Source: Dehalococcoidia bacterium
GTDB taxonomy: Bacteria; Chloroflexota; Dehalococcoidia; SM23-28-2; RBG-16-64-32
DNA length: 64,000 nucleotides
Assembly (NCBI GenBank): GCA_030649945.1
Contig: JAUSFE010000050.1
Location: 1,859-65,858, forward strand
Reading direction: 5' to 3'
A model generated the notes under the pieces. The model did no database searches. It saw nothing but the letters and a program-made list of their open reading frames with translations, and was not told where the DNA came from. This document shows, in pieces, positions 1 through 64,000 of this stretch. Position numbers and translations under genes: made by a program. How positions within the stretch are numbered: position 1 is the stretch's first letter; the number at the start of each line of letters is the position of its first letter.

Positions 1-388
1 GCCGGGTGCCCTCACCCCAGATACCTACGGCATCGCCTGCTTCGCGACCAAGTCTTGTGCCGCGCTCCAGTCCCGCCGCGACGCGGCGAGCCCCATGCAG
101 GGCCATGTAGCCAGTACTTATCCGGTCGAACAACCCACCGGGTATGAACTGAGCGACCTCGTGGCGAACGGAGGCCCAAGTGTCCGAGGAGAAGTCCGCA
201 CCGACGACTCTCCCAGCCTTACGTACTAGCGCAGCTGCAAGCACGTTCTGGCGGAGTTCGGAGGCTAACGCTCTGACGCAACCTATCCTCGTCCGCTCGA
301 CGCGTCTGCGCTCGATCTCAAGCGCTCCCACAAACCCGCCGACAACACCCAACAAAGCCGAACCAAACGCAATGGTGGCCGTGTCCAT
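1..388 (-). CDS. partial CDS (N-terminal part; gene continues past the window start) of a hypothetical membrane-anchored protein
   Basis: Manual minus-strand translation from ATG (complement 386-388): MDTATIAFGSALLGVVGGFVGALEIERRRVERTRIGCVRALASELRQ...; hydrophobic N-terminus. Its ATG overlaps the hspR stop (TGATG). Absent from the ORF track because it is truncated by the window edge. Confidence 0.35.
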   Translation of the reverse strand, partial: MDTATIAFGSALLGVVGGFVGALEIERRRVERTRIGCVRALASELRQNVLAAALVRKAGRVVGADFSSDTWASVRHEVAQFIPGGLFDRISTGYMALHGARRVAAGLERGTRLGREAGDAVGIWGEGTR

Positions 389-738
389 CAGTCTGTCTCC
401 CTCCCTTTTACCGCCGGCAGCACGCGGTCGCGGTACGCCTGTAGCTCCGCGCGCAGGTGCGCCATCTCGCGCTCCATCTGGCGCAGGCGCTCGTTCATGC
501 GCATCACGACCTCGGCGCCGGCCAGGTTCAGGCCCAAGTCCTGCATCAGGCGCTGGATGTAGCGCAGACGGTCGACATCGGACTGCGAGTAGAGGCGGAC
601 GCGCCCGCGGGAGCGGCTGGGGCTGATGAGGCCCTGGCGCTCGTAATTGCGCAGGCTCTGGGCGTGCATGCCGACCATGCGGGCGGCCACGCTGATGACG
701 TAGCAGGGCTCGTGGTCCGGGTTGCGTTCGTCTACCAT
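388..738 (-). CDS. hspR: MerR-family heat-shock transcriptional repressor HspR
   Basis: 116 aa. N-terminal MerR HTH (YVISVAARMVGMHAQSLRNYERQGLISPSRSRGRVRLYSQSDVDRLRYIQRL). Lies immediately downstream of dnaJ on the same strand, the classic dnaJ-hspR arrangement. Confidence 0.85.
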   Translation of the reverse strand: MVDERNPDHEPCYVISVAARMVGMHAQSLRNYERQGLISPSRSRGRVRLYSQSDVDRLRYIQRLMQDLGLNLAGAEVVMRMNERLRQMEREMAHLRAELQAYRDRVLPAVKGRETD

Positions 739-1378
739 GTCACGTTACCGCCGGTGTTCCTGTTTGGCGCGCCGTCGTTCCGGGCCGAGGCGCCGTAGGG
801 GGCGCAGCACTCGGGTAACGTGGTCGCGCCGGGGGATGGCCGGCTCCCGATTGCTGAGGCGGCTGCAACCGTTGGGCTGGCGTGCTGCGCCCCTACGCCC
901 CGCCCTGCCCTGACGCCGCGCCATACACGCATCGCGGTTACGCCGGCTCGTTCGTTCATCATGTCACATTACCGCCGGTGTTCCTGTTTGGCGTGGCGTC
1001 GTTCCGGGGCGGGTCACCGTAGGGCGCAGCACGAGGGCCGCGACGGTCGCGCCGGCGGGCGGCTGGCTTCCGGTTGCTGAGGCGGCTGCAACCGTTAGGC
1101 TCGCGTGCTGCGCCCCTACGCCCCGCCCTGCCCTCACGCCGTGCCATACACGCATCGCGGTCATGCCGGCTCGTTCGTTCATCATGTCACATTACCGCCG
1201 GTGTTCCTGTTTGGCGTGGCGTCGTTCCGCGGCGGGTCACCGTAGGGCGCAGCACGAGGGCCGCGCCGGGGGGGCTGGCTTCCGGTTGCTGAGGCGGCTG
1301 CAACCGTTAGGCTCGCGTGCTGCGCCCCTACGCCCCGCCCTGCCCTCACGCCGTGCCATACACGCATCGCGGTCATGC
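736..1378. repeat. tandem triplication (about 222 bp unit x3) between hspR and dnaJ. Each unit carries the hspR RBS/start region and a long REP-like inverted repeat (GTAGGGCGCAGCACG...CGTGCTGCGCCCCTAC)
   Basis: Units start near 736, 958 and 1181 with CATGTCAC(A/G)TTACCGCCGGTGTTCCTGTTTGGCG. Copies are more than 90% identical. The ORF-track hits 732..962, 964..1185 and 1182..1376 (MMNERAG...) are repeat-borne pseudo-starts. Confidence 0.85.
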
Positions 1379-2449
1379 CTTCGCTCCTGCGGGGGCCTTG
1401 CGGCGCTCCTCGCGTAGCTGCTCGAAGAGCGCGCGCTCGCGGTCCGACAGCTTTTCCGGGAGGACGACGCGGATGCGGGCGTAGAGGTCGCCGGACGGAC
1501 GGCCGCCCGCCGCGCGCGTCTGGGGCTGGGCGTGGCCCCTGGGCTTGCCGTCCAGGCGGGGCATGCCGAGGCCGGCCAGGCGGATGCTGCGGCCGTTCTG
1601 GGTGAGGGGCGGGATGGTGACGGCGATGCGCTTGCCGGCCAGCGTCTCGATGTGCACCTCGCCGCCGAGGACGGCGTCCTCCAGCGGCACCGGCACGTCT
1701 GTGTAGAGGTCGTCGCCCCTGCGCTCGAAGCGCGGGTGCGGGCGCACGCGCACGACGACGTAGAGGTCGCCGCGGGGGCCGGCCCTTCCAGGAGAAGGAC
1801 TGCCCTCGCCGGCCAGGCGCACGCGGGTGCCGTCACGGGCGCCGCGGGGGATGTTTACCTCCAGACGGCGGGGGCGCAGGACGGCGCCCTGTCCCTGGCA
1901 GACGTGGCAGACGGCGCCGGCCACCTGGCCGCTGCCGCCGCAAGTTGGGCACGGCTCCTCGCCCTGGAGCTCCAGGGCGCGGGCGGCGCCGTGGTGGGCC
2001 TCCTCGAGGGTGATCTCGGCGGCATACTCCACGTTCTGGCCGCGCAGGGGCCCGCGGCGGCCGACGGACGGGCGGCCGCCGCTCCCGGCGAAGACGTTGC
2101 CGAAGATGCTCTCGAAGCCACCGGCGCCGGCGCGGCCGACGAGGTCGCCGAGGTCGTTCAGGTTGAACTGGAAGGTCTGCCCTCCGCCTGAGGCGGACTG
2201 GGCGCGCGCCTTCTCGAAGGCCTCAGCCTGCTCCCAGCGCTCGCCGTAGCGGTCGTACTTGGCGCGCTTCTGGGCGTCGGAGAGCACCTCGTAGGCGCGG
2301 GTGATGGCCTTGAAGCGGGCTTCCGCGCCCTTGTCGCCCGGGTTGACGTCCGGGTGATGCTTGCGGGCGAGCTTGCGGTACGCCTGCTTGACCTCCTTGT
2401 CGGAGGCGCTGCGCTTGAGGCCGAGAATCTCGTAGTAGTCTTTCGCCAT
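1373..2449 (-). CDS. dnaJ: molecular chaperone DnaJ
   Basis: 358 aa. J-domain with HPD motif ([37 protein letters not shown]), G/F-rich linker, and CxxCxGxG zinc-finger repeats ([16 protein letters not shown]). Confidence 0.9.
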
Positions 2450-2580
2450 CAGACGTTTTCCGCGAGGCCTGGCGGTGGGCCCGCGCCGGCAGCCGGCGCA
2501 CGGGCGCCGCTGCGCCTGGATACAATTCTAGAGGGAAATGGGAGAGAAGTCAAAGGGGCCGGTGAATAAACATGATACGC

Positions 2581-2605
2581 GTGCTGTCAAGAGACTTGAC
2601 AGCAC
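2581..2605. promoter_or_regulatory. perfect 11-3-11 palindrome GTGCTGTCAAG-AGA-CTTGACAGCAC in the divergent dnaJ / DUF1326 promoter region; candidate operator (HspR/HAIR-like or other)
   Basis: Seen directly in the sequence. Each arm contains a TTGACA hexamer. Located 130 bp upstream of the dnaJ start. Confidence 0.35.
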
Positions 2606-2702
2606 GCCGGTTGGCCGGGGTGCCGTATTGACATCGTCCCCGCCCGCCAGCATCATGGGTGCGTCGTCTCGGATTCAAGCAGCGGTAGACAAGGAGGAAG
2701 GG

Positions 2703-3305
2703 ATGCCCTGGAACATTAGCGGCCAGTACATGGAGACTTGCAACTGCGACTACCTTTGCCCGTGCCCCCTTACCGGCATGGCGGAGACCACGCACGGCTA
2801 CTGCATCTTTGCGATGGCGTTCCGCACTGATAAGGGGGAGTACAACGGCATCCCGCTGGACGGCGTCAAGTTCGTCATCATCGGGCGCACGCCGGAGGCC
2901 ATGGGCGCCGGCAACTGGCAGGTGGGGTTGCTTGTGGACGCGGGCGCGAACCAGGCCCAGCAGGATTCGCTGGCGCAGATCGTGGGCGGGCAGGCCGGCG
3001 GCCCGATGGCGAACATCGCGCCGCTGATCGGCCAGTTCATGGGCGTCGAGGCGCGGCCGATCGAGTTCGAAGGCAGCGGCAGCAAGTGGCAGGTCAAGGT
3101 CGCCGGCAGGCTGGACCAGGCGCTGGAGGGCGCTACGGGGCTTGGCGGCGAGAACCTCTACCTGGACAACATGGGCCACCCGGTGGCGAACCGCCTGGCG
3201 CTGGCACGCGCGCAGCACAGCCGCCTGCACGCCTTCGGCATCGACTGGGAGGACGACAGCGGCCGTAACAACGGCCACTTCGCACCGTTCGACTGGCGCG
3301 GCTAG
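2703..3305 (+). CDS. DUF1326 family protein
   Basis: Internal ATG with a strong RBS (AAGGAGGAAGGG) at 2703. N-terminus MPWNISGQYMETCNCDYLCPCP matches the DUF1326 signature (NCxCxxxCPC). The ORF-track start at 2538 is an upstream extension through the promoter region. Confidence 0.75.
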   Translation: MPWNISGQYMETCNCDYLCPCPLTGMAETTHGYCIFAMAFRTDKGEYNGIPLDGVKFVIIGRTPEAMGAGNWQVGLLVDAGANQAQQDSLAQIVGGQAGGPMANIAPLIGQFMGVEARPIEFEGSGSKWQVKVAGRLDQALEGATGLGGENLYLDNMGHPVANRLALARAQHSRLHAFGIDWEDDSGRNNGHFAPFDWRG

Positions 3306-3420
3306 GGCCACGTTAGCGGGGCGGACACACGGATCCGCCCCTACGACCGGGCGGGCGCGGGCGGACACACGGGTCCGCCCCTACGACGGGCGGGCGCGGG
3401 CGGACACGCGGGTCCGCCCC
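3306..3420. terminator. three tandem copies of an about 39-bp GC-rich hairpin unit (GGGCGGACACACGGATCCGCCCCTACGAC) between convergent genes; likely bidirectional terminator array
   Basis: Direct tandem repeats seen in the sequence. Each unit forms the stem GGGCGGA...TCCGCCC. Lies between the DUF1326 stop (3305) and the GH15 stop (3420). Confidence 0.5.
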
Positions 3421-5237
3421 TACGCCGTGATGACCTTGCCCAGCTCGACGCTCTTGAGGGCGCGGTCAAGGTTCCTCGCGGTGTGGATGAGCGCTATGTG
3501 GGTGAACGCCTGCGGGTAGTTCCCCAGGTAATCGCCGGTCTCCGGGTCCAGCATCTCGGAGTAGAGGCCCACGTGGTTGCCCAGGCTGAGGACGCGCTCG
3601 AAGAGGTCGCGCGCCTCCTGCAGGCGTCCGGCGGCCACCAGGCTCCCGGCCAGCCAGAGGCTGCACATGGTGAAGGTGCCCTCGCGGCCCGGCAGCCCAT
3701 CGTCGGCGAGCTCGGGGAGGTAGCGATAGACGAGGCCGTCCACGCCAAGCTCCTTCCACACGGCGTCTATCGTCGCGTTCATGCGCGGGTCGTCAGCAGC
3801 CAGGAAGCCGACCATGGGGATGAAGAGCAGGCTGGCGTCCAGGCCGACGCCGCCGTAGTGCTGAATGAAGGAGCCGCGCTTGGCGTTCCAGCCGTGGGTC
3901 AGAATGTCCTGGCGGATCTCCTCGCGGGCCTTGCGCCAGCCGTCGAAGTCCACCGGCCGGCGCAGCGCTCGGGCCAGCCGCAGGCCGCGGTCCACTGCCA
4001 CCCAGGCCATGAGCTTGGAGTAGGTGAAGTGGCGGGGCCCCGTGCGGAACTCCCAGATGCCCAGGTCCGGTTCCCGCCAGCGGCGGACGGCGGCCTCCAC
4101 CAGGCAGCGCGCCACGTTCCACAGCCTCTCGTCGATGGCGCCGCCGACCCGCTGGTAGGAGTCCAGCGCCAGCATGATCTCGCCGAAGACGTCCAGCTGG
4201 AACTGATGGAAGGCGGCGTTGCCCACGCGTACCGGCCGCGAGGCGCGGTACCCCTCCAGGTGGTCAAGGGTATACTCCTCCAGCTCGTGGCCGTTCCGCC
4301 CCTCGATGCTGTACAGCGAGTGCAGGTCGCCGTTGCTCTCGCAGATCGCCAGGTTGGCGAGCCAGTCAACGAAGGGCTTGGTGTAGGTGGTGTGGCCCAG
4401 GCGGTGGAAGACGTCCATGGTGAAGGCGGCGTCGCGCAGCCAGGAGAAGCGGTAGTCCCAGTTGCGCACGCCGCCGATGCGCTCCGGCAGCGACGTGGTG
4501 ACGGCGGCGCAGACGGTGCCCGAGGGGACGTACAGGAGCAGGTGCAGCGCCAGCATGGAGCGCTTCACCACCTGCTCCCAGCGTCCGGTATAACGCCAGT
4601 CCTGCGAGACGAAGCGCCAGAACGCCTCCGTCTGGCCCAGGCGGCCGTGGACGTCGTAGCCGTCAACCGGCGGCGGCGAGTCCTGCCCCCACGCGACCAC
4701 GAACGCGGCCGATTCGCCCTGCCGTACCGTGAACCGCGCGCGGGCGGCGCCTTCCGCGGCCTCCAGATCGACCGCGGACGACAGCGAAAGGCAGCTGCGG
4801 CCGTGACGGGCCACGGCCACGCGGCTTTGAACGGAGACCTCCGTGCGGCCGCGGGCGTAGTCCAGGCGCGGCTGGAAGTGCAGGTCCATCTCCACGGCGC
4901 CCCGCTCGCAGCGCAGGAGGCGGATGAGGCTGCTTTCGCGCTGAGTGATCTGCTCGCCGACGGGCATGAAGTCGGTAAGCGTGGCGCCGCCGGAGGGGGT
5001 CTCGAACTCCGTGACCAGGACGTTGCTGTCAGGCAGGTAGCGCTGGCGGGACGTGAAGTCTCCGGGCGGGCTGACCTGGAAACGCCCGCCGGCGCCGTCG
5101 TCCAGAATGGCGGCGAAGACGCTGGGAGAATCGAAGCGCGGGAAGCACAGCCAGTCGATGGAGGCGTCAGAGCCGACGAGCGCGGCGGAATGCATATCGC
5201 CGATCACGCCGTAATCGTTAATACGCTTATACGCCAT
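3420..5237 (-). CDS. glycoside hydrolase family 15 protein (glucoamylase / trehalase-like)
   Basis: Typical GH15 N-terminus from the internal Met (MAYKRINDYGVIGDMHSAALVGSDASIDWLCFPRFDSPSVFAA). (alpha/alpha)6-barrel region motifs (WEFRTGPRHFTYSKLMAWVA). The ORF-track start at 5333 is probably a 5' extension. Confidence 0.85.
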   Translation of the reverse strand: MAYKRINDYGVIGDMHSAALVGSDASIDWLCFPRFDSPSVFAAILDDGAGGRFQVSPPGDFTSRQRYLPDSNVLVTEFETPSGGATLTDFMPVGEQITQRESSLIRLLRCERGAVEMDLHFQPRLDYARGRTEVSVQSRVAVARHGRSCLSLSSAVDLEAAEGAARARFTVRQGESAAFVVAWGQDSPPPVDGYDVHGRLGQTEAFWRFVSQDWRYTGRWEQVVKRSMLALHLLLYVPSGTVCAAVTTSLPERIGGVRNWDYRFSWLRDAAFTMDVFHRLGHTTYTKPFVDWLANLAICESNGDLHSLYSIEGRNGHELEEYTLDHLEGYRASRPVRVGNAAFHQFQLDVFGEIMLALDSYQRVGGAIDERLWNVARCLVEAAVRRWREPDLGIWEFRTGPRHFTYSKLMAWVAVDRGLRLARALRRPVDFDGWRKAREEIRQDILTHGWNAKRGSFIQHYGGVGLDASLLFIPMVGFLAADDPRMNATIDAVWKELGVDGLVYRYLPELADDGLPGREGTFTMCSLWLAGSLVAAGRLQEARDLFERVLSLGNHVGLYSEMLDPETGDYLGNYPQAFTHIALIHTARNLDRALKSVELGKVITA

Positions 5238-5365
5238 TGGCACCCCTGGGCTGGGAGAAGCCCGCCTCATCTCCACTATAGCGAACGCCGCCGCCGTCTG
5301 GGAAGTTAAGGGGTGGTGAACGTTGGGTGTCATCGCGGCCGGCTCCGCCGAAGGCGGACGGTGCT

Positions 5366-6448
5366 ATGATCGGGAAAGTGGAAACTGGAATGTGGGGCAT
5401 AGCCGGCAACGAAAGGGCCGTAGCGGCGGTGGCGCGGGCCGTGGCGGACGGCTCCTGTGCGCATGCCTACCTGTTCGTGGGCCCGGAGCGTGTTGGCAAG
5501 GCGGCCACGGCGGGCAGGCTGGCGCAGGCGGTAAACTGCGTGGGTGCCGCCGTTCCCTGCCTCGACTGCCGCGCCTGTACGCGCATTGGCAACGGGATAC
5601 ATGCCGATGTGCAGACGGTGACGGTGGAGCCGGGGGAAGACGGCGCGCAGCGCACGGCCATCAGCGTGGAGCAGGTGCGCGAGATTGAGCGGGCGGTGGC
5701 CCTCAACCCCTTCGAGGGGAAGACCCGCGTGGTGATCCTGGACCCGGCGGACGAGATGTCGCCGCAGGCCCAGAACGCCTTTTTGAAGACGCTGGAAGAG
5801 CCGCCGCCGCACGTCATATTCGTGCTCATCGCCCGGCGGGAGGAGCGGCTGCTGGAGACGGTGCGCTCCCGCTGCCGGCGCATCGGCTTCAGCCTGGCGC
5901 CGGTGGCGGTGATCGAGCGGGTGCTGCTGGAGAGGGAGGCGCCGCCGGAGCAGGCGCGGCTGCTGGCCAGGCTCTCGCGGGGGCGCGCCGGCTGGGCGCT
6001 GGAGATGGCGAGCGACGCCCAGGCGGCCGGGCGCCGGCGGGAGGCGCTGGAGTCCGCGCGCGCCCTGGCGCGCATGACGGTGGCGCAGCGCCTGGACCTG
6101 GCGGAGCGGCTCTCGGATGACTTCAAGCGGGACCGGGAGGGCGTGTTAACGCTGCTGGCGCAGTGGCAGGACTGGTGGCGGGACGTGCTGCTGACCGGGT
6201 GCGGAGCGGAAGAGGGCATGGCGAACCTGGACATGGCGGAGGAGCTGCGGGAGGACGCCGCCCGGCACGGCGCGCGGGAGGCGGCGGCGTTCGTGCAGGC
6301 GCTGCGGGAGGCGCGGCAGCAGCTGGAGGAGAACGTGCAATCACGCGTGGCGCTGGAGGCGCTGGTGCTGCAGGCACCGACGGCGGCCCTGCCTGCCGGA
6401 CAGGCAGGCCCGGGCGCGGCGGTGGCGGCGGAGTTGTCCACTTCTTAG
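5366..6448 (+). CDS. holB: DNA polymerase III subunit delta-prime
   Basis: AAA+ clamp-loader motifs: HAYLFVGPERVGKAATA, the zinc module CLDCRACTRIGNGIHADV, Walker B VVILDPADEMS, sensor SRC. Start taken at MIGKVETG; the ORF-track start at 5327 is also possible. Confidence 0.8.
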   Translation: MIGKVETGMWGIAGNERAVAAVARAVADGSCAHAYLFVGPERVGKAATAGRLAQAVNCVGAAVPCLDCRACTRIGNGIHADVQTVTVEPGEDGAQRTAISVEQVREIERAVALNPFEGKTRVVILDPADEMSPQAQNAFLKTLEEPPPHVIFVLIARREERLLETVRSRCRRIGFSLAPVAVIERVLLEREAPPEQARLLARLSRGRAGWALEMASDAQAAGRRREALESARALARMTVAQRLDLAERLSDDFKRDREGVLTLLAQWQDWWRDVLLTGCGAEEGMANLDMAEELREDAARHGAREAAAFVQALREARQQLEENVQSRVALEALVLQAPTAALPAGQAGPGAAVAAELSTS

Positions 6449-6665
6449 CAGGGTGCTGACAAACGAGTTCTCGTCCCCCCCCCCACCTCCATCCCCGAGC
6501 GGCGCCCCTACGGCGGCCCGTGTTCAGCCCGACGCGGATGTTCGTGCGACGGGTGGCGCTGAGGGCGCGGCACCCCCCGCCCTACCCCCATCCCCGAGCG
6601 GCGCCCCTACGCCGTGGTTCCAGGACAGGCCTCTGCACTCTCCTTATTTCAGCACGCTGTTAGTC
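6446..6665. mobile_element. MITE-like element (about 215 bp) bounded by terminal inverted repeats TTAGCAGGGTGCTGACAAACGAG ... TTTCAGCACGCTGTTAG, with nested family-R8 sequence
   Basis: The same TIR family recurs at 20661, 50467-50500, 51735-51770 and 60172..60305 (complete copy). The interior contains CCCCGAGCGGCGCCCCTAC repeats also found at 25490-25560. Confidence 0.5.
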
Positions 6666-6947
6666 GTTAACCTCCCTTCTATCGCCCCAGTCAGGATCAC
6701 TGCTCGCTGTTGTTCCCTTCTGTTCATCGTGATGTCCCTCATGAGAGGACAGAATCACAGAACAGTTAACCCTCAGACCATCTACAGGGCGCCGCAAACG
6801 CATTGCGTACCCCCCCTGCCTGTGCTATGATGCGTCCGTTTGAGAACCGAATAAGCCTGCCTGTCGGTGGGCAGGTCTCTCCGTGGCCCCCTCGCCTTCT
6901 CCGGTCAAGTGAGGAGAGGACGGGGAGGCCATTCAAGCACAAAGGAG

Positions 6948-7343
6948 GGATCGATGCACGTCATTATCGACGGCTTTGGGGGTGATCCGGACCAGCTTTC
7001 GGATGAAAACGTGGTCCGCGTGATTTTGGATCAGTACCCGCAAATGATGGGGATGACCAGAATCACGCAGCCCACAGTAGTTCGCTATACGGGGAGCAAA
7101 CCCGAGGACTGGGGCGTCTCCGGCTACGTGATGATCGCTGAGAGTCACATCGCGGTGCACACGTTCCCGGAGCGCCGTCTTGTTTGGGCCGATATCTTCT
7201 CCTGCAAGGACTTCGAGGCGGCCCAGGTCCTCGAGGACATCAAGCGGCGCTTCCGCCTGCGCCAGATGGACGTCAAGGTCCTGGAGCGCAGCCTGGAGTC
7301 CTCACCCGTCGTCGCGCGGGAGCCGGCCGCCCCGGTGCGATGA
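6948..7343 (+). CDS. speH: S-adenosylmethionine decarboxylase proenzyme (pyruvoyl-dependent, SpeH/class 1b)
   Basis: 131 aa. Processing/catalytic motif AESHIAVHTFPE. Extended -10 (TGtGcTATGAT) about 110 nt upstream, giving a long 5' leader. Confidence 0.85.
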   Translation, partial: GSMHVIIDGFGGDPDQLSDENVVRVILDQYPQMMGMTRITQPTVVRYTGSKPEDWGVSGYVMIAESHIAVHTFPERRLVWADIFSCKDFEAAQVLEDIKRRFRLRQMDVKVLERSLESSPVVAREPAAPVR

Positions 7344-8428
7344 ACCCGCCCGCGGACCATCCCGGGCGCCCGGGCCACGGTGCGGGCGCCGAGGGTGGTC
7401 TCATCCACCCCTTCCCCATCGGCGAGCAGACCACGACGGCCGAGACGGTGGGCCGCATGGCGGACACCGCCTTCCAGGCGCGCAACCTGGGGCAGGCCGC
7501 CCGCATCTGGGACGCCGCGCTGCGGGACGAGGCGACGATCTTCTTCGGCCTGGCGGGCGCCATGGTGCCCGCCGGCATGCGGCCGGTGATCGTCTATCTG
7601 ATCGAGAACCGGCTGATAGACGTGATCGTGAGCACCGGCGCCAACCTTTACCACGACGTCTACGAGTCGCTGGGCTTCAGCCACGCGGCGGGCGACCCCG
7701 AGGGGGACGACGTGCGCCTGGCGCACCTGCGCCTGCTGCGCTTCTACGACGTCCTGGCGCCCGAGCACGAGTTCAGCCGCGGGGAGCGCTTCTGCACGGA
7801 GTTCGCGCTGACCCTGGATGGGGACCGGCCCTACCCCACGCGCGAGTACTTCCAGCTCTTCGGGCAGGCGCTGGCGGCGGTGGCGAAGGAGGAGGGGATC
7901 CTGACGGCGGCGGCGAAGCACGGCGTGCCGGTATACTGTCCCGCCGTGGGGGACAGCGTGCACGGCCTGGCCGTGGCGGAGGCGCGCCTGCGGGGCAAGC
8001 GCATCGTCTTCGACATCATCGGCGACGTGCTGGAGCTGGTGCACCTATCGGTGACGGCGAAGAAATCGGCCGTCATCTACATCGGCGGCGGGACGCCCAA
8101 GAACTTCATCCAGCAGTCCGGCGCCGCCTGCTACCTTTACGACCGCGACCCGCCGGGCCACAGCTATGGCATCCAGATCACGATGGACCAGCCGCAGTGG
8201 GGCGGCCTCAGCGGCTGCACCTTCGAGGAGGCGCAGTCCTGGCGCAAGATCGCGCCGGACGCCCGCTTCGTGACGGTGAACGTGGAGGCCACGGTCGCGC
8301 TGCCGCTCATCGTCAGCGCGCTGGCGGAGGGCTCGCAGAGCGCCATCAAGGGCCGGCGGCTGCCGGAGCTGGACTGGGAATGGGAGAAGGCGGCCCGCGG
8401 CCAGGGCGCCTTCTCTGAGAAGCCTTAA
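7340..8428 (+). CDS. deoxyhypusine synthase-like protein (homospermidine/DHS family)
   Basis: Internal ATG at 7340 overlaps the speH stop (ATGA), giving translational coupling. DHS family motifs: IFFGLAGAMVPAGMRPVIVYLIENRLIDVIVSTGANLYHD, YIGGGTPKNFIQQ. Confidence 0.85.
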   Translation: MNPPADHPGRPGHGAGAEGGLIHPFPIGEQTTTAETVGRMADTAFQARNLGQAARIWDAALRDEATIFFGLAGAMVPAGMRPVIVYLIENRLIDVIVSTGANLYHDVYESLGFSHAAGDPEGDDVRLAHLRLLRFYDVLAPEHEFSRGERFCTEFALTLDGDRPYPTREYFQLFGQALAAVAKEEGILTAAAKHGVPVYCPAVGDSVHGLAVAEARLRGKRIVFDIIGDVLELVHLSVTAKKSAVIYIGGGTPKNFIQQSGAACYLYDRDPPGHSYGIQITMDQPQWGGLSGCTFEEAQSWRKIAPDARFVTVNVEATVALPLIVSALAEGSQSAIKGRRLPELDWEWEKAARGQGAFSEKP

Positions 8429-8452
8429 GCATCCGTTAGAAGGAGGACAACG

Positions 8453-8833
8453 ATGGGCCACACCAACGCAGATACCCTGCGCAAGGCATACGACGCCTTT
8501 AGCCGGGGCGACCTGGACGGCATCCCTTTCGCTGACGATGTCGTCTTTCACATCCCCGGCAAGAGCCCGATGGCCGGCGACTACAGGGGCAAGGCAGCCG
8601 TATTCGGCTTCCTGGGGCAAGTGATGGAGCGCACCGGCGGCAGCTTCCGCCTGGAGGTACACGACATCGCCGCCAGCGACGATCACGCCGTGGGCCTGAC
8701 GGTGCACAGCGGGCAGCGCGGCGGCAAGGCCGGTGGCTACAACAGCGTGCACGTCTGGCACGTGAAGAACGGCAGGCTGGCGGAGTTCTTCGAGTTCCCG
8801 GACCAGCCGGCGTTCGACGACTTCTGGGCGTGA
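8453..8833 (+). CDS. SnoaL-like / NTF2-fold (ketosteroid isomerase-like) protein
   Basis: 126 aa; TLRKAYDAFSRGDLDGIPFADDVVFHIPG... is the typical SnoaL_2 pattern; RBS GAAGGAGGAC. Confidence 0.65.
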   Translation: MGHTNADTLRKAYDAFSRGDLDGIPFADDVVFHIPGKSPMAGDYRGKAAVFGFLGQVMERTGGSFRLEVHDIAASDDHAVGLTVHSGQRGGKAGGYNSVHVWHVKNGRLAEFFEFPDQPAFDDFWA

Positions 8834-9014
8834 GGAGGGGAGTCCGCCGGGCGGTGACGATGCGAATGAGGAATCCGGTGGTTGAGCGGGCCCTGGGTGC
8901 TCATCAGAAGCCGCGCCCCCGGCAGAGTCCCGGCACGCATACGAACGCGGCTCCCTTGTTCCCGGACAGACCCTTCGATTCCTCAGGGTGACATTGTCCT
9001 CAGGGTGACAATCA

Positions 9015-9929
9015 ATGGCTGACGAGCGCTTCTTCCCGGCCGGCAACTTCGCGGCGCTGTCCGCTGAGTACAGCGCCTACGAGCGGTCGCGCGTCGTCAT
9101 CCTGCCCGTGCCGTATGACTCCACCGCCTCCGGCTGGGTAGGCTCGCGCGAGGGCCCGGCGGCCATCATCGCCGCCTCCGCCAACATGGAGCTGTACGAC
9201 ATCGGCCTGCCTACCCTGCCTACCGGCAGGCAGGCCGGACAGGCAGGCACCGGGGCCGAGCCGTACCTCGCCGGCATCCACACCCTGCCGGAGGTGGCCG
9301 TGCACACCGGCAACCCGCAGGGGATGGTGGAGCGCATCGAGGAGATCGTGGGCGAGCTGATCGACGCCGGGAAGTTCGTGGTCACGCTCGGCGGCGAGCA
9401 CACGGTGGCCGTGGGCGCGGCCAGGGCCCACGCCAGGCGCATCCCGGCCCTCTCCGTGCTGGCCTTTGACGCCCACGCGGACATGCGGGACACGTACCTG
9501 GACTCGCCCTACAACCACGCCTGCACGCTGCGCCGTATCTCGGAGGTCGCGCCGATCGTCCAGGTGGGGCTGCGCAGCGCCGAGCGCGAGGAGCACGAGT
9601 ACATCCGCGAGCAGGGCCTGCGTTTCTACGGCCCGCGGGAGTACCGGGCGCTGGGGCCGGAGGGCGTGGCGGAGCAGCTATCGGACAGCGTGTACGTGAC
9701 GTTCGACCTGGACGCCTTCGACTCGTCGGTCGTGGCGGCGGTGGGGACGCCGGAGCCGGGCGGGCTGCTCTGGGACGAGGTGAGCGAGCTGCTGGAGACG
9801 GTCGCCCGGCGGCGGCGCCTCGTGGGGTTCGACGTGACGGAGCTGGCGCCCTCGCTGGGCCCGCGGGCGAACGCGCAACTGGCGGCCAAGCTGGCGTACC
9901 GCATCATCGGCCTGGCGCTGCGGGAGTAA
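9015..9929 (+). CDS. speB: agmatinase (arginase/ureohydrolase family)
   Basis: Mn-binding motifs LGGEHTVAVG, DAHADMRD and SFDLDAFD(S). Co-located with speH and the DHS-like gene. Confidence 0.85.
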   Translation: MADERFFPAGNFAALSAEYSAYERSRVVILPVPYDSTASGWVGSREGPAAIIAASANMELYDIGLPTLPTGRQAGQAGTGAEPYLAGIHTLPEVAVHTGNPQGMVERIEEIVGELIDAGKFVVTLGGEHTVAVGAARAHARRIPALSVLAFDAHADMRDTYLDSPYNHACTLRRISEVAPIVQVGLRSAEREEHEYIREQGLRFYGPREYRALGPEGVAEQLSDSVYVTFDLDAFDSSVVAAVGTPEPGGLLWDEVSELLETVARRRRLVGFDVTELAPSLGPRANAQLAAKLAYRIIGLALRE

Positions 9930-9939
9930 GGGGGCGCCC

Positions 9940-10416
9940 TTACGCCACAGCCGCCCGCACGTCCAGCATCTGCGCCAGGTGCGCGCGGGCGTGCTCGACC
10001 TCCATCTCGGCCCGGCTGCGCACCGTCACCGGGCCGCTTTCCGGGTGCACGCCGGAGCGCTCCCACGCCTCGTCCGGCAGGTGCTCCAGCTGGTAAGCCA
10101 GGCCTGCCAAGAACGCGCGCAACCCCGTGAGCGCCTTCTGCGGGTCTTCCCCCTGGTAGTTGCGTTCCACGGCCCACGCGTCCTGGTCGTAGGACACAAG
10201 GGTGGGGTTGTCGTCCTCCACCAGGCGACGGACCCGCAACCCCTCCTCGGCGGCGGAGTCCCGCAGGTGGCAGACGATCTCCAGGAGCGACCACTCTCCC
10301 TCCGCCTGAGGCGGACGGCGCAGCTGGTCGTTGCTCAGGCCCCGGCAGGCGGCCTCGACGTCGTCCGGCGCCTGTCGCAGGAGGGTGATGATCTCGGTGC
10401 GGTGCATGGGTGGCAT
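9940..10416 (-). CDS. DinB/YfiT-like four-helix-bundle family protein
   Basis: 158 aa; the pattern LSNDQLRRPPQAEGEWSLLEIVCHLRDSAAEE...EVEHARAHLAQM is a DinB_2-like His-containing helical bundle. Confidence 0.6.
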   Translation of the reverse strand: MPPMHRTEIITLLRQAPDDVEAACRGLSNDQLRRPPQAEGEWSLLEIVCHLRDSAAEEGLRVRRLVEDDNPTLVSYDQDAWAVERNYQGEDPQKALTGLRAFLAGLAYQLEHLPDEAWERSGVHPESGPVTVRSRAEMEVEHARAHLAQMLDVRAAVA

Positions 10417-10461
10417 TATACGGGCTGCGGCAGGGTGCTGCGCCGGGCCGGAGACGCGGCG

Positions 10462-10677
10462 TCAGCGGAGCTTCACGTTGAGCGCAGGCAAGGCTTCGGT
10501 CTCGAGAGTCTTGAGGTCAAGCCTGTGCGAGGCGCGCTGAATGTCGATCCCGACCACGTTGCCGTCGGCGTCGAGGTCCAGGACCACGCCGTCGGCCACC
10601 TCTCGTGAATCGGCGCCGGGGTTTGGGTTCAAGTCGATGTAAAGCGAATCAGTCTCGGGGTAGTAGTGCAGCTTCAT
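10462..10677 (-). CDS. DUF2283 family protein (putative antitoxin partner)
   Basis: 71 aa: MKLHYYPETDSLYIDLNPNPGADSREVADGVVLDLDADGNVVGIDIQ. Overlaps the upstream DUF4258 gene by 4 nt (ATGA). Confidence 0.7.
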   Translation of the reverse strand: MKLHYYPETDSLYIDLNPNPGADSREVADGVVLDLDADGNVVGIDIQRASHRLDLKTLETEALPALNVKLR

Positions 10678-10934
10678 GGTTCCTCTCGCGCCTGTCCCGA
10701 TGGTACCACGAAGTCCCGGTCCGGGAAGGCGTTGTGAACGGTCTCCCCGTCTTCCAGCGTAACGACGCGCAGTACGCGCTCACCCAATTCCGGTACCGTT
10801 GCCCAATATCGTATGCGGCCGTCCGGCTGAACCTCGCGCCGCGCCGGGCGCGCAAGAACACGCTCGCACCACTCGCGCCGAATGTAGGGTCGCTTGCGCA
10901 TGACCTGCTCCTCGAAGTACCGCGTGGTCTTCAT
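10674..10934 (-). CDS. DUF4258 family protein (putative toxin of a DUF4258/DUF2283 pair)
   Basis: 86 aa; YFEEQVMRKRPYIRREWCERVLARP...GRIRYWATVPELGERVLRVVTLEDGETVHNAF. Confidence 0.7.
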   Translation of the reverse strand: MKTTRYFEEQVMRKRPYIRREWCERVLARPARREVQPDGRIRYWATVPELGERVLRVVTLEDGETVHNAFPDRDFVVPSGQAREEP

Positions 10935-10946
10935 GCCAGCGCGGCG

Positions 10947-11810
10947 CTATCTCGCGGCGATCTGCGGGTGGGCGCGCAGCCTCTCCTCCACCTGGCGCCG
11001 GTCCGGGATGCCCTCGATGCCGATGCCCTCCACGGCTATGGAGGCGGCGCAGGAGGCGAAGCGGGCCGCCTCCCAGGGATCGCCCGTCTCGTGGAAGCGG
11101 ATCAGGAAGCCGGCGGCGAAGACATCGCCGGCGCCGGTGAGGTCCACGGGGTGCGCGGGGAAGGCTTCGATGTGCCGCCAGCGGCCGCGCACGCCCACGT
11201 CTGCGCCGTTGTAGCCGCGGGTGAAGGCGAGGATATCGACCATGGCGCCCCAGCGCTTGAGGGCGGCGGGCGCCTGGCCGGGGAGCACGTCCTCATCGGA
11301 GAGAAAGAGCGCCGCTGTGTGGCGCAGGACGGGCGCGGCGTCCCAGCGGGCCGGCGGCACCGGCCGCACCTGGGTGTCCGGCCTGATCCGGCGCAGCCAG
11401 CCCTGGGCGCCGGCGCCGACCAGCGAGGCCGGGAAAGAGGCGGCCAGGGCATCGTCAATCTCTCCCGCCACCGGCCCCAGCAGCACTACCGGGGTCTGCC
11501 TCCAGTGGTCCGGCAGGTGCTCCGCCAGCAGGCGCGCGCCGCACTGCGGCACGAACTGGCGGCGGCGCCCTTTGCCGTAGACGTTGCGTATGCGCGTCGT
11601 CGTTTCGCTGGGCGCCAGGCGGCACTCGACGCCCGGCAGCAGGTCCGCCAGGGGCAGGTCCGGCGCGGCGGCGGTGAGGGCGGCGGTGCGCAGGCCCAGC
11701 CGGCGGGCGAGGGTGGCGGCGTAAGCGACGGCGCCGCCCAGCCGCCAGCTGCCTTCGTCCGAGAGCAGGTCCTGGACGACGTGGCCGACGACCAGGAACT
11801 CCGGCGGCAT
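10947..11810 (-). CDS. PfkB-family carbohydrate kinase (ribokinase-like)
   Basis: 287 aa. Ribokinase-like fold with C-terminal motif DLTGAGDVFAAGFL and N-terminal VVGHVVQDL. Confidence 0.8.
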   Translation of the reverse strand: MPPEFLVVGHVVQDLLSDEGSWRLGGAVAYAATLARRLGLRTAALTAAAPDLPLADLLPGVECRLAPSETTTRIRNVYGKGRRRQFVPQCGARLLAEHLPDHWRQTPVVLLGPVAGEIDDALAASFPASLVGAGAQGWLRRIRPDTQVRPVPPARWDAAPVLRHTAALFLSDEDVLPGQAPAALKRWGAMVDILAFTRGYNGADVGVRGRWRHIEAFPAHPVDLTGAGDVFAAGFLIRFHETGDPWEAARFASCAASIAVEGIGIEGIPDRRQVEERLRAHPQIAAR

Positions 11811-12601
11811 CAGACGCCGGGGGGACGGCCGCGGCCGTCGAAGTCCGGGCGCTGGGGGCGCTGCCCGCCCTGGCTATCGCCGCGCGGGCGGATTACCACC
11901 TTGCGCTCGTCGCCGACGCCCACGGACCCGGTCATGACGTAGGGGTCGTCCACGAGCGCCAGATGGATGATGCGGCGCTCGGCGGCGGGCATCGGCTCCA
12001 GCGTGATCGGCCGGCGGGAGTTGCGCACACGGTCAGCCATGCGCTGCGCCAGGCCGTGCAGGGTGTCTTCCCGGCGGCGGTGGTAGTGCTCAACGTCCAC
12101 GGTCACGAGCACGCGGCTGCCCAGCTTGCGGGTGACCATGACGTTGATCAGGTACTGGAGCGCGGAGAGGGTGACGCCGCGGCGGCCGATGAGCAGGCCC
12201 AGGTCCTCGCCCTCGATGTCCAGGACGGCGGTGGCCCGGCCCAGGCCGTCGGCGGCGGTCTCGGGCGCGCGTACGGACACTTCGGCCTCGGCGCCCGCCA
12301 GCTCCAGCAGCGTGCGCAGGTAGTCCACGGCCAAGTCCACCTCTTCGGCGTGGATGTCCTTGACCTCGACAGCGCCCTCGGGGACGTCTTCAGACTCCTC
12401 TTCCACGGCAGCCGGGCGCGCGGTCCCTTCCTCCAGGGCCGTCACGCGCACGCGCGCCTGCTCTCCGCCCAGGCCGAAGATGCCGGGCTTGCCGGGGGTC
12501 AGGATCTCTATGTTCGCTTGATTGCGCTTCAGCCCGAGTTCATCGAGAGCGATGTCGATGGCCTCATCGACGGTTTTTGCGCTTACCTCTACGCTTTCCA
12601 T
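11810..12601 (-). CDS. jag: RNA-binding protein Jag/KhpB (Jag_N + KH + R3H domains)
   Basis: 263 aa. Jag_N MESVEVSAKTVDEAIDIALDELG; KH GRRGVTLSALQYLINVMV; R3H LEPMPAAERRIIHLAL. Follows yidC. Confidence 0.85.
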   Translation of the reverse strand: MESVEVSAKTVDEAIDIALDELGLKRNQANIEILTPGKPGIFGLGGEQARVRVTALEEGTARPAAVEEESEDVPEGAVEVKDIHAEEVDLAVDYLRTLLELAGAEAEVSVRAPETAADGLGRATAVLDIEGEDLGLLIGRRGVTLSALQYLINVMVTRKLGSRVLVTVDVEHYHRRREDTLHGLAQRMADRVRNSRRPITLEPMPAAERRIIHLALVDDPYVMTGSVGVGDERKVVIRPRGDSQGGQRPQRPDFDGRGRPPGV

Positions 12602-13559
12602 GGGACGGCCTCACTCTTTCCACCGGAGCCGCGGGGGCCGGCTCCTCGTTGTCTCTTGCTTCTTGATCACGGCTGTCAGCCGTGGGCTTTCTGGCCGCCG
12701 GAGCGGGCTCTGGGGCGGGGCCGGGCAGCAGCAGATAGCGCCAGCTGAGGACGCGGCGGCCGTAGACGTAGTAGCTGGCGAAGAGGCTGAACACGTTGGA
12801 CGCCACCCAGTAGACGCCCACGCCGCTGGGCAGGTTCAGCGTGAAGAACACCAGCATCATGGGCATCATCCACATCATCATCTGCTGCTGCAGCTGCTGC
12901 TGGGCGCTGGCGTTGGGCGTCTGGCTCATCTTCTGCTGGATGTAGGTGGACAGGCCGACGATGAGCGGCAGGATGAAGGTGGTGTCCGGCTGGCCCAGGT
13001 TCAGGTAGAGGAAGTGCTGCTCGAGGGGCACCTGGTTCTGCAGGAAGGAGATGGGGTACAGCCGCTGCGAGAGGGCCACCAGGCTCTCCGGGCTGCCGCC
13101 CACAACGAACACCAGCGACCGGTAGAGGGCGATGAAGACGACCATCTGGATGACCATGGGCAGGAAGCAGCCCAGGGGGTTGATGTTGTGCTCCCGGTAG
13201 AGCTTCAGCATCTCCTCCTGGCGGCGCTTGGGGTCCTTGTACTTCTTCTGGATCTCCTGCATCTGCGGCTGGGCGGTCTGCATGGCCTTCGTGGACTGTA
13301 GCTGGCGGATGGTGAACGGCAGCGTGGCGAGGCGCAGGAGCAGCGTGAAGAGCAGGATGGCCAGGCCAAACTGGCCCAGGACGACCAGGTTCAGCAAGAG
13401 CAGGGCGTTAATGAGCGGATCAATGAGCAGGAGGTTGAACGTGTTGGAGAAGCCGTAAAAGACGAGCATTGAGAGGAAGACCGCGATGACCAGGAACATG
13501 CCGGCGGCGAAGGGGCTGAAGCGGCCCGGGCGGGGAGCAGAGGCGGGCTGCGCGCTCAA
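12564..13559 (-). CDS. yidC: membrane protein insertase YidC/Oxa1 family
   Basis: 331 aa, polytopic. YidC C-terminal region motifs (LPFTIRQLQSTKAMQ..IQKKYKDPKRRQEEMLKLYREHNINPLGCFLPMVIQ). Basic C-terminal tail. Confidence 0.9.
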   Translation of the reverse strand: MSAQPASAPRPGRFSPFAAGMFLVIAVFLSMLVFYGFSNTFNLLLIDPLINALLLLNLVVLGQFGLAILLFTLLLRLATLPFTIRQLQSTKAMQTAQPQMQEIQKKYKDPKRRQEEMLKLYREHNINPLGCFLPMVIQMVVFIALYRSLVFVVGGSPESLVALSQRLYPISFLQNQVPLEQHFLYLNLGQPDTTFILPLIVGLSTYIQQKMSQTPNASAQQQLQQQMMMWMMPMMLVFFTLNLPSGVGVYWVASNVFSLFASYYVYGRRVLSWRYLLLPGPAPEPAPAARKPTADSRDQEARDNEEPAPAAPVERVRPSHGKRRGKRKNRR

Positions 13560-14725
13560 CCCGGCACCTCCACCAGGCGCGTGGAGCCGGCCTGGGGATC
13601 CACGGTGAAGAGATCACCGCCCTCGGCGACGATGAGCACCTCCGCCGGCGTGTCCGGGAGGAGCAGCGGGTCGGAGAGGACGGCCTTGGCGAGGATGGAG
13701 GGGCCGGACCAGACGGACTTGCCGGTCCTGGGGTCCAGCCCGGAGACGTTGCCGTGGCGATCCACGATCAGGAGCACGCTACCGGCGAGGAGCGGGGACG
13801 AGCGCACCGACGCCTCCGCCTGGAAGGGCTGCTGCCAAGCGTTGCTGCCGTCCGCGACGTTGAGGGCGTAGACCTTGTGGTCCAGGTTCGGCACGTAGAC
13901 AATGCCGCCGTCCACGAGCGGGCGGCCCCAGAACCAGCTGCCGGCCTTGAAGGACCACTTCTCGCTGCCGTCGCTGGCATCGACGGCGTAGAGCTGCTTG
14001 CCGATGCCGCCGACGAGGACGGTGTTCTTATCGGCAAGGACCGGGTCGGTGAGGAGAGCGGCGTCCGCCTTGAACGGAGCGGCCCACAAGGGGTCCAGGG
14101 TCTCGGGGTCCAGGGCGAACAGCCTGCCGCCTACGGTGGCGACGTAGACGGCTGATTCGGTGACAAGCGGTGTGGCCCAGACAGGGTCTCCGGCATCGAA
14201 GGTGTGTACGACGGCGCCCTTGTTGTTCGGGTCCAGGGCGTAGACGCGGCCGTCTTCCGACCCCACGAAGAGCCGGTCAATGGTCTGCGCGGCGCCCGCG
14301 GCGCGGGCGGCGACGCCGCTGACGATCGGTCCGCCTGTCTCGAACGGCCCCCAGCGCTGGCTGCCGTCCTGCGTGCTGAGCGCGTAGACGTTGCCGTCGT
14401 AGGCGCCGAAGTAGATGGTGTCCGCGGTCACGACCGGCGAGCCGTAGATGCCTTCCAGGTCCAGCTTCTTGCCTTCGCTGGTGTCCGGCGGGAACACCCA
14501 CTTCACGCTCATGCCGTCTTGATTGAGCGCGGCCATCTTGCCCCTCTCGATGCTGACGTAGAGCGTGTCGCCGGCCAGAGCCGGGCCGGCCCAGCCCTGC
14601 GGCTTCGTGACGCTGGCGCAGCCGGCGGCGATGAGGACGAAGGCAACCCCCAGCAGCAGCCAGGGCAGCCGGCGCCGCAAGGAGCGGATCGCGCCGTCTT
14701 CGCTGCGGTCAGCGGACTGGGTCAT
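13556..14725 (-). CDS. PQQ-like beta-propeller repeat lipoprotein (BamB-like fold)
   Basis: 389 aa. Signal peptide with lipobox LIAAGC. Eight repeats of about 40 aa with the Y(A/V)(L/V)D...G...W pattern (LYALDPETLDPLW, VYALNVADGSNAW). Confidence 0.75.
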   Translation of the reverse strand: MTQSADRSEDGAIRSLRRRLPWLLLGVAFVLIAAGCASVTKPQGWAGPALAGDTLYVSIERGKMAALNQDGMSVKWVFPPDTSEGKKLDLEGIYGSPVVTADTIYFGAYDGNVYALSTQDGSQRWGPFETGGPIVSGVAARAAGAAQTIDRLFVGSEDGRVYALDPNNKGAVVHTFDAGDPVWATPLVTESAVYVATVGGRLFALDPETLDPLWAAPFKADAALLTDPVLADKNTVLVGGIGKQLYAVDASDGSEKWSFKAGSWFWGRPLVDGGIVYVPNLDHKVYALNVADGSNAWQQPFQAEASVRSSPLLAGSVLLIVDRHGNVSGLDPRTGKSVWSGPSILAKAVLSDPLLLPDTPAEVLIVAEGGDLFTVDPQAGSTRLVEVPG

Positions 14726-14918
14726 AACCGCCGCTATTGAACGGATTGCAGCGGACCAGGCGCCACGCCGTTAACAGCGCTCCCTTGAGGACGCCGTGCC
14801 GGCCGATCGCGTCGTAGCCGTAGTGGGAGCAGGTGGGCTGAAAGCGGCAACCGGCGGGCAGGCCGGGCGAGACGCGGCGCTGGTAGAAGCGGATGGCGGC
14901 CAGGGCGGTGCCCTTCAT
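14709..14918 (-). CDS. yidD: membrane protein insertion efficiency factor YidD
   Basis: 69 aa; FYQRRVSPGLPAGCRFQPTCSHYGYDAIGRHG is the canonical YidD motif. Confidence 0.85.
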   Translation of the reverse strand: MKGTALAAIRFYQRRVSPGLPAGCRFQPTCSHYGYDAIGRHGVLKGALLTAWRLVRCNPFNSGGYDPVR

Positions 14919-15277
14919 GCTCCGTTCGCCTCCGTGGCGTCCCGCGCCAGGAGACCGGCGCGGGAGAGCAGATTGACTACCGCCCGCCGCAGTTCGGAGA
15001 AGGGGGCGCGGGCGGCGGCGGTCTTCGCGGAGAGAACGAGGTCCCAGCCCGGCTGTACGGGGAGCACGCGGACAACCTCCCGCAGGCGGCGGCGGACGCG
15101 ATTGCGGACGACGGCGCCGCCCAGCCGCTTGCTGGTGACGAAGCCGTAGCGGTTGTGCTGGAGGCTATTGGCGAGCGATCTCAGCACGAGAAGGTCGTTG
15201 TTCCAGCGGCTGCCTGTGCGGAAGACCGCATCGAAGTCCTTGCGATGCCGTAGCCGCAGCTCCCTGGGAATGCCCAA
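14915..15277 (-). CDS. rnpA: ribonuclease P protein component
   Basis: Probable TTG start (complement 15275-15277) with RBS GGGGGAG. LRLRHRKDFDAVFRTGSRWNNDLLVLR...KRLGGAVVRNRVRRRLRE is the RnpA signature. The ORF-track 5' extension to 15556 would overlap rpmH. Confidence 0.8.
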   Translation of the reverse strand: MGIPRELRLRHRKDFDAVFRTGSRWNNDLLVLRSLANSLQHNRYGFVTSKRLGGAVVRNRVRRRLREVVRVLPVQPGWDLVLSAKTAAARAPFSELRRAVVNLLSRAGLLARDATEANGA

Positions 15278-15311
15278 GCGCGCTCCCCCCTGCTGTGCGG
15301 GAGAGCGGAGC

Positions 15312-15449
15312 TCAGACGGCGAGCCGCCACCTGCCCTTGAGCATTCTGCGCTTAAGGACCGCTTTCCCTTTCTTAGTGCTGTTCCGGGCCATGAAGCCGT
15401 GGACGCGCTTGCGGCGGCGCGCTTTCGGCTGGTAAGTGCGCTTGGGCAA
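15312..15449 (-). CDS. rpmH: 50S ribosomal protein L34
   Basis: Not in the ORF track (TTG start, 45 aa). Manual translation: (M)[44 protein letters not shown], with RBS GGAGG 8 nt upstream. Confidence 0.85.
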
Positions 15450-15599
15450 GAGGGCGCCTCCAAATGCCTACACAAAGTATCGCCCGCCTCCGGCGGACGG
15501 GCGCCGCTGGGGCGGGGCCGCTCTGCATTATAGGCCGGGGGCGATTCTGGGGTCAATGAAATGGCGGCGCAGATGGCGTCTCAGAAGATTCATGGTTTA

Positions 15600-16000
15600 T
15601 CCGGCAAGACGGCACCTTGAAGGGTGTGGCATCAGGAGGCTATCGCTGCCGCAGCCTTCAGGCTGCGGTCTAAGTGTAGTGTCTCAAGAACAGCCTTACC
15701 ACGGCGCACCCTTGAAGTGAGAGACGGTACACGAGGGGTTCGGGCGCGCCATCGTCCCTCGCTCGCAGGTCTGCCCCACCCCAGATCCCTTCGCGAAGCT
15801 GCGCAGAGCCACGTGGCAGATGTCGTCTCGCTCAGGATGACGGACGGGATGGCGCCGCGCCTGCCTACCGCAGGCAGGCTCAACGTACCACGGGATACAG
15901 TCAAGGTATTTTGGAGACGGTACAATAGTAAGACCACACCCTTCAGGGTGTGGCATCAGGGGGCTATCGCCGCCGTCGGCTTCAGGCTGCGGTCAACTAC
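15600..16000. repeat. two direct copies (about 15617-15680 and about 15940-16000) of a roughly 60-bp element with two perfect hairpins (CACACCC-TTCA-GGGTGTG; GCAGCC-TTCA-GGCTGC), plus a copy of dispersed family R4 (CCCCAGATCCCTTCGCGAAGCT)
   Basis: Seen in the sequence. Region is non-coding and lies between rpmH and the ileS leader promoter. Confidence 0.5.
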
Positions 16001-16110
16001 GCCGTCACGTCGCCCCCGTTCGGTAACCCTACCCTTGAGGCAACGGCTTTCCTTCGGTAACCGTTATTATGAGGCAGATCGTAACCGTTTAAGTGAGGCA
16101 GATCGGCTGT

Positions 16111-16139
16111 TTGACAGCCCGCCCGGGCATGCCTACACT
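16111..16139 (+). promoter_or_regulatory. sigma-70-like promoter TTGACA-17bp-TACACT driving the ileS leader
   Basis: Consensus -35 hexamer, 17-bp spacer, near-consensus -10; about 410 nt upstream of the ileS ATG. Confidence 0.5.
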
Positions 16140-16145
16140 AGGGTC

Positions 16146-16440
16146 ACAATCGAACAACAAAGGCGAAGACGGAGACGAGTACGGCGCGCGGGGCCGGCCA
16201 GCGAGTCCCGCAGGGTGCGAGGGGACGCGGAGCCGCCGCCCGAAAATCACTCCCGAGCCGCCGACCGAACAGCGCCCCGAAGCGCCCAGTAGACTCGGCC
16301 GGAAGCCACCGTTAGCAGAGGCAGGCGTATAAGTCCGCCACCGGCGGGCCGTATGCCGGAATGAGCGTCCCCGCCTGAGGCGGGGAAATCAAGGTGGTAC
16401 CACGGGCAGAAGCTCGTCCTTTTGGGACGGGCTTTTTTGT
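16146..16440 (+). promoter_or_regulatory. T-box riboswitch leader (Ile-specific candidate) with intrinsic terminator, upstream of ileS
   Basis: T-box consensus AATCAAGGTGGTACCACGGG at about 16386-16405. This is immediately followed by the terminator hairpin GCTCGTCC-TTTT-GGGACGGGC + TTTTTTGT (16412-16439). Candidate specifier AUC-A at about 16246. Confidence 0.55.
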
Positions 16441-16555
16441 TGGGGAAGGAGCGAGAAGTCATGCAATCAAGCAATCATGCAATCAAGCAATCAACGCGCG
16501 TCGTCTCGCTTGATCCGATGATCGCATGCTTGCCTGATCGCCGAAGGAGCGCGCT

Positions 16556-19792
<3,237 letters not shown>

Positions 19793-19995
19793 CCCCCGGG
19801 CCCCGGGCCAACATCCTCATCCGGGTTGTACGGCGGCCGAACGTAGGGCGCAGCATGCTGCGCCCTACGGCGCACGGCGTTCCGCTCGCCGGGGCGGTGT
19901 GGCGCGGTGCGACAGGGTGGCGCCGGGCACAAGGGGTTGACGGCCCGAGGCCGGTCTCTCGTATACTCTGGCTGATGCAGACACAGGAGGTTAAC

Positions 19996-20664
19996 ATGTC
20001 CCCACTGGGGGAGACCCTCCGCCGTGCCCGACTCGCTAAAGGGATCACGATTGAAGACGCCGAGCGCGTAACTCGAATCCCCCGCAAGTACCTGGAAGCA
20101 CTGGAGCTGGAGAACTTCACCATCCTGCCCGCGCCCGTGTACGCGCGGGGTTTTCTGCGCTCCTACGCCGGCTACCTGGGGCTGGACGCCGCGGCGCTGC
20201 TGCCCTTCTTCCCCGTGGGCCACGTTGATGAGCCGCGGCTGGAACCGCTGCCGGAGGTGAAGCAGCCGCGGACCTGGAATATGAGCGGCGTCATCGCCAT
20301 CGCCGTCGTCGGTTTCCTGATCATGATCGTCGTCGCCCTGTACAGCGTCGGCCGCGAGGACAGCAACCCCGCCTTCATCAGCGGCCGCGCGCTGGACACC
20401 ACCAGCGGCCAGAACGGTGGGACGATCGTGCCGCCGGAGGGCGAGGGGGGGAGCGCGGAAGGGGGGCCGGCCATCGCCCTGCCGGACTTCGCCGGGGGCA
20501 GCCTGCAGGACGCCGTCGGCGTGATCGAGCGGGCGGGCGCCACCTACATTGTGGTCGAGATCCGCGGCGGCGACGTGCCCACCGGCCAGGTGGTGGACCA
20601 GGCCCCGCCGCCCGGAACGGCCGTGGGCGCCGGCGACCTGGTGACGATCACCGTCGCGCGCTAG
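19996..20664 (+). CDS. RodZ-like membrane protein: N-terminal XRE-type HTH, single TM helix, C-terminal PASTA-like domain
   Basis: ATG at 19996 with RBS AGGAGG and upstream -10 TATACT. N-terminal MSPLGETLRRARLAKGITIEDAERVTRIPRKYLEALE; TM VIAIAVVGFLIMIVVALY. The ORF-track start at 19162 overlaps ileS and is rejected. Confidence 0.65.
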   Translation: MSPLGETLRRARLAKGITIEDAERVTRIPRKYLEALELENFTILPAPVYARGFLRSYAGYLGLDAAALLPFFPVGHVDEPRLEPLPEVKQPRTWNMSGVIAIAVVGFLIMIVVALYSVGREDSNPAFISGRALDTTSGQNGGTIVPPEGEGGSAEGGPAIALPDFAGGSLQDAVGVIERAGATYIVVEIRGGDVPTGQVVDQAPPPGTAVGAGDLVTITVAR

Positions 20665-20990
20665 CGGGGTGCTGAAGAACGAGTCCTACAAACTTTTGTG
20701 TCTTCGTGTCTTCGTGGTGAGAATTCCCAGGGATCAACACGAAGGCACTACGACACAAGAGGGGTTCCTTATACAAGGGCTGGCTCTCCCCCGCCCCGCC
20801 CCGGTTGGACGCACCTGAAGGTACCTCCCTACTTTGGTGCCTTTGTGTCTTCGTGTCTTCGTGGTGAGAACTCCCAGGGATCAACACGAAGGCACTAAGA
20901 CACAATAGGGGTTCCTCATCCAAGGGCTGGGTCTCCCCCGCCCCGCCTCGGTTGGAGGCACCTGAAGGTACCTCCCTACGGGAATCCGGC
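20661..20990. repeat. two tandem copies of an about 140-bp MITE-like unit (families R7 GGTGCCTTTGTGTCTTCGTG and R3 CACCTGAAGGTACCTCCCTAC), preceded by an R2 terminal repeat (CTAGCGGGGTGCTGAAGAACGAG)
   Basis: Direct repeat copies near 20690-20830 and 20830-20975. Each has an internal inverted repeat GTGTCTTCGTG...CACGAAGGCAC. Confidence 0.8.
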
Positions 20991-21018
20991 CTAGGAACTA
21001 CAGCCAGGCCACTGGCGC

Positions 21019-22353
21019 CTACTCCAGCGGCCAGACGTCGCAGCGCATCAGGTCGTCGTAGTCCTCGCGGCGGCGCATCAGCTTCGCCTCGCCGTCGGCG
21101 ACGAGGACGACGGCCGGGCGCAGGGAGGCGTTGTAGTTGCCGGCCATGGCGAGGGCGTAGGCGCCGGCCGCGGGGATGGCCAGGATATCGCCCGGCGCAA
21201 GCGGCGGCAGCTCGGCGTCGCGCAGGAGGACGTCGCCGGACTCGCAGTACTTGCCGGCCACCGTCACCGTCTCCCGCCGCTCGTCCCGCACGCGGTTGGC
21301 GACGAGCGCGGCATACTGCGAGCCGTAGAGCGCCGGGCGGATGTTGTCGGCCAGGCCGCCGTCCACGGAGACGAAGCGCATGACGCCGGGCACCTCCTTG
21401 GACGAGCCGACGGTGTACAGCGCCACCCCCGCGCGGGCGACGATGGCGCGGCCGGGCTCGACGAAGAGCTTCGGCAGCGGCAGGCCGTACTCCGCGCAGG
21501 CCTTACGCAGGCCCGAAACCACGATCTCGGCGTATTCGTCCGGTTGGGGCGCCTCCTGGTCCGGCACGCAGGTGACCGCGAAGCCGCCGCCGGGGCTGAA
21601 CTCGCGCATCTCGAACCCGTAGGCCTTGCGCATGCGTGCCGCGAACTCCAGCACGACGGCCACGGCCTGCGCGAACGGCGCCAGCTCGAAGACGGGGGAG
21701 CCCAAGTGCACGTGCAGGCCGGCGAGGTCGATGCCGGGCAGGTCCAGCGCCTGGCGGACGGCGGCCTCCGCCTGGCCGGTGGGCAGCGGGATGCCGAACT
21801 TGTTCTCCAGGGTACCTGTCGTCGTGTAGGCGTGGGTGTGCGGGTCGATGCCGGGAGAAAGGCGGAGGAGCGCGGTCTGGCGGCCGCCCCGGCCCTGCGC
21901 CAGGCCGTTCAGCATCTGCATCTCGTGGAAGTTGTCTATGACCACGCGGGCGACGCCGTAGTCCAGGGCCTCGCGCAGCTCCTCTTCCGACTTGTTGTTG
22001 CCGTGGAAGTGGATGCGCTCCGGCGGGAAGGCCACGGAGCGGGCGATGGCCAGCTCGCCGCCGGAGACCACGTCCAGGTCCAGCCCCTCCTGCATGACGA
22101 TGCCGGCCAGGGCGCGGCCGAGGTAGGCCTTGGCGGCATAGGCGACGGCGGTGTCCGCGTAGCGGGAACGGAAGGCGGCGAGGAAGGTTCGGCACTGGCC
22201 CCGCAGCGTCTGGTCGTCGAAAACGTAAAGGGGCGTGCCGAACTCGCGGGCGAGCCCGACGGCGTCGCAGCCGCCGAGCGTCAGGTGGCCGGCCTCGTTG
22301 ACGGCGGCGGTGACGGGGAGGACCGTGGCGAGGGGGAGCTCCTGCGTCTGCAT
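21019..22353 (-). CDS. lysA: diaminopimelate decarboxylase
   Basis: PLP-dependent fold III decarboxylase: AYAAKAY (Lys), HVGS-like HVHLGSPV, GGGF (SPGGGFAV), EPGRAIVA, CESGD. Start at MQTQELPLAT. Confidence 0.9.
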   Translation of the reverse strand: MQTQELPLATVLPVTAAVNEAGHLTLGGCDAVGLAREFGTPLYVFDDQTLRGQCRTFLAAFRSRYADTAVAYAAKAYLGRALAGIVMQEGLDLDVVSGGELAIARSVAFPPERIHFHGNNKSEEELREALDYGVARVVIDNFHEMQMLNGLAQGRGGRQTALLRLSPGIDPHTHAYTTTGTLENKFGIPLPTGQAEAAVRQALDLPGIDLAGLHVHLGSPVFELAPFAQAVAVVLEFAARMRKAYGFEMREFSPGGGFAVTCVPDQEAPQPDEYAEIVVSGLRKACAEYGLPLPKLFVEPGRAIVARAGVALYTVGSSKEVPGVMRFVSVDGGLADNIRPALYGSQYAALVANRVRDERRETVTVAGKYCESGDVLLRDAELPPLAPGDILAIPAAGAYALAMAGNYNASLRPAVVLVADGEAKLMRRREDYDDLMRCDVWPLE

Positions 22354-22584
22354 GGTGAGGCGATTATACAAGCGAGAGCGGGGCGCAGGCGACAACATTC
22401 GGGGTGTCTTCCTCCGCTCGCCCTACGAGTGCCTCAGGGCGAGCGGGACGGGGCTCAGTGCGAGGCCAGAACGGGTGTGCCTCGCCCCCCCCGCACCTAC
22501 GCCACCGCAGGGGGCTCCTTCCCGCTCATGGTGAGGCGCTCACACCATGAGCGGAGGTGGCCCAGAGCGCAGCATGCTGCGCCC

Positions 22585-23490
22585 CTACGACGGCACCCAT
22601 TCATCGCCGGTGCGGGCGATGCGGCCCTCCGTCTCCAGCTTCGCGAGGTGGGCTTCGATCTGGCGCCGGGCCATGGGGAGGATGCGCCTGTCCAGCTCCG
22701 GGTAGATGGCGGAAAGCAGCGCCTGCGGGGTGCGCTTGCCGTCCGCGAGCAGGTGCAGTATCTGAGCCTCGCGCTCGTGCCGGTGGTCGATCAACTCCTG
22801 CAGCTTGGCCGGGACGTCATGCACCGCCTGACCATGGCCGGGGAGCATGAGTGCGCAGTCGTAGGACTTCAGCCGTTCGAGCGACTGCAGGTAGAGCGCC
22901 ATGTCGCCGTGGGGCGGGGGGGAGATGGCGACGGTGCCCAGGCCCAGGGCGGTATCGCCGGTGAAGAGGGCGCGCTCCTGCGGGATGTAGATGCAGACGG
23001 AGCCCAGGGTGTGGCCGGGCGTGTGCACCACCTCCAGGGTCAGCGCGCCCACCTGAAAGGTGTCGCCGTCGTTGACCAGGACCTCTGGCGCCGCCTCCGC
23101 GGCCTGCTGACGGAAGCGCTGGATCTGCTCGGCGATCGCCTTCTGATCGCCCGGCACCTCGATGTCCTGGGGAATATCGCTCTGCCAGTCGCGCAGGAAC
23201 TTCTCCTCCGCCGGGTGCAGGGTCACCTGCGCGCCGGTGGCCTCGCGGATCTGCTTGGCCCCGCTGGCGTGGTCGAAGTGGTGGTGCGTGAGGATGATGT
23301 AGCGGACACGAACGTCCGGATGCCCCTTCAGGAAGTCGAGCCGCTCGCGGACGGACTTCTCGTCGCCGAAGCCGCTGTCGATGAGCGCGCCCTCGCCGCC
23401 GTCGCGCACCAGGAAGACGTTGGGGGACTGCGGGCCGGTGTAGAAGGCCGGCTGCGCGGGGAGGGAGTGGATGCGGGGCGTTATCTCCAT
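22585..23490 (-). CDS. MBL-fold metallo-hydrolase with C-terminal winged-helix-like extension
   Basis: THHHFDH motif (ILTHHHFDHASG), HTPGHT; 301 aa. Confidence 0.8.
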   Translation of the reverse strand: MEITPRIHSLPAQPAFYTGPQSPNVFLVRDGGEGALIDSGFGDEKSVRERLDFLKGHPDVRVRYIILTHHHFDHASGAKQIREATGAQVTLHPAEEKFLRDWQSDIPQDIEVPGDQKAIAEQIQRFRQQAAEAAPEVLVNDGDTFQVGALTLEVVHTPGHTLGSVCIYIPQERALFTGDTALGLGTVAISPPPHGDMALYLQSLERLKSYDCALMLPGHGQAVHDVPAKLQELIDHRHEREAQILHLLADGKRTPQALLSAIYPELDRRILPMARRQIEAHLAKLETEGRIARTGDEWVPS

Positions 23491-23543
23491 TGGATCCTCA
23501 CATCGTTACGGGTGTGGCCCGTAGGGGCGAACGCCGTTCGCCC

Positions 23544-24095
23544 CTACGGGCACGCGTCCTCCGCCAGCGCGCCCATTATCACCATGTTCAGGGGCTTGCC
23601 GTGGCGCAGGCGGTGGCCGCGCAGCAGCCCCTCGCGCACGAAGCCGCACTTCTCGTAGCAGCGGATGGCGCGCGCGTTGTCCTCGTCCGCGATCAGATGC
23701 ACGCGGCGCAGCCCCAGCTCGCCGAAGGCGTGGCGCAGGAGCGCGCGGATGGCGTCGGCGCCGTAGCCGCGGCTCCAGCAGTCTTTCTCGCCGATGCTGA
23801 TGCCGAGTTCCGCGCGGCCGTGCGGGTGGATGTTCAGCAGCCCAATCTCTCCGATGGGCGTCCCGCCTTTCGTCTCGATGACCCAGGAGACGTGGCCCGG
23901 GTCGTCGCGGATGCGCTCCCAGCGCTCGCGGTGCGCCCGCAGGGAGCGCATGACCTGCGGCGGGTCCTCCGAGAGGTGGTGCCACTGGAGCACCTCGGGG
24001 TCGTTGAACCACTTGTGGAGGAGCGGCACGTCGTCGTCGCTGAACGGCCGCAGCCGCACCTTCTCGCCGGCGAGGGTCGCGGTGGGGATGGCCAT
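23544..24095 (-). CDS. GNAT family N-acetyltransferase (RimJ/RimL-like)
   Basis: 183 aa; acetyl-CoA-binding motif region RGYGADAIRALLRHAFGELGLRRVHL...NARAIRCYEKCGFVREG. Confidence 0.8.
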   Translation of the reverse strand: MAIPTATLAGEKVRLRPFSDDDVPLLHKWFNDPEVLQWHHLSEDPPQVMRSLRAHRERWERIRDDPGHVSWVIETKGGTPIGEIGLLNIHPHGRAELGISIGEKDCWSRGYGADAIRALLRHAFGELGLRRVHLIADEDNARAIRCYEKCGFVREGLLRGHRLRHGKPLNMVIMGALAEDACP

Positions 24096-24098
24096 GCG

Positions 24099-24668
24099 TC
24101 AGGCCGCCGCCGTCCGCCCGCGCGCCCGCCATTCCTTCTTCAGCACTGACATGAAGATGGTGTTGCCGTACTTGCCGTCCATGAGCCGGTGCTCGCGCAG
24201 CAGCCCTTCGCGCACGAAGCCGCACTTCTCGTAGCAGCGGATGGCGCGGCCGTTCCGTTCGTCCGTGGTCAGCTCGACGCGGTTGAGCTTGAGTTCGCGG
24301 AAGGCGTAGTCCACGACGAGGAGCATGGCGTCGGTGCCGTAGCCCTTGCTCCACTGCGACCTGTCGTGGATGCCGATGCCCACCTCGGCGCGGTTGGCCG
24401 CCGTGTTCAGGCGCAGCTCGACGTTACCGAGCAGCCGGCCGTCCAGAGTCTCGATCGCCCACATTACGGCGTCCGGGTCAGAGCGGCGGCGCTCGTACCA
24501 TTCGTACTCGTCGTCCAGCGTGGGCGGCGTGCCCATAGCGGCCAGCCAGCGCGTCACCTCGCGGTCGGCCAGCCAGGCCACGTACTGCGGCAGGTCACTC
24601 TCCTGCACGGGGCGCAGGCGTACCCTTTGGCCCTGGAGAATGGATTCGGAGATCACAGCGGGAGTCAT
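24099..24668 (-). CDS. GNAT family N-acetyltransferase (paralog of the preceding gene)
   Basis: KGYGTDAMLLVVDYAFRELKLNRVEL...NGRAIRCYEKCGFVREG; start taken at MTPAVISE; the ORF-track 5' extension to 24800 is rejected. Confidence 0.75.
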   Translation of the reverse strand: MTPAVISESILQGQRVRLRPVQESDLPQYVAWLADREVTRWLAAMGTPPTLDDEYEWYERRRSDPDAVMWAIETLDGRLLGNVELRLNTAANRAEVGIGIHDRSQWSKGYGTDAMLLVVDYAFRELKLNRVELTTDERNGRAIRCYEKCGFVREGLLREHRLMDGKYGNTIFMSVLKKEWRARGRTAAA

Positions 24669-24813
24669 GTTATCATGCGGGTTCAGGAGCCAGGAACAAT
24701 AGATACCGTGGATGGCGATACCGAACCCCAGCTTGAGGGCATGTCCACCCTCTTCGATGCCCCCGCCTTCAGGCGGGGGTGCAGCCGAGCAACAGGGCAC
24801 ACGGAGGACTCCT

Positions 24814-25452
24814 ATGGAGACGCATGAGTTCGGGGACCTGCGGGTGATCAGGTGCGGGCCGCTGGGGCCGTACGGGAATAACGCTTACGCCATCGCGGAC
24901 GAGCGCTCGCGCGAGGCGGTGGCTGTCGATATGCCGTCCGGCAGCGACGAGCTGGTGCGCGCGCTGCAGGGCTTCCGGGTGAAGGCGATCCTGCTGACGC
25001 ACACGCACCCGGACCACTGGGCGGAGTACGACAGCGTGAAGCAGGCGCTGGCGGCCCCCGTGCTCTGCCATCCGGACGAGCGCATTATGCCACGGGAGAA
25101 GAGCGACGGCCCGCTGGCGGACGGCCAGGAGATAGCGGCGGGGCCGTACGTTATCCGCTGCCTGCACACGCCGGGACATACGCCGGGCAGCACCTGCCTG
25201 CTGGTGGAGCGCTTTCTCCTCTCAGGCGACGTGCTGTTCCCGGGCGGGCCGGGGCGCACCCAGACGGCGGACGATCTGCGGCAGTCGATCGCCTCCATCA
25301 CCGGCAAGCTGTACACGCTGCCGGACGAGACGCTGATGCTACCGGGGCACGGAGGCGGCACGACGATCGGCGAGTCCAGGCGGGAGTACGCGGGGTTCGC
25401 CTCGCGTCCGCACGCGGCGGACCTGTGCGGCGACGTGTCCTGGGAGATGTAG
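24814..25452 (+). CDS. MBL-fold hydrolase (hydroxyacylglutathione hydrolase / glyoxalase II-like)
   Basis: Start METHEFGDL with RBS ACGGAGG. Motifs LLTHTHPDH and HTPGHTPGS. Confidence 0.8.
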   Translation: METHEFGDLRVIRCGPLGPYGNNAYAIADERSREAVAVDMPSGSDELVRALQGFRVKAILLTHTHPDHWAEYDSVKQALAAPVLCHPDERIMPREKSDGPLADGQEIAAGPYVIRCLHTPGHTPGSTCLLVERFLLSGDVLFPGGPGRTQTADDLRQSIASITGKLYTLPDETLMLPGHGGGTTIGESRREYAGFASRPHAADLCGDVSWEM

Positions 25453-25649
25453 ACGCCGTCACGCCCTGGCAGGGTGCGGAAGGCCGTGCGACGGGTGGCG
25501 CTGGGGGCGCGGCACCCACCGCCCTGCCCCCGTCCCCGAGCGGCGCCCCTACCGTGCGTAGTTCCGGACGCTGGAACCTGCACCCAACGTGAATCCAGCG
25601 CCAACCGTTCCTAAACCCCGCGGCGACGGCGCCATCGTAGACTGGGCGC

Positions 25650-25880
25650 ATGCGAAACGAAACGATACGAAACCGCCACACGGAACTGGCTCTGGCGCTG
25701 GCCAGCGCCGACCAGCGGTTGCTGGACACGCTGACGCAGCGCCCGCATCTGCTCAACCCCTATCCCAACATCATCACGCGGCTCTCCCGGCGGAGCCGGC
25801 GCTTCCGCCAGCGGTTCGCCGGAGACCGCGAGCTGCGGCGGCAGTTGCTGGGCAGGACGTGGCGGGTGACAGTGCCCTAG
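25650..25880 (+). CDS. possible small hypothetical protein (76 aa), weakly supported
   Basis: ORF in a lower-GC patch of an otherwise repeat-filled intergenic region (family R8 copy at 25490-25560). No recognisable motif. Confidence 0.2.
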   Translation: MRNETIRNRHTELALALASADQRLLDTLTQRPHLLNPYPNIITRLSRRSRRFRQRFAGDRELRRQLLGRTWRVTVP

Positions 25881-26013
25881 CCGCGTTGACCGTGCCCCCG
25901 GCGTAACCTACACTGCAACTCAGGCCAGACGACAGGAAAAGGCCCCGACCTGCCTACCGGCAGGCAGGCAACTCGGGGCCTTGCCTCTTTCAGAGCACAC
26001 TGGCCTGGCCCCA

Positions 26014-27309
26014 ATGACGCAGACTGCAAGCAGCAACGCCCAGGACACCTACCGGCGGACGGTCCTGCCCAACGGCCTCCGCATCCTGACCGCGCCCATG
26101 CCCCATACCCACTCCGTGGCCCTGACGCTGTACGTGGGCACCGGCTCCCGCTACGAGCGGGACGAGGAGGCGGGGGTCTCGCACATCCTTGAGCACATGC
26201 TGTTCAAGGGCACGGAGAAGCGCCCGACGGCGAAAGAGATAGCGGAGGCGGTGGACGGCGTGGGCGGGGTGATCAACGGCGCGACCGACCGCGAGTACAC
26301 GGTGTACTACCTGAAGGTGGCTCGGCCGCACCTGGACCTGGCGCTGGACCTGCTGGTGGAGTTCGTGCGGCGGCCGCTGATTGACGCGCGGGAGATGGAG
26401 AAGGAGCGGCAGGTGGTGCTGGAGGAGCTGGCGATGGTGGCCGACTCGCCGCCGCAGATCGCGGACCTGCTCCTGGACTCCATCCTCTGGCCGGACAACC
26501 CCCTGGGCCGCGACATCGCCGGGACGCCGGAGACGGTGGGCGCCATCAGCCGCGAGGCGGTGCTGGATTACCTGCACGGGCAGTACGTGCCGAACAACAT
26601 CGTGCTGGCGGTGGCCGGGAACATCACGGACGAAGAGATCGTGGAGGCGCTGCGCGCGGCGCTGGGCGACTGGCAGCCGGGCACGCCGTCGTCCTGGGTG
26701 CCTGCGCCCAGCCAAAACGGTGTGCGCTGCGCCGTGCGCTACAAGGCCACGGAGCAGGCCCACATCAGCCTGGCGCTGCCGGGGCTGCCGCTGAACCACC
26801 CGGACCGCCACGCCATCTCGTTCCTCTCGGTGATCCTGGGCGAGGGGATGTCCTCGCGCCTGTTCCTGGAGCTGCGGGAGAAGCGCGGCCTGGTCTACGA
26901 CGTGCACACGTACGTCTCGCAGTTCCTGGACGTGGGCACGTTCAACATCTACACGGGCGTGGACCCGAAGAACGCCGTGGAGGCGCTGGGGGTGGTGCTG
27001 GCGGAGCTGGCGCAGTTGCGCGCGCAGGGCCCGGACAGCGGGGAGCTGACCAAGGCGCGCGAGCTGTCCAAGGGGCGGCTGCTGCTGCGCATGGAGGACA
27101 CGCGGGCGGTGAGCGGCTGGATCGGCGGGCAGGAGCTGTTGCTGGGGAAGGTGCGCGGCGTGGAGGAGGCGGTGGCGGAGATGGACGCGGTGACGCTGGA
27201 GGACCTGCAGCGCGTCTCTCGCGAGCTGCTGGACCCGCGCCAGACCTATCTGGCGGTCGTCGGGCCGTACCGGTCGGACAAGCGGTTCGCGTCGCTCTTG
27301 CCGGCGTAG
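26014..27309 (+). CDS. M16 family zinc peptidase (insulinase/pitrilysin-like)
   Basis: Inverted zinc motif HILEHMLFKG (HxxEH) and downstream E (REYTVYY... region). Start at MTQTASSNAQD. Confidence 0.85.
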   Translation: MTQTASSNAQDTYRRTVLPNGLRILTAPMPHTHSVALTLYVGTGSRYERDEEAGVSHILEHMLFKGTEKRPTAKEIAEAVDGVGGVINGATDREYTVYYLKVARPHLDLALDLLVEFVRRPLIDAREMEKERQVVLEELAMVADSPPQIADLLLDSILWPDNPLGRDIAGTPETVGAISREAVLDYLHGQYVPNNIVLAVAGNITDEEIVEALRAALGDWQPGTPSSWVPAPSQNGVRCAVRYKATEQAHISLALPGLPLNHPDRHAISFLSVILGEGMSSRLFLELREKRGLVYDVHTYVSQFLDVGTFNIYTGVDPKNAVEALGVVLAELAQLRAQGPDSGELTKARELSKGRLLLRMEDTRAVSGWIGGQELLLGKVRGVEEAVAEMDAVTLEDLQRVSRELLDPRQTYLAVVGPYRSDKRFASLLPA

Positions 27310-27358
27310 GCGCGAAGGGCAGTTGACGTGTTTCTGTATTTACGGCTATGCTTGGCTC

Positions 27359-27583
27359 ATGGCTACTAACAAAGCCCGGTTGACCATCGACCTTGAGCCG
27401 CAGCTCCATTCCAGGCTAAAGGTTGTGGCGGCGAAGAAGCGTACAAGCATGCGGGAGTACACAGTCGAGGCGATCGAGCGCCGGCTTGCGGAGGAGCCCG
27501 CCGAGTATCTCACGGCCGAGGCTGAGCCCGTCCTTGCGGAGCTATGGGACAACGATGATGACGCCGTCTACGACGATCTTTAG
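27359..27583 (+). CDS. ribbon-helix-helix (CopG/ParD-like) antitoxin
   Basis: MATNKARLTIDLEPQLHSRLKVVAAKKRTSMREYTVEAIERRL is the RHH pattern. Immediately precedes and overlaps the MazF-like gene. Confidence 0.6.
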   Translation: MATNKARLTIDLEPQLHSRLKVVAAKKRTSMREYTVEAIERRLAEEPAEYLTAEAEPVLAELWDNDDDAVYDDL

Positions 27584-27926
27584 CCGCGGCGATATCGTCC
27601 TCGTCCCATTCCAGTTCACCGATAAGCCCATTGCCAAGGTTCGCCCGGCCGCCGTCGTTAGCTCAACGTCATATCACTCGGCACGGCAAGAGGTGATCAT
27701 TGCGGCGATCACCAGCCGCGTCCGCGATCCGCTGCTCTTCGGCGACCACCTCATTCTCGGCTGGCGGACCGCCGGCCTGCCGAAACCGTCCGTTGTCACC
27801 GCTATCTTGCGCACGGTGAAGCAGGGGATGATCGCGCGCCGGGTGGGCAGGCTGGCGGAAGACGACCTCGCGCACGTGGACGGGCACCTCGCCGTGGCGC
27901 TGGCGCTGACGGCCGCCGCGCGATAA
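27555..27926 (+). CDS. PemK/MazF-family toxin (type II TA endoribonuclease)
   Basis: RGDIVLVPFQFTDKPIAKVRPAAVVSSTSYHSARQEVIIAAITSR is the MazF/PemK signature. The ORF-track start at 27423 is an out-of-context extension. Confidence 0.75.
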   Translation: MMTPSTTIFSRGDIVLVPFQFTDKPIAKVRPAAVVSSTSYHSARQEVIIAAITSRVRDPLLFGDHLILGWRTAGLPKPSVVTAILRTVKQGMIARRVGRLAEDDLAHVDGHLAVALALTAAAR

Positions 27927-27947
27927 CGGGCGCCGGAGCCCCCCGGC

Positions 27948-28003
27948 GGTCGTCGGGCCGTACCGGTCGGACAAGCGGTTCGCGTCGCTCTTGCCGGCGT
28001 AGA
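27948..28003. repeat. about 56-bp direct repeat duplicating the 3' end of the M16 peptidase gene (27250..27309); flanks the RHH-MazF cassette
   Basis: GGTCGTCGGGCCGTACCGGTCGGACAAGCGGTTCGCGTCGCTCTTGCCGGCGTAG occurs at 27250-27309 and again at 27948-28003. Confidence 0.8.
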
Positions 28004-28047
28004 CGTGCCGGCCTCCTGCCGTGCCCGGCTATAATAGAGGCGGCAGC

Positions 28048-28728
28048 GTGAAGACAATCCTCGTCGTAGACGATGAACCGACTCTGGCGGCCACGGTCCG
28101 CTACAACCTGGAGCAGGGCGGCTACCGGGTAATCACCGCTGCAGACGGTGAGTCCGGTCTTTCCCTGGCCCGCTCCGAACGCCCGGATACGATTGTCCTG
28201 GACCTGATGCTGCCCGGGCTGGATGGGCTGGACGTGTGCCGCATCCTGCGCCGGGAGTCCAGCGTGCCCATCCTGATGCTCACGGCCCGCGGTGAAGAGA
28301 CGGACCGTGTGGTGGGACTGGAACTGGGCGCGGACGACTACCTGACGAAGCCCTTCAGCATGCGCGAGCTGCTGGCCCGCGTGCGGGCGCTGCTGCGGCG
28401 CTCTGAGATGGCCACCCAGGTGGATGGCGAAGTAGTGACATGCGGAGATCTGGAAGTGGACGCCGCCCGCCACCAGGTACGCCGGTCCGGGGCTGAAGTC
28501 GCGCTGAAGCCCAAGGAATTCGAGCTCCTGGCGTTCTTGATGCGCAACCGCAGGCGAGTATTCACGCGGGAGCAGCTGCTGAACCAGATCTGGGGCTACG
28601 AGTTCGCCGGGGATACGCGGACAGTGGACGTGCACGTGAGCTGGTTACGCCAGAAGGTTGAGGACAACCCACAACACCCGGCGCTCATCGTTACGGTGCG
28701 CGGCATCGGCTACCGCTTCGACGGATGA
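28048..28728 (+). CDS. OmpR/PhoB-family response regulator (PhoB/PhoP-like, phosphate regulon)
   Basis: GTG start after the -10 TATAAT (28031). Receiver domain (ILVVDDEP...D...LMLPGLDG, K in LTKPF). Winged-helix output. Adjacent HK and pstSCAB-phoU. Confidence 0.85.
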   Translation: MKTILVVDDEPTLAATVRYNLEQGGYRVITAADGESGLSLARSERPDTIVLDLMLPGLDGLDVCRILRRESSVPILMLTARGEETDRVVGLELGADDYLTKPFSMRELLARVRALLRRSEMATQVDGEVVTCGDLEVDAARHQVRRSGAEVALKPKEFELLAFLMRNRRRVFTREQLLNQIWGYEFAGDTRTVDVHVSWLRQKVEDNPQHPALIVTVRGIGYRFDG

Positions 28729-30119
28729 AGTTGCCGGGCAGCCTCCGCGGCCGCAGCGCTGGCACGTACATCGCGCTCGTCGCCGTCGCCTATTCGCTCC
28801 TGGGCGTCTACCTCTCCAGCAAGGTGGAGAGCGGCAACGGTGACGCCCTTGCGCTGGCTCTCCTCGTCGCCTTCCTCGTCACCACCGCCGCCATCATCGT
28901 GGCCGGCCTGGTCCTGGGCCGGGCGGTATCGCGGCAGTTCAGCAGCCTTGCCGATGCCGCGCGCGCTATTGCGAGCGGGGAACTGGATACGCGCCTGGAC
29001 CCCGGGGTGTCCGCGGAGATGGGCGGATCAGCCAACGCCTTCAACGAGATGGCGGGCAGCTTGCAGTCGCTGATCGAGGCCGCATCGCAAGAGCGCAACC
29101 GCCTGCTGGCCTCGCTCAACAGCGCCACCGATGCAATCCTGGCCATAGGCGGAGATGGGCGCGTGGCGTTTGCGAACAGTAGCGCGGAGCTACTCTTCGA
29201 GCGTTCTCAGGCCGAACTTGTGGGCAACCCGCTGGCGTGGGTCCTGCCCAACAAGCAGGTGCTGGACGCGCTGCGGGCCAGCGCCGAAGACGGTCGCAGC
29301 GAAACTCAACTGATTGAGCGGCCGAACCGGCGTTCGTTGCAGGTCATCACCGCGCCGGTCATCGGCGGCGGCGAATGGACGGCGCTCGTCGTCTTCCACG
29401 ACATGACGGAGATGAGCCGCGTGGAGCAGGTGCGGCGGGACTTCATCGCCAACGTCTCGCATGAGCTGCGCACGCCGCTGGCTTCGGTGAAGGCGGTGAT
29501 CGAGACGCTACGCGGCGGGGCGATGAGAGACGAGCGTGTGGCCGCGGACTTCCTTTCACGAGCGGAGACGGAGGTGGACCGGCTGGTGGAGATTGTGGAG
29601 GAGCTGCTGGAGCTCTCACGCATCGAATCCGGGCTGGCGCCTATGGCCCAACAGCCGGTGGACCTGGGCGAGGTGTGCGCGCGAGCCGTGGAACGCCTGC
29701 GGGCGCAGGCGGAGAAGCAGGGCGTGAAGCTGCAGACGGAAGCCGCAACGAGGCTGCCGAACGTGACAGGCGATGCGGAGAGGCTGGAGCGGGCGGTGAT
29801 CAACCTGGTGCACAACGCTATCAAGTTCACGGCGCCCGGCGGCACGGTCACTGTGTCCACATGCCTCCTGGACGGGCGTGTTGCGGTGAGTGTGACGGAC
29901 ACGGGCGTGGGCATAGCGCCGGAGGACGTGCCGCGCATCTTTGAGCGGTTCTACAAGGCGGACCGCGCGCGCCAGGGCGGCGGCACGGGCCTGGGCCTGG
30001 CGGTGGTCAAGCACACCGCGGAAGCGCACGGCGGCACCGTGGCCCTCGAAAGCACACCGGGGGCGGGCTCCACGTTCACGCTCATCCTCCCGGCAACGGC
30101 CGCCTCTGTCCGCGGCTGA
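28725..30119 (+). CDS. sensor histidine kinase (HAMP-PAS-HisKA-HATPase; PhoR-like)
   Basis: H-box NVSHELRTPL; N-box LVHNAIKFT; G-boxes DTGVGI, GGTGLGLAVV; 2 TM + HAMP. Start overlaps the RR stop (ATGA). Confidence 0.85.
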   Translation: MKLPGSLRGRSAGTYIALVAVAYSLLGVYLSSKVESGNGDALALALLVAFLVTTAAIIVAGLVLGRAVSRQFSSLADAARAIASGELDTRLDPGVSAEMGGSANAFNEMAGSLQSLIEAASQERNRLLASLNSATDAILAIGGDGRVAFANSSAELLFERSQAELVGNPLAWVLPNKQVLDALRASAEDGRSETQLIERPNRRSLQVITAPVIGGGEWTALVVFHDMTEMSRVEQVRRDFIANVSHELRTPLASVKAVIETLRGGAMRDERVAADFLSRAETEVDRLVEIVEELLELSRIESGLAPMAQQPVDLGEVCARAVERLRAQAEKQGVKLQTEAATRLPNVTGDAERLERAVINLVHNAIKFTAPGGTVTVSTCLLDGRVAVSVTDTGVGIAPEDVPRIFERFYKADRARQGGGTGLGLAVVKHTAEAHGGTVALESTPGAGSTFTLILPATAASVRG

Positions 30120-30137
30120 CTTTCGGCGCTGCTCAAG

Positions 30138-30180
30138 TTTTACACTACGTTAACCGGCGTTAACGGGCGCTTAAAGGCGG
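30138..30180. promoter_or_regulatory. candidate PHO box: TTTACA followed by 10-11-bp-phased direct repeats of GTTAAC (CGTTAACCGG CGTTAACGGG CGCTTAAAGG)
   Basis: Nearly identical copies at 30778-30820 (upstream of the phosphatase gene) and 32103-32140 (about 45 bp upstream of pstS). Confidence 0.45.
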
Positions 30181-30268
30181 TTATCTACGATGGGGTCAGG
30201 ATGTGACCATGGTGGCAGAGAGCAGACAGCCGACCGCACCGAAGACAACGCCTCGCCCTGGGTTTCGA

Positions 30269-30697
30269 ATGGAGAAGACCAAGAGGATTGCGCTGATCGC
30301 GCACGACAACAAGAAGCCAGACCTGCTGGAGTGGGCGACGTTCAACAGACATACCCTTTCGCAACACGAGTTGTTTGCCACCGGAACGACAGGAACGATC
30401 CTCGCGACTGAACTTGGCGTCGAAATCACCAGATTTCGAAGCGGGCCGTTGGGAGGTGACCAGCAAGTCGGGGCGAAAATCACAGAAGGGGAAATTGACT
30501 TCGTAGTCTTCTTTTGGGATCCGCTCGAACCCCACCCCCATGATGTGGATGTCAAAGCCCTGCTTCGAATCGCTGTTGTTTACAACATCCCCATTGCCTG
30601 CAACCGGGCGTCAGCCGACTTCCTAATTTCCTCGCCTTTGATGTGTGCTGAATACGAGCGTTCTGTGCCTTCGGCGCTTCTCGCGCAGCCAGAATAG
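30269..30697 (+). CDS. mgsA: methylglyoxal synthase
   Basis: IALIAHDNKKPDLLEWA, LFATGTTG, GPLGGDQQVGA, DFVVFFWDPLEPHPHDVDVKALLRIAVVYNIPIACN. Start taken at MEKTKRIALIAHD. Markedly lower GC (about 52%) than the surrounding sequence. Confidence 0.8.
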   Translation: MEKTKRIALIAHDNKKPDLLEWATFNRHTLSQHELFATGTTGTILATELGVEITRFRSGPLGGDQQVGAKITEGEIDFVVFFWDPLEPHPHDVDVKALLRIAVVYNIPIACNRASADFLISSPLMCAEYERSVPSALLAQPE

Positions 30698-30777
30698 CAG
30701 GGGGCCGTCGTGGATTCCGCAGCTGGTGATACCTGTGGCCCCACTCCCGCGCTAGCATCCAACTTTCTCGCAAGACT

Positions 30778-30820
30778 TTTACATTACGTTAACCGGCGTT
30801 AACACGCGCTTAAAGCCACG
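30778..30820. promoter_or_regulatory. second copy of the candidate PHO box (TTTACATTACGTTAACCGGCGTTAACACGCGCTTAAAG)
   Basis: Direct repeat of the 30138-30180 motif, upstream of a long leader and the histidine phosphatase gene. Confidence 0.45.
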
Positions 30821-31121
30821 TGGCTAACATCAGTCCTAGAGGGAAGGGATTGATAACAAACGCAAGGAGCCAGCGGCAGTCCAGGACAGAACCGTTCAAG
30901 CAGGCTTCTGGCGCGCCACACAGCAGACTCGCGGGGGGAGAGCACCCCCAAGCTCTCCCGATGAGACCCGGTAGCTCCGGCGGTGGTGCGAGCCACCGCC
31001 GGAGCTCGTTCCGGTCAGCCACAGCAGGGGAAAGTGATGGCACGCGCCTGGCGAAGCTGATCCGCCGGCGCATCCTGATCTTATTGCCGGCGCAGCATGT
31101 GCGCACAGAAGGAGAGCTGCA

Positions 31122-31853
31122 ATGACCCGCACAGCCGTGGCCACGCGTGGTCCAGCCACAAGCGACGCCGTGTACTCCGTGGCGGTAGACGAAGCGCTGG
31201 AGCACTTATTCGGCCTGGCGGACACAGCTACCACGGAGCTGGTGCTGGTCCGTCACGCAGAGCCAGACCACAACCGCGCGCTGAGGGCTGGGGGCGCGTT
31301 CGATCCAGCGCTGAGCGAACGCGGGCGCTGCCAGGCGATGCGGCTGGCGATGCGCCTGCGGCCCGCTGACATAGCCGCCATCTACACTTCCACCGCCCGC
31401 GCCGCAGTGGAGACCGCGGCGGTGGTAGCCGCGGCGAAAGACATGCCCATGATCCGGGCGCCGCAGCTACGAGACCCGGCTGTGCATGGCTGCGCTGCAA
31501 GAGCAAAGGAGAGCGACCCTCAGAGGCTGGTGGCGGAGGCGACCGTGCGGTTCCTCAACCGGCCGCGCTGGGACGCCCTGCCGGGGCTGGAGCGCTCCAA
31601 GCAGTTCCGGCACCGCGTGGTGCAGGCACTGGAAGGCGTAGTCTCGCATCACTCCGGGAAGACGGTGGTTGTGGTCACGCACCAGGGCGTGATCAACGCG
31701 TATCTGAGCATGATTCTGGACATCCCGCGCGACGTGTTCTTCCTGCCTGACTACACTTCACTTTCGGTCGTACGGATCCTGTCGGACCGGTACGGAGTGC
31801 GGCATTTGAATGATACGGCCCACCTGCTCCCCGCAGGCAACCCGCGCGGATGA
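31122..31853 (+). CDS. histidine phosphatase (phosphoglycerate mutase superfamily; PhoE-like broad-specificity phosphatase candidate)
   Basis: RHG-type catalytic motif LVLVRHAEPDHN; C-terminal H in VVVTHQGVI; 243 aa. Confidence 0.75.
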   Translation: MTRTAVATRGPATSDAVYSVAVDEALEHLFGLADTATTELVLVRHAEPDHNRALRAGGAFDPALSERGRCQAMRLAMRLRPADIAAIYTSTARAAVETAAVVAAAKDMPMIRAPQLRDPAVHGCAARAKESDPQRLVAEATVRFLNRPRWDALPGLERSKQFRHRVVQALEGVVSHHSGKTVVVVTHQGVINAYLSMILDIPRDVFFLPDYTSLSVVRILSDRYGVRHLNDTAHLLPAGNPRG

Positions 31854-31879
31854 GAGCCGTGAGGTAAGGAGAGACAAAG

Positions 31880-32128
31880 TTGGATGAGGTCCTGGCTGCC
31901 ACGGACGAAGCCAGTCTGCGAGCGCAATACCTGATCTGCCAGCGGCTGGTGAGAGCGTGCCGCCACGCGATGTACGAAATAGCGCTGGATGAGGACGACG
32001 ACCAGAACGTCAGACGACTCGCCATCCAGGCGATGAAGGGCATTCTGGACGACTGGGCAGAAGCGCAGAAGAGCCTGCGGCGGGAGATGGAATCGCGGCA
32101 GATTTTACGGTCCGTTAACGCTGGTTAA
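31880..32128 (+). CDS. hypothetical small protein (82 aa)
   Basis: ORF with moderate GC located between the phosphatase gene and the third PHO-box copy; no recognisable motif. Confidence 0.35.
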   Translation: MDEVLAATDEASLRAQYLICQRLVRACRHAMYEIALDEDDDQNVRRLAIQAMKGILDDWAEAQKSLRREMESRQILRSVNAG

Positions 32129-32140
32129 CACAACGCTGAG
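32103..32140. promoter_or_regulatory. third copy of the candidate PHO box (TTTACGGTCCGTTAACGCTGGTTAACACAACGC) immediately upstream of pstS
   Basis: GTTAAC direct repeats with 11-bp phasing, 40-80 bp upstream of the pstS ATG at 32182. Confidence 0.45.
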
Positions 32141-32181
32141 GTTCGCGGGCTAAGATGCGGTTCAAGAAAGGGGGCAGATTG

Positions 32182-33180
32182 ATGAAATTCTTGCGCCGGA
32201 TGCGTTCGGCGATTTCTGAGTCCAGGTTGGTCCTGCTGCTGGTTGTGGCCGTCGCAGCCATGGCTGTGTTCGTGGCGTGCGGGGATGACGACAGCACCAG
32301 CGCTACCAAGACGCCGGGCGGCGCGCCCACGCAGACACCGGGGCCGCAACTCTCCGGAAGCATCAACGGCGACGGATCAAGCACCGTCTTTCCGATCTCC
32401 GAGGCCGTGGCCGAGGAGTTCCGCAAGGTGCAGCCCGGCGTGGACGTGGTGGTGGGCATCGCCGGCACCGGCGGCGGCTTCAAGAAGATCTGCAACGGCG
32501 AGACGGACTTCAACGACGCCTCACGGCCGGTGAAGGACGCGGAGACGCAGGCGTGCGCGGCCAAGAACATCGAACTCGTCGAGTTCCAGGTCGCGTTCGA
32601 CGGGCTGTCCGTCCTCGTCAACCCGGCCAACGACTTCGCCGAGTGCCTGACGGTAGCCGAACTGAAGAGCATCTGGCAGCCGGGCAGCACGATCAAGAAC
32701 TGGAAGGACGTGCGGGCGGGATTCCCGGACATGCCGCTCACCCTCTACGGACCGGACACGGACTCCGGGACCTTCGACTACTTCACGGAGGTGATCAACG
32801 GCGAGGCGAAGGCGAGCCGCCCGGACTACACGGCCAGCGCCGACGACAACACGCTGGTGCAGGGCATCGCCGGCGACGATAATGCCCTGGGATACTTCGG
32901 GTTCGCCTACTACGAGGAGAACCAGGATAAGCTAAAGCTGTTGGGCGTGGATGCGGGCAGCGGCTGCGTGCAGCCCTCCCGCGAGACGATCCTGGACGAG
33001 TCCTACGCCCCGCTATCCCGGCCGCTTTTCGTCTACGTGCGCGGGGATGCGCTGGAGCGTCCCGAAGTGAAGGCGTTCATGCGCTTTTACCTGGAGAACG
33101 GCAAGCAGCTGGTGGGCGAGGTGGGGTACGTGGAAGCGCCGGACTCCGTCTATCAGCAGGAGTTGGCGAAACTGAAATAG
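32182..33180 (+). CDS. pstS: phosphate ABC transporter substrate-binding lipoprotein PstS
   Basis: Lipobox VFVACG. PBP fold motifs [38 protein letters not shown]. Confidence 0.9.
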
Positions 33181-33259
33181 GCAAACTACTTCGAGCCTCT
33201 GTCTTGGCCAAGCATCCCTGAGCGCCCGGGGATGCTTGGCCCTTTTCCGGAGAAAAGGG

Positions 33260-34216
33260 GTGACCAAGGTGGCACTGGGCGAGACCGAACTGGCGCGGCG
33301 CTCCCGGGTGAGGCCGCGGGGGCCCCTGGAGGCGCGTCTGCGGCGAGGCCGCGAGGCTGTGATCCATGGGGTGCTCTTCCTCTGCGCCTTCGTGTCCATC
33401 CTGACGACGGCCGGCATCATCGCCACGCTGCTGGAGGAGACGATCGGCTTCTTTGGCCAGGTCTCCATCTGGGATTACCTGACGGGGACCAGGTGGACGC
33501 CCCTTTTCAGCCCCGCCAGCTTCGGCATCCTGCCGCTCCTGGCCGGGACGCTGCTGGTGGCGGCGTTCGCGGCGCTATTCGCGGTGCCCATCGGCCTGCT
33601 CACCGCCGTCTTCCTGAGCGAATACGCCCCTTCCTGGCTGCGCAGCATCGCCAAGCCGCTCCTGGAAATGCTGGCCGGCATCCCCACCGTGGTGCTGGGC
33701 TTCTTTGCCCTCACGTTCATCTCGCCGGAGATCATCCGTCCGTTCTCGAATGCCAGCGTCTTCAACGCGCTGGCGGCGGCGATCGCCGTTGGGATCATGA
33801 TCATCCCCCTGATCTCATCGCTGAGCGAGGACGCGATGAGCGCGGTCCCCCAGAGCCTGCGAGAGGGCGCCTACGCCCTGGGGGCGACGAAGTACGAGGT
33901 CGCGCGGCGGGTCGTCATCCCGGCCGCCCTTTCGGGCATCGTCGCCTCGTTTATCCTGGCGATCTCGCGCGCGTTAGGGGAGACGATGATCGTCGTGCTG
34001 GCGGCAGGCGGCACGCCGAACCTGACGTGGAACCCGCTGGAGGCCGTGCAAACGATGACGGCCTACATCGTGCAGGTGAGCCTGGGCGATACACCGCAGG
34101 GCAGCCTGGAGTTCCAGACGATCTTCGCGGTGGGGATGACGCTGTTCGTGATGACGCTGGCGCTGAACGTGGTCAGTCAGTACCTGCTGCAGAAGTTCCG
34201 GGAGGTGTACGAATGA
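33260..34216 (+). CDS. pstC: phosphate ABC transporter permease PstC
   Basis: Six TM helices; EAA-like loop; start approximate (GTG after RBS GGAGAAAAGGGG; the ORF-track ATG at 33236 is also possible). Confidence 0.8.
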
Positions 34217-35094
34217 CCGTCTCGCAGGCGCATTTCCGCAGGCGCCTGCTCCTGCGCAGGGCTGCCGGCATCGCCTTTGCGGCGCTCTGCGTGGCCGCCA
34301 CCGCGGCGGCCATCGCTGCCCTGGGCGTGCTGCTGGTGCAGGTCGCCGCGAAGGGCATCGACAGGGTCGGCTGGGACTTCCTCAACGCCTTCCCCTCCCG
34401 GAAGCCGGAGGAGGCGGGGATCAAGGCGGCGCTCTGGGGGACGATCTGGCTGATGGGGCTGACGGCGGCGTTCGCCGTGCCGCTGGGGCTGGGCGCCGCG
34501 ATCTACCTTGAGGAGTACGCGCCCCGCAACTGGCTGACGCGGGTGATCCAGGTCAACATCGCCAACCTGGCCGGCGTGCCTTCGATCGTCTACGGGTTGC
34601 TGGGGCTGGCGCTCTTCGTGCGGGCGCTGGAGCTGGAGCGCAGCGTCCTGGCCGGGTCGCTGACGATGGCGCTGCTCGTGTTGCCGATCGTCATCATCGC
34701 CTCCCAGGAGGCGCTGCGGGCCGTGCCGAACTCCATCCGCGAGGCGGGGTGGGCGCTGGGCGCCACGCGGTCGCAGGTGGTGTTCAGACAGGTGGTGCCG
34801 GCGGCGCTGCCCGGGATCATGACGGGCATCATCCTGGCGCTTTCGCGCGCGATCGGGGAGACGGCGCCGCTGATCATGATCGGCGCGCTGCTGTTCGTCC
34901 CGTTCACGCCCAGCGGCCCCATGGACAGGTTCACGGTCCTTCCCATCCAGATCTTCAACTGGGCGTCCCGGCCGCAGAAGGAGTTCCAGGTGGACGCGGC
35001 GGCCGGGATCATCGTGCTGTTGGCCGTGCTGCTGGCGATGAACTCGGTCGCTATCGTCCTGCGCAACCGTTTCCAGGCGGGCGGCCGGAGGTAG
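34213..35094 (+). CDS. pstA: phosphate ABC transporter permease PstA
   Basis: ATG overlaps the pstC stop (ATGA); permease with motif [27 protein letters not shown]. Confidence 0.85.
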
Positions 35095-35097
35095 ATA

Positions 35098-35985
35098 ATG
35101 ATCCGCGAGCGTCTAGAGGACATTCTGCGAGAGAGAGCGAGGCTACAGACGGGCGATCCTCAAATGGAAGCGGCGGAAGCGGCGCCCCCAGCAGCGGCGG
35201 CGCCCCCGGCGGCTGAAGATCCGGGCGCCGCCCTCCGCACCGAGGGGCTGGCGGTGTACTACGGTCACTTCCAGGCGCTGCGTGACGTGTCGCTGCAGGT
35301 GCCCGGCAACCGGGTGACGGCGATCATCGGCGCCTCCGGTTGCGGCAAGAGCACGCTGCTGCGCTGCTTCAACCGCATGAACGATGCGATCCCGGGCTTC
35401 CGCCTCCAGGGCGCCGTGCTGTTCAAGGGCCAGGACATCTACGAACGCGGCGTGGACGTGGTGGACGTGCGCCGGCGCATCGGGATGGTGTTCCAGAAGC
35501 CGAACCCGTTCCCGAAGTCGATCTACGAGAACGTGGCGTTCGGGCCGCGCATCAACGGGTACGAGGGGCGTCTGGACGAGATAGTGGAGCGGGCGCTGCG
35601 CCACGCCGCCCTCTGGGAAGAGGTGAAGGGCAAGCTGCGGCAGGGCGCGCTGACCCTGTCAGGCGGCCAGCAGCAGCGCCTGTGCATCGCGCGGGCGCTG
35701 GCGGTGGAGCCGGAGGTGATCCTGATGGACGAGCCGTGCTCTGCGCTGGACCCGGTGGCCACGCTCAAGATCGAGGACTTGATGCGGGAGCTGGCGAAGG
35801 AGTATACGATCGTCATCGTCACGCACAATATGCAGCAGGCGGCGCGCGTCTCGGACTGGACGGCGGTGATGATGATGGCGGAGGACCGGGCGGGCGAGAT
35901 GGTAGAGTTCGCGGATACCAGGAGCATCTTCACCAACCCTCGTGACAAGCGGACGGAGGACTACATCACCGGCCGCTTCGGCTAG
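35098..35985 (+). CDS. pstB: phosphate ABC transporter ATP-binding protein PstB
   Basis: Walker [10 protein letters not shown]; signature [15 protein letters not shown]; Walker [12 protein letters not shown]. Confidence 0.9.
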
Positions 35986-35996
35986 GAGACGGGCCA

Positions 35997-36662
35997 ATGA
36001 CACGCACAGCTTTCGAGCACCAGCTGGAGGAGATCCAGGAGGACATGCTGACCATGGCCGGCCTGGTGGAGCTGGCCATTGAGCGCGGCATTGAGGCGCT
36101 GAAGACCCGCAACGCGGACCTGGCGCGGCAGATCATCGCCGACGACCTGACGATCAACCGGATGCGATACGAGACGGAAGACAAGTGCCTGGAGCTGATC
36201 GCCACCCAGCAGCCGCTGGCCAGCGACCTGCGCACGATAGTCTCCGTCCTGCACATCACGGTCGATCTCGAGCGCATGGGCGACCACGCCGAGGGCATCG
36301 CCAAGATCGCCATCATGCTGGCGGACGAGGCGCCGCTCAAGCCGTACATCGATATCCCGCGCATGGCCGAGATCGGAATGCGGATGCTGATGGACAGCCT
36401 GGAGGCGTTCAAGCAGCGCGATACGGCGCTGGCGCGCGCCGTCTGCAACCGGGACGACGAGGTGGACGCGCTGTACGAGCAGGTCTACCAGAAGCTGCTT
36501 GGGTTCATGATCCAGGACCCGCAGACGATCCAGCGGGCCACGTACCTGATGTGGGTGGCGCACAACCTGGAGCGCATCGCGGACAGGGTCACGAACATCT
36601 GCGAGCGCGTGGTCTATCTGGTGGACGGGCACATCGAAGAGATGAACGTCTCGAAGTACTGA
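35997..36662 (+). CDS. phoU: phosphate signalling complex protein PhoU
   Basis: 221 aa; two PhoU repeats (DxxxD...ERxxDH pattern: LERMGDHAEGIAK, LERIADRVTNICE). Confidence 0.9.
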   Translation: MTRTAFEHQLEEIQEDMLTMAGLVELAIERGIEALKTRNADLARQIIADDLTINRMRYETEDKCLELIATQQPLASDLRTIVSVLHITVDLERMGDHAEGIAKIAIMLADEAPLKPYIDIPRMAEIGMRMLMDSLEAFKQRDTALARAVCNRDDEVDALYEQVYQKLLGFMIQDPQTIQRATYLMWVAHNLERIADRVTNICERVVYLVDGHIEEMNVSKY

Positions 36663-36875
36663 CGGCGCGCGGCAGGGAACTGGGAGTCAGGAGCTGGGAA
36701 CTAGGAGCCGCCCCGCCCGCGCACGCCGTCACGCGCAGAACGCCGTAGGGGCGCACGGCGTTCGCCCCTACGTTTGCGTTGGGCCGTCGCCTGCCGCGTA
36801 AGGCCGGGCGGTTGACAGCGAGTGGGCCGGCGGTATGCTTGTAACGCGTCCCGCTTCGGCGCATGGAGGGCCACC

Positions 36876-38243
36876 GTGGAACAACAGATCCGCTTCTGCA
36901 CAACAACTGACGGCGTGCGCATCGCCTACGGCACCGTGGGCCAGGGGCCGCCGCTGATCCGCGTGCTGGGCTGGTTCACTCACCTGGAGTTCGAGTGGGA
37001 GAACCCCCGCTGGCGCCGTCTTTACGAAGGCATGGCGGACCGCTTCACCTACATCCGCTACGACGGAAGGGGGATGGGTCTTTCCGACAGGGACGTGACC
37101 GACTTCTCGTCGGATGCCTTCGTGCATGATCTGGAAGCGGTAGTCGATGCCACGGGTTTTGAGAGGGTCGCGCTCTACGGCATCTCTCAGGGAGGTCCTA
37201 CGGCCATCCTCTACGCTCTGCGCCACCCGGAGCGCGTCAGCCACCTCATAATCTACGGCTCCGCCGTTCGGTCTACCTGGCCTGAAGAGCAACAGGAGAT
37301 GATGCTGTCCCTAATCCGCCAAGGCTGGGGCAGCGACGTCCCTGCTCACCGTCAGTTCTTCACTGGCCTGTTCATGCCTGACGGTGATATGGAGGCGATT
37401 CAGGCGTTCAACGAGATGCAGCGGGTGTCGGCCTCGGCCGAGAACGTTGCGGCGATGCTCACGCCGCCGCCGGAACTCCCTCCATTCGATCTTAGAGAAT
37501 TGCTGCCTCAAGTCGCTGTGCCAACCCTCGTGATCCACCGGCGCGGCGACGCCATCGTCCCCTTCGAGGCAGGACGCGAGATCGCCGCCGGCATTCCCGG
37601 CGCCCGTTTCCTCCCTCTGGAGGGTAGGAACCACGCCGCCCTTGCCGACGCGGATCAGCCGGTCATGGAGATTATGGCCAAGGCCATCGCCGACTTCGTG
37701 GGCGAAGGCCAGCAGGCCGTCACCGCGGACACGCCCTCCGGGATGGTCACCATCCTCTTCACGGACATGGAGGGCTCTACCACCCTCACTCAGCGGCTGG
37801 GGGACGCCAGGGCGCAGGAGGTGCTGCGCGCCCACAACACCATCGTCCGCGAGGCGCTGAAGGCGCACGGGGGCAGCGAAATCAAGCACACCGGCGACGG
37901 CGTCATGGCCTCGTTCCCAACGGCCTCCGGCGCGCTGGAGTGCGCCATCGCCGTGCAGCTGGCCTTCGCCGCGCACAACGAGTCGGCCGAGACGCCCGTC
38001 CGCGTGCGCATCGGCCTGAACGCGGGCGAGCCGGTGGCGGAGGAAGAGGACCTGTTCGGCACGGCCGTGCAGCTAGCCGCCCGTGTATGCGCCCAGGCTG
38101 AGCCGGGCCGGATCCTGGTGCCGGACGGCGTGCGTCACCTGGTGGCCGGCAAGGGGTTCCTGTTCTCGGACCAGGGCGACGTCGTCCTGCGGGGCTTCGA
38201 GGACCCCGTGCGGCTCTACGAGGTGCGCTGGGAGGAGGCCTAG
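36876..38243 (+). CDS. alpha/beta-hydrolase domain fused to class III adenylyl/guanylyl cyclase catalytic domain (LipJ/Rv1900c-like), copy A
   Basis: GTG start with RBS GGAGGG. Hydrolase nucleophile elbow GISQGG. CHD motifs FTDMEGST (metal Asp), EIKHTGDG (Lys + Asp), GLNAGEP (Asn), and R in GRILV. Confidence 0.8.
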   Translation: MEQQIRFCTTTDGVRIAYGTVGQGPPLIRVLGWFTHLEFEWENPRWRRLYEGMADRFTYIRYDGRGMGLSDRDVTDFSSDAFVHDLEAVVDATGFERVALYGISQGGPTAILYALRHPERVSHLIIYGSAVRSTWPEEQQEMMLSLIRQGWGSDVPAHRQFFTGLFMPDGDMEAIQAFNEMQRVSASAENVAAMLTPPPELPPFDLRELLPQVAVPTLVIHRRGDAIVPFEAGREIAAGIPGARFLPLEGRNHAALADADQPVMEIMAKAIADFVGEGQQAVTADTPSGMVTILFTDMEGSTTLTQRLGDARAQEVLRAHNTIVREALKAHGGSEIKHTGDGVMASFPTASGALECAIAVQLAFAAHNESAETPVRVRIGLNAGEPVAEEEDLFGTAVQLAARVCAQAEPGRILVPDGVRHLVAGKGFLFSDQGDVVLRGFEDPVRLYEVRWEEA

Positions 38244-38245
38244 CC

Positions 38246-39592
38246 ATGGAACAACAGATCCGCTTCTGCACAACCTCCGACGGGGTGCGCATCGCCTACG
38301 CCACTGCAGGCCAGGGCCCGCCGCTGGTGCTGATCACCGCTTGGGTGGGTCACCTTCAGTTCGAATGGAGCCACGCCGAGACCAAGGCGTTCTACGAAGG
38401 CTTGGCGAACGGGCGGCTACTCGTTCGCTTTGACAAGCGTGGCACCGGCCTAAGCGACAGGCAGGCAGAAGACTTCTCCGTAGAGGCGCGCCTGCGCGAT
38501 CTGGAGGCGGTGGTCGATGCCCTGCGCCTGAAACGCTTTGCCCTCATGGGCTTTTCCGAGAGCGGGCCCACGGCCATAATCTACGCAGCCCGCCATCCTG
38601 AGCGGGTGACGAACCTCGTCATCTATGGCTCCTACCACCGCTGGCCGTACCCTGCAGGGGCCGCCAATCCCGTCATGGCCCTGATCCGCTCGCAGTGGGG
38701 CATGGGATCAGCGGCGCTCTCTGCCATCTTCGTTCCCTCCGGCGATCCCGCCCAGGTAGCGTGGTGGACGGAGTTGCAGCGGGTCTCGGCCTCGCCAGAG
38801 AGTGCTGCCTCTATCTTCGAAGTGAACACCGGGCTTGATGTGACCTCCGTTCTCAGTGACATCCGGGCCCCGGCCCTCGTCATTCACCGGAACAACGATA
38901 CTGTCTGCCCCTTCGATGTCGCTCGCGAGATGGCTGCCCTCATCCCGGCTGCCCGTTTCGAGCCCCTGGAAGGCGATATCCATCCCCCCATGTTCGGCGA
39001 CACTGCCGCCGTCCTCAACGCCGTAGATTCCCTGCTGCCCAGCGGCGCGCGCCGCAGGCAGGCCGTCACCGCGGGCACGCCCTCCGGCCTCGTCACCATT
39101 CTCTACACCGACATGGAGGGCTCTACCCCCCTGACCCAGCGACTGGGCGACGCCAAAGCGCAGGAGGTGCTGCGCGCGCACAACACCATCGTCCGCGAGG
39201 CCCTCAAGGCGCACGGCGGGTCCGAGATCAAGCACACCGGCGACGGCGTCATGGCCTCCTTCCCAACGGCCTCCGGCGCGCTGGAGTGCGCCATCGCCGT
39301 GCAGCAGGGCTTCGCCGCGCACAACGAGTCGGCTGAGACGCCCGTCCGCGTGCGCATCGGCCTGAACGCGGGCGAGCCGGTGGCGGAGGAAGAGGACCTG
39401 TTCGGCACGGCCGTGCAGCTGGCGGCGCGCGTCTGCGCCAGGGCGGAGCCGGGGCAGGTCCTGGCCTCGAACGTGGTGCGTGAGCTGGCCGCCGGCAAGG
39501 GGTTCCTGTTCTCCGACCAGGGCGACGTGGTCCTGCGCGGCTTCGAGGATCCCGTGCGGCTGTACGAGGTGCGCTGGCAAGCGGCGGGCTGA
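38246..39592 (+). CDS. alpha/beta-hydrolase + class III cyclase fusion, copy B
   Basis: Starts 2 nt after the copy A stop. Hydrolase elbow GFSESG. The CHD region is about 95% identical to copy A (LYTDMEGSTPLTQRLGDAKAQEVLRAHNTIVREALKAHGGSEIKHTGDGVMASF...). Confidence 0.8.
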   Translation: MEQQIRFCTTSDGVRIAYATAGQGPPLVLITAWVGHLQFEWSHAETKAFYEGLANGRLLVRFDKRGTGLSDRQAEDFSVEARLRDLEAVVDALRLKRFALMGFSESGPTAIIYAARHPERVTNLVIYGSYHRWPYPAGAANPVMALIRSQWGMGSAALSAIFVPSGDPAQVAWWTELQRVSASPESAASIFEVNTGLDVTSVLSDIRAPALVIHRNNDTVCPFDVAREMAALIPAARFEPLEGDIHPPMFGDTAAVLNAVDSLLPSGARRRQAVTAGTPSGLVTILYTDMEGSTPLTQRLGDAKAQEVLRAHNTIVREALKAHGGSEIKHTGDGVMASFPTASGALECAIAVQQGFAAHNESAETPVRVRIGLNAGEPVAEEEDLFGTAVQLAARVCARAEPGQVLASNVVRELAAGKGFLFSDQGDVVLRGFEDPVRLYEVRWQAAG

Positions 39593-41028
39593 TGGACGCG
39601 CCGCCCATCCAGTACGCGAAGACCGCCGACGGCGTCAGCATCGCCTTCTGGACGCTCGGCGAAGGCCCCCCGCTCGTGATCCTGCCCAACCTGACCGCCA
39701 GTCACGTGCAGGTGGAGTGGGAGTGGGACGTCCGCCGGATCGCCTACCAGCGGCTGGCGCAGCACGCCACGGTCATCCGCTACGATTGTCGCGGCCTGGG
39801 GCTGTCTCAGCGCGATTGCCCCGACTTCTCCGCCGAGGCAGGGGGCCTCGACCTGGAGGCCGTCGTTGACCGCCTCGGCCTGGAGCGCTTCGCCATCTAC
39901 GGCTCCGACTCCACGGGCGACGTAACTTTCGCCTTCCCCGCCGGCCATCCGGAGCGGGTGAGTCACTTGATCATCGGCGTGCCGCATATCCAGCGCGGCT
40001 TCCGCCGCCGCCTGGCCGCCGTTCAGCCGCTCATTGATCAGGACTGGGAGCTGTTCATCGAAATCTTTCCGCGGCTCGCGGGGGGTTGGGACAGCCCCCA
40101 GGCGGCCCAGGTGCCGGCTGTGATGATGGGTACGCACACGCCCTCTAGCTTCCGCTCGGCTCTCGACGCGATGGCCGCCTTCTCGCCGGAGCCCTACCTG
40201 GCGGCTATTCAGGCGCCGTCGTTGATCATGCACCCGCTGCAGAGCGGCCGGGACAACCGGACAGCGCGAGTGCTGGCGGGCGCTATCGCCGGCGCTCACA
40301 TGGTAGGAATCCCGGGCTGGCCGCTCGCCTCAACACTCAACGAGACGGCCGTTGCGGCCATCCTGGACTTCATCAATACCGCGCCGGCCGCGCCGGGCCA
40401 CGCGATCCCCGCGCCGCAGATAGACATCAGCGCCGTCCGCACCATCGTCTTCACCGATGTCGAAGGCTCCACGGCGCTCAATGAGCGGCTCGGCGACGAG
40501 GGCGCCCGGGAGGTCCTGCGCGAGCACGAGCGACTGACGCGCGAGGCGCTCGCGTCGCACGGCGGCTCCGAGGTGAAGGCGATGGGCGACGGCTTCATGG
40601 CCTGGTTCCCATCGGCGACGCGCGCTGTGGAGTGCGCCATCGCCTTACAGCAAGCGTTTGACGAACGTAATCGGAAGGTAGGGGCGCAGCAACATGAGCC
40701 AAGTAGGAAGGATATCGAATCGTCTTCCGATGTTGCTGCGCCCCTACGCACCGCCTCCCGGCCACGCCTCGACACGCCCGAACCGATCCGCGTCCGTATC
40801 GGCATCAACGCCGGGGAGCCAATTGCCGAAGGAGACGACCTCTTCGGCGCATCGGTGATCACGAGCGCCCGCATCACCGCGCAGGCGAAGGGCGGCCAGA
40901 TCCTGGCTTCGGACGTGGTGCGCCAGCTCCTCGCCGGCAAGGGGTTCCTCTTCTCCGACCAGGGCGACGTCGTCCTGCGCGGCTTCGAGGACCCCGTGCG
41001 CCTGTACGAGGTGCGCTGGCGCCAGTAG
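39592..41028 (+). CDS. alpha/beta-hydrolase + class III cyclase fusion, copy C (carries an in-frame REP-element insertion in the CHD)
   Basis: ATG overlaps the copy B stop (TGATG). CHD motifs FTDVEGST, EVKAMGDGFMAWF, GINAGEP. The hydrolase GxSxG motif is degenerate (YGSDSTG). Extra 30 aa (KVGAQQHEPSRKDIESSSDVAAPLRTASRPRLDTPEP) relative to A/B/D. Confidence 0.8.
   Translation: MDAPPIQYAKTADGVSIAFWTLGEGPPLVILPNLTASHVQVEWEWDVRRIAYQRLAQHATVIRYDCRGLGLSQRDCPDFSAEAGGLDLEAVVDRLGLERFAIYGSDSTGDVTFAFPAGHPERVSHLIIGVPHIQRGFRRRLAAVQPLIDQDWELFIEIFPRLAGGWDSPQAAQVPAVMMGTHTPSSFRSALDAMAAFSPEPYLAAIQAPSLIMHPLQSGRDNRTARVLAGAIAGAHMVGIPGWPLASTLNETAVAAILDFINTAPAAPGHAIPAPQIDISAVRTIVFTDVEGSTALNERLGDEGAREVLREHERLTREALASHGGSEVKAMGDGFMAWFPSATRAVECAIALQQAFDERNRKVGAQQHEPSRKDIESSSDVAAPLRTASRPRLDTPEPIRVRIGINAGEPIAEGDDLFGASVITSARITAQAKGGQILASDVVRQLLAGKGFLFSDQGDVVLRGFEDPVRLYEVRWRQ
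40683..40752. mobile_element. REP-like palindromic element (GTAGGGGCGCAGCA...TGCTGCGCCCCTAC, long loop) inserted in-frame inside cyclase copy C
   Basis: Same palindrome arms as the intergenic REP copies at 19843, 22568, 43255 etc. Replaces the short ESAETP linker present in copies A and B. Confidence 0.7.
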
Positions 41029-41131
41029 GGGCGAACCGCCGTTCGCCCCTACGTTTGCCTTGCGTCTTCGCCTGCCTCCACCGCACCCGGCCGGTAGCCG
41101 CGCGGCATTTGACACGGTTGCGACCAGGAGT

Positions 41132-42535
41132 ATGATTCACGGTGCGGAGTGGCGTGAAAACGAAGTGAACCCATCGATCCAGTACGTGCACACGGCTGAT
41201 GGGGTCGCCATCGCCTACTGGGCCCTGAACGAGGGGCTGCCGCTGGTCTATGCGCCCATTATCCCCTTCAGCCACATTCAGCTGGAGTGGCAGATCCCGC
41301 AGTGCCGCCGCTGGTACGAGCAGCTGGCCGGCCACCGGCAGTTGATCCGCTATGACGCACGCGGCTGCGGCCTCTCGGAGCGCGACGTCTCGGACTTCTC
41401 GCTGGACGGGCTCGTCCTGGACCTGGAAGCGGTGGCAGACGGCTTGCACCTGGACAACTTCGCGCTGTTCGCCTCGTCTGACGCCTCGATGATGGCGATC
41501 GCTTACGCGGCGCGGCACCCGGATCGCGTGTCGCACCTGATCCTCTGGAGCGCGTGGGCGCGGCGAGAGGACGTCTCGCGGTCCGCGCAGGCGCGCTCGC
41601 TGCGCGCCGTCCTGGAGCAGGACTGGACCATCTACACGGAGACCGTGGCGCGCGTGCTGATGGGCTGGGCTGCGGAAGGGCCGGCGCGCGAGTTCGCGGC
41701 CTTTTACCGGGCGTGCACCAGCGCGGACGCCGTTCGCGCGCTGGCGGCGTCCGCCTACGAGACCGACGTGTCGGCTCTACTCCCCCAGATCAGGTGCCCG
41801 ACCCTGGTGGTGCACCGCAGCCACATCCCCGGCGTGGGCCTGCCCGTTGTGCGCGACCTGGCGGCCCGCATCCCCAACGCCCGCCTGGCGCTCCTGGAGG
41901 GGTTGTCTCCGCTGCCCTTCTTGGAAGACACGCAAGCGGTTGTACGGGCCATTCAGGTGTTCTTGGGGGAAGAGCCGGAAGACGATGCGGCCGCGCCGGA
42001 TGTCGCGGGCCGGGCGATCGCCAGCGCACCCGTCACGATCCTCTTCACGGACATGCAGAGCTCCACCGCCATGACGCAGCGCCTGGGGGACGCGCGGGCC
42101 CAGGACGTGCTGCACGTGCACAACAGCATCGTGCGGGCCGCGCTGAAGCGGCTGGACGGGTCGGAGGTCAAGCACACGGGGGACGGCATCATGGCCTCGT
42201 TCGCTTCGGCGACGAGAGGGCTGGAGTGCGCCGTCGCCATCCAGCGGGCGCTGGCCACCCACAACGCCTCTGCGCCGGACGGCGCGATCCACGTGCGTAT
42301 CGGCCTGAACGCCGGCGAGCCCGTGGCGGAGGAGTCGGACCTCTTCGGAACGGCAGTCCAGATCGCCGCGCGCGTCTGCGAGCATGCGGAGCCGGACCAG
42401 ATCCTGGTGTCGAACGTCGTGCGCGAGCTGGCGTCCGGGAAGGGGTTCCTGTTCTCGGACCGCGGCGACAGTGTGTTGCGCGGCTTCGAGGACCCGGTGC
42501 GGCTGTTCGAGGTGAGGTGGTCGCCCGGCGACTAA
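41132..42535 (+). CDS. alpha/beta-hydrolase + class III cyclase fusion, copy D (most divergent)
   Basis: Start approximate (internal ATG giving MIHGAEWRENEV...; the ORF-track TTG at 41060 lies within a REP hairpin). CHD motifs FTDMQSST, EVKHTGDGIMASF, GLNAGEP. Hydrolase nucleophile motif lost (FASSDAS). Confidence 0.75.
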   Translation: MIHGAEWRENEVNPSIQYVHTADGVAIAYWALNEGLPLVYAPIIPFSHIQLEWQIPQCRRWYEQLAGHRQLIRYDARGCGLSERDVSDFSLDGLVLDLEAVADGLHLDNFALFASSDASMMAIAYAARHPDRVSHLILWSAWARREDVSRSAQARSLRAVLEQDWTIYTETVARVLMGWAAEGPAREFAAFYRACTSADAVRALAASAYETDVSALLPQIRCPTLVVHRSHIPGVGLPVVRDLAARIPNARLALLEGLSPLPFLEDTQAVVRAIQVFLGEEPEDDAAAPDVAGRAIASAPVTILFTDMQSSTAMTQRLGDARAQDVLHVHNSIVRAALKRLDGSEVKHTGDGIMASFASATRGLECAVAIQRALATHNASAPDGAIHVRIGLNAGEPVAEESDLFGTAVQIAARVCEHAEPDQILVSNVVRELASGKGFLFSDRGDSVLRGFEDPVRLFEVRWSPGD

Positions 42536-42617
42536 CCATTCCGCGCAAGGAACCCGCACCCGGCGCGCCGGAGGGAAGCGCGCGCACCAACGCTTGTAGC
42601 GAAAGGGAGGGAAAGCG

Positions 42618-43067
42618 ATGCCGCCTTACAGTACCCTGAGGACGTTCATCACGTCCCTGCAGACGGGCAGAACGAACATAACGGATTCGCTGGAGCGGCT
42701 GATGAGCGATCACGGCGCGCTCAAGGGAAACATCCACTTCCAGGACCTGCGGCAGGGCGGCGCAGCAGACTCTCCGATGCCCGTGTGGGCAAGGGCAGCC
42801 CTGCGCGCTAGCGGCATGTCCAAGGACGAGGTGGACCACATTGACCGCTGGCCGGACCCGCAGAAGGAGGCGGTGCGCGCGGCGCTGGTGGCGGCCGTGG
42901 ATGGGACCCGCGCGATGCACCTCCTCTGGGAGCTTTACGACGGCAACGACGCCGCGACGGAGGTCCGCGACCCCGACGGCTCGGGCGGCATCACGATCAT
43001 CTTCCGCAGCCCGCGGGCGGGCGTGCAGCTGACCCCGAGCATCGGCTGGGTGCACGTGGAGGTCTGA
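42618..43067 (+). CDS. hypothetical protein (149 aa) downstream of the cyclase array
   Basis: Strong RBS GGGAGGGAAAGCG before the ATG; no recognisable domain. Followed by three REP hairpins (43180-43300). Confidence 0.55.
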   Translation: MPPYSTLRTFITSLQTGRTNITDSLERLMSDHGALKGNIHFQDLRQGGAADSPMPVWARAALRASGMSKDEVDHIDRWPDPQKEAVRAALVAAVDGTRAMHLLWELYDGNDAATEVRDPDGSGGITIIFRSPRAGVQLTPSIGWVHVEV

Positions 43068-43301
43068 GCGCAGCTCCGGCGTCGCCCCCCACCTCCGCCC
43101 CGCTGGAAGCCTGAAGGCATCCGCTACGTTCGCCGGCGGCAACGCGACCGCCCCGCCGGCGCGCGGCCGTCACGCCCGGAAACGCCGTAGGGGCGAACGG
43201 CGTTCGCCCAGAAACGCCGGACGGCCAAACGCGGTTCGCCCACACAAACGCCGTAGGGGCGCAGCATGCTGCGCCCCTACGTTCGTGTCGCGAGTCTCGC
43301 G

Positions 43302-44930
<1,629 letters not shown>

Positions 44931-44939
44931 GGGTTACCT

Positions 44940-45025
44940 CCTACGGTCGGGTGGATGGAGGTTGGAGGTTGGACGTTGGATGGCTGAATCCGGTCCAACC
45001 TCTATTCTCCAACCTCTAACTTCTA
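44940..45025. repeat. imperfect long hairpin built of GGTTGGAGG repeats (family R6) in the groES-groEL intergenic spacer
   Basis: GGAGGTTGGAGGTTGGACGTTGGA...TCCAACCTCTATTCTCCAACCTCT; the same family is inserted in purM at about 63000-63060. Confidence 0.6.
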
Positions 45026-45026
45026 A

Positions 45027-45368
45027 CTAGGCCAGCTTGGCCAGGACGTCGGACTCCTTGAGGATCATGTAGTCTTCCTCGTCGCCGAAGACGCCGCGGG
45101 GGACGTCCTGGCCGCTGTACTTGGCGTAGAGGACGCGGTCCCCGACCTTGAGGTCGATGATGACGCGCTTGCCGTTGTCGTCCAGACGGCCGGGGCCGAC
45201 GGCGATCACCTGGCCCAGCTGCGGCTTCTCGCGGGCGGTGTCGGGGATGACGAGGCCGCTGGCGCGCACCTCGTCCTGGCGGGTCTGTTTCACGACGACA
45301 CGGTCGCCCAGGGGTACGACCCTGGGTGCAGCCGCGCGGGCGGGCTTGCTCTTGGTGGCGGTAGCCAT
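45027..45368 (-). CDS. groES: co-chaperonin GroES
   Basis: 113 aa; PLGDRVVVK...GLVIPDTAREKPQ.GQVIAVG is the canonical GroES sequence. Confidence 0.95.
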   Translation of the reverse strand: MATATKSKPARAAAPRVVPLGDRVVVKQTRQDEVRASGLVIPDTAREKPQLGQVIAVGPGRLDDNGKRVIIDLKVGDRVLYAKYSGQDVPRGVFGDEEDYMILKESDVLAKLA

Positions 45369-45413
45369 AGTCAGGAATCCTCCTCCTTCTGTGCAGTCGA
45401 TAGGGCGGTGGGT

Positions 45414-45440
45414 TTAGCACTCGCGTGTGCTGAGTGCTAA
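45414..45440. promoter_or_regulatory. CIRCE element (HrcA operator) TTAGCACTC-N9-GAGTGCTAA upstream of groES
   Basis: Perfect match to the CIRCE consensus, about 45 bp upstream of the groES start. Confidence 0.85.
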
Positions 45441-45603
45441 CCAAACGGAATCTTAAGGCAGCGGCAGGGGGATGCGCAAGGGGGAGGAGGGATGGAACAA
45501 TGGAGCAATAGAGCATTGGAGCAGAGGAAGGATTGCTCCATTGCTTCAAATGCTCTGATGCTCCGCCCTTGCGGCTCTACACGTTTCCGTGTAAGATCAG
45601 GGC

Positions 45604-45852
45604 ATGCCGGAGGAGAGGGTCCCCTACCGCCCGCGGCCGGGAACGGAGACGCCGCCGTGGGACGCCGCCCGCGTGCGGGCGCTGCGCCGGCACCTGCGCC
45701 TGAGCCAGGGGGGGCTGGCACGGGAGCTGGGCACCCGCCAGCAGACGATCAGCGAGTGGGAGACGGGCCGCTACCGCCCGCGCGGGGCCTCGGCGCGGCT
45801 GCTCGGCATCGTCGCCGAGCGGGCAGGGTTCGAGTACGGCGGCGCGAAATGA
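45604..45852 (+). CDS. XRE-family helix-turn-helix transcriptional regulator (small, 82 aa)
   Basis: LRRHLRLSQGGLARELGTRQQTISEWETGRYRPR is a Cro/C1-type HTH. Confidence 0.7.
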   Translation: MPEERVPYRPRPGTETPPWDAARVRALRRHLRLSQGGLARELGTRQQTISEWETGRYRPRGASARLLGIVAERAGFEYGGAK

Positions 45853-46124
45853 GCGCAAGAGACAGGGTCATGGGGGCGGGAGGCAGGCCTGCCTGGCCGG
45901 CAGGCAGGCGCTAACCGGTGGCGAGCAGGACTATCGCCGCCCGCGCGTTGCCCGGGACCGCCCCACGCCACCCCGTAGGGAGGCACCCTTCGGCAGGCTC
46001 AGGGCAGGCTCTGAAGGTACCTCCCTACGGGAATCTGGCGGACTCAGCTCGCGCTGCGCGTTCCGCTTCCTCACCCCGGCGCGGCGCCGCCAGCGGGGGG
46101 CCGGCTGCCGCCTGCCAGCCCCCG

Positions 46125-47279
46125 GCGCTCTGCGAGCGCGACCTGGCCCGGCTCTGGGAGGGGCAGCGCTTCCCGCCGGAGGCCCTGCGCACGCGCGGCG
46201 GCGAGCGGCTGCGGGTGATCTACCGGGGGCGCGCCGGCAGCGGGCCGGGGCCGGACTTCAGAGACGCGGTCATCGCCACGCCGCAAGGGCTCTTGCACGG
46301 GGACGTGGAGCTGCACGTGCGCACGTCTGACTTCCGCCGCCACGGCCACGGGCGGGACCCCGGATACGACGGGGTGGCGCTGCACCTGGTGTTCTGGCAC
46401 GACGAGGCCGAGGATACGCTCCTGGCCAGCGGGCGCAGGGTACCGGTGGTGGGGCTGGCGGACTGGCTGGCGGAGCGCACGCGGGAGATCCAGGGCTGGC
46501 TGTCACGCCCGGCGCAGTGGCAGGAGCCCTGCCGGAGCGCCGTGGAGCGCCTGGGAGCGGACGCGGTGGGGGCGGCCCTGGACGCGCTGGGGGAGCGGCG
46601 CTTCCAGCAGCTGCGGGACGGCTGGCGGGTCCGCCTCAGGCGGAGCGGCGACGGCGAGGAGCTGCTGTGGGCGGGGCTGCTGGAGGGGCTGGGCTACGGC
46701 GGCCAGAGGGAACTCTGGCGGCTGCTGGGCGGCAGGCTGGCCTGGGCGCAGCTGCGGCCGGAGATCATGGCGCAGGAGCGGCGCGAGCGCCTGGGGGCGG
46801 CCCGCCGCCTGCTGTGCACGGCCGCGGCAGGCCTGCCGTGCCGCGTCCGCAGCGCGGGCGTGCGGCCCGGCAACCGGGTGGAGCTGCGGCTGGAGGCGGC
46901 GGCGCACCTGGCGGTGCGCTTCGCGCCGGGGGGACTGGCGAGCGCCCTGCTGGCGCCGCTGGCCGGGCCGCCCGCCGGGGCCCAGCGCGAGCTGGCGCGG
47001 GCCCTGACCGTGCACGGACTGATTGGGCCGGCGCGGGCACTGGAGCTGCTGGCGAACGCGGTCCTGCCCCTGGCCGCCGAACTGGGCGGCGCCGCCGCCG
47101 AGGCGACGGCGCGGGCGATCTACGCCCGCCTGCCGCTGCCGGCGCGCTACGGGTCGCTGCGCCACCTGCACCGGGCTGCCGCCGCCGTGCCCGTGAACAT
47201 GCGCCGCCAGCAGGGGATGCTCTACCTGCTCAAGCACTACTGCACGCAGGGTGGCTGCGGCAAGTGCCCGCTGTCGTAG
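46125..47279 (+). CDS. DUF2851 family protein
   Basis: ERDLARLWEGQRF...GPDFRDAVIATPQGLLHGDVELHVRTSDFRRHGH... matches the DUF2851 N-terminal pattern. True start uncertain (probably non-ATG near 46125); the ORF-track start at 45918 runs through R3/R5 repeat copies. Confidence 0.55.
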   Translation, partial: ALCERDLARLWEGQRFPPEALRTRGGERLRVIYRGRAGSGPGPDFRDAVIATPQGLLHGDVELHVRTSDFRRHGHGRDPGYDGVALHLVFWHDEAEDTLLASGRRVPVVGLADWLAERTREIQGWLSRPAQWQEPCRSAVERLGADAVGAALDALGERRFQQLRDGWRVRLRRSGDGEELLWAGLLEGLGYGGQRELWRLLGGRLAWAQLRPEIMAQERRERLGAARRLLCTAAAGLPCRVRSAGVRPGNRVELRLEAAAHLAVRFAPGGLASALLAPLAGPPAGAQRELARALTVHGLIGPARALELLANAVLPLAAELGGAAAEATARAIYARLPLPARYGSLRHLHRAAAAVPVNMRRQQGMLYLLKHYCTQGGCGKCPLS

Positions 47280-47487
47280 GTCACGAGACAGGAGACACGA
47301 ATGTGCCGGCGTGCGCCGTGCCCCGGCTGTCTGCGTCGCGTTAGGCCCCGCCGCCCGTTAGCCACAGATGACACGGATCGCCGCAGATGCACACAGATGC
47401 CCTTCCCCACCCCGCCTGGTCTGCTTGATTGCCTACCTAATTGCTTGATTGATTGCCTGATTTTACCTGCTTCCCGCTTCCCAGTTC

Positions 47488-48192
47488 CTAACCGCCCAAC
47501 TGGACGGCCGCGCCGGGCGCCGGACACCCCGCCGCCTGGCTGACGGGCAGGTCTACCAGGTCTCGGGCGGTCTTCTGGGCGTCGCCGATCGTGACGCCGT
47601 TCTGGCAGTCCAGGTCGCCCCAGAGGCGGGACGTGCCGTCCACCGTCACTGCCGCCCCGGGCGCCGGGCAGCCAGGGCCCTGGGTGATGGGGATGTCTAC
47701 CAGGTCGCGGGCGATCTTCTGGGCGTCGCCGATGGTGATGCCGCTCTGGCAGTCGAAATCGCCCCAGAGGCGGCCGGCGGGCGTCGCCGTAGGTCCGGCC
47801 GTGGGGCTCGGCGCCGTCGTTGGGCTGGGGCTCGGCCCAGCGGGGAAGTCCGCCGCATCGCCGGGCCAGGTGTGGGCGTTTATCTCGGCGATGTTGGTGG
47901 CGCCGTCGCCGTCAGAGTCCAGGTTCTCCACCGCTGTCAACGCCGGATCGATACCGAGACCGATGTGGCCCTTGACGGCATCGCCATAAGTGTTCCAGTC
48001 GCCCGTGTCACCGGAGACATGGCAGGCGTCGCAACTGTTTAGCTTGGTACCGGTGAGGTTGTACTTGTTGACGAAAGCGGTCCTGTAGCTGCCCAAGCCC
48101 AAGACGGAGGATCCCGTCAGCAACGCCGCCGTGACTACGACTCCCGCCACCACCAGCAAGACAGCGAGACGACCTCGGTTCGTGGTCATATC
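47488..48192 (-). CDS. secreted protein with one CxxCH motif and three dockerin/EF-hand-like Ca-binding repeats
   Basis: Signal/TM MTTNRGRLAVLLVVAGVVVTAALL. CDACH. DSDGDGATNIAEI. Two repeats of GD(F/L)DCQ.G(I/V)TIGDAQK.ARDLVD. Confidence 0.6.
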   Translation of the reverse strand, partial: DMTTNRGRLAVLLVVAGVVVTAALLTGSSVLGLGSYRTAFVNKYNLTGTKLNSCDACHVSGDTGDWNTYGDAVKGHIGLGIDPALTAVENLDSDGDGATNIAEINAHTWPGDAADFPAGPSPSPTTAPSPTAGPTATPAGRLWGDFDCQSGITIGDAQKIARDLVDIPITQGPGCPAPGAAVTVDGTSRLWGDLDCQNGVTIGDAQKTARDLVDLPVSQAAGCPAPGAAVQLGG

Positions 48193-48294
48193 CTTAGCCC
48201 TCCTTACGGGGCCAATGTTAAGGGAGGACTCGGGCATGACACACATATCTTTGGGTAGGTTCCAGTCACGGGCGACGGACGCCTCTATCCAGCC

Positions 48295-49284
48295 TCAACC
48301 GATATGAAGGCCGGGCTGAACGTCCAGGTCTAACGCCGCCACGGCGCCCGCCTGCAGGCGGTAGTAGCCGCAGGCGGCGATCATGGCGCCGTTGTCCGTG
48401 CACAGGTCCGGCGGCGGCACGATCACGGGCAGCGGCGAGCGCTCCGCCAGCACGGCGCGCAGGAGCGAGTTCGCGGCGACACCGCCGGCGAGAATGATCT
48501 CCCGTGCGCCGTGGTCGCGGGCGGCCTGCACGGCCCTGGTCACGAGCGAATCCACGACCGACTCCTGGAAGGCGGCGGCGATCGCGGCCGCAGGGGGGGG
48601 CTCGCCCTCCTCCCCCCGCACGATGCGCTGCACCTTCGTCTTCAGGCCGCTGAAGCTGAAGTCATAGGGCCCGTCCAGCCGCGCGCGGGGCAGGCGCAGC
48701 GGCGTAGGCGCTGCGGCGGCGGCCAGGCGGTCGATGGCGGGGCCGCCCGGGAAGCCGAGGCCGAGGAGACGGGCCACCTTGTCGAAAGCCTCGCCGGCGG
48801 CGTCGTCCACGGTCTGGCCCAGCCGCTGGTAGCGCCCGTGGCCCGCCATGAGGACGACGTCGCTGTGGCCGCCGGAGACGATGAGGACGAGCGCCGGGAA
48901 ACGCGGCGCGCGGTCGTTGTCGAGCCAGGCGGCGTAGAGGTGGCCCTCCAGGTGGTTGACGGGCACCAGGGGCAGGCCGCGGGCGTAGGCCAGGGCCTTG
49001 GCGAAGTTGAGGCCTACCAGCAGGGCGCCGGCCAGCCCGGGCCCGTAGGTGACGGCGACGGCGTCGAGCTCCTCCAGGCGGCAGGAGGCGCCGGCCAGCG
49101 CCCGCTCCAGGACCGGGATGATGGCCTGCACGTGCTGGCGCGAGGCGAGTTCCGGGACGACGCCGCCGTACTCCGCGTGCAGGGCCACCTGCGAGGCGAC
49201 CACGTTCGCGAGCAGGCGCCGCCCGTCTTCGACGACGGCGACGGCCGTCTCGTCGCAGGAGGTCTCGATGCCGAGGAGCTTCAT
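48295..49284 (-). CDS. tsaD: tRNA N6-adenosine threonylcarbamoyltransferase TsaD
   Basis: MKLLGIETSCDETAVAVV; GVVPELASRQH; GGVAANSLLR; Kae1/TsaD family. Confidence 0.9.
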   Translation of the reverse strand: MKLLGIETSCDETAVAVVEDGRRLLANVVASQVALHAEYGGVVPELASRQHVQAIIPVLERALAGASCRLEELDAVAVTYGPGLAGALLVGLNFAKALAYARGLPLVPVNHLEGHLYAAWLDNDRAPRFPALVLIVSGGHSDVVLMAGHGRYQRLGQTVDDAAGEAFDKVARLLGLGFPGGPAIDRLAAAAAPTPLRLPRARLDGPYDFSFSGLKTKVQRIVRGEEGEPPPAAAIAAAFQESVVDSLVTRAVQAARDHGAREIILAGGVAANSLLRAVLAERSPLPVIVPPPDLCTDNGAMIAACGYYRLQAGAVAALDLDVQPGLHIG

Positions 49285-49289
49285 GGTGG

Positions 49290-49385
49290 GTAAGGGTCAG
49301 GGGTCAAGATCAAGGGTCAAAGGGTCAAAGGGTCAGGGGTCACGACGTCACTGTCCACTGTTCACTGTCCACTATTCACTATTCA
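49290..49385. repeat. heptanucleotide microsatellite block: (GGGTCAA/GGGTCAG)x6 followed by (CACTGTC/CACTGTT/CACTATT)x5, immediately upstream of the tsaD start
   Basis: Seen directly: GGGTCAGGGGTCAAGATCAAGGGTCAAAGGGTCAAAGGGTCAGGGGTCA ... CACTGTCCACTGTTCACTGTCCACTATTCACTATTCACT. Confidence 0.8.
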
Positions 49386-50027
49386 CTAGTCCTGCGCCAG
49401 GAGGAGCGCGGCGCAGTTGGGCAGCGCGCGCGCCCGCTTGTAGACGGCGGGCAGCGCGTCCTCCGGGGGCAGGGCCAGGGCGGCGGCAAGCTCGGCGGCG
49501 GGAACGGTCTCCAGAAGGGCCGGCGTCAGCAGGAGGAGGCGGAACCCGGCGGCGAGCTCGAGGCGGGAGAAGTCCGGCCAGAACTCCTCGAACAGGCCCA
49601 GCGGCTCGAGGGCGTCCGGCAGCGCGGGCCGCCGCAGTTCGAGGGCGCCGTCGCGGTAGATTACGGCGGCGGCGGGGCCTACCTGCGCCAGGTAGCCCGC
49701 GCGCCCCTGGACGGCGACGCAGGAGACGCCGGCAGCCACGCGGCTGTCCTTCATGCTGCGGCGGTTCCAGTCGCGCAGGTTCTCGTGAGCGGAGCGCAGG
49801 GCGCCCAGGATGCCGCCGGTGAGGGAGACCCTGTTCTTGTGAAAGACGGCGCCGATGGCCTCCTTCATCTCGGCGCAGAACTCCTCGCTGCCGGGCAGCG
49901 CGGGCTCGACGATGAGGTAGAGGTCCGACGGCTCCTCGGTGCGCCCGGGGTCCGGGAAGGCGCCCACCCAGGGCGTCTCCTCGCGCGCCTCCCCGTCGGC
50001 GATGCCGAACTGCCCGACCCAGAGCAT
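49386..50027 (-). CDS. hypothetical protein (about 213 aa)
   Basis: Start at MLWVGQFGIADGE; no confident domain assignment; the ORF-track extension to 50156 enters the repeat-rich spacer. Confidence 0.5.
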   Translation of the reverse strand: MLWVGQFGIADGEAREETPWVGAFPDPGRTEEPSDLYLIVEPALPGSEEFCAEMKEAIGAVFHKNRVSLTGGILGALRSAHENLRDWNRRSMKDSRVAAGVSCVAVQGRAGYLAQVGPAAAVIYRDGALELRRPALPDALEPLGLFEEFWPDFSRLELAAGFRLLLLTPALLETVPAAELAAALALPPEDALPAVYKRARALPNCAALLLAQD

Positions 50028-50029
50028 GG

Positions 50030-50500
50030 TGCGATTATACGGGAGGCAGGAGGCGGGAAGTAGGAAGCGGGAAGGGGGAAGGTTCACCACGAAGACATAA
50101 AGGCACCAAGCTTGCAGATTACTCGCGCGATTCTTCCCTTCCGGCCAGAATGACAATGCCAGGGGAAAGTGGCACTAGACCCGGCGACCGAAGTCGATCC
50201 TGGAGTTCATCGGCCAGCGCCCTCAGAGTGGCCGTTGCCGCCTGTCATCCTGTCCGCAGACAGGATCCGGCGGGGCGGTGGGGTGTAGCTGCGGTTCGAC
50301 ATGATGTAAACGTGGTAGCGGCGGCTGGATGTATGGCTCATGCCTTCACAGTTGCGGTGCGTTCGCGCACCCCCACCAGATTCTGGCTGCGGCCAGAATG
50401 ACAACGATCTGCCACACCCCTTCTGTTTTATCGGAGAAACGCAAGATACAAGAATGACAGAAGGGGAGGGACGAGAACTCGTTTCCAGCACCCTGATAGC
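50030..50500. repeat. about 470-bp non-coding spacer composed of dispersed repeat families R7 (CCACGAAGACATAAAGGCACCAAG), R4 (CCAGAATGACAA x2, AGAATGACAG) and an R2 terminal repeat (GGACGAGAACTCGTTTCCAGCACCCTGATAG)
   Basis: Each motif has near-identical copies elsewhere in the window (51655-51725, 54390, 54620, 6446). Confidence 0.6.
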
Positions 50501-51141
50501 TAGGCGGCGCCGGCCGGCTCGGCGGGCCTGGCGGCCGGGCGGATGCGGTAGGTGCAGGCGCGCTCGCCGCGCATCAGGCTGCGCGTGAGGCGGGTATCGG
50601 CGCCGGTGAGCAGGCGCACGAACTCCACGTGCAGGGCGCAGACGGCGCGGTCACGCTCGGCGGTCTTGGGGAAGGGGCAGGTGAACTCGTCGATGTAGAA
50701 GGCGTCCTCGCCCTCGGACCACTCGACGAGGCAGCCCTGCTCCTCCATGATGAGCGCGGTCTCTTGCACGCGTTCGCCCAGCGGCCTACCATCCACGCGC
50801 TCCTGGTGCGGGGCGGCCAGGCGCTGGGCGCTGCGCTGCAGGAGCTGGTACAGCTTCTCGTTGCCGTCCGTGGCCCTGATCTCTTCCAGAAGGGCGGTGG
50901 CCAGGGTATCGTAGGTCTTGGGAAAGAGGGCGTCGGCCCTCTCGGTCAGGGAGTATACTAGGGTCGGCCGGCCCACGCGCCCGCGCTCCTCGTGCGCCGC
51001 CACGAGGGCGTCGCGCTCCAGTACGGTGAGGTGCTGACGGATGCCCGTGGAGGTGAGGCCGAGCAGCTGGCCGAGTTCCTTGACGGTACCTCTGCCGTGG
51101 CGTTGCAGGTATTCCAGTATCTGCTGACGGGTGGACTGCAT
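50500..51141 (-). CDS. winged-helix (ArsR/MarR-like) transcriptional regulator with C-terminal ligand-binding-like domain
   Basis: N-terminal wHTH RQQILEYLQRHGRGTVKELGQLLGLTSTGIRQHLTVLERDALV; start at MQSTRQQ. Confidence 0.6.
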   Translation of the reverse strand: MQSTRQQILEYLQRHGRGTVKELGQLLGLTSTGIRQHLTVLERDALVAAHEERGRVGRPTLVYSLTERADALFPKTYDTLATALLEEIRATDGNEKLYQLLQRSAQRLAAPHQERVDGRPLGERVQETALIMEEQGCLVEWSEGEDAFYIDEFTCPFPKTAERDRAVCALHVEFVRLLTGADTRLTRSLMRGERACTYRIRPAARPAEPAGAA

Positions 51142-51234
51142 GTGCAGATTGGTGGCCACCATAGGAGGAGTTTAGCAGATTGAGCAATAATAGGAAATGG
51201 TAACAGCGAAAATGCCTGCTGAGGGCTGAAGACC

Positions 51235-51630
51235 ATGCCGGATGACCCGCTGGAGTTGAAGGCCGATGCGGACGCCGTGCTGGACCGCGCGGCGGAGCGC
51301 CTGCGCCGCCTGCTGCACGCGGCGACCGCCCGCCTGGACCCCTTCCCGCCGTTCCCCGGCGCCTTCTTTTCCTTCGGGATCGAGATCGAGGCGCCGGGCC
51401 AGGAGTCCCACGACCGCGGCTGCGTAGTGCTGGCGCCGGACGGGGAGCTGTACGAGCTGAAGATGGGCCAGGAGGTGCCGGCGTTCGAGTTTGAGATGGC
51501 GGACCCGGTGGCGCTGCGGCAGGAGGAGCTGAAGCCGCTGGAGCTGCACCCGCGGGAGTACGTGGCGTACGCCCACTGCGCGCTGACGAAGGTGGTGGAG
51601 CTCTTGCTGGAGCGCGGGCCGGCGGAGTAA
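51235..51630 (+). CDS. hypothetical protein (131 aa)
   Basis: ORF with reasonable codon usage; no recognisable motif. Confidence 0.4.
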   Translation: MPDDPLELKADADAVLDRAAERLRRLLHAATARLDPFPPFPGAFFSFGIEIEAPGQESHDRGCVVLAPDGELYELKMGQEVPAFEFEMADPVALRQEELKPLELHPREYVAYAHCALTKVVELLLERGPAE

Positions 51631-51767
51631 GTCCGCCGGTAACCACTAAGGCACGAAGACACAAAGGCTTCTCTTGTGCTCCAGTGCTGTATGTCTGCAA
51701 GCTTGGTGCCTTTGTGTCTTCGTGGTCCCCGGAAAAAGGCCCCCTCATTCCTTATTTCAGCACCCTG

Positions 51768-53636
51768 TTAGGGCGCGGCCACGCTGTCGGGGGCGGGGAA
51801 GTCCGGGTCCGCGAAGAGCGTGAAGGCGCTGTCTGCGTAGACCTCCCGGAAGCCGAGGACGGTGCGGATGTAGCCGTCCAGCCGCTTCAGCTCCTCGCCG
51901 CCCACCAGCCAGCCGTGCGGCGTCACGTAGTGCAGGGCCACGTACTTGATGCGGTACTTGAGGAACGTCTCCTGCACAAGCGCGGCGTTCAGGTCGTCGG
52001 CGTCCGGGCGGGCGGGGCAGAGGGCCGGGCAAGCCAGGTACTTGATCCCCGGCGGCGTGTCCACCCAGAAGAGCGTCTCGTTGGGCGCGCGGGAGATGTA
52101 TCCGCCCAGGGAGGGCTTCTGGTAGATGCGCTGATAGTAGTCGGCCATGATGGCGCCCGCCTGCGTGCCGCCCAGCGTCCAGGTAGAGCGGCCGAGGGGA
52201 GCGTCCAGGACGGCGAAATCACCCGCTTCGCGGCTGATGGCGACGAGCGCCGCCGGCGTTTCCAGCCTGGCGGTCACCTGGGGTGGGTTCCAGTACTCCA
52301 CGGCGACAAACGCGAAAAGGAGGACAGCCGCCAGGGGCACGAGCTTCAGGTAGTGTCCTCGCAGCCACGAGAGGATGGCGGCGGCGCCCATGGCCGCCAG
52401 TATGCTGAGGGCCAGGTACCCGAAGACAATCAGGCGGGCGATGCCCCGGCGCTCCTTGATCAGCGGTATCTTCTCGTATAGCTGGTAGGGCATGGGGACG
52501 GTGAAGTGGAGGCCCAGGAGTGAGAAATCCTTGTTGTCGCCCAGGTAGAGGTGCGGGCCCATGGCCAGGGAGACGAAGAACAGGAGGACGGCGGCCCAGA
52601 ACACCTGGACGTGCGAGAGGCGACGCACCTGGGCCAGCGCCACCGCGGCCAGGAGGAGCGGCGTAATCCCCAGGTAGACGGTGTTCTCGATGTCGCCGGT
52701 GGGGAAGTGCTGCAAGGAGCCGAGGTCCCACGTGGGCACCTTCCCGGGGCCCCAGAGGGGGCTGGGCGTGAAGAGGGCGCCCAGGTCGCTGGACATGGAC
52801 TCCGAGGCCACGGGCATGCTCACCTCATTGCGGCGGATGCTGATGAGGGCGGGCACGAGGAGCGGCCCGCCGACCACGAAGAGCGCCGCGACGGCGATGG
52901 GCACCACGCGCCAGAGCGGGAGCAGGCGCGGCCACTCGCGGGCCCTGGCGTAGACGAGCGACCAGTAGAGGAGGAAGAGACCCAGGAACATCCCGGCGTC
53001 CACGGCGTATTCCAGGTTGGTGTAGGCGATGATGGCCCAGGCGGCGCCGGCGGCGGCGGCGTCCCACCAGCGGCCGCGCTCCTGGAAGCGGAAGAGGAAG
53101 AGGGCGAACACCGGCAGCGGCCACACGGTGGCGATGTTCCAGTGGCCGTGGAAGCGCATGACGACGAAGGGGGCGAAGGCGAAGATGAAGCCCGCGATGA
53201 GCGAGGCGGCATCGTTCTTCGTGAAGCGGTACGCCAGGGCGTAGGTGGCCACCCCGGAAGCGGCGAAGAGCAGCAGGCCCAGGATGTTCCAGGAAAGGAT
53301 GATGTTGCCGGTGAGCAGTTGCAGGGGGATGGAGAGGACGGCGTCCACCGTGTTCAGCGTGTGCAGGTAGAGATCGGCGCCCTGGGGGTAGAAGAGCAGG
53401 TCCGTGTGGAAGGGGTTGGAGAAGCTGAAGAGGGCGTGCTTCACCCACCAGAGGTTCCAGAGGTTCATCCAGGAGTCCTCCGGGCGCACGGGCCAGTAGC
53501 TCAGGCTGTTTCCGGCGTGCAGGACCAGTGGCCACGTCTGAATGACGGCCCAGAGCAGGAAGAAGGCGGCGACCAGGACCCAGCGCAGAAGCTGAGCGGG
53601 CGGCGCCGGCAGCCGTTGCGGCAGACGCGCGATCAT
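51768..53636 (-). CDS. large polytopic membrane protein, GT-C-type glycosyltransferase-like (YfhO/ArnT-like)
   Basis: 622 aa, at least 12 predicted TM helices in the N-terminal two thirds plus a C-terminal soluble domain; exact family not assignable. Confidence 0.6.
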   Translation of the reverse strand: MIARLPQRLPAPPAQLLRWVLVAAFFLLWAVIQTWPLVLHAGNSLSYWPVRPEDSWMNLWNLWWVKHALFSFSNPFHTDLLFYPQGADLYLHTLNTVDAVLSIPLQLLTGNIILSWNILGLLLFAASGVATYALAYRFTKNDAASLIAGFIFAFAPFVVMRFHGHWNIATVWPLPVFALFLFRFQERGRWWDAAAAGAAWAIIAYTNLEYAVDAGMFLGLFLLYWSLVYARAREWPRLLPLWRVVPIAVAALFVVGGPLLVPALISIRRNEVSMPVASESMSSDLGALFTPSPLWGPGKVPTWDLGSLQHFPTGDIENTVYLGITPLLLAAVALAQVRRLSHVQVFWAAVLLFFVSLAMGPHLYLGDNKDFSLLGLHFTVPMPYQLYEKIPLIKERRGIARLIVFGYLALSILAAMGAAAILSWLRGHYLKLVPLAAVLLFAFVAVEYWNPPQVTARLETPAALVAISREAGDFAVLDAPLGRSTWTLGGTQAGAIMADYYQRIYQKPSLGGYISRAPNETLFWVDTPPGIKYLACPALCPARPDADDLNAALVQETFLKYRIKYVALHYVTPHGWLVGGEELKRLDGYIRTVLGFREVYADSAFTLFADPDFPAPDSVAAP

Positions 53637-53804
53637 TCGTCAGTTGGCCTGGTGCTCAGATTCCGGGCGGGCGCCATGGGTTCTCCCGATAATACACTCC
53701 GGGTCCGGCGAAGCGCCACGGCGTGTGCGCAGGGCCCGGTCGCCCTTGTCAGGGTACGCACGCTGACGTAAGTTAGACGTGTCCCCAGATATAAGGAGCG
53801 GTAG

Positions 53805-54236
53805 ATGCCGAAGGAAGTTACGTTCGAAAAGGCACTGGAACGGGCCAGGCGCATGTCCGAGCGCTACGTGGAGAAGGGCGCCTACGAGTTCTTCCCGCTG
53901 CCCGATATCGTGGATGAGGTCCAGCGCGGCCTGGCCAAGAACCTGGTGACGCACGGGCACCTGTATTGCCCCTGAATGACGCTCTCCGGCGATCCTGATG
54001 AGGATCGCAAGAAGATCTGCCCGTGTGAGCGGCACCACGAAGACATTGCGCGGGACGGGTTCTGCATCTGAATGTTCTTCGTGAGCGAAGAGTATCTTCG
54101 CCGGTACCAGGAGACGGGGGACGTGGGCGCCAGCACGCTGGGCGAGGTGACCCCGCTGGGGGAATCGCTCTTCCCGGCGGAGAAGGACGCGGAGCACCTG
54201 CCGAAGTCCCAGCGCGGGCCCAGAGCCCGGGCGTAG
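53805..54236 (+). CDS. candidate selenoprotein: ferredoxin-thioredoxin reductase catalytic-subunit (FtrC)-like protein with two in-frame UGA (Sec) codons at 53973-53975 and 54069-54071
   Basis: RBS AAGGAG 6 nt upstream of the ATG. Read-through translation: MPKEVTFEKALERARRMSERYVEKGAYEFFPLPDIVDEVQRGLAKNLVTHGHLYCP-U-MTLSGDPDEDRKKICPCERHHEDIARDGFCI-U-MFFVSEEY...RA. This reproduces the FtrC CPC...CPC...CHC-MLF motif with U at the two redox-active Cys positions. Hairpins GCGATCCT-GAUG-AGGATCGC (13 nt after UGA1) and CGAAGA-GUA-UCUUCG (15 nt after UGA2). Absent from the ORF track because the UGAs split it into pieces of less than 60 aa. Confidence 0.5.
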
Positions 54237-54710
54237 AGACGCCCCGGCGGGGCGTCTCAGGCGCTCGTAGTGGGTACGCCGCGCTGTCTGCCCTGCGCCC
54301 CGACCACCTGGCTTCACCTCCCCACCGCCCCAGATTCCTTCGCGAAGCTACGTGTCAGCCGCGCTCAGGCGCCATCTCGCTCAGAATGACAGGGTGCGTT
54401 CGCACGGCGCTCATTACCCGCGCAGCAGCGGTGGTAGAGACGCCCCGCCGGGGCGTCTCAGGCGCTCGTCGTGGGTACGGCGCGCCGTCTGCCCTGCGCC
54501 ACGGCCGCCTGGCTTCACCTCCCCACCGCCCCAGATTCCCCTTCGGCTGCGCTCAGGGCAGGCTTCGCGAAGATGCGCCTTCGCTCCGAAGGATGTCGAT
54601 ACCGCTCAGAATGACAGATCGTGCGTCGCGGCGCCGCCGCCGGGTGCGGTGAGGCCGGCGCTCAGAACGACGAAGGCCGCCGGGAGGGCGGCCTTCGCCC
54701 GGTTGTCAGC
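54237..54710. repeat. about 200-bp tandem duplication (units starting near 54233 and 54432) carrying the perfect hairpin GAGACGCCCCGGCGGGGCGTCTC and R4 motifs. The second unit has a nested R5 insertion (CTTCGGCTGCGCTCAGGGCAGG). Ends with the terminator hairpin AAGGCCGCC-GGGAG-GGCGGCCTT
   Basis: Direct repeats seen in the sequence, between the convergent FtrC-like and desulforedoxin genes. Confidence 0.7.
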
Positions 54711-54854
54711 CTAGTCCGCCGACGGCAGGACTTTGGGCTGCATGAGATCCATGGCCTTGCCGCAGCACTCCACGCCGCCGTCCCCGGCCTTGATGCACAG
54801 CACCTCGGAACCGCAGGTCTCGCACTGGAACCGTTTGCCTAGCTGATTGGGCAC
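54711..54854 (-). CDS. desulforedoxin-like small Fe(Cys)4 protein (47 aa), copy 1
   Basis: Not in the ORF track (GTG start, under 60 aa). Translation: (M)PNQLGKRFQCETCGSEVLCIKAGDGGVECCGKAMDLMQPKVLPSAD. The CxxC...CC desulforedoxin signature. RBS GGAGG 6 nt upstream. Confidence 0.6.
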   Translation of the reverse strand: MPNQLGKRFQCETCGSEVLCIKAGDGGVECCGKAMDLMQPKVLPSAD

Positions 54855-54888
54855 AGCCTACCTCCATACTCCACGACGCGCCGGGCGC

Positions 54889-55008
54889 CTATTGCTTCTG
54901 CTGCATGGGCTGGCCGCAGCAGGCCAGCGCGCCTTCACCGCCCTTGGTGACGATCATCTCGGTACCGCACTTCGTGCACTGGTACCTCTTTCCAACCTGG
55001 TTAGCCAC
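54889..55008 (-). CDS. desulforedoxin-like small Fe(Cys)4 protein (39 aa), copy 2
   Basis: (M)ANQVGKRYQCTKCGTEMIVTKGGEGALACCGQPMQQKQ; same CxxC...CC signature; RBS GAGGAG. Confidence 0.6.
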   Translation of the reverse strand: MANQVGKRYQCTKCGTEMIVTKGGEGALACCGQPMQQKQ

Positions 55009-55115
55009 TTCTCCTCACTCTCTCAGACGGTTGTCCGGGGTTGAATCCGGAGTCCAGCGGCGAATATAGCGCAGCGGCCGGTGGAACGTCAACAAACAGG
55101 CGGGGCCGCCGCCGC

Positions 55116-55622
55116 CTACTGGACGGCGATCCGTCCGCCCATAGAGCCGGGGTGGAAGTCGCAGCGGAAGGTGTAGGCGCCGGCGACAAGGGGAGCGAAC
55201 GTCAGCTCTCCCGCGGCGCCACCGCCGATGGTGTCGGGTTCGGTCACCGCGTCGTCCTCTGTCTCGTACCGGCCGTCCGGCCCGGCGAGGCGCAGGTTGT
55301 GCGGCTGGGCGTCGTTGTTTGTGACACGGATCGTCACGGCGGCGCCGGCCGGGACGCGGAGGTTGTTGGGGGCGAACTGGGCGTCCCGGGCGGCCACTGC
55401 CAGCGCGCCGTCCTGGGGCTCGGTGACCGCGGGGGCCAGCGGTTGCACGGGCTCCGGCTGGGGCTGCAACTCGGGGAGCGAGGGCGCGCCGGGCGGGCTG
55501 CCGGTGGGCGCCGTCTCCTCGCCGCCGCCGCAGGCGCCCAGCAGGAGCAGCGCCAAGCCCGAGAGCGTCGTGGCGCAGAGGAAGGAGCGGCGGAGCGGAC
55601 GTGACATCTGCATATTTGACAT
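55116..55622 (-). CDS. type-1 (blue) copper cupredoxin lipoprotein
   Basis: Signal + lipobox LLLGAC. Cupredoxin ligands H...C-x2-H-x2-M (FRCDFHPGSMGG) and upstream H (QPHNLRL). Confidence 0.75.
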   Translation of the reverse strand: MSNMQMSRPLRRSFLCATTLSGLALLLLGACGGGEETAPTGSPPGAPSLPELQPQPEPVQPLAPAVTEPQDGALAVAARDAQFAPNNLRVPAGAAVTIRVTNNDAQPHNLRLAGPDGRYETEDDAVTEPDTIGGGAAGELTFAPLVAGAYTFRCDFHPGSMGGRIAVQ

Positions 55623-55641
55623 GGCGTGGACCCGCCGGGCG

Positions 55642-56784
55642 CTACTTCGCGGTGATGTCACCCTTCATATCAAGCGGGTGGAAGTCGCAGCGGTAGCTGC
55701 CGGCGCCCGCCGGAAGGGTAGTAGTAAGCGTGGCACTGGAACCGGGAGGCACCAAGTCCGGGCTGGAAACAGTGTCATCGTCCGTATCGAACTTGTTGTC
55801 GGGCCCGGCGATGCGCAGGTTATGGGGGGCGTTGCCACCGTTCTTGAGGTTGAAGGTAACGGCCTGGCCGGCCGTCACTTCCAGCGGCGGGTTCTGCTGG
55901 GCCCCGAACTTGAAGAAGTTGTCGCCCATGGTCACGTCCGCCGTGCCGCTGACCTGGACCGGCGGCCCGGGCGTGGCCGCGGGGGCGGCGGCCTTCTGGC
56001 CGCAGGGCGGGGTGCCGATCTCGCCGTTGATCGTCGTGCCGGGCAGCACCGGACCTTTGAAGACCTCCGAGCCCAGCTTATGCGCCGAGGCCGCGGTCCC
56101 CATGGCGCCGCGCTCGACTTCGATCTTGCCGCTACCCTCGCTAACGCTCTTGATGACGACCAGTTCATAGACGCCGTCGACGGGATCGTCGTCGAGCCGC
56201 AGGACGTCTTCCGCCTTGATGCCGTCCACTGAGTCCAGCGCGAGCGTCGTGCCGCCTTTACCGATGTCCGCCTCGAGGCGCTTTGGGGGGGCGAATTCGT
56301 CGTGGTGGGCGGCGCGCTCTACGGCGTGCGCCCAGCCCAGCTCTGACGCCAGCGGGTCATGCGCGCCGTCCAGCATGCGGCCCGTGATGAGGGCGACGAG
56401 CTGCTCGATCTGAAAGTCGTTGAGCGGGCCGTTCTGCGCCTGAGACCACGCCGGCATGACGGTGCCCACGCGGCCGCAGACGATCGTGTCGCGCATGCGG
56501 TTCTGCAGGGCCAGAATCTGGCCGGCGCTGCCCTCGCGGTTGGCGGACAGGTTGAGCGGGACGCCGGGAAGGCCGCCGCGCTCGAGCGGGCCCTGGCCGG
56601 TGAGGCCGTGGCAGGAGCGGCAGTTAAGGGCGAAAAGGGCGCCCCCGCGCTCCGCGTTGACGCGCAGCTGGCGCTCGGTAGCTTCGTCCGCGCGCGCGGA
56701 GTCCCAGAGGAAGTAGAGCAGGGTGCCGACGAGGAACACCATGAGCAGGCCGACCATCACGTTGACCTGCTTGCTGGTGTTCAT
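55642..56784 (-). CDS. membrane-anchored mono-heme cytochrome c fused to a C-terminal cupredoxin domain
   Basis: N-terminal TM. CxxCH (CRSCHG). C-terminal cupredoxin ligands YRCDFHPLDMKG. Confidence 0.75.
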   Translation of the reverse strand: MNTSKQVNVMVGLLMVFLVGTLLYFLWDSARADEATERQLRVNAERGGALFALNCRSCHGLTGQGPLERGGLPGVPLNLSANREGSAGQILALQNRMRDTIVCGRVGTVMPAWSQAQNGPLNDFQIEQLVALITGRMLDGAHDPLASELGWAHAVERAAHHDEFAPPKRLEADIGKGGTTLALDSVDGIKAEDVLRLDDDPVDGVYELVVIKSVSEGSGKIEVERGAMGTAASAHKLGSEVFKGPVLPGTTINGEIGTPPCGQKAAAPAATPGPPVQVSGTADVTMGDNFFKFGAQQNPPLEVTAGQAVTFNLKNGGNAPHNLRIAGPDNKFDTDDDTVSSPDLVPPGSSATLTTTLPAGAGSYRCDFHPLDMKGDITAK

Positions 56785-56805
56785 TCGCTCGTGGTCCCGT
56801 CCTTG

Positions 56806-57480
56806 CTATGCCTTCGGAGGTGTTTCGCTGCCCGGCTCGTGGGCCGCGGCGCGCGACGGGTTGCCCGGCCCGCCGCTGAACTCGTGCTGGCGGCCGGTCT
56901 GGACGACGATGCTCTTGTCATCCTGCACCTGTAAGGGGAATACATCCAGGGACCTGGGCGCGGGCCCGAAGACCAGCACGCCACCCTCCCTGGTGTAGGT
57001 GGAGTTGTGGCAGGGGCAGCGGAACCAACCCTTGCGCCCCTGGAACTCGAAGCCCGGATTCCAGGGCACGGTGCAGCCGAGATGGGGGCATTTCCGCCAG
57101 AGGGCGAGCAGGCCGCCGGGGGTCTCCTCGCCGTTGGGCGTCGTGCCGGGCTTGAGGTTCAGGAGGAAGAAGCGGCCCTCCGGGATGACGACAGGGTCGC
57201 CCTCCGGCGCCGGGATTCTGTCCGGCGTGACGGGGATGGGGCCGCCGAAACCGGCGAGCTTGCGCGGCCACATGAAGTCCAGGGACGGCCCCGCAAGCCC
57301 TACGATGGCGAGCATGAGGCCGCTCCAGAACCCGCCCAGGATGAAGACGCGCCGCGTGACCAGGCCGCGCCTGGGAACGGGCTTCGCGACCGGGGTATCG
57401 ACAACCAGCGAGCCGCCGGCGATCGCGGGGGCGGCGGGTTCCCGCGGCATGGCGCCTGCGCTCTGGCTTTCAGCTTCCAA
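56806..57480 (-). CDS. Rieske [2Fe-2S] iron-sulfur subunit of a cytochrome bc-type complex
   Basis: Rieske boxes CPHLGC and CPCHNS with N-terminal TM anchor. Confidence 0.85.
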   Translation of the reverse strand: MEAESQSAGAMPREPAAPAIAGGSLVVDTPVAKPVPRRGLVTRRVFILGGFWSGLMLAIVGLAGPSLDFMWPRKLAGFGGPIPVTPDRIPAPEGDPVVIPEGRFFLLNLKPGTTPNGEETPGGLLALWRKCPHLGCTVPWNPGFEFQGRKGWFRCPCHNSTYTREGGVLVFGPAPRSLDVFPLQVQDDKSIVVQTGRQHEFSGGPGNPSRAAAHEPGSETPPKA

Positions 57481-57503
57481 TAGTAGTCACCTCTTGCAGG
57501 CCG

Positions 57504-58487
57504 TCAGCCCTCGTCCACCTTGATGTCCCAGGGCGGGATCAGCGCCTGCGCCTGCCCGCGGAAGAAGCTGCCGATCATGGACAGGGTGAGATAGGAGGCC
57601 ATGACGGCGGTGAACATGATGAGGAACACGTCGCGCCTGGTCCTCACCCAGCCCAGGCGGAAGAGCACGTAGATGATGAGCACCGCCAGGAAGGCGATGG
57701 TCGAGAGCGGGATCACCTGGTCCGACATGATGACGGGAATGTTCAGGTGCATGTCGCACCATAAATGAAAGCTGCCGATGTTCCCGCAGACGTTGTTAAG
57801 GGGTACCGGGATGTGATCCAGGTCGCCAGGCCAGTCCAGGTTCTTGTCGTGGATGCCCCAGATGTTCGGGAAGGGGACGCTGAACTGCAGGCGCTTGGAG
57901 ACATCCTTGACGGAGATGATGCCCTCGTGCTTGGTCGGGTCAGCGTCGCGCAGGCAGGGCGACCCCTGGTGCGCCGCCTGGGTATCGCAGGAGGGGATCC
58001 AGCGGGTCAGGCTCTCGGTGTGCGTGCGGTCGCCGGCGTCGAAGATGACCAGCCCGGCGCTGACGACGACGGCGTAGACGGCAGCGATAACCGTGAGGCG
58101 CACGGCGTACTTCGTGCCGAACCAGACGCCCTGGGCCTGGCGGCTGCGGTCCAGATAGGGGATGACGGCGAAGAACGCGAGGGCGACGGTGGGCAGGAGG
58201 ACGCCGGCCCAGGACTTATCCATGTGCAGGAGCAGCTCCTGGAGGTTCAAGAAGTACCAGGGCGCCTTGGAAGGGTTGGGAGTGACGTCCTGGTTGGCGT
58301 GATTGAGCAGCGGGGCGTTGATGAAGACGGAGAGGAGGAGGAAGGTGATGGTGAAGAGGACGGCGGCGACGAACTCTATGAAAACGAGGTCAGGCCAGAC
58401 CAGGACCTCTTCCTCACGCTCCCGCTTCGGCCGGGGCCGCGCCGGCTCCGCCGGCCGGGCGGCTGGTCTCTGCGCCTCTACAGCCAT
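57504..58487 (-). CDS. cytochrome b C-terminal-domain protein (subunit IV-like) of a split cytochrome b
   Basis: PNPSKAPWYFLNLQELLLH corresponds to the PEWY region; multiple TM helices. Confidence 0.8.
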   Translation of the reverse strand: MAVEAQRPAARPAEPARPRPKREREEEVLVWPDLVFIEFVAAVLFTITFLLLSVFINAPLLNHANQDVTPNPSKAPWYFLNLQELLLHMDKSWAGVLLPTVALAFFAVIPYLDRSRQAQGVWFGTKYAVRLTVIAAVYAVVVSAGLVIFDAGDRTHTESLTRWIPSCDTQAAHQGSPCLRDADPTKHEGIISVKDVSKRLQFSVPFPNIWGIHDKNLDWPGDLDHIPVPLNNVCGNIGSFHLWCDMHLNIPVIMSDQVIPLSTIAFLAVLIIYVLFRLGWVRTRRDVFLIMFTAVMASYLTLSMIGSFFRGQAQALIPPWDIKVDEG

Positions 58488-58502
58488 GGCGGGTGCGGCC
58501 TG

Positions 58503-59282
58503 TTACAGCGGCCTCGCCATGCCGCCGTCGCGCCGGATGCGCCAGAAGTGCACGGCCATGAAGATGGCCGCCAGGAGCGGCAGCGCGATCACGTGCAGCG
58601 TGTAGAAGCGGAGCAGGGTGCTGGGGCCGATCTCAAAGCCGCCGAAGACGATGAGCTGCGTCTCGTCGCCGAAGTAGGGAGCGGAGCCGGCGATGCCGAG
58701 GCCGATCGTGGCCGCCCACAGTGCCAGCTGGTCCCAGGGCAGCAGGTAGCCGGTGAAGCTGAGCACCAGCGTCAGCACGAGCAGGATGACGCCGACCACC
58801 CAGTTGAACTCCCGCGGCGGCTTGTAGGCGCCGGTGTAGAACACGCGCATCATGTGCAGGAAGACCAGGATGACCATGGCATGGGCCGTCCAGCGGTGCA
58901 TGTTGCGCATGAGCAGCCCGAATTTGACGTTCGTCTCCAGCTCGGCGATGTCCTGGTACGCCCTCTCCACAGAGGGTACGTAGTAGAACATGAGGAGGAC
59001 GCCCGTGACGGTGAGGATGAGGAACATGAAGAAGGTGAGGCCGCCCAGGCAGTAGGTGTGCGTGACCTTGACGTGGGTGCGGTGCAGGCGCGTGGGGTGG
59101 AGGTGGAGGAAGACGTTGGTGGCCACCACCAGCATCTGGTTGCGCGGGGTGTTGGGATAGCCGGAGCGGAAGATGGACTGCCAAACATAGTTGTGGAAGA
59201 TCTTATCGTAGATGCGGTCCTGGAGGACGCCGATGCGCTCCGACCAGTTGCGTGGTTTTCCCGGATCTTCCGTCACCGCCAT
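58503..59282 (-). CDS. cytochrome b6-like (cytochrome b N-terminal domain) subunit
   Basis: Four-helix heme-binding core with conserved His pairs (MRNMHRWTAHAMV...FLHMMRVF; VIALPLLAAIFMAVHFWRIR). Confidence 0.85.
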   Translation of the reverse strand: MAVTEDPGKPRNWSERIGVLQDRIYDKIFHNYVWQSIFRSGYPNTPRNQMLVVATNVFLHLHPTRLHRTHVKVTHTYCLGGLTFFMFLILTVTGVLLMFYYVPSVERAYQDIAELETNVKFGLLMRNMHRWTAHAMVILVFLHMMRVFYTGAYKPPREFNWVVGVILLVLTLVLSFTGYLLPWDQLALWAATIGLGIAGSAPYFGDETQLIVFGGFEIGPSTLLRFYTLHVIALPLLAAIFMAVHFWRIRRDGGMARPL

Positions 59283-59294
59283 CTGCCGGCCTCC

Positions 59295-59417
59295 TTAGCG
59301 GGACCACCAGGCCCCGAGCAGGACCATGATCCCCAGCGAGCCGAGGACGGTGAAGAGCACACCCAGGAACTCGTACCCCTCAGGGACCTGCCGGAACAGT
59401 ATATCGAGAGGCGGCAT
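59295..59417 (-). CDS. small single-TM subunit (40 aa) at the head of the bc-complex operon
   Basis: Not in the ORF track. MPPLDILFRQVPEGYEFLGVLFTVLGSLGIMVLLGAWWSR. Its stop overlaps the RBS (TAAGGAGG) of the cytochrome b6 gene. Confidence 0.5.
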   Translation of the reverse strand: MPPLDILFRQVPEGYEFLGVLFTVLGSLGIMVLLGAWWSR

Positions 59418-59624
59418 GTCTTTGTCCTTAGTCCCTTCCTCTGCTTCGGTGGTACCCGCTGGGAGCTACGATTGTTTGCAAGCGCAATCTAGCACCGCGA
59501 CGGGGGTGTGTCAATACGCAGGAGGGGCGCTAGCGTTCGCCGCACGGAACTATTCGCTGGCAGTGGCTGTACTATTGGCAGGAGGATCGAATCCGTGTGG
59601 CCGGCAACTGTAATCCCGAGGGTG

Positions 59625-60173
59625 ATGCGACACAGCCTCTTCCTGGTGGCGATAATTGCGCCAATTACTGCCGGATGCGCTGGAGGTGGGGCCTTGAACA
59701 AAGCACCGGACCAATCGCCCTCTGGAACACCGGCGCTCACACGGATGGAACCGGCGGTGCGCCCATCTCCACCCCGGACATGCCCGGCTTCGACCGCCGA
59801 GCCGGTTCGGCCTGATGTCGCTCCAGGCCTCGGTGGTCCCGTCTGGATGATCACCGGCGTCTCATCCGTCCTGGAGTGGCATGGTCCGGACGCGTTGGAG
59901 AAAACTCTGTGGATTGTAGACGATGGCGTTAGCGGGACCGTCACGGTTACGGGTCGCCGTCTCGACGGCGACGGCGTCACCCTCTTCCAACGCTATGATG
60001 GTACTCGGCAGAATCGCGACACGCTGGTATTGGAGGGACCCCACGCGCGGCGAACCGACCATATCGGCTACGTCGTCTACTCAAGCCCGGGCTGCTGGCA
60101 ATTGACCACCCGCGCCAGCGATCAGACGCTGGAGGTCACAGTGTACCTGTTCGCCCCCGAGTCTGACCGTTAG
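59625..60173 (+). CDS. hypothetical lipoprotein
   Basis: MRHSLFLVAIIAPITAGCAGG lipobox; lower GC than surroundings; the ORF-track start at 59508 is an extension. Confidence 0.5.
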   Translation: MRHSLFLVAIIAPITAGCAGGGALNKAPDQSPSGTPALTRMEPAVRPSPPRTCPASTAEPVRPDVAPGLGGPVWMITGVSSVLEWHGPDALEKTLWIVDDGVSGTVTVTGRRLDGDGVTLFQRYDGTRQNRDTLVLEGPHARRTDHIGYVVYSSPGCWQLTTRASDQTLEVTVYLFAPESDR

Positions 60174-60305
60174 CAGGGTGCTGAAAAAGCGAGATCTCGC
60201 CCCACCCGCCACCCCACCCCAAGAGAAAGGCTAAATCTGGGGGACACCCCCAGACCCCCGTCAAAGGAGCTTCGCCCCTCTGTACTCCCCTTTTCTCAGC
60301 ACCCT
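60172..60305. mobile_element. complete about 135-bp MITE-like element with terminal inverted repeats GTTAGCAGGGTGCTGAAAAAG ... CTTTTCTCAGCACCCTGTTAG (family R2)
   Basis: Perfect 15-nt TIR cores; sits exactly between the lipoprotein stop and the purH stop. Confidence 0.65.
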
Positions 60306-60306
60306 G

Positions 60307-61917
60307 TTAGTGCCGGAAGGCCCGCGTGCCGGTGAAGACCATGGCCACGCCGTACTCGTTGCACACCGCCACCGCCTCCTCGTCACGGACGCCGCCGCCG
60401 GGCTGGATGACGGCGGTGACACCCGCCCGGCACGCCGCCTCGACGGCGTCGCCCCGCGCGAACGGGAAGAAGGCATCGGACGCGAGCACCGCGCCCTGCG
60501 CCCGCTCGCCGGCGCGCTCGATGGCCTGCTGCGTGGGCCAGAGGCGGTTGGGCTGGCCGGCGCCGATGCCGACGGCGGCCCCGTCGCGGGCGACGACGAT
60601 GGCGTTGGACCGGACGTGCTTGAGCGCGGTCCAGGCGAAGCGCAGGTCCGCCAGCTCGCCGGCCGTGGGGGCCCGCTTTGTGACCACGCGCAGCTCCAGT
60701 TCGTCCGCGCGGCGGGTGTCCCGCTGCTGGACGAGCATGCCACCGATGATGCTGCGGTATTCGAGCGCCGGGCTCCCGCGCTCCGCCTCCCCTTTGGACA
60801 GACCTGAAGGTGTGTCCCTACGGTTGCTCGCGGGCGCTGCTGCTCCTTCGATGAGCAGGATGCGCAGGTCGCGCCGTTTTCGCAAGCGCTCCAGGGCGGC
60901 GGCGTCGTAGGCCGGCGCGACGATGATGTCGTAACGCTTGCCCTTCATCGCCTCGGTCATGTCCCAGGTGACGGGGCGGTTGGCGGCGATGATGCCGCCG
61001 AAGGGCGAGACGGGATCGCAGTCATAGGCACGCTCGTAGGCGACGGCGATGTCGGCGTGGGAGGCGATGCCGCAGGGCGTGGCGTGCTTGACGATGACTA
61101 CCGTGGGGCCGGCGAACTCGGTGGCCGCGCGCCAGGCGGCGTCGGCGTCGAGGTAGTTCAGGTAGGACATCTCCAGGCCGTGCAGGCGCTCCGCCGCCAG
61201 CAACCCCGTGGCCGGCCCCGGGGCGTCTTCCCGGTAGAGCGCCGCCTTCTGGTGGGGGTTCTCGCCGTAGCGCAGCTCCGCCGCCTGCTGGAGGCCGACC
61301 GTGACCTGCGGCGGAAAGAGCGGCTCGCCCGCGCGCAGATACTGCGCGATGGCCGTGTCGTAAGCGGCGACGTGCTGGAAGGCCTTGGCGGCGAGGCCCC
61401 GGTGGTACTCCGCGTCATCGGGGCTGGGGCCCTGATCTACGGAAGCGCGCAGGTGGTCCAGGGCCTGCTCATAGTCGGCGGGGTCTACGACGACGAGGAC
61501 GGACGGGTGGTTCTTGGCGGCGGCGCGCAGCATGGCCGGCCCGCCGATATCGATGTTCTCCAGCGCCTCCTCGACCGTGACGCCGGGCCGGGCGATCGTT
61601 TCGCGGAAGGGGTAGAGATTGACGCAGACGAGGTCTATGGGCGGGATCTCGCTGCGGCGCAGCTCCTCCATGTGCTCCGGCTTGTCGCGCCGGGCCAGGA
61701 TGCCGCCGTGGACCATGGGATGCAGCGTCTTCACGCGGCCGTCCAGGATCTCCGGGAAGCCGGTGAGCGACGAGACCGAGTGGACGGGGAGGCCGGCCTC
61801 CTCCGCCAGGTAGCGCTGCGTGCCGCTGGTGGAGTAGATATCGAAGCCCAGCTCCGCCAGGCCGAAGGCGAACTCCTTGAGGCCGGTCTTATCGTAGGGC
61901 GCGAGGAGGGCGATCAT
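60307..61917 (-). CDS. purH: bifunctional AICAR transformylase / IMP cyclohydrolase PurH
   Basis: MGS-like N-terminal domain (MIALLAPYDKTGLKEF...), KTLHPMVHGGIL, C-terminal AICARFT domain; carries an about 20-aa in-frame insert (see repeat at 60775-60850); the ORF-track 5' extension to 62244 is rejected. Confidence 0.85.
   Translation of the reverse strand: MIALLAPYDKTGLKEFAFGLAELGFDIYSTSGTQRYLAEEAGLPVHSVSSLTGFPEILDGRVKTLHPMVHGGILARRDKPEHMEELRRSEIPPIDLVCVNLYPFRETIARPGVTVEEALENIDIGGPAMLRAAAKNHPSVLVVVDPADYEQALDHLRASVDQGPSPDDAEYHRGLAAKAFQHVAAYDTAIAQYLRAGEPLFPPQVTVGLQQAAELRYGENPHQKAALYREDAPGPATGLLAAERLHGLEMSYLNYLDADAAWRAATEFAGPTVVIVKHATPCGIASHADIAVAYERAYDCDPVSPFGGIIAANRPVTWDMTEAMKGKRYDIIVAPAYDAAALERLRKRRDLRILLIEGAAAPASNRRDTPSGLSKGEAERGSPALEYRSIIGGMLVQQRDTRRADELELRVVTKRAPTAGELADLRFAWTALKHVRSNAIVVARDGAAVGIGAGQPNRLWPTQQAIERAGERAQGAVLASDAFFPFARGDAVEAACRAGVTAVIQPGGGVRDEEAVAVCNEYGVAMVFTGTRAFRH
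60775..60850. mobile_element. family-R3-like repeat (GACCTGAAGGTGTGTCCCTACGG) inserted in-frame within purH
   Basis: Encodes the extra segment AAPASNRRDTPSGLSKGEAERGSPA, which is absent from canonical PurH. Motif matches the intergenic copies at 20950 and 46010. Confidence 0.55.
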
Positions 61918-62369
61918 CCGACGGTGATCTCCCCGCCGCCCTCTTCTTCGCCGTACTCCTCCAGGAACTCGTCCGCCACCTCTTCGTCCACCTCGCCGGT
62001 GCCGTCGCAGAGGGGGCAGGTGACCTTGCCGGGCGTGCGCTCGTCCAGGCCCTGGTACTCCATGAGCTTGCCTTGCTCCACCCAGATGTAGGTGCGGTCG
62101 GGGTCGTAGCCGCCGACGCCCTCGACCGGGTGCGCCTCCCCATCCTCCTCCACGATGTGGACCTCTCTGCGGTCGCTCAGGTGGTCGCGGAAGAAGGCTT
62201 CCAGGGCGCCGGACTCGCTCTTGGCCTCCACCTCTTCCTCCCACTCCGTCTCAGACACGTACTCCGCGTTCGCGCGGTAGAGGCGCGCGGCGGCCGTGAC
62301 CATGGACGGGTCGCGGGCGGCGGGATGGTTCACCTCGCGCTCGGCGTAGTAGATGCGGTAGGTAGGCAT
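61914..62369 (-). CDS. hypothetical acidic protein (151 aa) translationally coupled to purH
   Basis: Stop overlaps the purH ATG. C-terminal CPLCDGTG and a poly-E tail. No family assignment. Confidence 0.5.
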   Translation of the reverse strand: MPTYRIYYAEREVNHPAARDPSMVTAAARLYRANAEYVSETEWEEEVEAKSESGALEAFFRDHLSDRREVHIVEEDGEAHPVEGVGGYDPDRTYIWVEQGKLMEYQGLDERTPGKVTCPLCDGTGEVDEEVADEFLEEYGEEEGGGEITVG

Positions 62370-62406
62370 TGTCCAGGTGTCAGGTGTCAGGTGACAGGTG
62401 TCAGCA
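62370..62406. repeat. heptanucleotide repeat (CAGGTGT/CAGGTGA)x4 directly abutting the start codon of the 61914..62369 gene
   Basis: TGTCCAGGTGTCAGGTGTCAGGTGACAGGTGTCAGC seen in the sequence. Confidence 0.75.
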
Positions 62407-62722
62407 GCGGCGATGCCAGGAGCAAGAGTGGTTCGAACGGGCGAAGCTGGCCGGTACCGCGGTCAACTTCAAGAAGGAGGCCCATCAGCGTCGATAGGCC
62501 AAGGACCGCTCCATTCGCGTCCTCGGAGACCGAGAAGGAGGCGATGCTCGAGTGCCCTTCGCGGCGGAATGTGGCGTAAGAATCAGAAAGCCCCAGTTCT
62601 TCCACGAGTGCGCGCGGCAGGATGGCGATGGGGTGGTTCACATCAACCGTCGCATCGATGGTTGTGCAGCGTCCGGGCGATCGAGGGTTGCTGATCGTCA
62701 CCTGCAGTGTCACGTGTCCCAT
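62387..62722 (-). CDS. hypothetical protein (111 aa)
   Basis: ORF track; no recognisable motif; stop overlaps the heptanucleotide repeat. Confidence 0.35.
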   Translation of the reverse strand: MGHVTLQVTISNPRSPGRCTTIDATVDVNHPIAILPRALVEELGLSDSYATFRREGHSSIASFSVSEDANGAVLGLSTLMGLLLEVDRGTGQLRPFEPLLLLASPLLTPVT

Positions 62723-63834
62723 TCTACTCCGTTGCCCTTCACCACCTCGCCGATCTTGCGCGCCTCTGGCAACTGCGACTGCACGCCGGCCGCGTCCGCC
62801 GGCGCCACGGCCAGGACGATGCCCACGCCCATGTTGAACGTGCGGAACATCTCCTCTTCGTCGATGCCCCCGTGCTCCTGGATCAACCTGAACAGCGCCG
62901 GCACACGCCAGGCTGAGCGGTCGATGTGCACGCCGAGGCCGGCGGGCAGGATGCGCGGGACGTTGCCGGGGATGCCGCCGCCGGTAATGTGGGCGATGCC
63001 TCTGATTGGAGGTTGGAGGTTGGAGGTTAGAGGTTGGAGGTTAGACCCTTCGGCTGCGCTCAGGGCAGGGGTTGGAGGTTGGAGCAGCGGGCGCAGGTCT
63101 GGCAGGTAGCAGCGGTGGGGCGCCAGGAGGGCGTCGCCGAGGCTGCCCTCCAGGCCCGGGAAGTTCGAGTTGAGGACGGCGCGCTCGGCCCCGGCGTCGC
63201 GGTCCAGGCCCACGCCGAAGACCTTGCGCACGAGCGAGTAGCCGTTGGTGTGCAGGCCCCTGGAGGGCAGCGCCAGGAGGACATCGCCCGCGCGGATGCG
63301 GGAACCGTCAATCACCGCGTCGCGCTCGACGACGCCGACGATGAAGCCAGCCAGGTCGAAGTCACCCTCGGCGTAGGTGCCGGGCATGTCCGCCGTCTCG
63401 CCGCCCAGGAGCGCGCAGCCGGCCTCGCGGCAGGCCTCCACGCAGCCGCGCACGAGGTCGGCCTTGGCGTCGTCGCTGAGGCCGCAGTTGCCGATGTAGT
63501 CCAGGAAGAAGAGGGGCTCCGCGCCGGCCGTCAGGATGTCGTTGACGCAGTGGTTGACGAGGTCGTGGCCGACGGTGTCGTAGCGGCCGAGCAGCGAGGC
63601 GAGCTTGACCTTGGTGCCCACGCTGTCCGTGCTGGCCACGAGGACCGGCTCGCGGTAGGCGCCGAGGCGGAAGAGGCCGGCGAAGGGGCCGACGTCCGCC
63701 AGCACCTCCGGCCGGCGCGCGCTCTTCGCCAGCTCCGCGATGCGCGAAACCAGCCGCTCGGCAGCGTCGATGTCCACGCCGGCGGCGGCGTAGGAAGGGC
63801 GCGGAGTCTCGGTCACGCGCGTATTATCCCGCAA
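62710..63834 (-). CDS. purM: phosphoribosylformylglycinamidine cyclo-ligase (AIR synthetase) PurM
   Basis: AIRS N- and C-domains (VASTDSVGTKVKLA, GHDLVNHCVNDIL, GYSLVRKV, IAHITGGG); contains an in-frame repeat insertion at about 63000-63070. Confidence 0.85.
   Translation of the reverse strand: MRDNTRVTETPRPSYAAAGVDIDAAERLVSRIAELAKSARRPEVLADVGPFAGLFRLGAYREPVLVASTDSVGTKVKLASLLGRYDTVGHDLVNHCVNDILTAGAEPLFFLDYIGNCGLSDDAKADLVRGCVEACREAGCALLGGETADMPGTYAEGDFDLAGFIVGVVERDAVIDGSRIRAGDVLLALPSRGLHTNGYSLVRKVFGVGLDRDAGAERAVLNSNFPGLEGSLGDALLAPHRCYLPDLRPLLQPPTPALSAAEGSNLQPLTSNLQPPIRGIAHITGGGIPGNVPRILPAGLGVHIDRSAWRVPALFRLIQEHGGIDEEEMFRTFNMGVGIVLAVAPADAAGVQSQLPEARKIGEVVKGNGVEWDT
63000..63070. mobile_element. 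family R6 + R5 repeat (GGTTGGAGGTTAGAGGTTGGAGGTTAGACC CTTCGGCTGCGCTCAGGGCAGG GGTTGGAGGTTGGAG) inserted in-frame within purM
   Basis: Encodes RPLLQPPTPALSAAEGSNLQPLTSNLQPP between the conserved LAPHRCYLPDL and IAHITGGG; same motifs occur intergenically at 44950 and 54540. Confidence 0.6.
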
Positions 63835-63872
63835 ACGGCGCGCGCTGCGACAGGGCCCGCCGGCGAAGGCCG

Positions 63873-64000
63873 TTATCTGTGTCCGTTACCCGTCGGTGCG
63901 ATGTTCTGGTTCATGCGGAAGAAGTTTGTCGGGTCGTACTTGTTCTTCAGGTCCACCATCGTCTGGTAGTGACTCCCGAAGCTTTCGCGTACGCGCTGGT
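63873..64000 (-). CDS. partial CDS (C-terminal end; gene continues beyond the window): FAD-linked oxidase, BBE-like C-terminal domain
   Basis: Manual translation: ...QRVRESFGSHYQTMVDLKNKYDPTNFFRMNQNIAPTGNGHR*, which is the berberine-bridge-enzyme C-terminal signature. Confidence 0.5.
   Translation of the reverse strand, partial: QRVRESFGSHYQTMVDLKNKYDPTNFFRMNQNIAPTGNGHR

Follow-up and report, generated by a model that had tools for sequence, protein, structure and literature searches.

The closest described systems include the GTAG REPs, SMAG-type repeats and REPIN-RAYT systems (Nunvar 2010, PMC2817692; Di Nocera 2013, PMC3733652; Bertels & Rainey 2011, PMC3116915). GTAG REPs are known in Chloroflexi, e.g. 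GTAG-23 of T. roseum; they supply TAG stop codons, prefer spacers of the convergent and unidirectional types and occur inside genes, among them those of tRNA synthetases (PMC3733652). We further compared our set with the CGTC REPs, represented by dRS3 of Neisseria and RPE-4 and RPE-6 of Rickettsia (PMC3733652), with MITEs of the IS5 group, whose duplication motif is YTAR (PMC10359306), and with the tandem heptamers (STRR) of cyanobacteria (PMC2670836). GTAG and CGTC REPs, TAG-stop donation and intragenic REPs have all been described previously (PMC3733652); the details of interest here are clean 24-nt insertions of the unit R5 and a strict strand bias.

The window, i.e. the whole stretch of 64,000 nt that was analysed, is ordinary chromosome with 68% G+C from an uncultured Chloroflexota MAG ('Dehalococcoidia bacterium' at NCBI). 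A preliminary description had listed at least eight families of recurring motifs, R1-R8, of short, multi-copy, mostly hairpin-forming or MITE-like character. This character is supported and all eight motifs recur far above chance (dinucleotide-preserving shuffles give ~0 matches per motif) at nearly all coordinates given, but they reduce to four kinds. R1, R3 and the terminus of R8 are REP palindromes tagged with GTAG; R4 (~65-91 nt) and R5 (24 nt) resemble CGTC REPs, carry a TGTC tag and occur on a single strand only; R2 is a true MITE, to which R7 hairpins are frequently joined; and R6 and others are STRR-like heptamer/octamer tandem arrays. Some presumed families are parts of single elements, namely R3 with R5, R7 with R3 and R8 within R2, and the claimed nesting is real: R5 lies within an R4 copy, an R3 loop and a heptamer array, and R8 within an R2 MITE. 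We propose, with a probability of roughly 0.7, that these four kinds of small non-autonomous repeats colonised the chromosome and were then filtered by selection.

Not all motifs are palindromic in the sense of a predicted fold. Compared with shuffles, long R1 (z -6.6), R2 (-4.6), R7 (-4.5), R3 (-3.5) and an inverted heptamer repeat (-6.3) fold significantly, whereas for R4, R5 and R8 no excess over shuffles is seen, so that it is their termini that carry the REP-like label. One might suspect artefacts of assembly or binning, or chance G+C-rich palindromes, given the MAG source and a base composition that inflates short palindromes, with background folding energies already very negative. This suspicion is effectively refuted by the shuffles, by an independent Logan assembly (L001) that matches 51697-54149 at 100% identity (2,453 nt with an R2 end and the part of R7 in which the assembly breaks off), by reading frames that stay open across every intragenic copy and by the same families in relatives from other samples. 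The repeats are not confined to the window: relatives of R1, R4, R5 and R7 occur in the related metagenomic genomes L122, L123, L125, L133, L137 and L202; R2, R3, R8 and R6 as a dispersed unit were not found in the ~1 Mb of relatives examined.

Searching the window for GTAG plus a stem-loop gave 26 matches, compared to 2.9 in shuffles. The R1 pattern GTAGGGGCG-N10-CGCCCCTAC has three exact copies (0.00 expected) and its arm CGCCCCTAC 16 exact occurrences; three copies each were found of R3 (0 expected) and R8 (0.16 expected). The features are, with strand where assigned:
795-896, 1019-1119 and 1242-1331: three long-loop R1 GTAG REPs
3318-3423, minus: three tandem GTAG REPs (GTAGGGGCGGACCCGYGTGTCCGCCC) in the spacer of convergent DUF1326 and GH15 genes
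9926-9943: 18-nt palindrome GTAAGGGGGCGCCCTTAC, whose two arms are the TAA stops of both convergent genes
17222-17249: R1 perfect palindrome of 28 nt, in-frame in IleRS and translated as VGALREAPL
18785-18811, plus: R1-like GTAG hairpin GTAGGGGCCGTTCGCGAACGGCCC in IleRS, encoding VGAVRERP
19843-19868: R1 palindrome GTAGGGCGCAGCATGCTGCGCCCTAC, 51 nt past the IleRS stop
22565-22588, minus: R1 copy at the stop of an MBL-fold gene
23521-23547: R1 palindrome at the stop of a GNAT gene
25476-25552, plus: R8 77-nt unit ending in GCGCCCCTAC, no significant fold
36745-36771: R1 palindrome preceding cyclase paralog 1; a promoter-like site follows at 36812
40678-40747: R1 long-loop element with 18-bp arms, in-frame inside cyclase paralog 3
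41025-41052: R1 palindrome after cyclase paralog 3, terminator-like
43187-43209, 43219-43241 and 43253-43280: cluster of three R1 units, 22 nt past the groEL stop
45975-46028: R3 GTAG palindrome (GTAGGGAGGCAC...GGTACCTCCCTAC), loop holding an R5-type 24-nt unit
54233-54673, plus: 201-nt tandem units, each a classic GTAG REP and an R4 copy
60796-60821, minus: diverged R3-type GTAG hairpin GTAGGGACACACCTTCAGGTCTGTCC in the variable linker of PurH

Like GTAG REP, SMAG and REPIN elements, these copies have a GTAG head in front of a G+C-rich stem of 7-14 bp with a short loop, form clusters and tandem groups that take in flanking DNA, favour convergent and unidirectional spacers, provide stop codons with the TAG of the head, occur inside genes including that of a tRNA synthetase and nest in other palindromes. 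The REPs of the 201-nt units are of the classic form (GTAG+AGACGCCCC-GGC-GGGGCGTCT, at 54233 and 54434). Unlike classic GTAG REPs with their unpaired tag, many R1 copies are perfect 26-28-nt palindromes in which GTAG pairs with CTAC, and are thus tagged on both strands. Some copies have expanded loops; long-loop derivatives (70-100 nt) are a second difference, and three of them sit one per unit in a 223-nt tandem triplication (725-1379) that spans the whole dnaJ-hspR(MerR) spacer. Thirdly, the outer arms of R1 are found in many phyla, around a core that covaries: with the inner 10 nt left unconstrained, 62 of 84 matches were perfectly self-complementary, and 44 distinct sequences were seen among the inner 10 nt of the cross-phylum matches.

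The repeats had been described as intergenic, yet at least six copies lie in-frame within genes (three in IleRS and one each in PurM, PurH and one cyclase paralog). The PurH copy had been claimed as R3 at 60790; no match is found there at up to three mismatches, but the diverged hairpin with compensatory stem changes is present. The IleRS palindrome at 17222-17249 is identical in 28 of 28 positions to the ortholog in L123, amid a diverged background, and L125 and L122 have different REP variants at this site. The identity with L123 hints at a sequence-level constraint that a purely selfish model does not predict. At gene ends, ten stop codons fall inside a repeat terminus. Five are the TAG of a GTAG head, belonging to the GH15 gene (3420-3422, last of the three tandem REPs), the MBL-fold gene (22585-7), the GNAT gene (23544-6), cyclase paralog 3 (41026-8) and an FTR-like gene (first classic REP, 54233). 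The other five come from the TAR in R2 flanks: the TAG of holB in the left TTAG at 6445-8, the stop of an HTH/PASTA gene in the CTAG flank of the A-end in the 20661 region, the TAA of a DUF6311 gene (51768-70) in a B-end TTAG flank, the TAG of ORF 59508-60173 in the TTAG at 60170-3 and the TAA of purH in the TTAG at 60307-10.

Repeats were also thought to fill most intergenic spacers; in fact, 22 of 45 spacers of at least 30 nt are occupied (~25 including copies found later), and 20% of intergenic bases belong to R1-R8, a share that rises to 30% when composite units are counted in full. Occupancy is 7/7 for convergent, 13/30 for unidirectional and 2/8 for divergent spacers. The hairpins could be functional transcript 3'-end elements, either Rho-independent terminators or 3' stabilisers, under selection at gene ends: all convergent spacers are occupied, many copies abut stops, R1 copies after cyclase 3 and groEL have T-rich tails, and E. 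coli REPs have been proposed to influence mRNA decay and termination (PMC3733652). We regard this as unlikely, and the earlier assignment of a terminator role as overstated. Terminator-like sites are not enriched (32 versus ~24 expected), and only two R1 copies qualify, at 41025 on the plus strand and at 43281 on the minus strand, the latter with the last unit of the post-groEL cluster (43253-43280); U-tracts accompany 2 of ~20 GTAG hairpins and are missing at other copies. Furthermore, copies lie within operons (dnaJ-hspR, groES-groEL) and ORFs, the bias of R4/R5 follows the DNA strand and not transcription, and orthologous spacers in L122 and L202 contain other elements or none. Under colonisation followed by selection, most copies are probably neutral or selfish; for a few 3' hairpins, a role in transcript stability or termination is possible.

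The second kind comprises R4 and R5. The left-end string first given for R4 has zero matches as written, but the element itself is real, its right end having two exact copies in the window besides degenerate ones; R5 has two exact copies and two variants:
8955-9010, plus: short CGTC/TGTC-type element (reverse complement TGTCACCCTGAGGAATCGAAGGGTC), then a partial duplicate
15777-15843, plus: R4 copy (CCCCAGATCCCTTCGCGAAG...CGCTCAGGATGACGG) in the divergent rpmH/IleRS spacer
18971-18994, minus: R5 unit of 24 nt, in-frame in IleRS and translated as PALGGAEG
50120-50156 and 50368-50404: two R4-like partial copies within the composite region 50076-50499
54326-54392 and 54527-54617, plus: R4 copies in the 201-nt units, the second carrying R5 at 54539-54562
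54640-54673, plus: degenerate R4 end

As in CGTC REPs, the R4 tag TGTC is an accepted CGTC variant, the stem begins with AT, a short tail extends beyond it and no transposase is associated; as in Rickettsia RPEs, R5 and R4-type units sit in-frame in housekeeping genes. Unlike CGTC REPs, whose loop measures 4-5 nt, R4 has a loop of ~35-40 nt and stems broken by GA-rich internal loops, with folds that are not significant, and R5 has a degenerate tag and only 24 nt, arranged around a GC-GNA-GC mini-hairpin as a minimal unit. In R4 and R5, the tag is invariably carried by the G-rich DNA strand, irrespective of transcription direction (G-rich versus other strand for the R4/CGTC tag motif: 8/0 in the window, 7/0 in L122, 2/0 in L202). 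No description of such strict single-strand orientation was found in PMC3733652, in which the word 'lagging' is absent.

Such placement of every copy on one strand might also be expected if R4, and perhaps R5, were small RNA genes or protein-binding modules, not mobile and placed on the leading strand for expression. R4 termini are conserved around a variable centre (~30-40 nt) in a pattern common to L122 and L202, and the left end includes a 10-nt palindrome, CTTCGCGAAG, a possible dimer binding site. We nevertheless consider this reading quite improbable, as Rfam yields no match at a cut-off as lax as E<=5, R4/R5 lack a significant fold, no promoter-like or terminator-like sites are listed with them and R5 forms clean insertions in two essential ORFs and in other repeats, unlike a gene or operator. 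These insertions, of 24 nt and free of target duplication, occur at four sites, and for each an empty equivalent exists: IleRS (unit missing in 12 of 12 aligned relatives), the PurM array (missing in P0003, P0005, P0016 and P0025), one of two tandem R4 units that are 92% identical, and one R3 loop out of three.

R2, the MITE, is represented by seven ends (0.15 expected), three of them solo, and R7 by six copies (0 expected). The R2 TIR of 15 nt is CAGGGTGCTGARAAA, the target duplication is 4-bp TTAG, and both complete copies are flanked by direct TTAG:
6449-6659, plus: complete R2 MITE, TTAG flanks at 6445-8 and 6660-3
6475-6511 and 6534-6610, plus: two R8 segments in this MITE
20661-20981, plus: R2 A-end, then two 147-nt tandem units, each an R7 hairpin and a long-loop R3 GTAG hairpin
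50076-50118: R7 half in the composite region 50076-50499
50463-50495: R2 A-end in reverse orientation, flank ATAG, same region
51642-51771, plus: R7 hairpin with 17-bp stem (51642-51726), then R2 B-end
60174-60306, plus: complete R2 MITE, 133 nt, the entire spacer of two convergent genes, with TTAG flanks at 60170-3 and 60307-10

The R2 TIR may be similar to the IS5 inverted repeat. R2 resembles IS5-group MITEs (PMC10359306) in its length (133-211 bp) without an ORF, imperfect ~15-nt TIRs, direct TTAG duplications and an empty site in relatives, the orthologous purH 3' ends of L202 and L203 having no R2 element. It differs in that its ends diverge subterminally (A-end and B-end), three of them standing alone or being attached to R7 hairpins.

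R6 did not hold up as a dispersed unit: its eight overlapping matches fall at two loci and form tandem arrays, to which others can be added:
16459, 45492, 47361, 47421, 50040 and 62374: further tandem arrays
44953-45020: GGTTGGA heptamer array with inverted copy, a hairpin (z -6.3) in the groES-groEL spacer
49288-49392: adjacent heptamer arrays, GGGTCAA x8 and CACTGTC x6, filling a 101-nt spacer
63004-63085, plus: GGTTGGA array with nested R5 (63046-63069), in-frame in PurM

Tandem 7-nt units in intergenic spacers are shared with STRR, in some of which an array with an inverted copy likewise forms a hairpin between co-transcribed genes (hupS-hupL; PMC2670836). Here, the phylum and the units (GGTTGGA, GGGTCAA, CACTGTC, CAGGTGT, CGGGAAG) are different, and one array is translated inside PurM: together with R5 it is a 21-aa insertion, QPPTPALSAAEGSNLQPLTSNLQPP, and the array is kept in relatives ~77% identical, its repeat unit changed in concert.

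How might the four kinds have arrived? For GTAG REPs, the most likely route would be a RAYT-type HUH tyrosine transposase, encoded at another place in the genome, that moved them in the form of single-stranded hairpins; among the ~33 of 67 window ORFs scanned, no RAYT, IS5-like or other transposase was seen. R4 and R5 may have inserted into single-stranded DNA at the replication fork, which fits the tag on the G-rich strand and R5 without target duplication. R2 would be a cut-and-paste MITE with the YTAR target type of IS5-group transposases, and since most YTAR targets at a G+C content of 68% are stop codons, it would land on stops, which the duplication keeps. Heptamer and octamer arrays could expand through replication slippage. 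Selection would then spare harmless insertions: past 3' ends, chiefly between convergent genes, within loops of other repeats, and in protein surface loops if their length is a multiple of three and the frame has no stop.

Two cassette borders had been attributed to the repeats. The TA module is not bounded by R1-R8, but by a 94-nt duplication (27237-27330, 27930-28023) that copies the 3' end of the M16 peptidase gene lying upstream. At the cyclase array, R1 is found ahead of paralog 1, in the stretch between paralogs 3 and 4, downstream of the array and within paralog 3, and the copies move with the duplicated cyclase unit rather than marking cassette borders. The copy inside paralog 3 is part of a 32-aa insertion that is missing from the three paralogs.

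All motifs listed in the preliminary description were found to recur, with observed counts far above the expectation from dinucleotide-preserving shuffles, and related genomes carry elements of the same types. The window encodes ordinary housekeeping functions at a G+C content of 65-74%, and its GC skew is positive in 30 of the 32 bins of two kb. Its genes include dnaJ, a MerR/HspR-like gene, holB, an rpmH-rnpA-yidD operon, IleRS preceded by a T-box leader, groES, groEL, purH and purM, and further loci are a cytochrome b/Rieske cluster, four tandem alpha/beta-hydrolase plus cyclase paralogs and a MazF/PemK module. The window PurM is 100% identical to an NCBI protein, and a separately assembled Logan contig agrees with the window at every position of 51697-54149 before terminating within an R7 copy, which rules out an assembly artefact for the sequence. 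We grouped the eight repeat families (R1-R8) into four kinds, all of which are new representatives of types already described, so that the observations are useful yet incremental. The most interesting among them are the 24-nt unit R5 with its four pairs of filled and empty sites, the strict strand bias of the CGTC-like elements, a translated heptamer array in PurM and a perfectly conserved palindrome within IleRS.

Repeat coverage was measured against a codon-usage map of 67 genes. Intergenic DNA totals 10.2 kb; R1-R8 take up 20% of it (30% if whole composite units are counted) and are enriched at convergent 3' ends: for spacers of at least 30 nt, 7/7 convergent, 13/30 unidirectional and 2/8 divergent ones are occupied. 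The claim that the repeats fill most intergenic spacers was thus overstated (22 of 45, or about 25 with later finds at 8955, 30971 and 33206), and the repeats are not purely intergenic either, since copies also lie within the ORFs of IleRS, PurM, PurH and cyclase paralog 3. Repeats encode peptide insertions in at least four genes, either housekeeping or paralogous, and in 10 of the 67 genes a repeat terminus contains the stop codon. Among these genes TAG is the commonest stop (TAG 32, TGA 24, TAA 11), which is unusual at 68% G+C and for which TAG-donating repeats account only in part.

The first kind comprises GTAG-tagged REPs. R1 consists of GTAGGGGCG, an inner sequence and CGCCCCTAC; three perfect 28-mers were found (0.00 expected), and CGCCCCTAC occurs exactly 16 times in the window. 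R3 is present in three copies (0 expected). A fourth one, proposed at 60790, was absent at up to three mismatches, and a search for stem-loops directly preceded by GTAG recovered it as a diverged hairpin at 60796-60821. That search gave 26 matches compared to 2.9 in shuffles. Fold z values here and below compare predicted fold energies with those of shuffles.

GTAG-tagged REPs and related palindromes in the window
17222, 19843, 23521, 36745, 41025 and 43253: perfect R1 palindromes of 26-28 nt, among many copies
795-896: long-loop R1 with the same arms, plus two tandem duplicates
40678-40747: long-loop R1 with 18-bp arms, fold z -6.6
45975-46028: R3, a second stem type, GTAGGGAGGTACC...GGTACCTCCCTAC, fold z -3.5
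60796-60821: diverged R3 hairpin GTAGGGACACACCTTCAGGTCTGTCC within purH, with R3 architecture and changes on both arms
54233 and 54434: third type with the classic unpaired tag, GTAG+AGACGCCCC-GGC-GGGGCGTCT, also in the syntenic locus L122
9926-9943: 18-nt GTAA...TTAC palindrome that provides two convergent genes with their TAA stops
30971-31004, 33206-33241 and 31425-31470: hairpins absent from the preliminary description

About 20 GTAG-tagged copies with stems of 8-14 bp lie in the 64-kb window, and relatives carry them as well. In five genes the TAG stop is the TAG of the GTAG head (3420, 22585, 23544, 41026, 54234), and the copies favour sites close to gene 3' ends, in spacers of the convergent and unidirectional types. 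Chloroflexi (T. roseum GTAG-23) are among the eight phyla from which GTAG-tagged REPs are known; the repeats cluster with flanking DNA, prefer convergent and unidirectional spacers and can provide TAG stops, and some copies lie within ORFs, tRNA synthetase genes included (Di Nocera et al. 2013, PMC3733652). These features are all present in the window, although in most window copies the tag is paired with CTAC, in contrast to the unpaired tag of classic GTAG REPs. We also placed R8 with this kind (three copies, 0.16 expected), a 77-nt unit with the terminus GCGCCCCTAC that folds no better than shuffles. The three additional loci comprise a GTAG-tagged hairpin with a 13-bp stem, a GGCCAAGCATCCC-TGAGCGCCC-GGGGATGCTTGGCC hairpin between two genes of one operon, and a 46-nt GTAG...CTAC palindrome in a histidine-phosphatase ORF.

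Species-representative genomes were scanned across phyla for the two 9-nt R1 arms separated by any filler of 4-30 nt, leaving the filler sequence unconstrained. The matches listed include many Chloroflexota, Cyanobacteria, Bacteroidota, Desulfobacterota, Clostridia, Binatia and others. Of their 84 ten-nt fillers, 62 form perfect palindromes and 80 pair at four or more of five positions; 44 different sequences occur, and each position uses all four Watson-Crick pairs. It is the R1 hairpin that is kept and not its inner sequence. A RAYT-type Y1 transposase acting in trans would be the probable mobiliser of GTAG REPs. A scan of about 33 window ORFs gave no transposase of any type and no RAYT (Y1 HUH transposase) flanked by repeats. 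An HUH-motif screen of 120 foreign loci near R1-type palindromes returned only one ordinary IS200-like TnpA, 456 nt away; this says little on RAYTs since they are single-copy.

R2, often with R7 hairpins attached, represents another kind. The terminal inverted repeat of R2, CAGGGTGCTGARAAA (about 15 nt), occurs at seven ends compared to 0.15 expected, and both complete copies are flanked on either side by TTAG. These flanks are direct repeats and not inverted ones, which excludes TTAG as part of the terminal inverted repeat.

R2 copies in the window
6449-6659: complete, 211 nt, two R8 segments within, TTAG at 6445 and 6660
60174-60306: complete, 133 nt, ends pair (fold z -4.6), TTAG at 60170 and 60307
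20665, 50482 and 51754: solo R2 ends, all three adjoining R7 hairpins

In all cases but one the R2 flank is a stop codon, namely TAG of holB, of ORF 59508-60173 and of an HTH/PASTA gene, and TAA of purH and of a DUF6311 gene. The loci L202 and L203 of relatives provide the empty site: their purH terminates with ...CAC TAG without R2, whereas the window junction reads CAC TAA/CAGGG...CCCTG/CTAA (slashes mark the element ends). R2 therefore has the terminal repeats, target duplication and empty site of a MITE. YTAR is the target-duplication motif of IS5 (PMC10359306), and TTAG fits this motif, which by itself is not enough to assign R2 to the IS5 group. R2 may nevertheless have been moved by an IS5-group DDE transposase; no autonomous parent IS with the R2 terminal repeats was found in the window or in about 1 Mb of loci examined. 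Its landing on stop codons would follow from YTAR sites at 68% G+C being mostly stop codons. R7 was found in six copies (0 expected) and folds into hairpins; an R7-like hairpin 3' of purH in L202 indicates that it is not limited to this genome. R2 and R7 may be parts of one larger element. Between purH and cytochrome b, the syntenic loci L202 and L203 lack about 760 nt that adjoin the second complete copy in the window (59418-60173) and hold the ORF 59508-60173 (221 aa, lower G+C, weak coding score, no Pfam match). The promoter-like TTGAC-N17-TAGATT bordering this segment is conserved in the window and both loci.

R4 and R5 are TGTC-tagged and resemble CGTC REPs. On the minus strand, R4 reads CTGTC-ATTCT-GA-GCG...(~35-40 nt)...CGC-GA-AGGAAT-CTGG. 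The element is real, with its right end exact twice in the window in addition to degenerate copies; the left-end string as originally typed gives no match. The tag of R4 and of a copy at 8955 reads TGTC-ATTCT.. or TGTC-ACCCT.. on the minus strand, within the CGTC/TGTC/CCTC range, and that of R5 is degenerate (CCTG/CTGC). R4 matches published CGTC REPs (PMC3733652) in its TGTC tag and in a stem beginning with AT, and may also share their short unpaired tail, which is CTGG in the copies of the window, L122 and L202 compared to CCA in the published consensus. It differs in its loop of about 35-40 nt, where CGTC REPs have an 8-9-bp stem and a 4-5-nt loop, and in its fold, as only 4-5 bp plus 3 bp pair around a GA-rich internal loop. 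Folding rules out stable hairpins for R4 and R5 (z -0.5 to +1.8 for the elements of this kind, no better than shuffles; -0.2 to +1.4 for R4). Due to the long loop and the non-significant fold we describe R4 and the other elements of this kind as CGTC-like rather than as CGTC REPs.

The syntenic locus L122 (IleRS 74% identical) holds four R4 copies with both conserved ends and seven tag-motif matches in 23 kb, and L202 holds two copies. R4 occupies the dnaJ-hspR spacer of L122, and the same spacer in the window holds long R1. The tag motif CTCAGRRYGACR is confined to the G-rich strand, with 8 and 0 occurrences on the two strands in the window, 7 and 0 in L122, and 2 and 0 in L202, independent of the direction of the flanking genes. 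The whole dnaJ-hspR spacer of the window is triplicated as 223-nt units (725-1379), each of which extends into the opening codons of hspR and the final bases of dnaJ. In L122 a comparable duplication of 163 nt (18750-19060) affects the start region of dnaJ and comes with R4 copies. Another R4 copy, in the divergent rpmH/IleRS spacer, is bracketed by a 50-nt unit present twice (15621-15670, 15945-15994), each composed of two TTCA-loop hairpins, CACACCCTTCAGGGTGTG and CCGCAGCCTTCAGGCTGCGG, with no Rfam match.

R5 is a 24-nt unit, CCCTTCGGCTGCGCTCAGGGCAGG, with two exact copies and variants at 45986 and 18971, and is similar to the short canonical form of its class, GACCCTTCGNTTCGCTCAGGGTGAC, found at 8955-8996 and in the loci L006, L050 and L188. 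It is the best-documented insertion in the window, with four sites that each have an empty counterpart.

Filled R5 sites and their empty counterparts
18971-18994, IleRS: codon-aligned, encodes PALGGAEG; empty in 12 of 12 aligned relatives, RRRFWK/SE.. (slash marks the site)
PurM heptamer array: encodes PALSAAEG; empty in the PurM proteins P0003, P0005, P0016 and P0025 of relatives, QPPTSNLQPP
54539-54562, within an R4 copy: empty in the sister R4 of the adjacent 201-nt tandem unit
45975, loop of the R3 palindrome: empty in the R3 copies at 20812 and 20959

The PurM and IleRS copies share orientation and frame relative to the coding strand, and the two 201-nt tandem units are 92% identical over an aligned 111-nt stretch. 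A target duplication was visible at none of the four sites. We know of no transposase for CGTC-like repeats. R4 and R5 would insert into single-stranded DNA at the replication fork. With a probability of about one in five, R5 could be an active 24-nt mobile unit (CCCTTCGGCTGCGCTCAGGGCAGG with a GC-GNA-GC mini-hairpin core) of the same class as R4 and the widespread '...CTTCG..GCTCAGRRTGACA' repeats, a class that would transpose without target duplication into one strand at the replication fork, via an enzyme not yet linked to CGTC-type REPs. If so, a length of eight codons would permit the unit to settle in essential genes such as those for IleRS and PurM, and the lineage would lend itself to a search for the machinery that mobilises CGTC REPs and RPEs, which has long been missing. 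The window supplies matched filled and empty sites for both this element and the TTAG-duplicating MITE.

Tandem arrays form the remaining kind. In about ten spacers, Tandem Repeats Finder (TRF) detected arrays with heptamer, octamer or related short periods.

Examples of tandem arrays in the window
49285-49385: GGGTCAA x8 plus CACTGTC x6, filling the whole 101-nt spacer
groES-groEL spacer: GGTTGGA with an inverted copy, forming a hairpin (z -6.3)

R6 is present at two loci, the second of which is the translated array within purM. A shorter version, QPPTSNLQPP, is found in relatives about 77% identical, every unit of the L203 PurM array is GGTCGGA, and in the PurM proteins P0099 and P0119 the same loop is occupied by REP-like peptides such as VGAPLAAPSRSGALREAPL. 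Such arrays would grow by slippage. We take the window heptamers to differ in unit sequence from cyanobacterial STRR1-3. The likeness of the window arrays to cyanobacterial STRR repeats (PMC2670836) is by analogy only. An array of the octamer ATGGAGCA with its own hairpin adjoins a perfect CIRCE-type inverted repeat upstream of groES (TTAGCACTC-N9-GAGTGCTAA, 45415-45441).

The insertion loops of IleRS, PurM, PurH and cyclase 3 are recurrent landing sites. IleRS residues ~222-232 and the PurM inter-domain loop were occupied repeatedly by different repeat types across lineages, a pattern with parallels in intragenic REPs and Rickettsia RPEs (PMC3733652). The 28-nt R1 palindrome at 17222-17249 (DNA fold z -4.8) encodes VGALREAPL, in a loop of which T. 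thermophilus IleRS has a shorter version, and a second, R1-like hairpin lies at 18785 of the same gene. The site at 17222 holds another REP in L125 (GTAGGGGCGTCCTTCGCAGGAAGGACGCCCCTAC) and yet another in L122. The 28-nt palindrome is identical in the L123 ortholog (1144-1172), while the genes are 78% identical and the loop flanks have diverged much more; this ortholog carries an additional R1 palindrome elsewhere. The identity is possibly explained by selection on the DNA or RNA hairpin, by gene conversion from other copies or by independent insertion.

Cyclase paralog 3 exceeds the other three paralogs by 32 residues, which are partly encoded by the long R1 at 40678-40747. The four tandem alpha/beta-hydrolase plus adenylate/guanylate cyclase paralogs (36822-42535) are 44-64% identical, with C-terminal ~40 residues that are nearly identical. 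Since paralogs 1 and 4 are preceded by homologous R1 copies and promoter-like sites, the REP was copied together with the gene, and its proposed role as a cassette boundary of the array holds only loosely. The toxin-antitoxin module is not bounded by R repeats as had been suggested: its flanks are a 94-nt direct repeat (84% identity; 27237-27330, 27930-28023) of the 3' end of the upstream M16 peptidase gene. Between them lie a small antitoxin-like ORF and a MazF/PemK toxin (27380-27926), and the arrangement resembles the trace left when a cassette integrates at a gene's 3' end, here that of the peptidase.

The preliminary description, whose observation is real if partly overstated, also interpreted the repeats, partly rightly and partly wrongly. 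Their mobile-like, nested character is borne out, and structure prediction gave folds for R1, R2, R3 and R7, with R4, R5 and R8 no better than shuffles. A general role as terminators is disfavoured. A consensus scan of the window gave 32 terminator-like sites compared to about 24 expected, and repeats account for only two of them, namely the R1 copies that follow cyclase 3 (41025, +) and groEL (43253-43280, -). Against this role also speak repeats within operons (dnaJ-hspR, groES-groEL) and ORFs, orthologous spacers of relatives that hold other elements or none, and the lack of an Rfam family matching any repeat. Rfam covariance models gave no match in the window at the gathering threshold, and E≤5 added only the T-box leader and noise. 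Weak matches to CRISPR direct repeats at 31401 and 44532 are single sites within ORFs (E 0.27-4.8), so we rejected a CRISPR-like reading. Full-text literature searches with GTAGGGGCG/CGCCCCTAC, GTCATTCTGAG and other raw motifs returned only unrelated primer matches. In this lineage the repeats will affect gene callers, ortholog alignments and MAG assemblers alike; contigs breaking at R7 are one sign of the effect on assembly.

Some further features of the window were noted. The T-box leader 5' of IleRS (16157-16424, +; 74 bits, E 6e-16), which has an ortholog in L122, was missed by the default Rfam scan because it scores below the gathering score of 93. An operator-like repeat, TTTTACAYTACGTTAACCGGCGTTAAC with GTTAAC palindromes, lies at 30138-30176, 30777-30815 and ~32100-32125, 5' of an mgsA-like gene, of a histidine-phosphatase gene and of the next operon. 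Three successive ORFs at 53805-54236 (+) are split by two in-frame TGA codons (LYCP*M, FCI*M). If both are read as Cys, a full FeThRed_B domain results (ferredoxin-thioredoxin reductase catalytic chain; E 8e-20, residues 11-101) that covers both TGAs at usual Cys positions, and the locus may encode a two-selenocysteine protein or be a pseudogene.

Follow-up and report, generated by a model that had tools for sequence, protein, structure and literature searches.

Tandem triplication of the dnaJ-hspR inter-gene spacer in a Dehalococcoidia genome, crossed by a chain of short reading frames that may act as a translational relay

Close to one end of the 64,000-nt (64 kb) stretch of Dehalococcoidia DNA that we have analyzed, hereafter the window, two genes that are neighbors in many Chloroflexota are found on the minus strand, separated by a tandem repeat array. 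The first one to be transcribed (1373..2449, minus strand) codes for a DnaJ-family co-chaperone of 358 aa with a J domain, a shortened CXXCXGXG zinc finger and a DnaJ_C domain. Its product, identical to NCBI MDO8615152.1, matches the Pfam families DnaJ and DnaJ_C and also the NCBIfam DnaJ models, the latter below their equivalog cut-off. The second gene, hspR (388..738, minus strand), codes for a MerR-family heat-shock repressor of 116 aa that matches Pfam MerR_1 and reaches 113 bits with the NCBIfam HspR equivalog NF047375 (cut-off 105). This protein is identical to MDO8615151.1 and to one found on a Logan contig. As the two NCBI accessions are consecutive, no CDS is annotated there between the genes. 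A pair of the CbpA/CbpM type was considered and rejected, since the score of the MerR protein exceeds the HspR cut-off and that of CbpA falls short of the DnaJ models. HspR is the repressor of the heat-shock regulon, and cells normally make it in a constant ratio to a chaperone gene of the same operon.

The expectation of a preliminary description of this DNA that dnaJ and hspR form one operon agrees with what we found in 56 related Chloroflexota loci, in which the pair is adjacent, the genes overlapping or lying no more than 4 nt apart in about a dozen of them. In the window, another ORF follows hspR, its start overlapping the hspR stop (TGATG), and dnaK and grpE do not adjoin the pair. Upstream of dnaJ there is a promoter-like site, TTGACT-17-TAGAAT (2525..2553, minus strand), with 10 of 12 consensus matches where shuffled sequences would give 0.2 such sites, and judging from its sequence it is the likely start of a transcript running through dnaJ, the array and hspR. 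No other promoter-like site was detected within the array. The search for terminator-like sites (a G+C-rich hairpin followed by a T-run) on either strand between 300 and 2800 gave none, and the HAIR operator (CTTGAGT-N7-ACTCAAG, up to three mismatches) had no match in the array or near dnaJ.

The repeats form one tandem array at 725-1379 (period 223, 3.0 copies, 90% matches, score 994 with Tandem Repeats Finder), and the same three head-to-tail copies were recovered by a separate repeat search of the window. Both flanking genes being on the minus strand, we describe the array on that strand, in which the order is dnaJ (2449 to 1373), units A, B and C, and hspR (738 to 388). Unit A (1379-1168, 212 nt) adjoins dnaJ and begins with GGCATGA, the final dnaJ codon plus the stop; unit B (1167-945, 223 nt) is in the middle; and unit C (944 to about 720, ca. 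225 nt) adjoins hspR, its 3′ end being the real hspR start and about six codons. A three-copy repeat holding the hspR start and a hairpin had thus been correctly recognized between the two genes, as a tandem repeat of about 222 bp, although the exact length does not hold (the units measure 212, 223 and 225 nt). In every unit one finds the dnaJ stop (GGCATGA, mutated to GGCGTAA in unit C), the hairpin, the hspR leader, an ATG and about six codons. Since the unit carries the last dnaJ codon and the stop, it extends over all of the inter-gene spacer and takes in the ends of both genes, and the array consists of three tandem, non-coding copies of the whole dnaJ-hspR spacer. The start context CCGGCGGTAAYGTGACATG is found three times (1201-1183, 978-960 and 754-736), once in every unit as had been claimed, and only the copy adjoining hspR continues into the real coding sequence (MVDERNPDHEPCYVIS...), the other two reading MMNERAG.... 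Both of these upstream ATGs are, by their sequence, decoys copied from the hspR start. Units A and B are 99.5% identical, not counting an 11-nt deletion in the loop of the unit A hairpin, while unit C is only 87–89% identical to them (22–28 substitutions). The whole unit is unique in the 64 kb: a BLAST search of the window with unit B found the three local copies and, beyond them, only short matches to the hairpin arms. Other tandem duplications are present in the window at 3319-3424, 20695-20979, 43173-43261 and 47507-47773.

An array of this kind in a MAG contig (84,887 nt in this case) could come from a metagenome assembler that expanded a single-copy spacer or mis-joined reads, and the independent Logan contig, on which hspR is identical, begins 36 nt upstream of the gene, inside unit C, which means that this other assembly broke there. 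However, artefactual expansion gives identical copies, and these differ both by the substitutions of unit C and by the 11-nt indel between A and B. The longest exact repeat (107 nt) is within the resolving power of 150-nt reads or of k ≥ 109, and the Logan contig itself confirms that sequence specific to unit C adjoins hspR. We consider an assembly artefact very improbable. The true array may contain further collapsed copies of the A/B type beyond the three.

In all three units an inverted repeat is found with G+C-rich arms of 15–16 nt (GTAGGGGCGCAGCACG / CGTGCTGCGCCCTAC in the sense of the transcript) headed by GTAG, which is reportedly a hallmark of REP sequences. The hairpin of unit A extends over 1242..1331 (arms 1242-1256 and 1316-1331), that of unit B over 1019..1119 (arms 1019-1033 and 1104-1119) and that of unit C over 795..896 (arms 795-810 and 882-896), all on the minus strand. 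The inverted repeat had been noticed before, but with a loop of about 75 nt that turned out to be of 59, 70 and 71 nt, respectively. The arms with their 59–71-nt spacers fold as one hairpin, and the single arms are not palindromic themselves. The arm motif GTAGGGGCGCAGCA occurs 14 times in the window (14-mer, up to two mismatches) against 1.5 expected, and the GTAGGGGC heads 24 times against about 6, at more than 12 sites over the 64 kb. This excess bears out the REP-like nature that the preliminary description had attributed to the hairpin, and by sequence the array arms belong to a family of REP-like palindromes scattered through the window. Some of the copies lie inside ORFs and others are perfect palindromes of 26–28 nt (for example 43253-43280). 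At its other sites in the window the motif takes the form of one 28-nt palindrome, and in sequence the arms of the array look like a palindrome of this kind split by an insert rather than a doublet of two palindromes. A dispersed MITE was rejected for the 64-kb window, in which the arms alone recur. Among ten small ORFs of the window there was no match to a REP-associated tyrosine transposase (RAYT, Y1).

The preliminary description had seen in the array a stretch of structured RNA that could attenuate hspR, and the first half of this idea proved overstated. When the whole array, the single hairpins and unit C were folded, the energies were no better than those of dinucleotide shuffles of the same G+C (z = −0.4 to −1.5); being within about 1.5 standard deviations of the shuffles, they led us to drop the notion of an exceptionally structured RNA. 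In the predicted basal stem the region of the dnaJ stop, GCAUGACCGC, pairs with the stretch directly 5′ of the next AUG, GCGGUAAUGU. This stem has one double change from A-U to G-C between units A/B and unit C together with the single-copy spacer of a relative, L003 (see below), but the fold of the alignment (the units plus L003, four sequences only) had an unfavorable net covariation term (+2.12). An Rfam scan of positions 1-6000 (E ≤ 1) gave no match in the array, the only match (5099-5252) being at chance level.

As for attenuation, the hairpins might terminate transcription in part, assisted by Rho, and hold up 3′-exonucleases, stabilizing the dnaJ message and reducing the read-through into hspR whether or not the array is translated. 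Each unit does carry a REP-like hairpin with a G+C-rich stem of 15–16 bp, the 3′ half of the hairpin includes a stretch with C in excess of G (C/G 1.4–1.6), and there is a precedent in the REP325 element of Escherichia coli and in the upstream-biased expression of tandem gene pairs that contain REPs (bioRxiv 10.64898/2026.03.23.713779). On the other hand, no T-run follows any of the hairpins and, as mentioned before, terminator-like sites are absent. In a profile searched for Rho loading sites, the C/G ratios of the array were no higher than those within dnaJ itself, and Rho loading would be blocked if the frames described next are translated. Taken together, we find this explanation possible but rather doubtful. 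By analogy, attenuation of hspR and a regulation that varies with copy number are plausible, although any effect of the array on hspR expression is something that we infer.

The feature that had been overlooked, together with the copied dnaJ stop codon, is a chain of overlapping reading frames that crosses the three units. ORF_A (1182..1376, minus strand, 64 codons) starts at an ATG (1376-1374) that overlaps the dnaJ stop TGA (1375-1373) as ATGA, with an AGGAG 7 nt upstream, and its own TGA overlaps in the same way the following ATG. There, at the first decoy hspR start, begins ORF_B (964..1185, minus strand, 73 codons, MMNERAGMTAM...), whose TGA is placed 1 nt ahead of the next ATG (TGAcATG). 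This second decoy start opens ORF_C (732..962, minus strand, 76 codons), the TAG of which overlaps codons 2-3 of hspR (ATGgTAG). The chain is therefore unbroken: dnaJ-ATGA-ORF_A-ATGA-ORF_B-TGAcATG-ORF_C-ATGgTAG-hspR. The predicted Shine-Dalgarno pairing does not separate the start of ORF_A (−6.6 kcal/mol) from that of hspR (−6.4 kcal/mol).

That the units encode real small proteins of 64–76 aa is an explanation to which we give almost no credence, in spite of the frames being open from an ATG and of the AGGAG in front of ORF_A. To judge from their sequence, the frames have no protein-coding signature: the G+C content at codon positions 1, 2 and 3 of ORF_A is 0.69, 0.71 and 0.71 and stays flat at about 0.7 across all of them, whereas the real genes found here have 0.72, 0.41–0.52 and 0.91. 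None of the three ORFs had a Pfam match, ORF_B had no homologue in a search of 5.8 billion proteins, and NCBI annotates no CDS here. Because of the 11-nt indel, furthermore, units A and B are out of frame with each other and the C-terminal halves differ completely.

A more serious possibility, though one that we lean against, is that the array is a neutral and unstable minisatellite, a by-product of slippage or unequal recombination in a spacer prone to repeats and without regulatory effect, with hspR translated independently from a start of its own and the open frames being accidents of a 70% G+C content. Open frames are common at such G+C, most of each unit is open in two of its three frames, and the stops found in all three frames at 12 nt or less upstream of each ATG make termination near the ATG automatic. 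The probabilities of the steps of the chain in shuffled sequences were 0.26, 0.06 and 0.05, and these apply to units that are copies of each other and not independent trials. The four other tandem duplications of the window, the ordinary folding energies and the lack of coding signature fit this explanation as well. Against it, bridging ORFs are enriched at the same junction in relatives. Such an ORF was found in 7 of the 13 relatives with spacers of 55–700 nt, where 2.3 would be expected (P ~0.0009), or 3.2 with both spacer ends held fixed (P ~0.002), in a comparison of loci that share ancestry and are not independent and in which the hspR starts were assigned by our own rule. By contrast, 0 of the 11 other same-strand junctions of the window with spacers of that length had one. 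In L086 a called ORF of 51 aa links dnaJ to htrA, with an overlap of −4 at either end, and in L088 an ORF coupled to dnaJ by ATGA runs off the end of the contig. In addition, the oldest copy has diverged by 11–13% with the array still present, indicating that it has been at least tolerated over a long time. The dozen or so relatives that keep the genes overlapping or nearly so also argue that coupling matters.

These relatives help to reconstruct the origin of the array. The spacing between dnaJ and hspR is −1 or −4 in nine loci (L004, L006, L009, L010, L012, L013, L017, L018 and L020) and +1 to +4 in another three (L007, L011 and L021), and in L084 the order is dnaJ-htrA-hspR with −4 overlaps at both junctions. 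The dnaJ end GGAGCGAAGGCATGA and an HspR N-terminus beginning with MNER recur in relatives, and the MMNER of the decoy starts matches the N-termini of HspR in L007, L018 and L082, so that this ancestral N-terminus has been better kept in the decoys than in the working hspR copy. L003 has a homologous spacer in a single copy, with the REP head and the GTGACATGG start context as in the array. Among the units, the flanks of unit C are the most similar to this spacer, and the non-REP flanks resemble each other beyond chance (P = 0.0014 and 0.006); L003 belongs to a different species, though. The scattered family of arms, the overlap in relatives and the single-copy spacer of L003 point to an operon junction that was invaded and then duplicated twice. 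By this comparison, the dnaJ stop overlapped or abutted the hspR start in the ancestral state of the clade. A REP-type palindrome with flanking sequence then widened the junction to ca. 190 nt, the single copy surviving in L003. The resulting spacer, together with the final codon of dnaJ and roughly the first seven of hspR, was next duplicated head-to-tail with the join ...GAGCC/GGCATGA... at 2–3 nt of microhomology. The first duplication is old (C versus A/B, 87–89%) and the second recent (A versus B, 99.5% plus an 11-nt slippage deletion). The inclusion of the dnaJ stop and of the hspR start with some six codons in the unit points to segmental duplication of the junction.

There is one difficulty with this history. 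By protein identity the closest relatives are L082 and L083, and these have unrelated spacers; an ancestral spacer would for this reason need two replacements, or else a mobile element. The unit of ca. 190–223 nt could be such an element, of low copy number and MIRU-like, targeting overlapping stop/start junctions with a coupled ORF of its own and amplifying in tandem. In its favor, the homology of the L003 spacer extends to the non-REP flanks and lies at the same junction while the closer L082 and L083 do not share it, other palindromic repeats are found at the junction in L082, L083, L086 and L088, and MIRUs behave in this way (PMC12548453). Nevertheless, those parts of the unit that are not REP (such as AACGGTTGCAGCCGCCTCAGCAA and CCAAACAGGAACACCGGCGG) have no second copy in the 64-kb window, and among L001-L081 only L001 and L003 matched. 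The boundaries of the unit are the copied gene ends (the dnaJ stop and hspR codons 1-7), as in a local duplication. Finally, for a species that is represented by one genome, the scans of metagenome contigs for exact matches to two motifs of the unit (loop and leader/start) gave 0 hits each. A mobile element appears quite unlikely in view of these data.

The reading that we favor, with moderate confidence, is that of a triplicated spacer derived from an invaded overlap junction that acts as a co-transcribed translational relay from dnaJ to hspR. The array would be transcribed together with both genes, and each unit would be crossed by a frame of non-coding signature whose start overlaps or abuts the preceding stop. 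With stops and starts chained in this manner, ribosomes leaving dnaJ could re-initiate stepwise; the 640 nt would then stay under translation, the hairpins would be opened and ribosomes would arrive at the start of hspR. Every relay step and every hairpin is expected to have a cost in yield. The predicted net result is less HspR per DnaJ and a looser coupling than in the relatives with overlapping genes, with copy number as a possible tuning knob. We would go further only as a speculation, itself on the unlikely side: the clade might tolerate palindromic repeats at the dnaJ/hspR junction only when a relay frame keeps the coupling, like MIRUs but independently and in a distant phylum, and copy number (one in L003, three here) might set the HspR:DnaJ ratio and with it the set-point of the heat-shock feedback loop. 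A repeat array at a coupling junction could alter the proportion of HspR to the chaperone leaving promoter and protein untouched. If the relay is true, the locus would show how selfish palindromic repeats can be absorbed into tight operons without polar effects, and the trick described for mycobacterial MIRUs would be more general. If it is false, this is one more tandem REP cluster, of use as a strain-typing marker and a trouble spot for short-read assembly.

Several known systems resemble parts of this locus. Actinobacteria have an operon dnaK-grpE-dnaJ-hspR with HAIR operators. As in that operon, hspR is directly downstream of a dnaJ-family gene, so that the repressor would be made from a heat-shock transcript under its own control. 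Here, however, the genes are dnaJ, hspR and a further downstream one, without adjoining dnaK and grpE, with 640 nt of array in between and with no canonical HAIR found near dnaJ or in the array.

The MIRUs of the MIRU-VNTR loci have a density of about one per 100 kb; reportedly they are dispersed over some 40 loci and have no long hairpin. Our array differs in its unit of 212–225 nt with a REP hairpin and in its single locus in 64 kb, which is a weak test at such a density. It also lacks a promoter-like site, whereas promoter activity has been reported for the MIRUs (53–77 bp) of the senX3-regX3 spacer of Mycobacterium tuberculosis (PMC4213456). In that spacer two or three MIRUs are found in tandem within an operon, their number varying by strain (PMC12548453; PMC4213456), and, according to a review, MIRU insertion takes place at start codons and brings a coupled ORF at −4 spacing (PMC12548453). 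The likeness lies in units placed between genes of one operon and in the putative coupling through the chain ATGA / ATGA / TGAcATG / ATGgTAG.

With regard to REP sequences, REP325 of E. coli (yjdMN) limits downstream read-through and stabilizes the upstream message, and in tandem gene pairs with REPs the expression is biased to the upstream gene (bioRxiv 10.64898/2026.03.23.713779). It is likewise a REP hairpin between two co-transcribed genes, with the effect that the preliminary description proposed for this array, but there is no sequence relationship, and E. coli REPs are located in untranslated spacers whereas here open frames cross the hairpins. REPINs have inverted arms of ca. 16 nt and a poorly conserved spacer of ca. 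35–110 nt that form a long hairpin, and they occur head-to-tail in arrays with as many as five copies (PMC3337134). The arms of 15–16 nt, the spacers of 59–71 nt, the three ordered copies and the scattered motif of the array are comparable to the tandem REPINs or BIME clusters of Pseudomonas fluorescens SBW25 and E. coli. Unlike them, its unit includes as well a copy of the upstream gene's stop and of the downstream gene's start with about six codons, and its host is an uncultured member of the Chloroflexota (Dehalococcoidia) known from a MAG. The array is thus a familiar kind of bacterial repeat, to which this locus adds an unbroken chain of short reading frames.

In an uncultured Chloroflexota, the spacer between dnaJ and hspR is a real tandem triplication, and a rather old one, of an operon junction that bears a REP. 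Tandem Repeats Finder located a single array at 725–1379 (period 223, 3.0 copies, 90% matches, score 994), and a second repeat search recovered the same three copies together with inverted repeats within each. The triplicated unit of the preliminary description was thus borne out with small corrections, the period being 223 nt instead of about 222 nt and the loop of the inverted repeat, which is indeed present, 59–71 nt instead of about 75 nt. The unit also carries a copy of the dnaJ stop, a feature absent from that description. Both flanking genes are on the minus strand. The first (1373–2449) codes for a DnaJ-family protein of 358 aa with a J domain, a shortened zinc finger and DnaJ_C (domain matches), and the second (388–738) for a MerR family protein of 116 aa that matches the NCBIfam HspR equivalog at 113 bits (cut-off 105). 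The products are identical to MDO8615152.1 (DnaJ) and MDO8615151.1 (HspR), from an 84,887-nt Dehalococcoidia MAG contig at NCBI, where no CDS is annotated between them since the accession numbers are consecutive. The order in the transcript is dnaJ, unit A (1379–1168, 212 nt), unit B (1167–945, 223 nt), unit C (944 to about 720, about 225 nt) and hspR, all on the minus strand. Each unit begins at its 5' end with GGCATGA, i.e., the last dnaJ codon and stop (mutated to GGCGTAA in unit C), continues with a hairpin (arms GTAGGGGCGCAGCACG and CGTGCTGCGCCCTAC, loops of 59, 70 and 71 nt) and has at its 3' end GGCGGTAAYGTGAC-ATG, followed by about six codons similar to those that open hspR. Units A and B are 99.5% identical outside an 11-nt deletion in A, and C is 87–89% identical to both. 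The stop of hspR and the start of another same-strand ORF overlap (TGATG, 386–390, minus) and therefore the operon extends past hspR; in L001 the ORF after hspR (387–902) codes for 171 aa with no Pfam domain.

Artefactual expansion during assembly would yield identical copies. That these differ by 22–28 substitutions plus indels counts against such an origin, which we consider very improbable; exact repeats reach at most 107 nt. Another contig, from Logan (SRR13727527), contains an identical hspR and 36 nt of upstream sequence specific to unit C, and then ends. Additional copies similar to A and B may have been collapsed.

The junction was compared in 80 loci encoding DnaJ relatives plus seven more from protein look-ups; in 56 loci hspR is directly downstream of dnaJ. 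The dnaJ stop and the hspR start overlap (-1 or -4) in L004, L006, L009, L010, L012, L013, L017, L018 and L020, and hspR starts 1–4 nt after the dnaJ stop in L007, L011 and L021. In nine or more loci (L002, L005, L008, L014, L019, L022, L023, L027, L031, L084, L086) an HtrA-like serine protease gene (trypsin and PDZ domains) is found between the two, with both junctions overlapping by 4 nt in L084; the resulting dnaJ-htrA-hspR order is a variant of the heat-shock operon. L007 and L018 have the same dnaJ end as the window, GGAGCGAA(G/A)GCATGA, and their HspR starts with MNER, while the decoy starts (the hspR-like ATGs near the ends of units A and B) read MMNER. From the overlapping or abutting junctions, the common dnaJ end and MNER, we infer that the array occupies a formerly overlapping, translationally coupled junction. 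The ancestral hspR start is better kept in the decoys than in the working copy at the end of unit C (MVDER).

One relative, L003, conserves the GH15-dnaJ-hspR order of the window (identity of 70% for GH15 and 78% for HspR) and has a single spacer of 187 nt, with the REP head and the GTGACATGG start context found in the array. Outside the REP, the flanks of this spacer resemble unit C more closely than expected by chance (P = 0.0014 and 0.006). The join between units, ...ATGATGAACGAACGAGCC|GGCATGACC..., where hspR codon 7 meets the last codon of dnaJ, has a microhomology of only 2–3 nt. The simplest history, judging from these comparisons, would be that a REP-type insert expanded the junction, which then underwent one old segmental duplication and one recent duplication, the latter accompanied by slippage that deleted 11 nt. 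By protein identity L082 and L083 are nearer than L003 (GH15 76–81%, HspR 83%), yet their spacers (101 and 130 nt) are unrelated and contain other palindromic repeats, which points either to replacement of the spacer in those lineages or to a mobile element. Several relatives have different palindromic repeat families, unrelated to this one, around dnaJ (L082 3480–3900 and 5024–5124, L083 2087–2216, L086 1606–1761, L088 2275–2431), and upstream of dnaJ in L082 a sequence recurring about three times, roughly every 125 nt, was seen by eye. An ORF runs across each of the relatives' inserts at the dnaJ 3' junction, and its start, which overlaps or abuts the dnaJ stop, couples the two (ATGA, GTGA or TAGATG). 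We hold this structural and evolutionary account of the array with high confidence.

The hairpin is a member of a REP-like family, but the whole unit is not. There were 14 matches to GTAGGGGCGCAGCA (≤2 mismatches) in the window, against 1.5 expected, and 24 GTAGGGGC heads, against about 6, which make up several palindrome flavours, one of them the perfect 28-mer GTAGGGGCGCAGCATGCTGCGCCCCTAC at 43253–43280. When unit B was searched against the window by BLAST, the three local copies and short arm matches were the only hits. Rfam had no match in the array, ruling out a curated RNA family. The inverted repeat is real, but the claim of exceptional structure is unjustified at 68–71% G+C, with fold energies for the hairpins, unit C and the whole array lying 0.4–1.5 sd from dinucleotide shuffles. 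A variant palindrome at 40678–40747 (+), with longer arms (GTAGGGGCGCAGCAACAT...ATGTTGCTGCGCCCCTAC), a different 34-nt insert and a fold z of -6.5, is in frame within ORF 39592–41028 (+; 478 aa, its C-terminal part resembling a nucleotide cyclase domain by eye only), to which it contributes roughly 24 residues (VGAQQHEPSRKDIESSSDVAAPLR). The perfect 28-nt palindrome GTAGGGGCGCTTCGCGAAGCGCCCCTAC at 17222–17249 (+) is in frame inside ORF 16556–19792 (1078 aa, normal coding signature, GC3 0.91). The TAG of the REP GTAG head is the stop codon of ORF 22585–23490 (minus; site 22585–22588) and of ORF 39592–41028 (plus; site 41025–41028). Another flavour (GTAGGGGCGGACCCGTGTGTCCGCCC) forms 2.7 tandem copies of a 39-nt unit at 3319–3424, between the GH15-type glycosidase gene and an ORF divergent from dnaJ. 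A palindrome cluster at 43173–43280 (32-nt period, 2.7 copies, plus the perfect 28-mer) is just downstream of ORF 43302–44930, which adjoins the Cpn10/GroES gene (45027–45368) and is probably groEL, by position and size only. Tandem near-exact duplications were also seen at 20695–20979 (147 nt, 1.9 copies, 94%) and 47507–47773 (144 nt, 1.9 copies, 84%).

The sole promoter-like site on the dnaJ strand (TTGACT-17-TAGAAT, 2553–2525) is upstream of dnaJ. The array contained no promoter-like or terminator-like site, the latter ruling it out as an intrinsic terminator, and as a HAIR operator it was discarded by a negative search. Just upstream of the promoter-like site, the perfect palindrome GTGCTGTCAAG-tct-CTTGACAGCAC (2579–2603, minus) is a candidate operator different from the canonical HAIR consensus. 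Among HAIR-like matches in the window, the best, CTTGAGCATTCTGCGCTTAAG at 15336–15356 (+), has 3 mismatches, the match count being at chance level (3 vs 0.9 expected); it sits upstream of the 1078-aa ORF, in about 1.8 kb that lack a confident ORF.

The array is a duplicated junction, non-coding by composition. Reading frames cross it from end to end. An ATG at 1376, with AGGAG 7 nt upstream, overlaps the dnaJ stop (ATGA) and opens ORF_A (minus, 64 codons), whose TGA overlaps the next ATG (ATGA at 1185–1182); ORF_B (73 codons) stops 1 nt before the following ATG (TGAcATG), and the TAG of ORF_C (76 codons) overlaps hspR codons 2–3 (ATGgTAG). Small protein genes are ruled out by a flat GC by codon position of about 0.7 (GC3 is 0.91 and GC2 0.41–0.52 in dnaJ, hspR and GH15) and by the lack of any Pfam match or homologue. 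Taken alone, the chain in this window is not compelling: shuffles gave probabilities of 0.26, 0.06 and 0.05 per step, for units that are copies of each other and not independent trials, and all three frames have stops within 12 nt of each ATG. The comparative evidence is stronger. A bridging ORF, i.e., one whose start falls between -6 and +12 relative to the dnaJ stop and whose end is no more than 12 nt from the hspR ATG, was found in 7 of 13 relatives with spacers of 55–700 nt (L003, L016, L036, L046, L050, L082, L083), against 2.3 expected by dinucleotide shuffles (P about 0.0009) or 3.2 when 14 nt at either end of the spacer were held constant (P about 0.002), in lineages related to one another and with gene starts set by simple rules. 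None was found at 11 other same-strand junctions of the window with 55–700-nt spacers. In L086 a called 51-aa ORF bridges dnaJ and htrA with a -4 overlap at both ends, and L088 has an ATGA-coupled ORF after dnaJ. The recurrence of bridging frames at the dnaJ-hspR junction is the only part that a specialist might find mildly surprising.

Ribosomes ending dnaJ might re-initiate at the overlapping ATG, translate through the hairpin, halt at or next to the following ATG and repeat this up to hspR, so that the inserted RNA would stay translated and polar effects would be avoided. Of the models of coupling reviewed in PMC12548453, such a relay would fit unfolding as well as re-initiation. In a predicted basal stem the dnaJ-stop region pairs with the 10 nt that immediately precede the next AUG; between units A/B and C/L003 this stem has one double change, A-U to G-C, which is thin support. 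Since each step should lose ribosomes, less HspR per DnaJ is predicted than where dnaJ and hspR overlap in relatives. The upstream message may in addition be stabilised in the manner of REPs (bioRxiv 10.64898/2026.03.23.713779). We regard the relay through ORF_A–C as tentative and lean somewhat against it, while a single statement joining it to the structural and evolutionary account is slightly favoured.

By anatomy, the closest known system is the tandemly repeated REPIN or BIME cluster, with arms of about 16 nt, variable spacers of 35–110 nt and up to five copies, of unexplained origin (PMC3337134). Here, in contrast, the ends of both genes are copied into the unit, the arms resemble a single palindrome that was split, and a search of ten small ORFs in the window gave no RAYT. 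By proposed function, the closest analogue is the senX3-regX3 MIRU array, whose tandem inter-gene units each have an ORF coupled at -4 spacing and vary in copy number among strains (PMC12548453, PMC4213456). The array differs from it in unit size, in having a hairpin, in not being dispersed within 64 kb and in having no promoter-like site. By analogy, regulatory effects of the array are plausible, and it is new as a variant of the tandem REPIN cluster or MIRU-like VNTR, both already known.

What the first reader, a model, noticed from the sequence alone, without database searches (positions are those of the whole stretch)
16111..16440. T-box riboswitch leader with consensus promoter and intrinsic terminator upstream of type-2 ileS
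A TTGACA-17-TACACT promoter starts an about 290-nt leader. Its 3' end contains AAUCAAGGUGGUACCACGGG (T-box consensus AAnnnGGGUGGnACCGCGG). This is immediately followed by a strong terminator (8-bp GC stem, UUUU loop, U7 tract) 115 nt before the ileS ATG.

An AUC-A triplet at about 16246 is a plausible Ile specifier.
Basis: partly seen in the sequence, partly recalled or inferred. Interest (0 to 1): 0.55.

Follow-up and report, generated by a model that had tools for sequence, protein, structure and literature searches.

The report
Isoleucine T-box riboswitch before ileS
This is an ordinary tRNA-sensing "T-box" RNA switch that most likely turns on the isoleucyl-tRNA synthetase gene when uncharged isoleucine tRNA accumulates; it is a well-known kind of regulator, already reported in this bacterial phylum, that standard annotation thresholds miss here.

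Summary
Window 16157-16424 (+) matches the Rfam T-box model RF00230 over its full length (74.2 bits, E = 3.6e-16). This is below Rfam's gathering score of 93, so a default scan reports nothing; the score line carries a bias value of 21.0 bits.

All canonical parts are present:
- TTGACA-17-TACACT promoter.
- Stem I with K-turn, AUC-A specifier, AG bulge and distal loop.
- Stem II with S-turn, Stem IIA/B pseudoknot and CCGUUA F-box.
- Purine string, Stem III and AA flank.
- UGGUACC bulge in an antiterminator (-8.8 kcal/mol) that shares its 3' strand with a stronger terminator (-18 to -20.8 kcal/mol) followed by a U6 tract.

The gene downstream is IleRS with type-2 domain content. About half of 160 related Chloroflexota ileS loci carry the same leader. 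Every genuine Stem I match (47) has an ATC specifier. Structure-aware alignments show 95-97% pairing with many compensatory changes.

Minor peculiarities:
- A clade-conserved extra hairpin in the linker.
- An A-U pair replacing the conserved G•U "steric sieve" pair.
- A lineage-specific 115-nt spacer with tandem repeats.

Ile T-boxes in Chloroflexi were reported in 2008. This is a new member of a known kind, of low interest.

The parts
16111..16139 (+). Sigma-70-type promoter: -35 TTGACA (16111-16116), 17-nt spacer, -10 TACACT (16134-16139). The inferred transcription start is near A16146.
   Evidence: Consensus scan, 10/12 match. A TTGAC-type -35 lies at a similar distance upstream of Stem I in most relatives, and the same -10 TACACT occurs in L001, L015, L049, L053 and L065. 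The start site is inferred, not shown.
16163..16258 (+). Stem I. Base pairs G16163-C16258 and C16164-G16257. K-turn GAAGAC 16165-16170 with GA 16255-16256. Helix 16171-16174 with 16250-16253. Specifier loop: 5' ACGAGUA 16175-16181 and 3' GAAA-AUC-A 16242-16249. Helices 16183-16186 with 16237-16240 and 16194-16196 with 16228-16230. AG bulge AGCGA 16200-16204. Helix 16205-16209 with 16222-16226. Distal loop GCAGGGUGCGAG 16210-16221.
   Evidence: Rfam alignment. Model R2 alignment of 48 sequences: 94.9% of cells paired against 36-52% for slid controls, and 16 of 20 pairs with changes on both sides.
16246..16249 (+). Specifier codon AUC (Ile), 16246-16248, followed by the stacking purine A16249.
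   Evidence: This is the specifier position in the RF00230 alignment. ATC is present in 47 of 47 related ileS leaders.
16260..16299 (+). Stem II. Lower helix 16260-16264 with 16295-16299. S-turn signature CCGAA 16265-16269 and AGUAGA 16288-16293. Upper helix 16272-16275 with 16282-16285.
   Evidence: RNAalifold on 9 leaders shows compensatory changes in both helices. Model R3 alignment: all 5 lower-helix pairs covary, with 97% of cells paired.
16300..16322 (+). Stem IIA/B pseudoknot with the F-box. IIA: CGG 16300-16302 with CCG 16309-16311. F-box CCGUUA 16309-16314. IIB: GCC 16305-16307 with GGC 16320-16322.
   Evidence: IIA is invariant in 33 sequences. The IIB partners covary among relatives: GCCC/GGGC, TCGTCCC/GGGACGA, TCGCTCC/GGGGCGA and TTTGTCCT/AGGACAGG. 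IIB is only 3 bp in the window.
16324..16357 (+). Extra hairpin in the linker between the F-box and Stem III, absent from the Rfam consensus. Outer helix 16324-16330 with 16351-16357. Inner helix 16333-16339 with 16343-16349. Loop ACC.
   Evidence: It appears as a 38-nt insertion relative to RF00230. The outer helix is present in about 30 of 33 Chloroflexota leaders, with 6 of 7 pairs covarying and 96.7% of cells paired. The inner extension is present in about a third of them.
16363..16388 (+). Discriminator 5' half: purine string GAGCG 16363-16367 (RRRxG), Stem III 16368-16375 with 16379-16386 (8 bp, loop UGA), and the flanking AA 16387-16388.
   Evidence: All 7 modelled Stem III pairs covary. 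AGYG or AGAG lies 5' of Stem III in most of the 94 matches, and AA lies 3' of it in 89 of 94. The motif definition is from PMC7583486.
16391..16421 (+). Antiterminator. Helix A1 16391-16394 with 16418-16421. T-box bulge UGGUACC 16395-16401, where UGGU would pair with the tRNA 3' ACCA. Helix A2 16402-16407 with 16412-16417. Loop AGAA. The A2 closing pair is A16402-U16417 in place of the conserved G•U.
   Evidence: Rfam alignment. Energy -8.8 kcal/mol. Covariation on 45 sequences. The window's A16392-U16420 is a double change from the usual G-C. The closing pair among 94 matches is G•U in 86, A-U in 5 and G-C in 3.
16409..16441 (+). Intrinsic terminator. Stem 16409-16420 with 16424-16435; the G+C-rich core is 16412-16420 with 16424-16432. 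Loop UUU. U6 tract 16433-16438, then GUU. The 5' arm reuses the antiterminator's 3' strand (16412-16421).
   Evidence: MFE is -18.0 kcal/mol for the hairpin alone and -20.8 in context. RNAalifold shows compensatory changes. 33 of the 35 relatives examined have the equivalent hairpin with a U-rich tail.
16442..16555 (+). Spacer between the terminator and ileS. It holds tandem 8/16-nt repeats (16459-16494), an SD-like GAAGGAG at 16445-16451 ahead of a 36-codon ORF (16461-16571), and the ileS SD GAAGGAG at 16543-16549.
   Evidence: Tandem repeats. Its fold is no better than shuffles, z = +0.40. The closest relatives have short spacers without the repeat. ORF translation. No function is assigned.
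16556..19792 (+). ileS, the regulated gene: isoleucyl-tRNA synthetase, 1078 aa, with type-2 domain content.
   Evidence: TIGR00392, 913 bits. Pfam tRNA-synt_1, Anticodon_1 and DUF5915. Relatives align from residue 1.

Best explanation
This is a transcriptional (terminator/antiterminator) T-box riboswitch specific for tRNA-Ile. It controls ileS in a high-G+C member of the Chloroflexota.

Transcription starts at the TTGACA-17-TACACT promoter, near 16146. The nascent leader folds Stem I, Stem II and the IIA/B pseudoknot, which together form the decoding module. tRNA-Ile(GAU) is recognised through pairing of its anticodon with the AUC specifier (16246-16248) and through stacking of its elbow on the distal platform of Stem I.

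If the tRNA is uncharged, its 3' ACCA end pairs with UGGU (16395-16398) in the T-box bulge. This stabilises the weak antiterminator (16391-16421), and RNA polymerase reads through into ileS. If the tRNA is charged, the aminoacyl group clashes with the discriminator. The strand 16412-16421 then joins the much more stable terminator hairpin (16409-16435 plus the U6 tract), and transcription stops 115 nt before the start codon.

Shown here: sequence and structure membership, covariation of all helices, the two mutually exclusive 3' structures, codon-gene concordance, and conservation across relatives. Inferred from the family's established mechanism: tRNA binding, sensing of charging, the start site, and actual termination.
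For: - Full-length RF00230 match, 74.2 bits, E = 3.6e-16. It is the only RNA family hit in the window.
- The downstream gene is IleRS.
- The specifier is ATC in 47 of 47 related ileS leaders.
- Structure-aware alignments give the following. Stem I: 94.9% of cells paired, 16 of 20 pairs with double changes. Stem II, IIA and the linker hairpin: 96.6%, 16 of 20. Stem III and the antiterminator: 96.5%, 12 of 17. In each case no shuffle out of 500 reached the observed value, and the slid controls gave 36-61%.
- The IIB pseudoknot partners covary.
- The terminator is -18 to -20.8 kcal/mol and the antiterminator -8.8 kcal/mol, and they share a strand. These values match the TBDB averages of -19.5 and -7.4.
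- 33 of the 35 relatives examined have the equivalent terminator with a U-rich tail.
- The discriminator motifs RRRxG-Stem III-AA and UGGUACC are present.
- The promoter is at a conserved position.
- An Ile-tRNA-ligase T-box was already reported in Chloroflexi (Dehalococcoides) (PMC2494555).
Against: - The score is below Rfam's gathering score (74.2 against 93). Nine of the ten T-box hits in the closest relatives are also below it, and the hit line shows a bias value of 21.0 bits. In Infernal's output, as I understand it, this is a composition correction already subtracted from the score.
- The IIB pseudoknot is only 3 bp.
- The unconstrained whole-leader MFE does not reproduce the T-box fold, and its stability is only marginally better than shuffles (z = -1.85). 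This is not unexpected for a 69% G+C RNA with alternative states.
- The tool's simple terminator scan missed the site.
- No tRNA-Ile gene is available to confirm the anticodon and discriminator base.
- There are no expression data.
Confidence: 0.93

Rival explanations
1. This is a translational T-box of the kind found upstream of ileS in Actinobacteria. On this reading the 3' alternative structure sequesters the Shine-Dalgarno sequence rather than terminating transcription.
For: ileS is the classic gene under translational T-box control in another high-G+C phylum. A few very G+C-rich relatives (L002, L010) have the hairpin but no U-run.
Against: The window's hairpin is followed by U6-G-UU. The ileS SD (16543-16549) lies more than 100 nt downstream of the switch and takes no part in it. 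Stem I is full length, with the specifier in an internal loop and a distal platform. Translational ileS T-boxes instead have a truncated Stem I with an apical-loop specifier.
Confidence: 0.03
2. This is a decaying or rewired T-box. It would keep the sequence signature but no longer discriminate charged from uncharged tRNA because of the A-U substitution at the steric-sieve pair. It would then act as a constitutive attenuator or as a general tRNA-Ile-abundance sensor.
For: G•U at the base of helix A2 is described as the primary sieve against 3'-aminoacyl groups. The window has A16402-U16417, a state seen in only 5 of 94 related discriminators.
Against: The sensor uridine itself is retained. The variant recurs in four other leaders (L092, L128, L139, L159), which argues against a one-off defect. 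Natural G-C variants are reported to work as steric filters (PMC11404447). Every other motif is intact, and the window's second change in helix A1 is compensatory (A-U for G-C), which indicates continued selection on the antiterminator.
Confidence: 0.04
3. There is a second regulatory layer in the 115-nt spacer. This would be a structured element or a small upstream ORF (16461-16571) translationally coupled to ileS, acting in addition to the T-box.
For: The spacer is unusually long for this clade. It contains 4.5 tandem 8-nt repeats. It also holds a duplicate of the ileS SD context (GAAGGAGCG) 9 nt ahead of an ATG. That ATG opens a 36-codon ORF ending 16 nt inside ileS.
Against: The predicted hairpin is no more stable than shuffled sequence (z = +0.40). 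The closest relatives (L001, L081-L090) have 65-85 nt from the T-box core to the ATG, with no repeat and no ORF. Rfam gives no hit in the spacer at E <= 1; its only match there, to a microRNA family at E = 1.4, is at chance level.
Confidence: 0.05

Closest known systems
T-box leader, Rfam RF00230: the transcriptional, Stem II-containing class (archetype Bacillus subtilis tyrS; ileS leaders of Firmicutes)
   Same: The domain order is the same: Stem I with K-turn, specifier loop, AG bulge and distal loop; Stem II with S-turn; the IIA/B pseudoknot and F-box; Stem III with flanking purines; the UGGNACC bulge in an antiterminator; and a competing terminator with a U-tract. The specifier matches the regulated aaRS gene. 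The terminator and antiterminator energies are typical.
   Different: The leader is 69% G+C and scores below the curated gathering score. It has an extra 34-nt hairpin between the F-box and Stem III. An A-U pair replaces G•U at the base of helix A2. The IIB helix is short (3 bp). A long spacer separates the terminator from the start codon.
Ile-tRNA-ligase T-box of Dehalococcoides (Chloroflexi), reported by Wels et al. 2008 (PMC2494555)
   Same: Same phylum, same regulated gene and same regulator family. My survey finds the element upstream of ileS in 45 of 80 reference-genome relatives and about 45 of 80 metagenomic relatives.
   Different: The window's IleRS is at most 74% identical to any relative found, so this is a previously unsampled lineage. 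I did not compare it with the Dehalococcoides leader sequence itself.
Translational ileS T-boxes of Actinobacteria (Mycobacterium tuberculosis, Nocardia farcinica)
   Same: The specificity is Ile, the gene is ileS, and the host is high in G+C. They also share the Stem II S-turn, the IIA/B pseudoknot and the discriminator architecture.
   Different: The actinobacterial leaders have a truncated Stem I with the specifier in the apical loop, and they sequester the SD. The window has a full-length Stem I and a terminator with a U-tract far from the SD.

Membership tests
T-box leader (RF00230) | Score at or above Rfam's curated gathering score (93 bits). This is an operational criterion. | tested here: not met
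   74.2 bits. The hit line shows a bias value of 21.0 bits. Nine of the ten hits in the closest relatives are also below 93, ranging from 35.6 (a truncated hit) to 90.5; only L011 reaches it, at 98.3. This is a curation cut-off and not a biological feature.
T-box leader (RF00230) | Statistically significant full-length match to the covariance model | tested here: met
   Model positions 1-219 of 219. E = 3.6e-16 and 3.3e-14 over the whole window.
T-box leader (RF00230) | Stem I with a K-turn at its base and a specifier loop. The loop presents a codon that matches the regulated gene and is followed by a purine. | tested here: met
   GAAGAC with GA forms the K-turn. AGUA and GAA flank the loop. 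AUC 16246-16248 is followed by A16249, upstream of ileS. ATC is present in 47 of 47 relatives. Helices covary.
T-box leader (RF00230) | Distal Stem I platform (AG bulge and distal loop) for the tRNA elbow | tested here: met
   AGCGA 16200-16204 and GCAGGGUGCGAG 16210-16221 align to the conserved AGAGA and GGUGNRA positions. Both are conserved in nearly all of the 47 leaders. The tertiary interdigitated fold itself cannot be tested here.
T-box leader (RF00230) | Stem II with S-turn, IIA/B pseudoknot and F-box. This domain is optional in the family. | tested here: met
   CCGAA...AGUAGA, CGG/CCG, CCGUUA and GCC/GGC are present. Stem II and IIB covary among relatives.
T-box leader (RF00230) | Discriminator: 5'-RRRxG-Stem III-AA-3' next to the antiterminator, with the 7-nt bulge UGGNACC | tested here: met
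   GAGCG 16363-16367, Stem III 16368-16386, AA 16387-16388 and UGGUACC 16395-16401. The motif definition is from PMC7583486.
T-box leader (RF00230) | [quoted passage not shown] | tested here: not met
   The window has A16402-U16417. Among 94 related discriminators the pair is G•U in 86, A-U in 5 and G-C in 3. The sensor U is kept. G-C variants are accepted, functional members, so this is variation within the family and not grounds for exclusion.
T-box leader (RF00230) | [quoted passage not shown] | tested here: met
   The strand 16412-16421 is shared. The terminator is -18.0 to -20.8 kcal/mol and the antiterminator -8.8. A U6 tract follows. The arrangement is conserved in 33 of the 35 relatives examined.
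T-box leader (RF00230) | [quoted passage not shown] | not testable with these tools
   There is no tRNA gene in the window, and no tRNA-Ile in the ten related loci I scanned. From general knowledge, bacterial tRNA-Ile(GAU) reads AUC and carries A73, which would pair with the U of UGGU. This was not verified for this organism.
T-box leader (RF00230) | Readthrough that depends on uncharged tRNA | not testable with these tools
   This requires in vitro transcription or expression data.
Translational ileS T-box (Actinobacteria type) | Truncated Stem I with the specifier in the apical loop, and a 3' alternative helix that sequesters the SD | tested here: not met
   Stem I is full length, with an internal specifier loop. 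The SD at 16543-16549 is more than 100 nt from the switch, and a U-tract terminator is present.
Type-2 (eukaryote-like) isoleucyl-tRNA synthetase | IleRS catalytic core plus the type-2 C-terminal extension, without the type-1 zinc-finger C-terminus | tested here: met
   TIGR00392, 913 bits. MupA and MupB models score 773-809 bits, below their exception cut-offs. Pfam gives tRNA-synt_1, Anticodon_1 and DUF5915 at residues 974-1077, with no zinc-finger IleRS domain hit. The type-1/type-2 assignment rests on my knowledge of these domain signatures. No phylogeny was made.

The most novel reading that the evidence does not exclude
The Chloroflexota ileS T-boxes, including this one, may form a structurally distinct subclass. 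The features would be a conserved extra hairpin in the normally single-stranded hinge between the decoding module and the discriminator; a pyrimidine in place of the 'critical' stacking purine 3' of the specifier in about two thirds of members; and, in a few lineages such as this window, a Watson-Crick A-U in place of the G•U steric-sieve pair. If these changes alter co-transcriptional folding timing or the stringency of aminoacylation sensing, they would be natural experiments on the T-box hinge and steric-sieve model.
Probability: 0.15. Interest if true: 0.35.

Novelty: new member of a known kind. Interest (0 to 1): 0.13.

Why it matters
For this genome, it identifies how the ileS gene found in this window is most likely feedback-regulated. 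More generally, it shows that the Rfam gathering score under-calls T-boxes in high-G+C Chloroflexota: only 1 of the 10 hits in the closest relatives passes it. Riboswitch censuses of this phylum based on default thresholds will therefore miss most of them. The natural A-U variant at the steric-sieve pair and the conserved linker hairpin are small, testable variations on a structurally well-understood mechanism. None of this changes current understanding of T-boxes.

Tried and rejected
- **Default Rfam scan of the window.** It returned nothing. The hit appears only in E-value mode.
- **Unconstrained MFE of the whole leader.** It did not reproduce the T-box architecture and was only marginally more stable than shuffles (z = -1.85). 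I did not use it as evidence either way.
- **MAFFT alignment of nine full leaders (A1).** This was good enough for RNAalifold, but the register slipped by one base in Stem III and in the terminator arms. I replaced it with three covariance models seeded on the window and L001.
- **RNAalifold's long-range pairing of CCACC (F-box region) with GGUGG (T-box).** Both sides are invariant, so nothing supports the pairing. It also conflicts with the known architecture. Rejected.
- **A structured element in the spacer.** Rejected: z = +0.40, and it is absent from the closest relatives.
- **The tRNA upstream of the leader in L001.** I considered a link to the specifier, but it is tRNA-Pro(CGG) and therefore unrelated.
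- **A closer relative from metagenomes.** I searched for one to test conservation of the window-specific features. The best was only 74% identical at the protein level.
- **oriC in the repeat-rich upstream intergenic region.** I considered this because rpmH-rnpA-yidC lies next to it. Cumulative GC skew rises through the whole window without an inflection. I did not run a formal DnaA-box search.
- **My first pseudoknot script.** Its regular expression over-extended the 'loop'. Only the loop ends and the downstream segments it printed were used.
- **The terminator survey script.** It stopped on a variant core after 35 of 45 loci, so the count is given as 33 of 35.

Full report
**The observation**

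- A TTGACA-17-TACACT promoter lies at 16111-16139. It is a 10/12 match. Two such sites were found in the 1.5-kb region, against 0.2 expected from shuffles.
- The T-box sequence AAUCAAGGUGGUACCACGGG lies at 16387-16406.
- AUC followed by A lies at 16246-16249.
- A G+C-rich hairpin followed by UUUUUUGUU ends at 16441, 115 nt before the ATG at 16556.

The ORF 16556-19792 is isoleucyl-tRNA synthetase (TIGR00392, 913 bits). Its Pfam domains are tRNA-synt_1, Anticodon_1 and a C-terminal DUF5915, with no zinc-finger C-terminal hit. It also has strong partial similarity to MupA and MupB.

A default Rfam scan of the whole window at gathering thresholds returns nothing. In E-value mode, RF00230 (T-box) aligns over its full length (model positions 1-219) to 16157-16424. 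The score is 74.2 bits, with E = 3.6e-16 and 3.3e-14 over the whole window. It is the only RNA family hit in the window.

The score is below the curated gathering score of 93. The hit line carries a bias value of 21.0 bits. As I understand Infernal's output, this is the composition correction already subtracted from the score. The match is 69% G+C and also contains two insertions relative to the model.

The shortfall is typical of the clade. Ten of the eleven closest related ileS loci have T-box hits, at 35.6-98.3 bits (the lowest is cut off by a contig end). Only one of them reaches 93.

**Lineage and conservation**

IleRS relatives in reference genomes and metagenomes are all Chloroflexota, mostly Dehalococcoidia-class MAGs. 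The best is 70% identical in reference genomes and 74% in metagenomes, so the exact lineage is unsampled.

The core GGTGGTACCGCG lies upstream of ileS in 45 of 80 reference loci. My covariance model of the discriminator finds 45 matches in the window plus the 80 reference loci, and 49 in the 80 metagenomic loci.

**Anatomy and covariation**

I built three covariance models seeded on the window and its closest relative L001, using the Rfam-derived structure. I used them to align all fetched loci with structure taken into account.

| Domain | Sequences | Cells paired | Slid controls | Pairs with changes on both sides |
|---|---|---|---|---|
| Stem I | 48 | 94.9% | 36-52% | 16 of 20 |
| Stem II lower helix, IIA, linker hairpin | 33 | 96.6% | 36-49% | 16 of 20 |
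| Stem III and antiterminator | 45 | 96.5% | 46-61% | 12 of 17 |

In each case none of 500 shuffles reached the observed value. These alignments are fitted to the model, which favours the structure. An independent MAFFT and RNAalifold analysis of nine leaders also gave compensatory changes in 28 of 65 predicted pairs, covering Stem I, both Stem II helices and the terminator.

The IIB pseudoknot partners covary among relatives: GCCC/GGGC, TCGTCCC/GGGACGA, TCGCTCC/GGGGCGA and TTTGTCCT/AGGACAGG. In the window the pairing is GCC/GGC.

The specifier is ATC in 47 of 47 genuine Stem I matches.

The discriminator motifs defined by the structural work (review PMC7583486) are present: GAGCG (RRRxG) at 16363-16367, Stem III at 16368-16386, AA at 16387-16388, and the UGGUACC bulge at 16395-16401. 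They are conserved across the 94 related discriminators.

**The switch**

The antiterminator consists of helix A1 (16391-16394 with 16418-16421) and helix A2 (16402-16407 with 16412-16417). It has a computed energy of -8.8 kcal/mol. The terminator (16409-16420 with 16424-16435, followed by the U6 tract) has -18.0 kcal/mol alone and -20.8 in context. It uses the same strand, 16412-16421.

These values sit on the TBDB averages for transcriptional T-boxes, -7.4 ± 4.2 and -19.5 ± 7.9 kcal/mol. Of the 35 relatives I examined, 33 have the equivalent hairpin with a U-rich tail.

The ileS Shine-Dalgarno sequence (16543-16549) is more than 100 nt away and takes no part in the switch. Together with the full-length Stem I, this rules out the actinobacterial translational type.

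**Mechanism**

The best-supported explanation is the established T-box mechanism.
1. tRNA-Ile is recognised by pairing of its anticodon with the specifier and by stacking of its elbow on the Stem I platform.
2. The free 3' ACCA end of uncharged tRNA pairs with UGGU and stabilises the antiterminator, which allows readthrough.
3. Charged tRNA is rejected sterically, and the terminator forms.

The following are shown here: family membership, covarying structure, the two mutually exclusive 3' structures, and concordance between specifier and gene. The following are inferred: the transcription start, tRNA binding, sensing of charge, and actual termination.

No tRNA gene lies in the window. The anticodon and the discriminator base (expected GAU and A73 from general knowledge) could therefore not be checked.

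**Departures from the textbook element**

1. *Extra linker hairpin.* A 34-nt hairpin (16324-16357) sits in the linker between the F-box and Stem III. It appears as a 38-nt insertion relative to RF00230. It is not a quirk of this sequence. Its outer helix is present in about 30 of 33 Chloroflexota leaders, and 6 of its 7 pairs covary.
2. *A-U at the steric-sieve pair.* The pair closing helix A2 next to the bulge is A16402-U16417. The conserved state is a G•U wobble, which the review describes as the primary steric sieve against 3'-aminoacyl groups. Among the 94 related discriminators the pair is G•U in 86, A-U in 5 (the window, L092, L128, L139 and L159) and G-C in 3. The sensor U is retained. 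G-C variants are reported to be functional (PMC11404447). The window's other core change, A16392-U16420 for G-C, is compensatory. I read all this as tolerated variation.
3. *Long spacer.* The 115-nt spacer after the terminator contains 4.5 tandem copies of an 8-nt unit. It also contains a 36-codon ORF behind a duplicated SD context. Its fold is no better than shuffles (z = +0.40), and the closest relatives lack it. It is a lineage-specific insertion with no demonstrated role.

**Comparison with what is known, and verdict**

T-boxes are among the best-characterised riboswitch classes. An Ile-tRNA-ligase T-box in Chloroflexi (Dehalococcoides) was reported in 2008 (PMC2494555). Chloroflexi are listed among the phyla that inherited T-boxes.

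This element is a new member of a known kind in an unsampled Chloroflexota lineage. The practical lesson is that default Rfam thresholds miss most such leaders in this clade. The small structural variants are mildly interesting to T-box specialists. Overall interest is low.

Noticed in passing
window 15557-16110: The 550-nt divergent intergenic region between rpmH-rnpA (minus strand) and the ileS promoter is rich in repeats. A 65-nt direct repeat occurs at 15606-15670 and 15930-15994 (85% identity), and each copy carries two hairpins. A 24-nt tandem repeat, GTAACCGTT-N4-TGAGGCAGATC x2, lies at 16057-16104, with a diverged third copy at 16019-16042. The tandem repeat ends 6 nt before the -35 hexamer. 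Both repeat families are unique in the window, and Rfam finds nothing there. They could be transcription-factor sites or remnants of a mobile element.
   Followed up: partly
window 16459-16494 and 47419-47458 (minus strand): An A/C-rich 8-nt unit, TCA[A/T]GCAA, is repeated 4.5 times in the ileS spacer. Similar GCAATCAA repeats occur in another intergenic region just after the stop codon of the ORF 47488-48246 (minus strand). The spacer of relative L009 has ATGCAACC x2. The meaning is unknown.
   Followed up: partly
window 16461-16571: A 36-codon ORF (MQSSNHAIKQSTRVVSLDPMIACLPDRRRSALCSNL) starts 9 nt after an SD-like GAAGGAG and ends 16 nt inside ileS. The same GAAGGAGCG context precedes the ileS start codon. 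It is not conserved in the closest relatives.
   Followed up: partly
window about 15290-15430 (minus strand), 14915-15556, 12564-13559: rpmH (L34...[43 protein letters not shown]) is followed on the minus strand by rnpA, a PQQ-like beta-propeller protein and yidC. They lie behind a TTGACC-18-TATAAT promoter-like site at 15556-15527. The listed 213-aa rnpA ORF is probably over-extended at its N-terminus, because the Pfam domain begins at residue 97.
   Followed up: partly
A6 alignment (Stem I of 47 Chloroflexota ileS leaders): The nucleotide immediately 3' of the AUC specifier is C in 31 leaders, A in 13, G in 2 and U in 1. The literature describes a conserved, functionally critical purine at this position. 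The window has the canonical A.
   Followed up: partly
L003-L010, L014, L032 (between the terminator and ileS): These relatives have spacers of roughly 90-130 nt between the terminator and the start codon (142-178 nt from the T-box core to the ATG). Most of them (not L003 or L004) share a block (G/T)GGTACG(A/C), or GGATACG in L009, followed in several by a short hairpin and GGTTG. It lies about 60-70 nt after the terminator. No Rfam family matched at E <= 0.001 in the members that were scanned. The block is absent from the window. It may be an unrecognised second leader element.
   Followed up: no
L006 4799-4933, L010 4808-4946: c-di-AMP riboswitches (RF00379, 89-92 bits) lie immediately downstream of ileS in two Tepidiforma-like relatives.
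   Followed up: no
L091, L093, L096, L139: In these metagenomic relatives the Ile T-box is followed by a small ORF of about 130 codons with a hydrophobic, membrane-protein-like sequence, placed before ileS. The T-box there would control a two-gene operon.
   Followed up: no
L103 5525-5577 (minus strand), L114 6758-6832 (minus strand): Additional discriminator-like matches with a UGGCACC bulge and a G-C closing pair lie on the opposite strand, downstream of ileS. They suggest other T-boxes, for a tRNA with a G73 discriminator, that regulate neighbouring genes.
   Followed up: no
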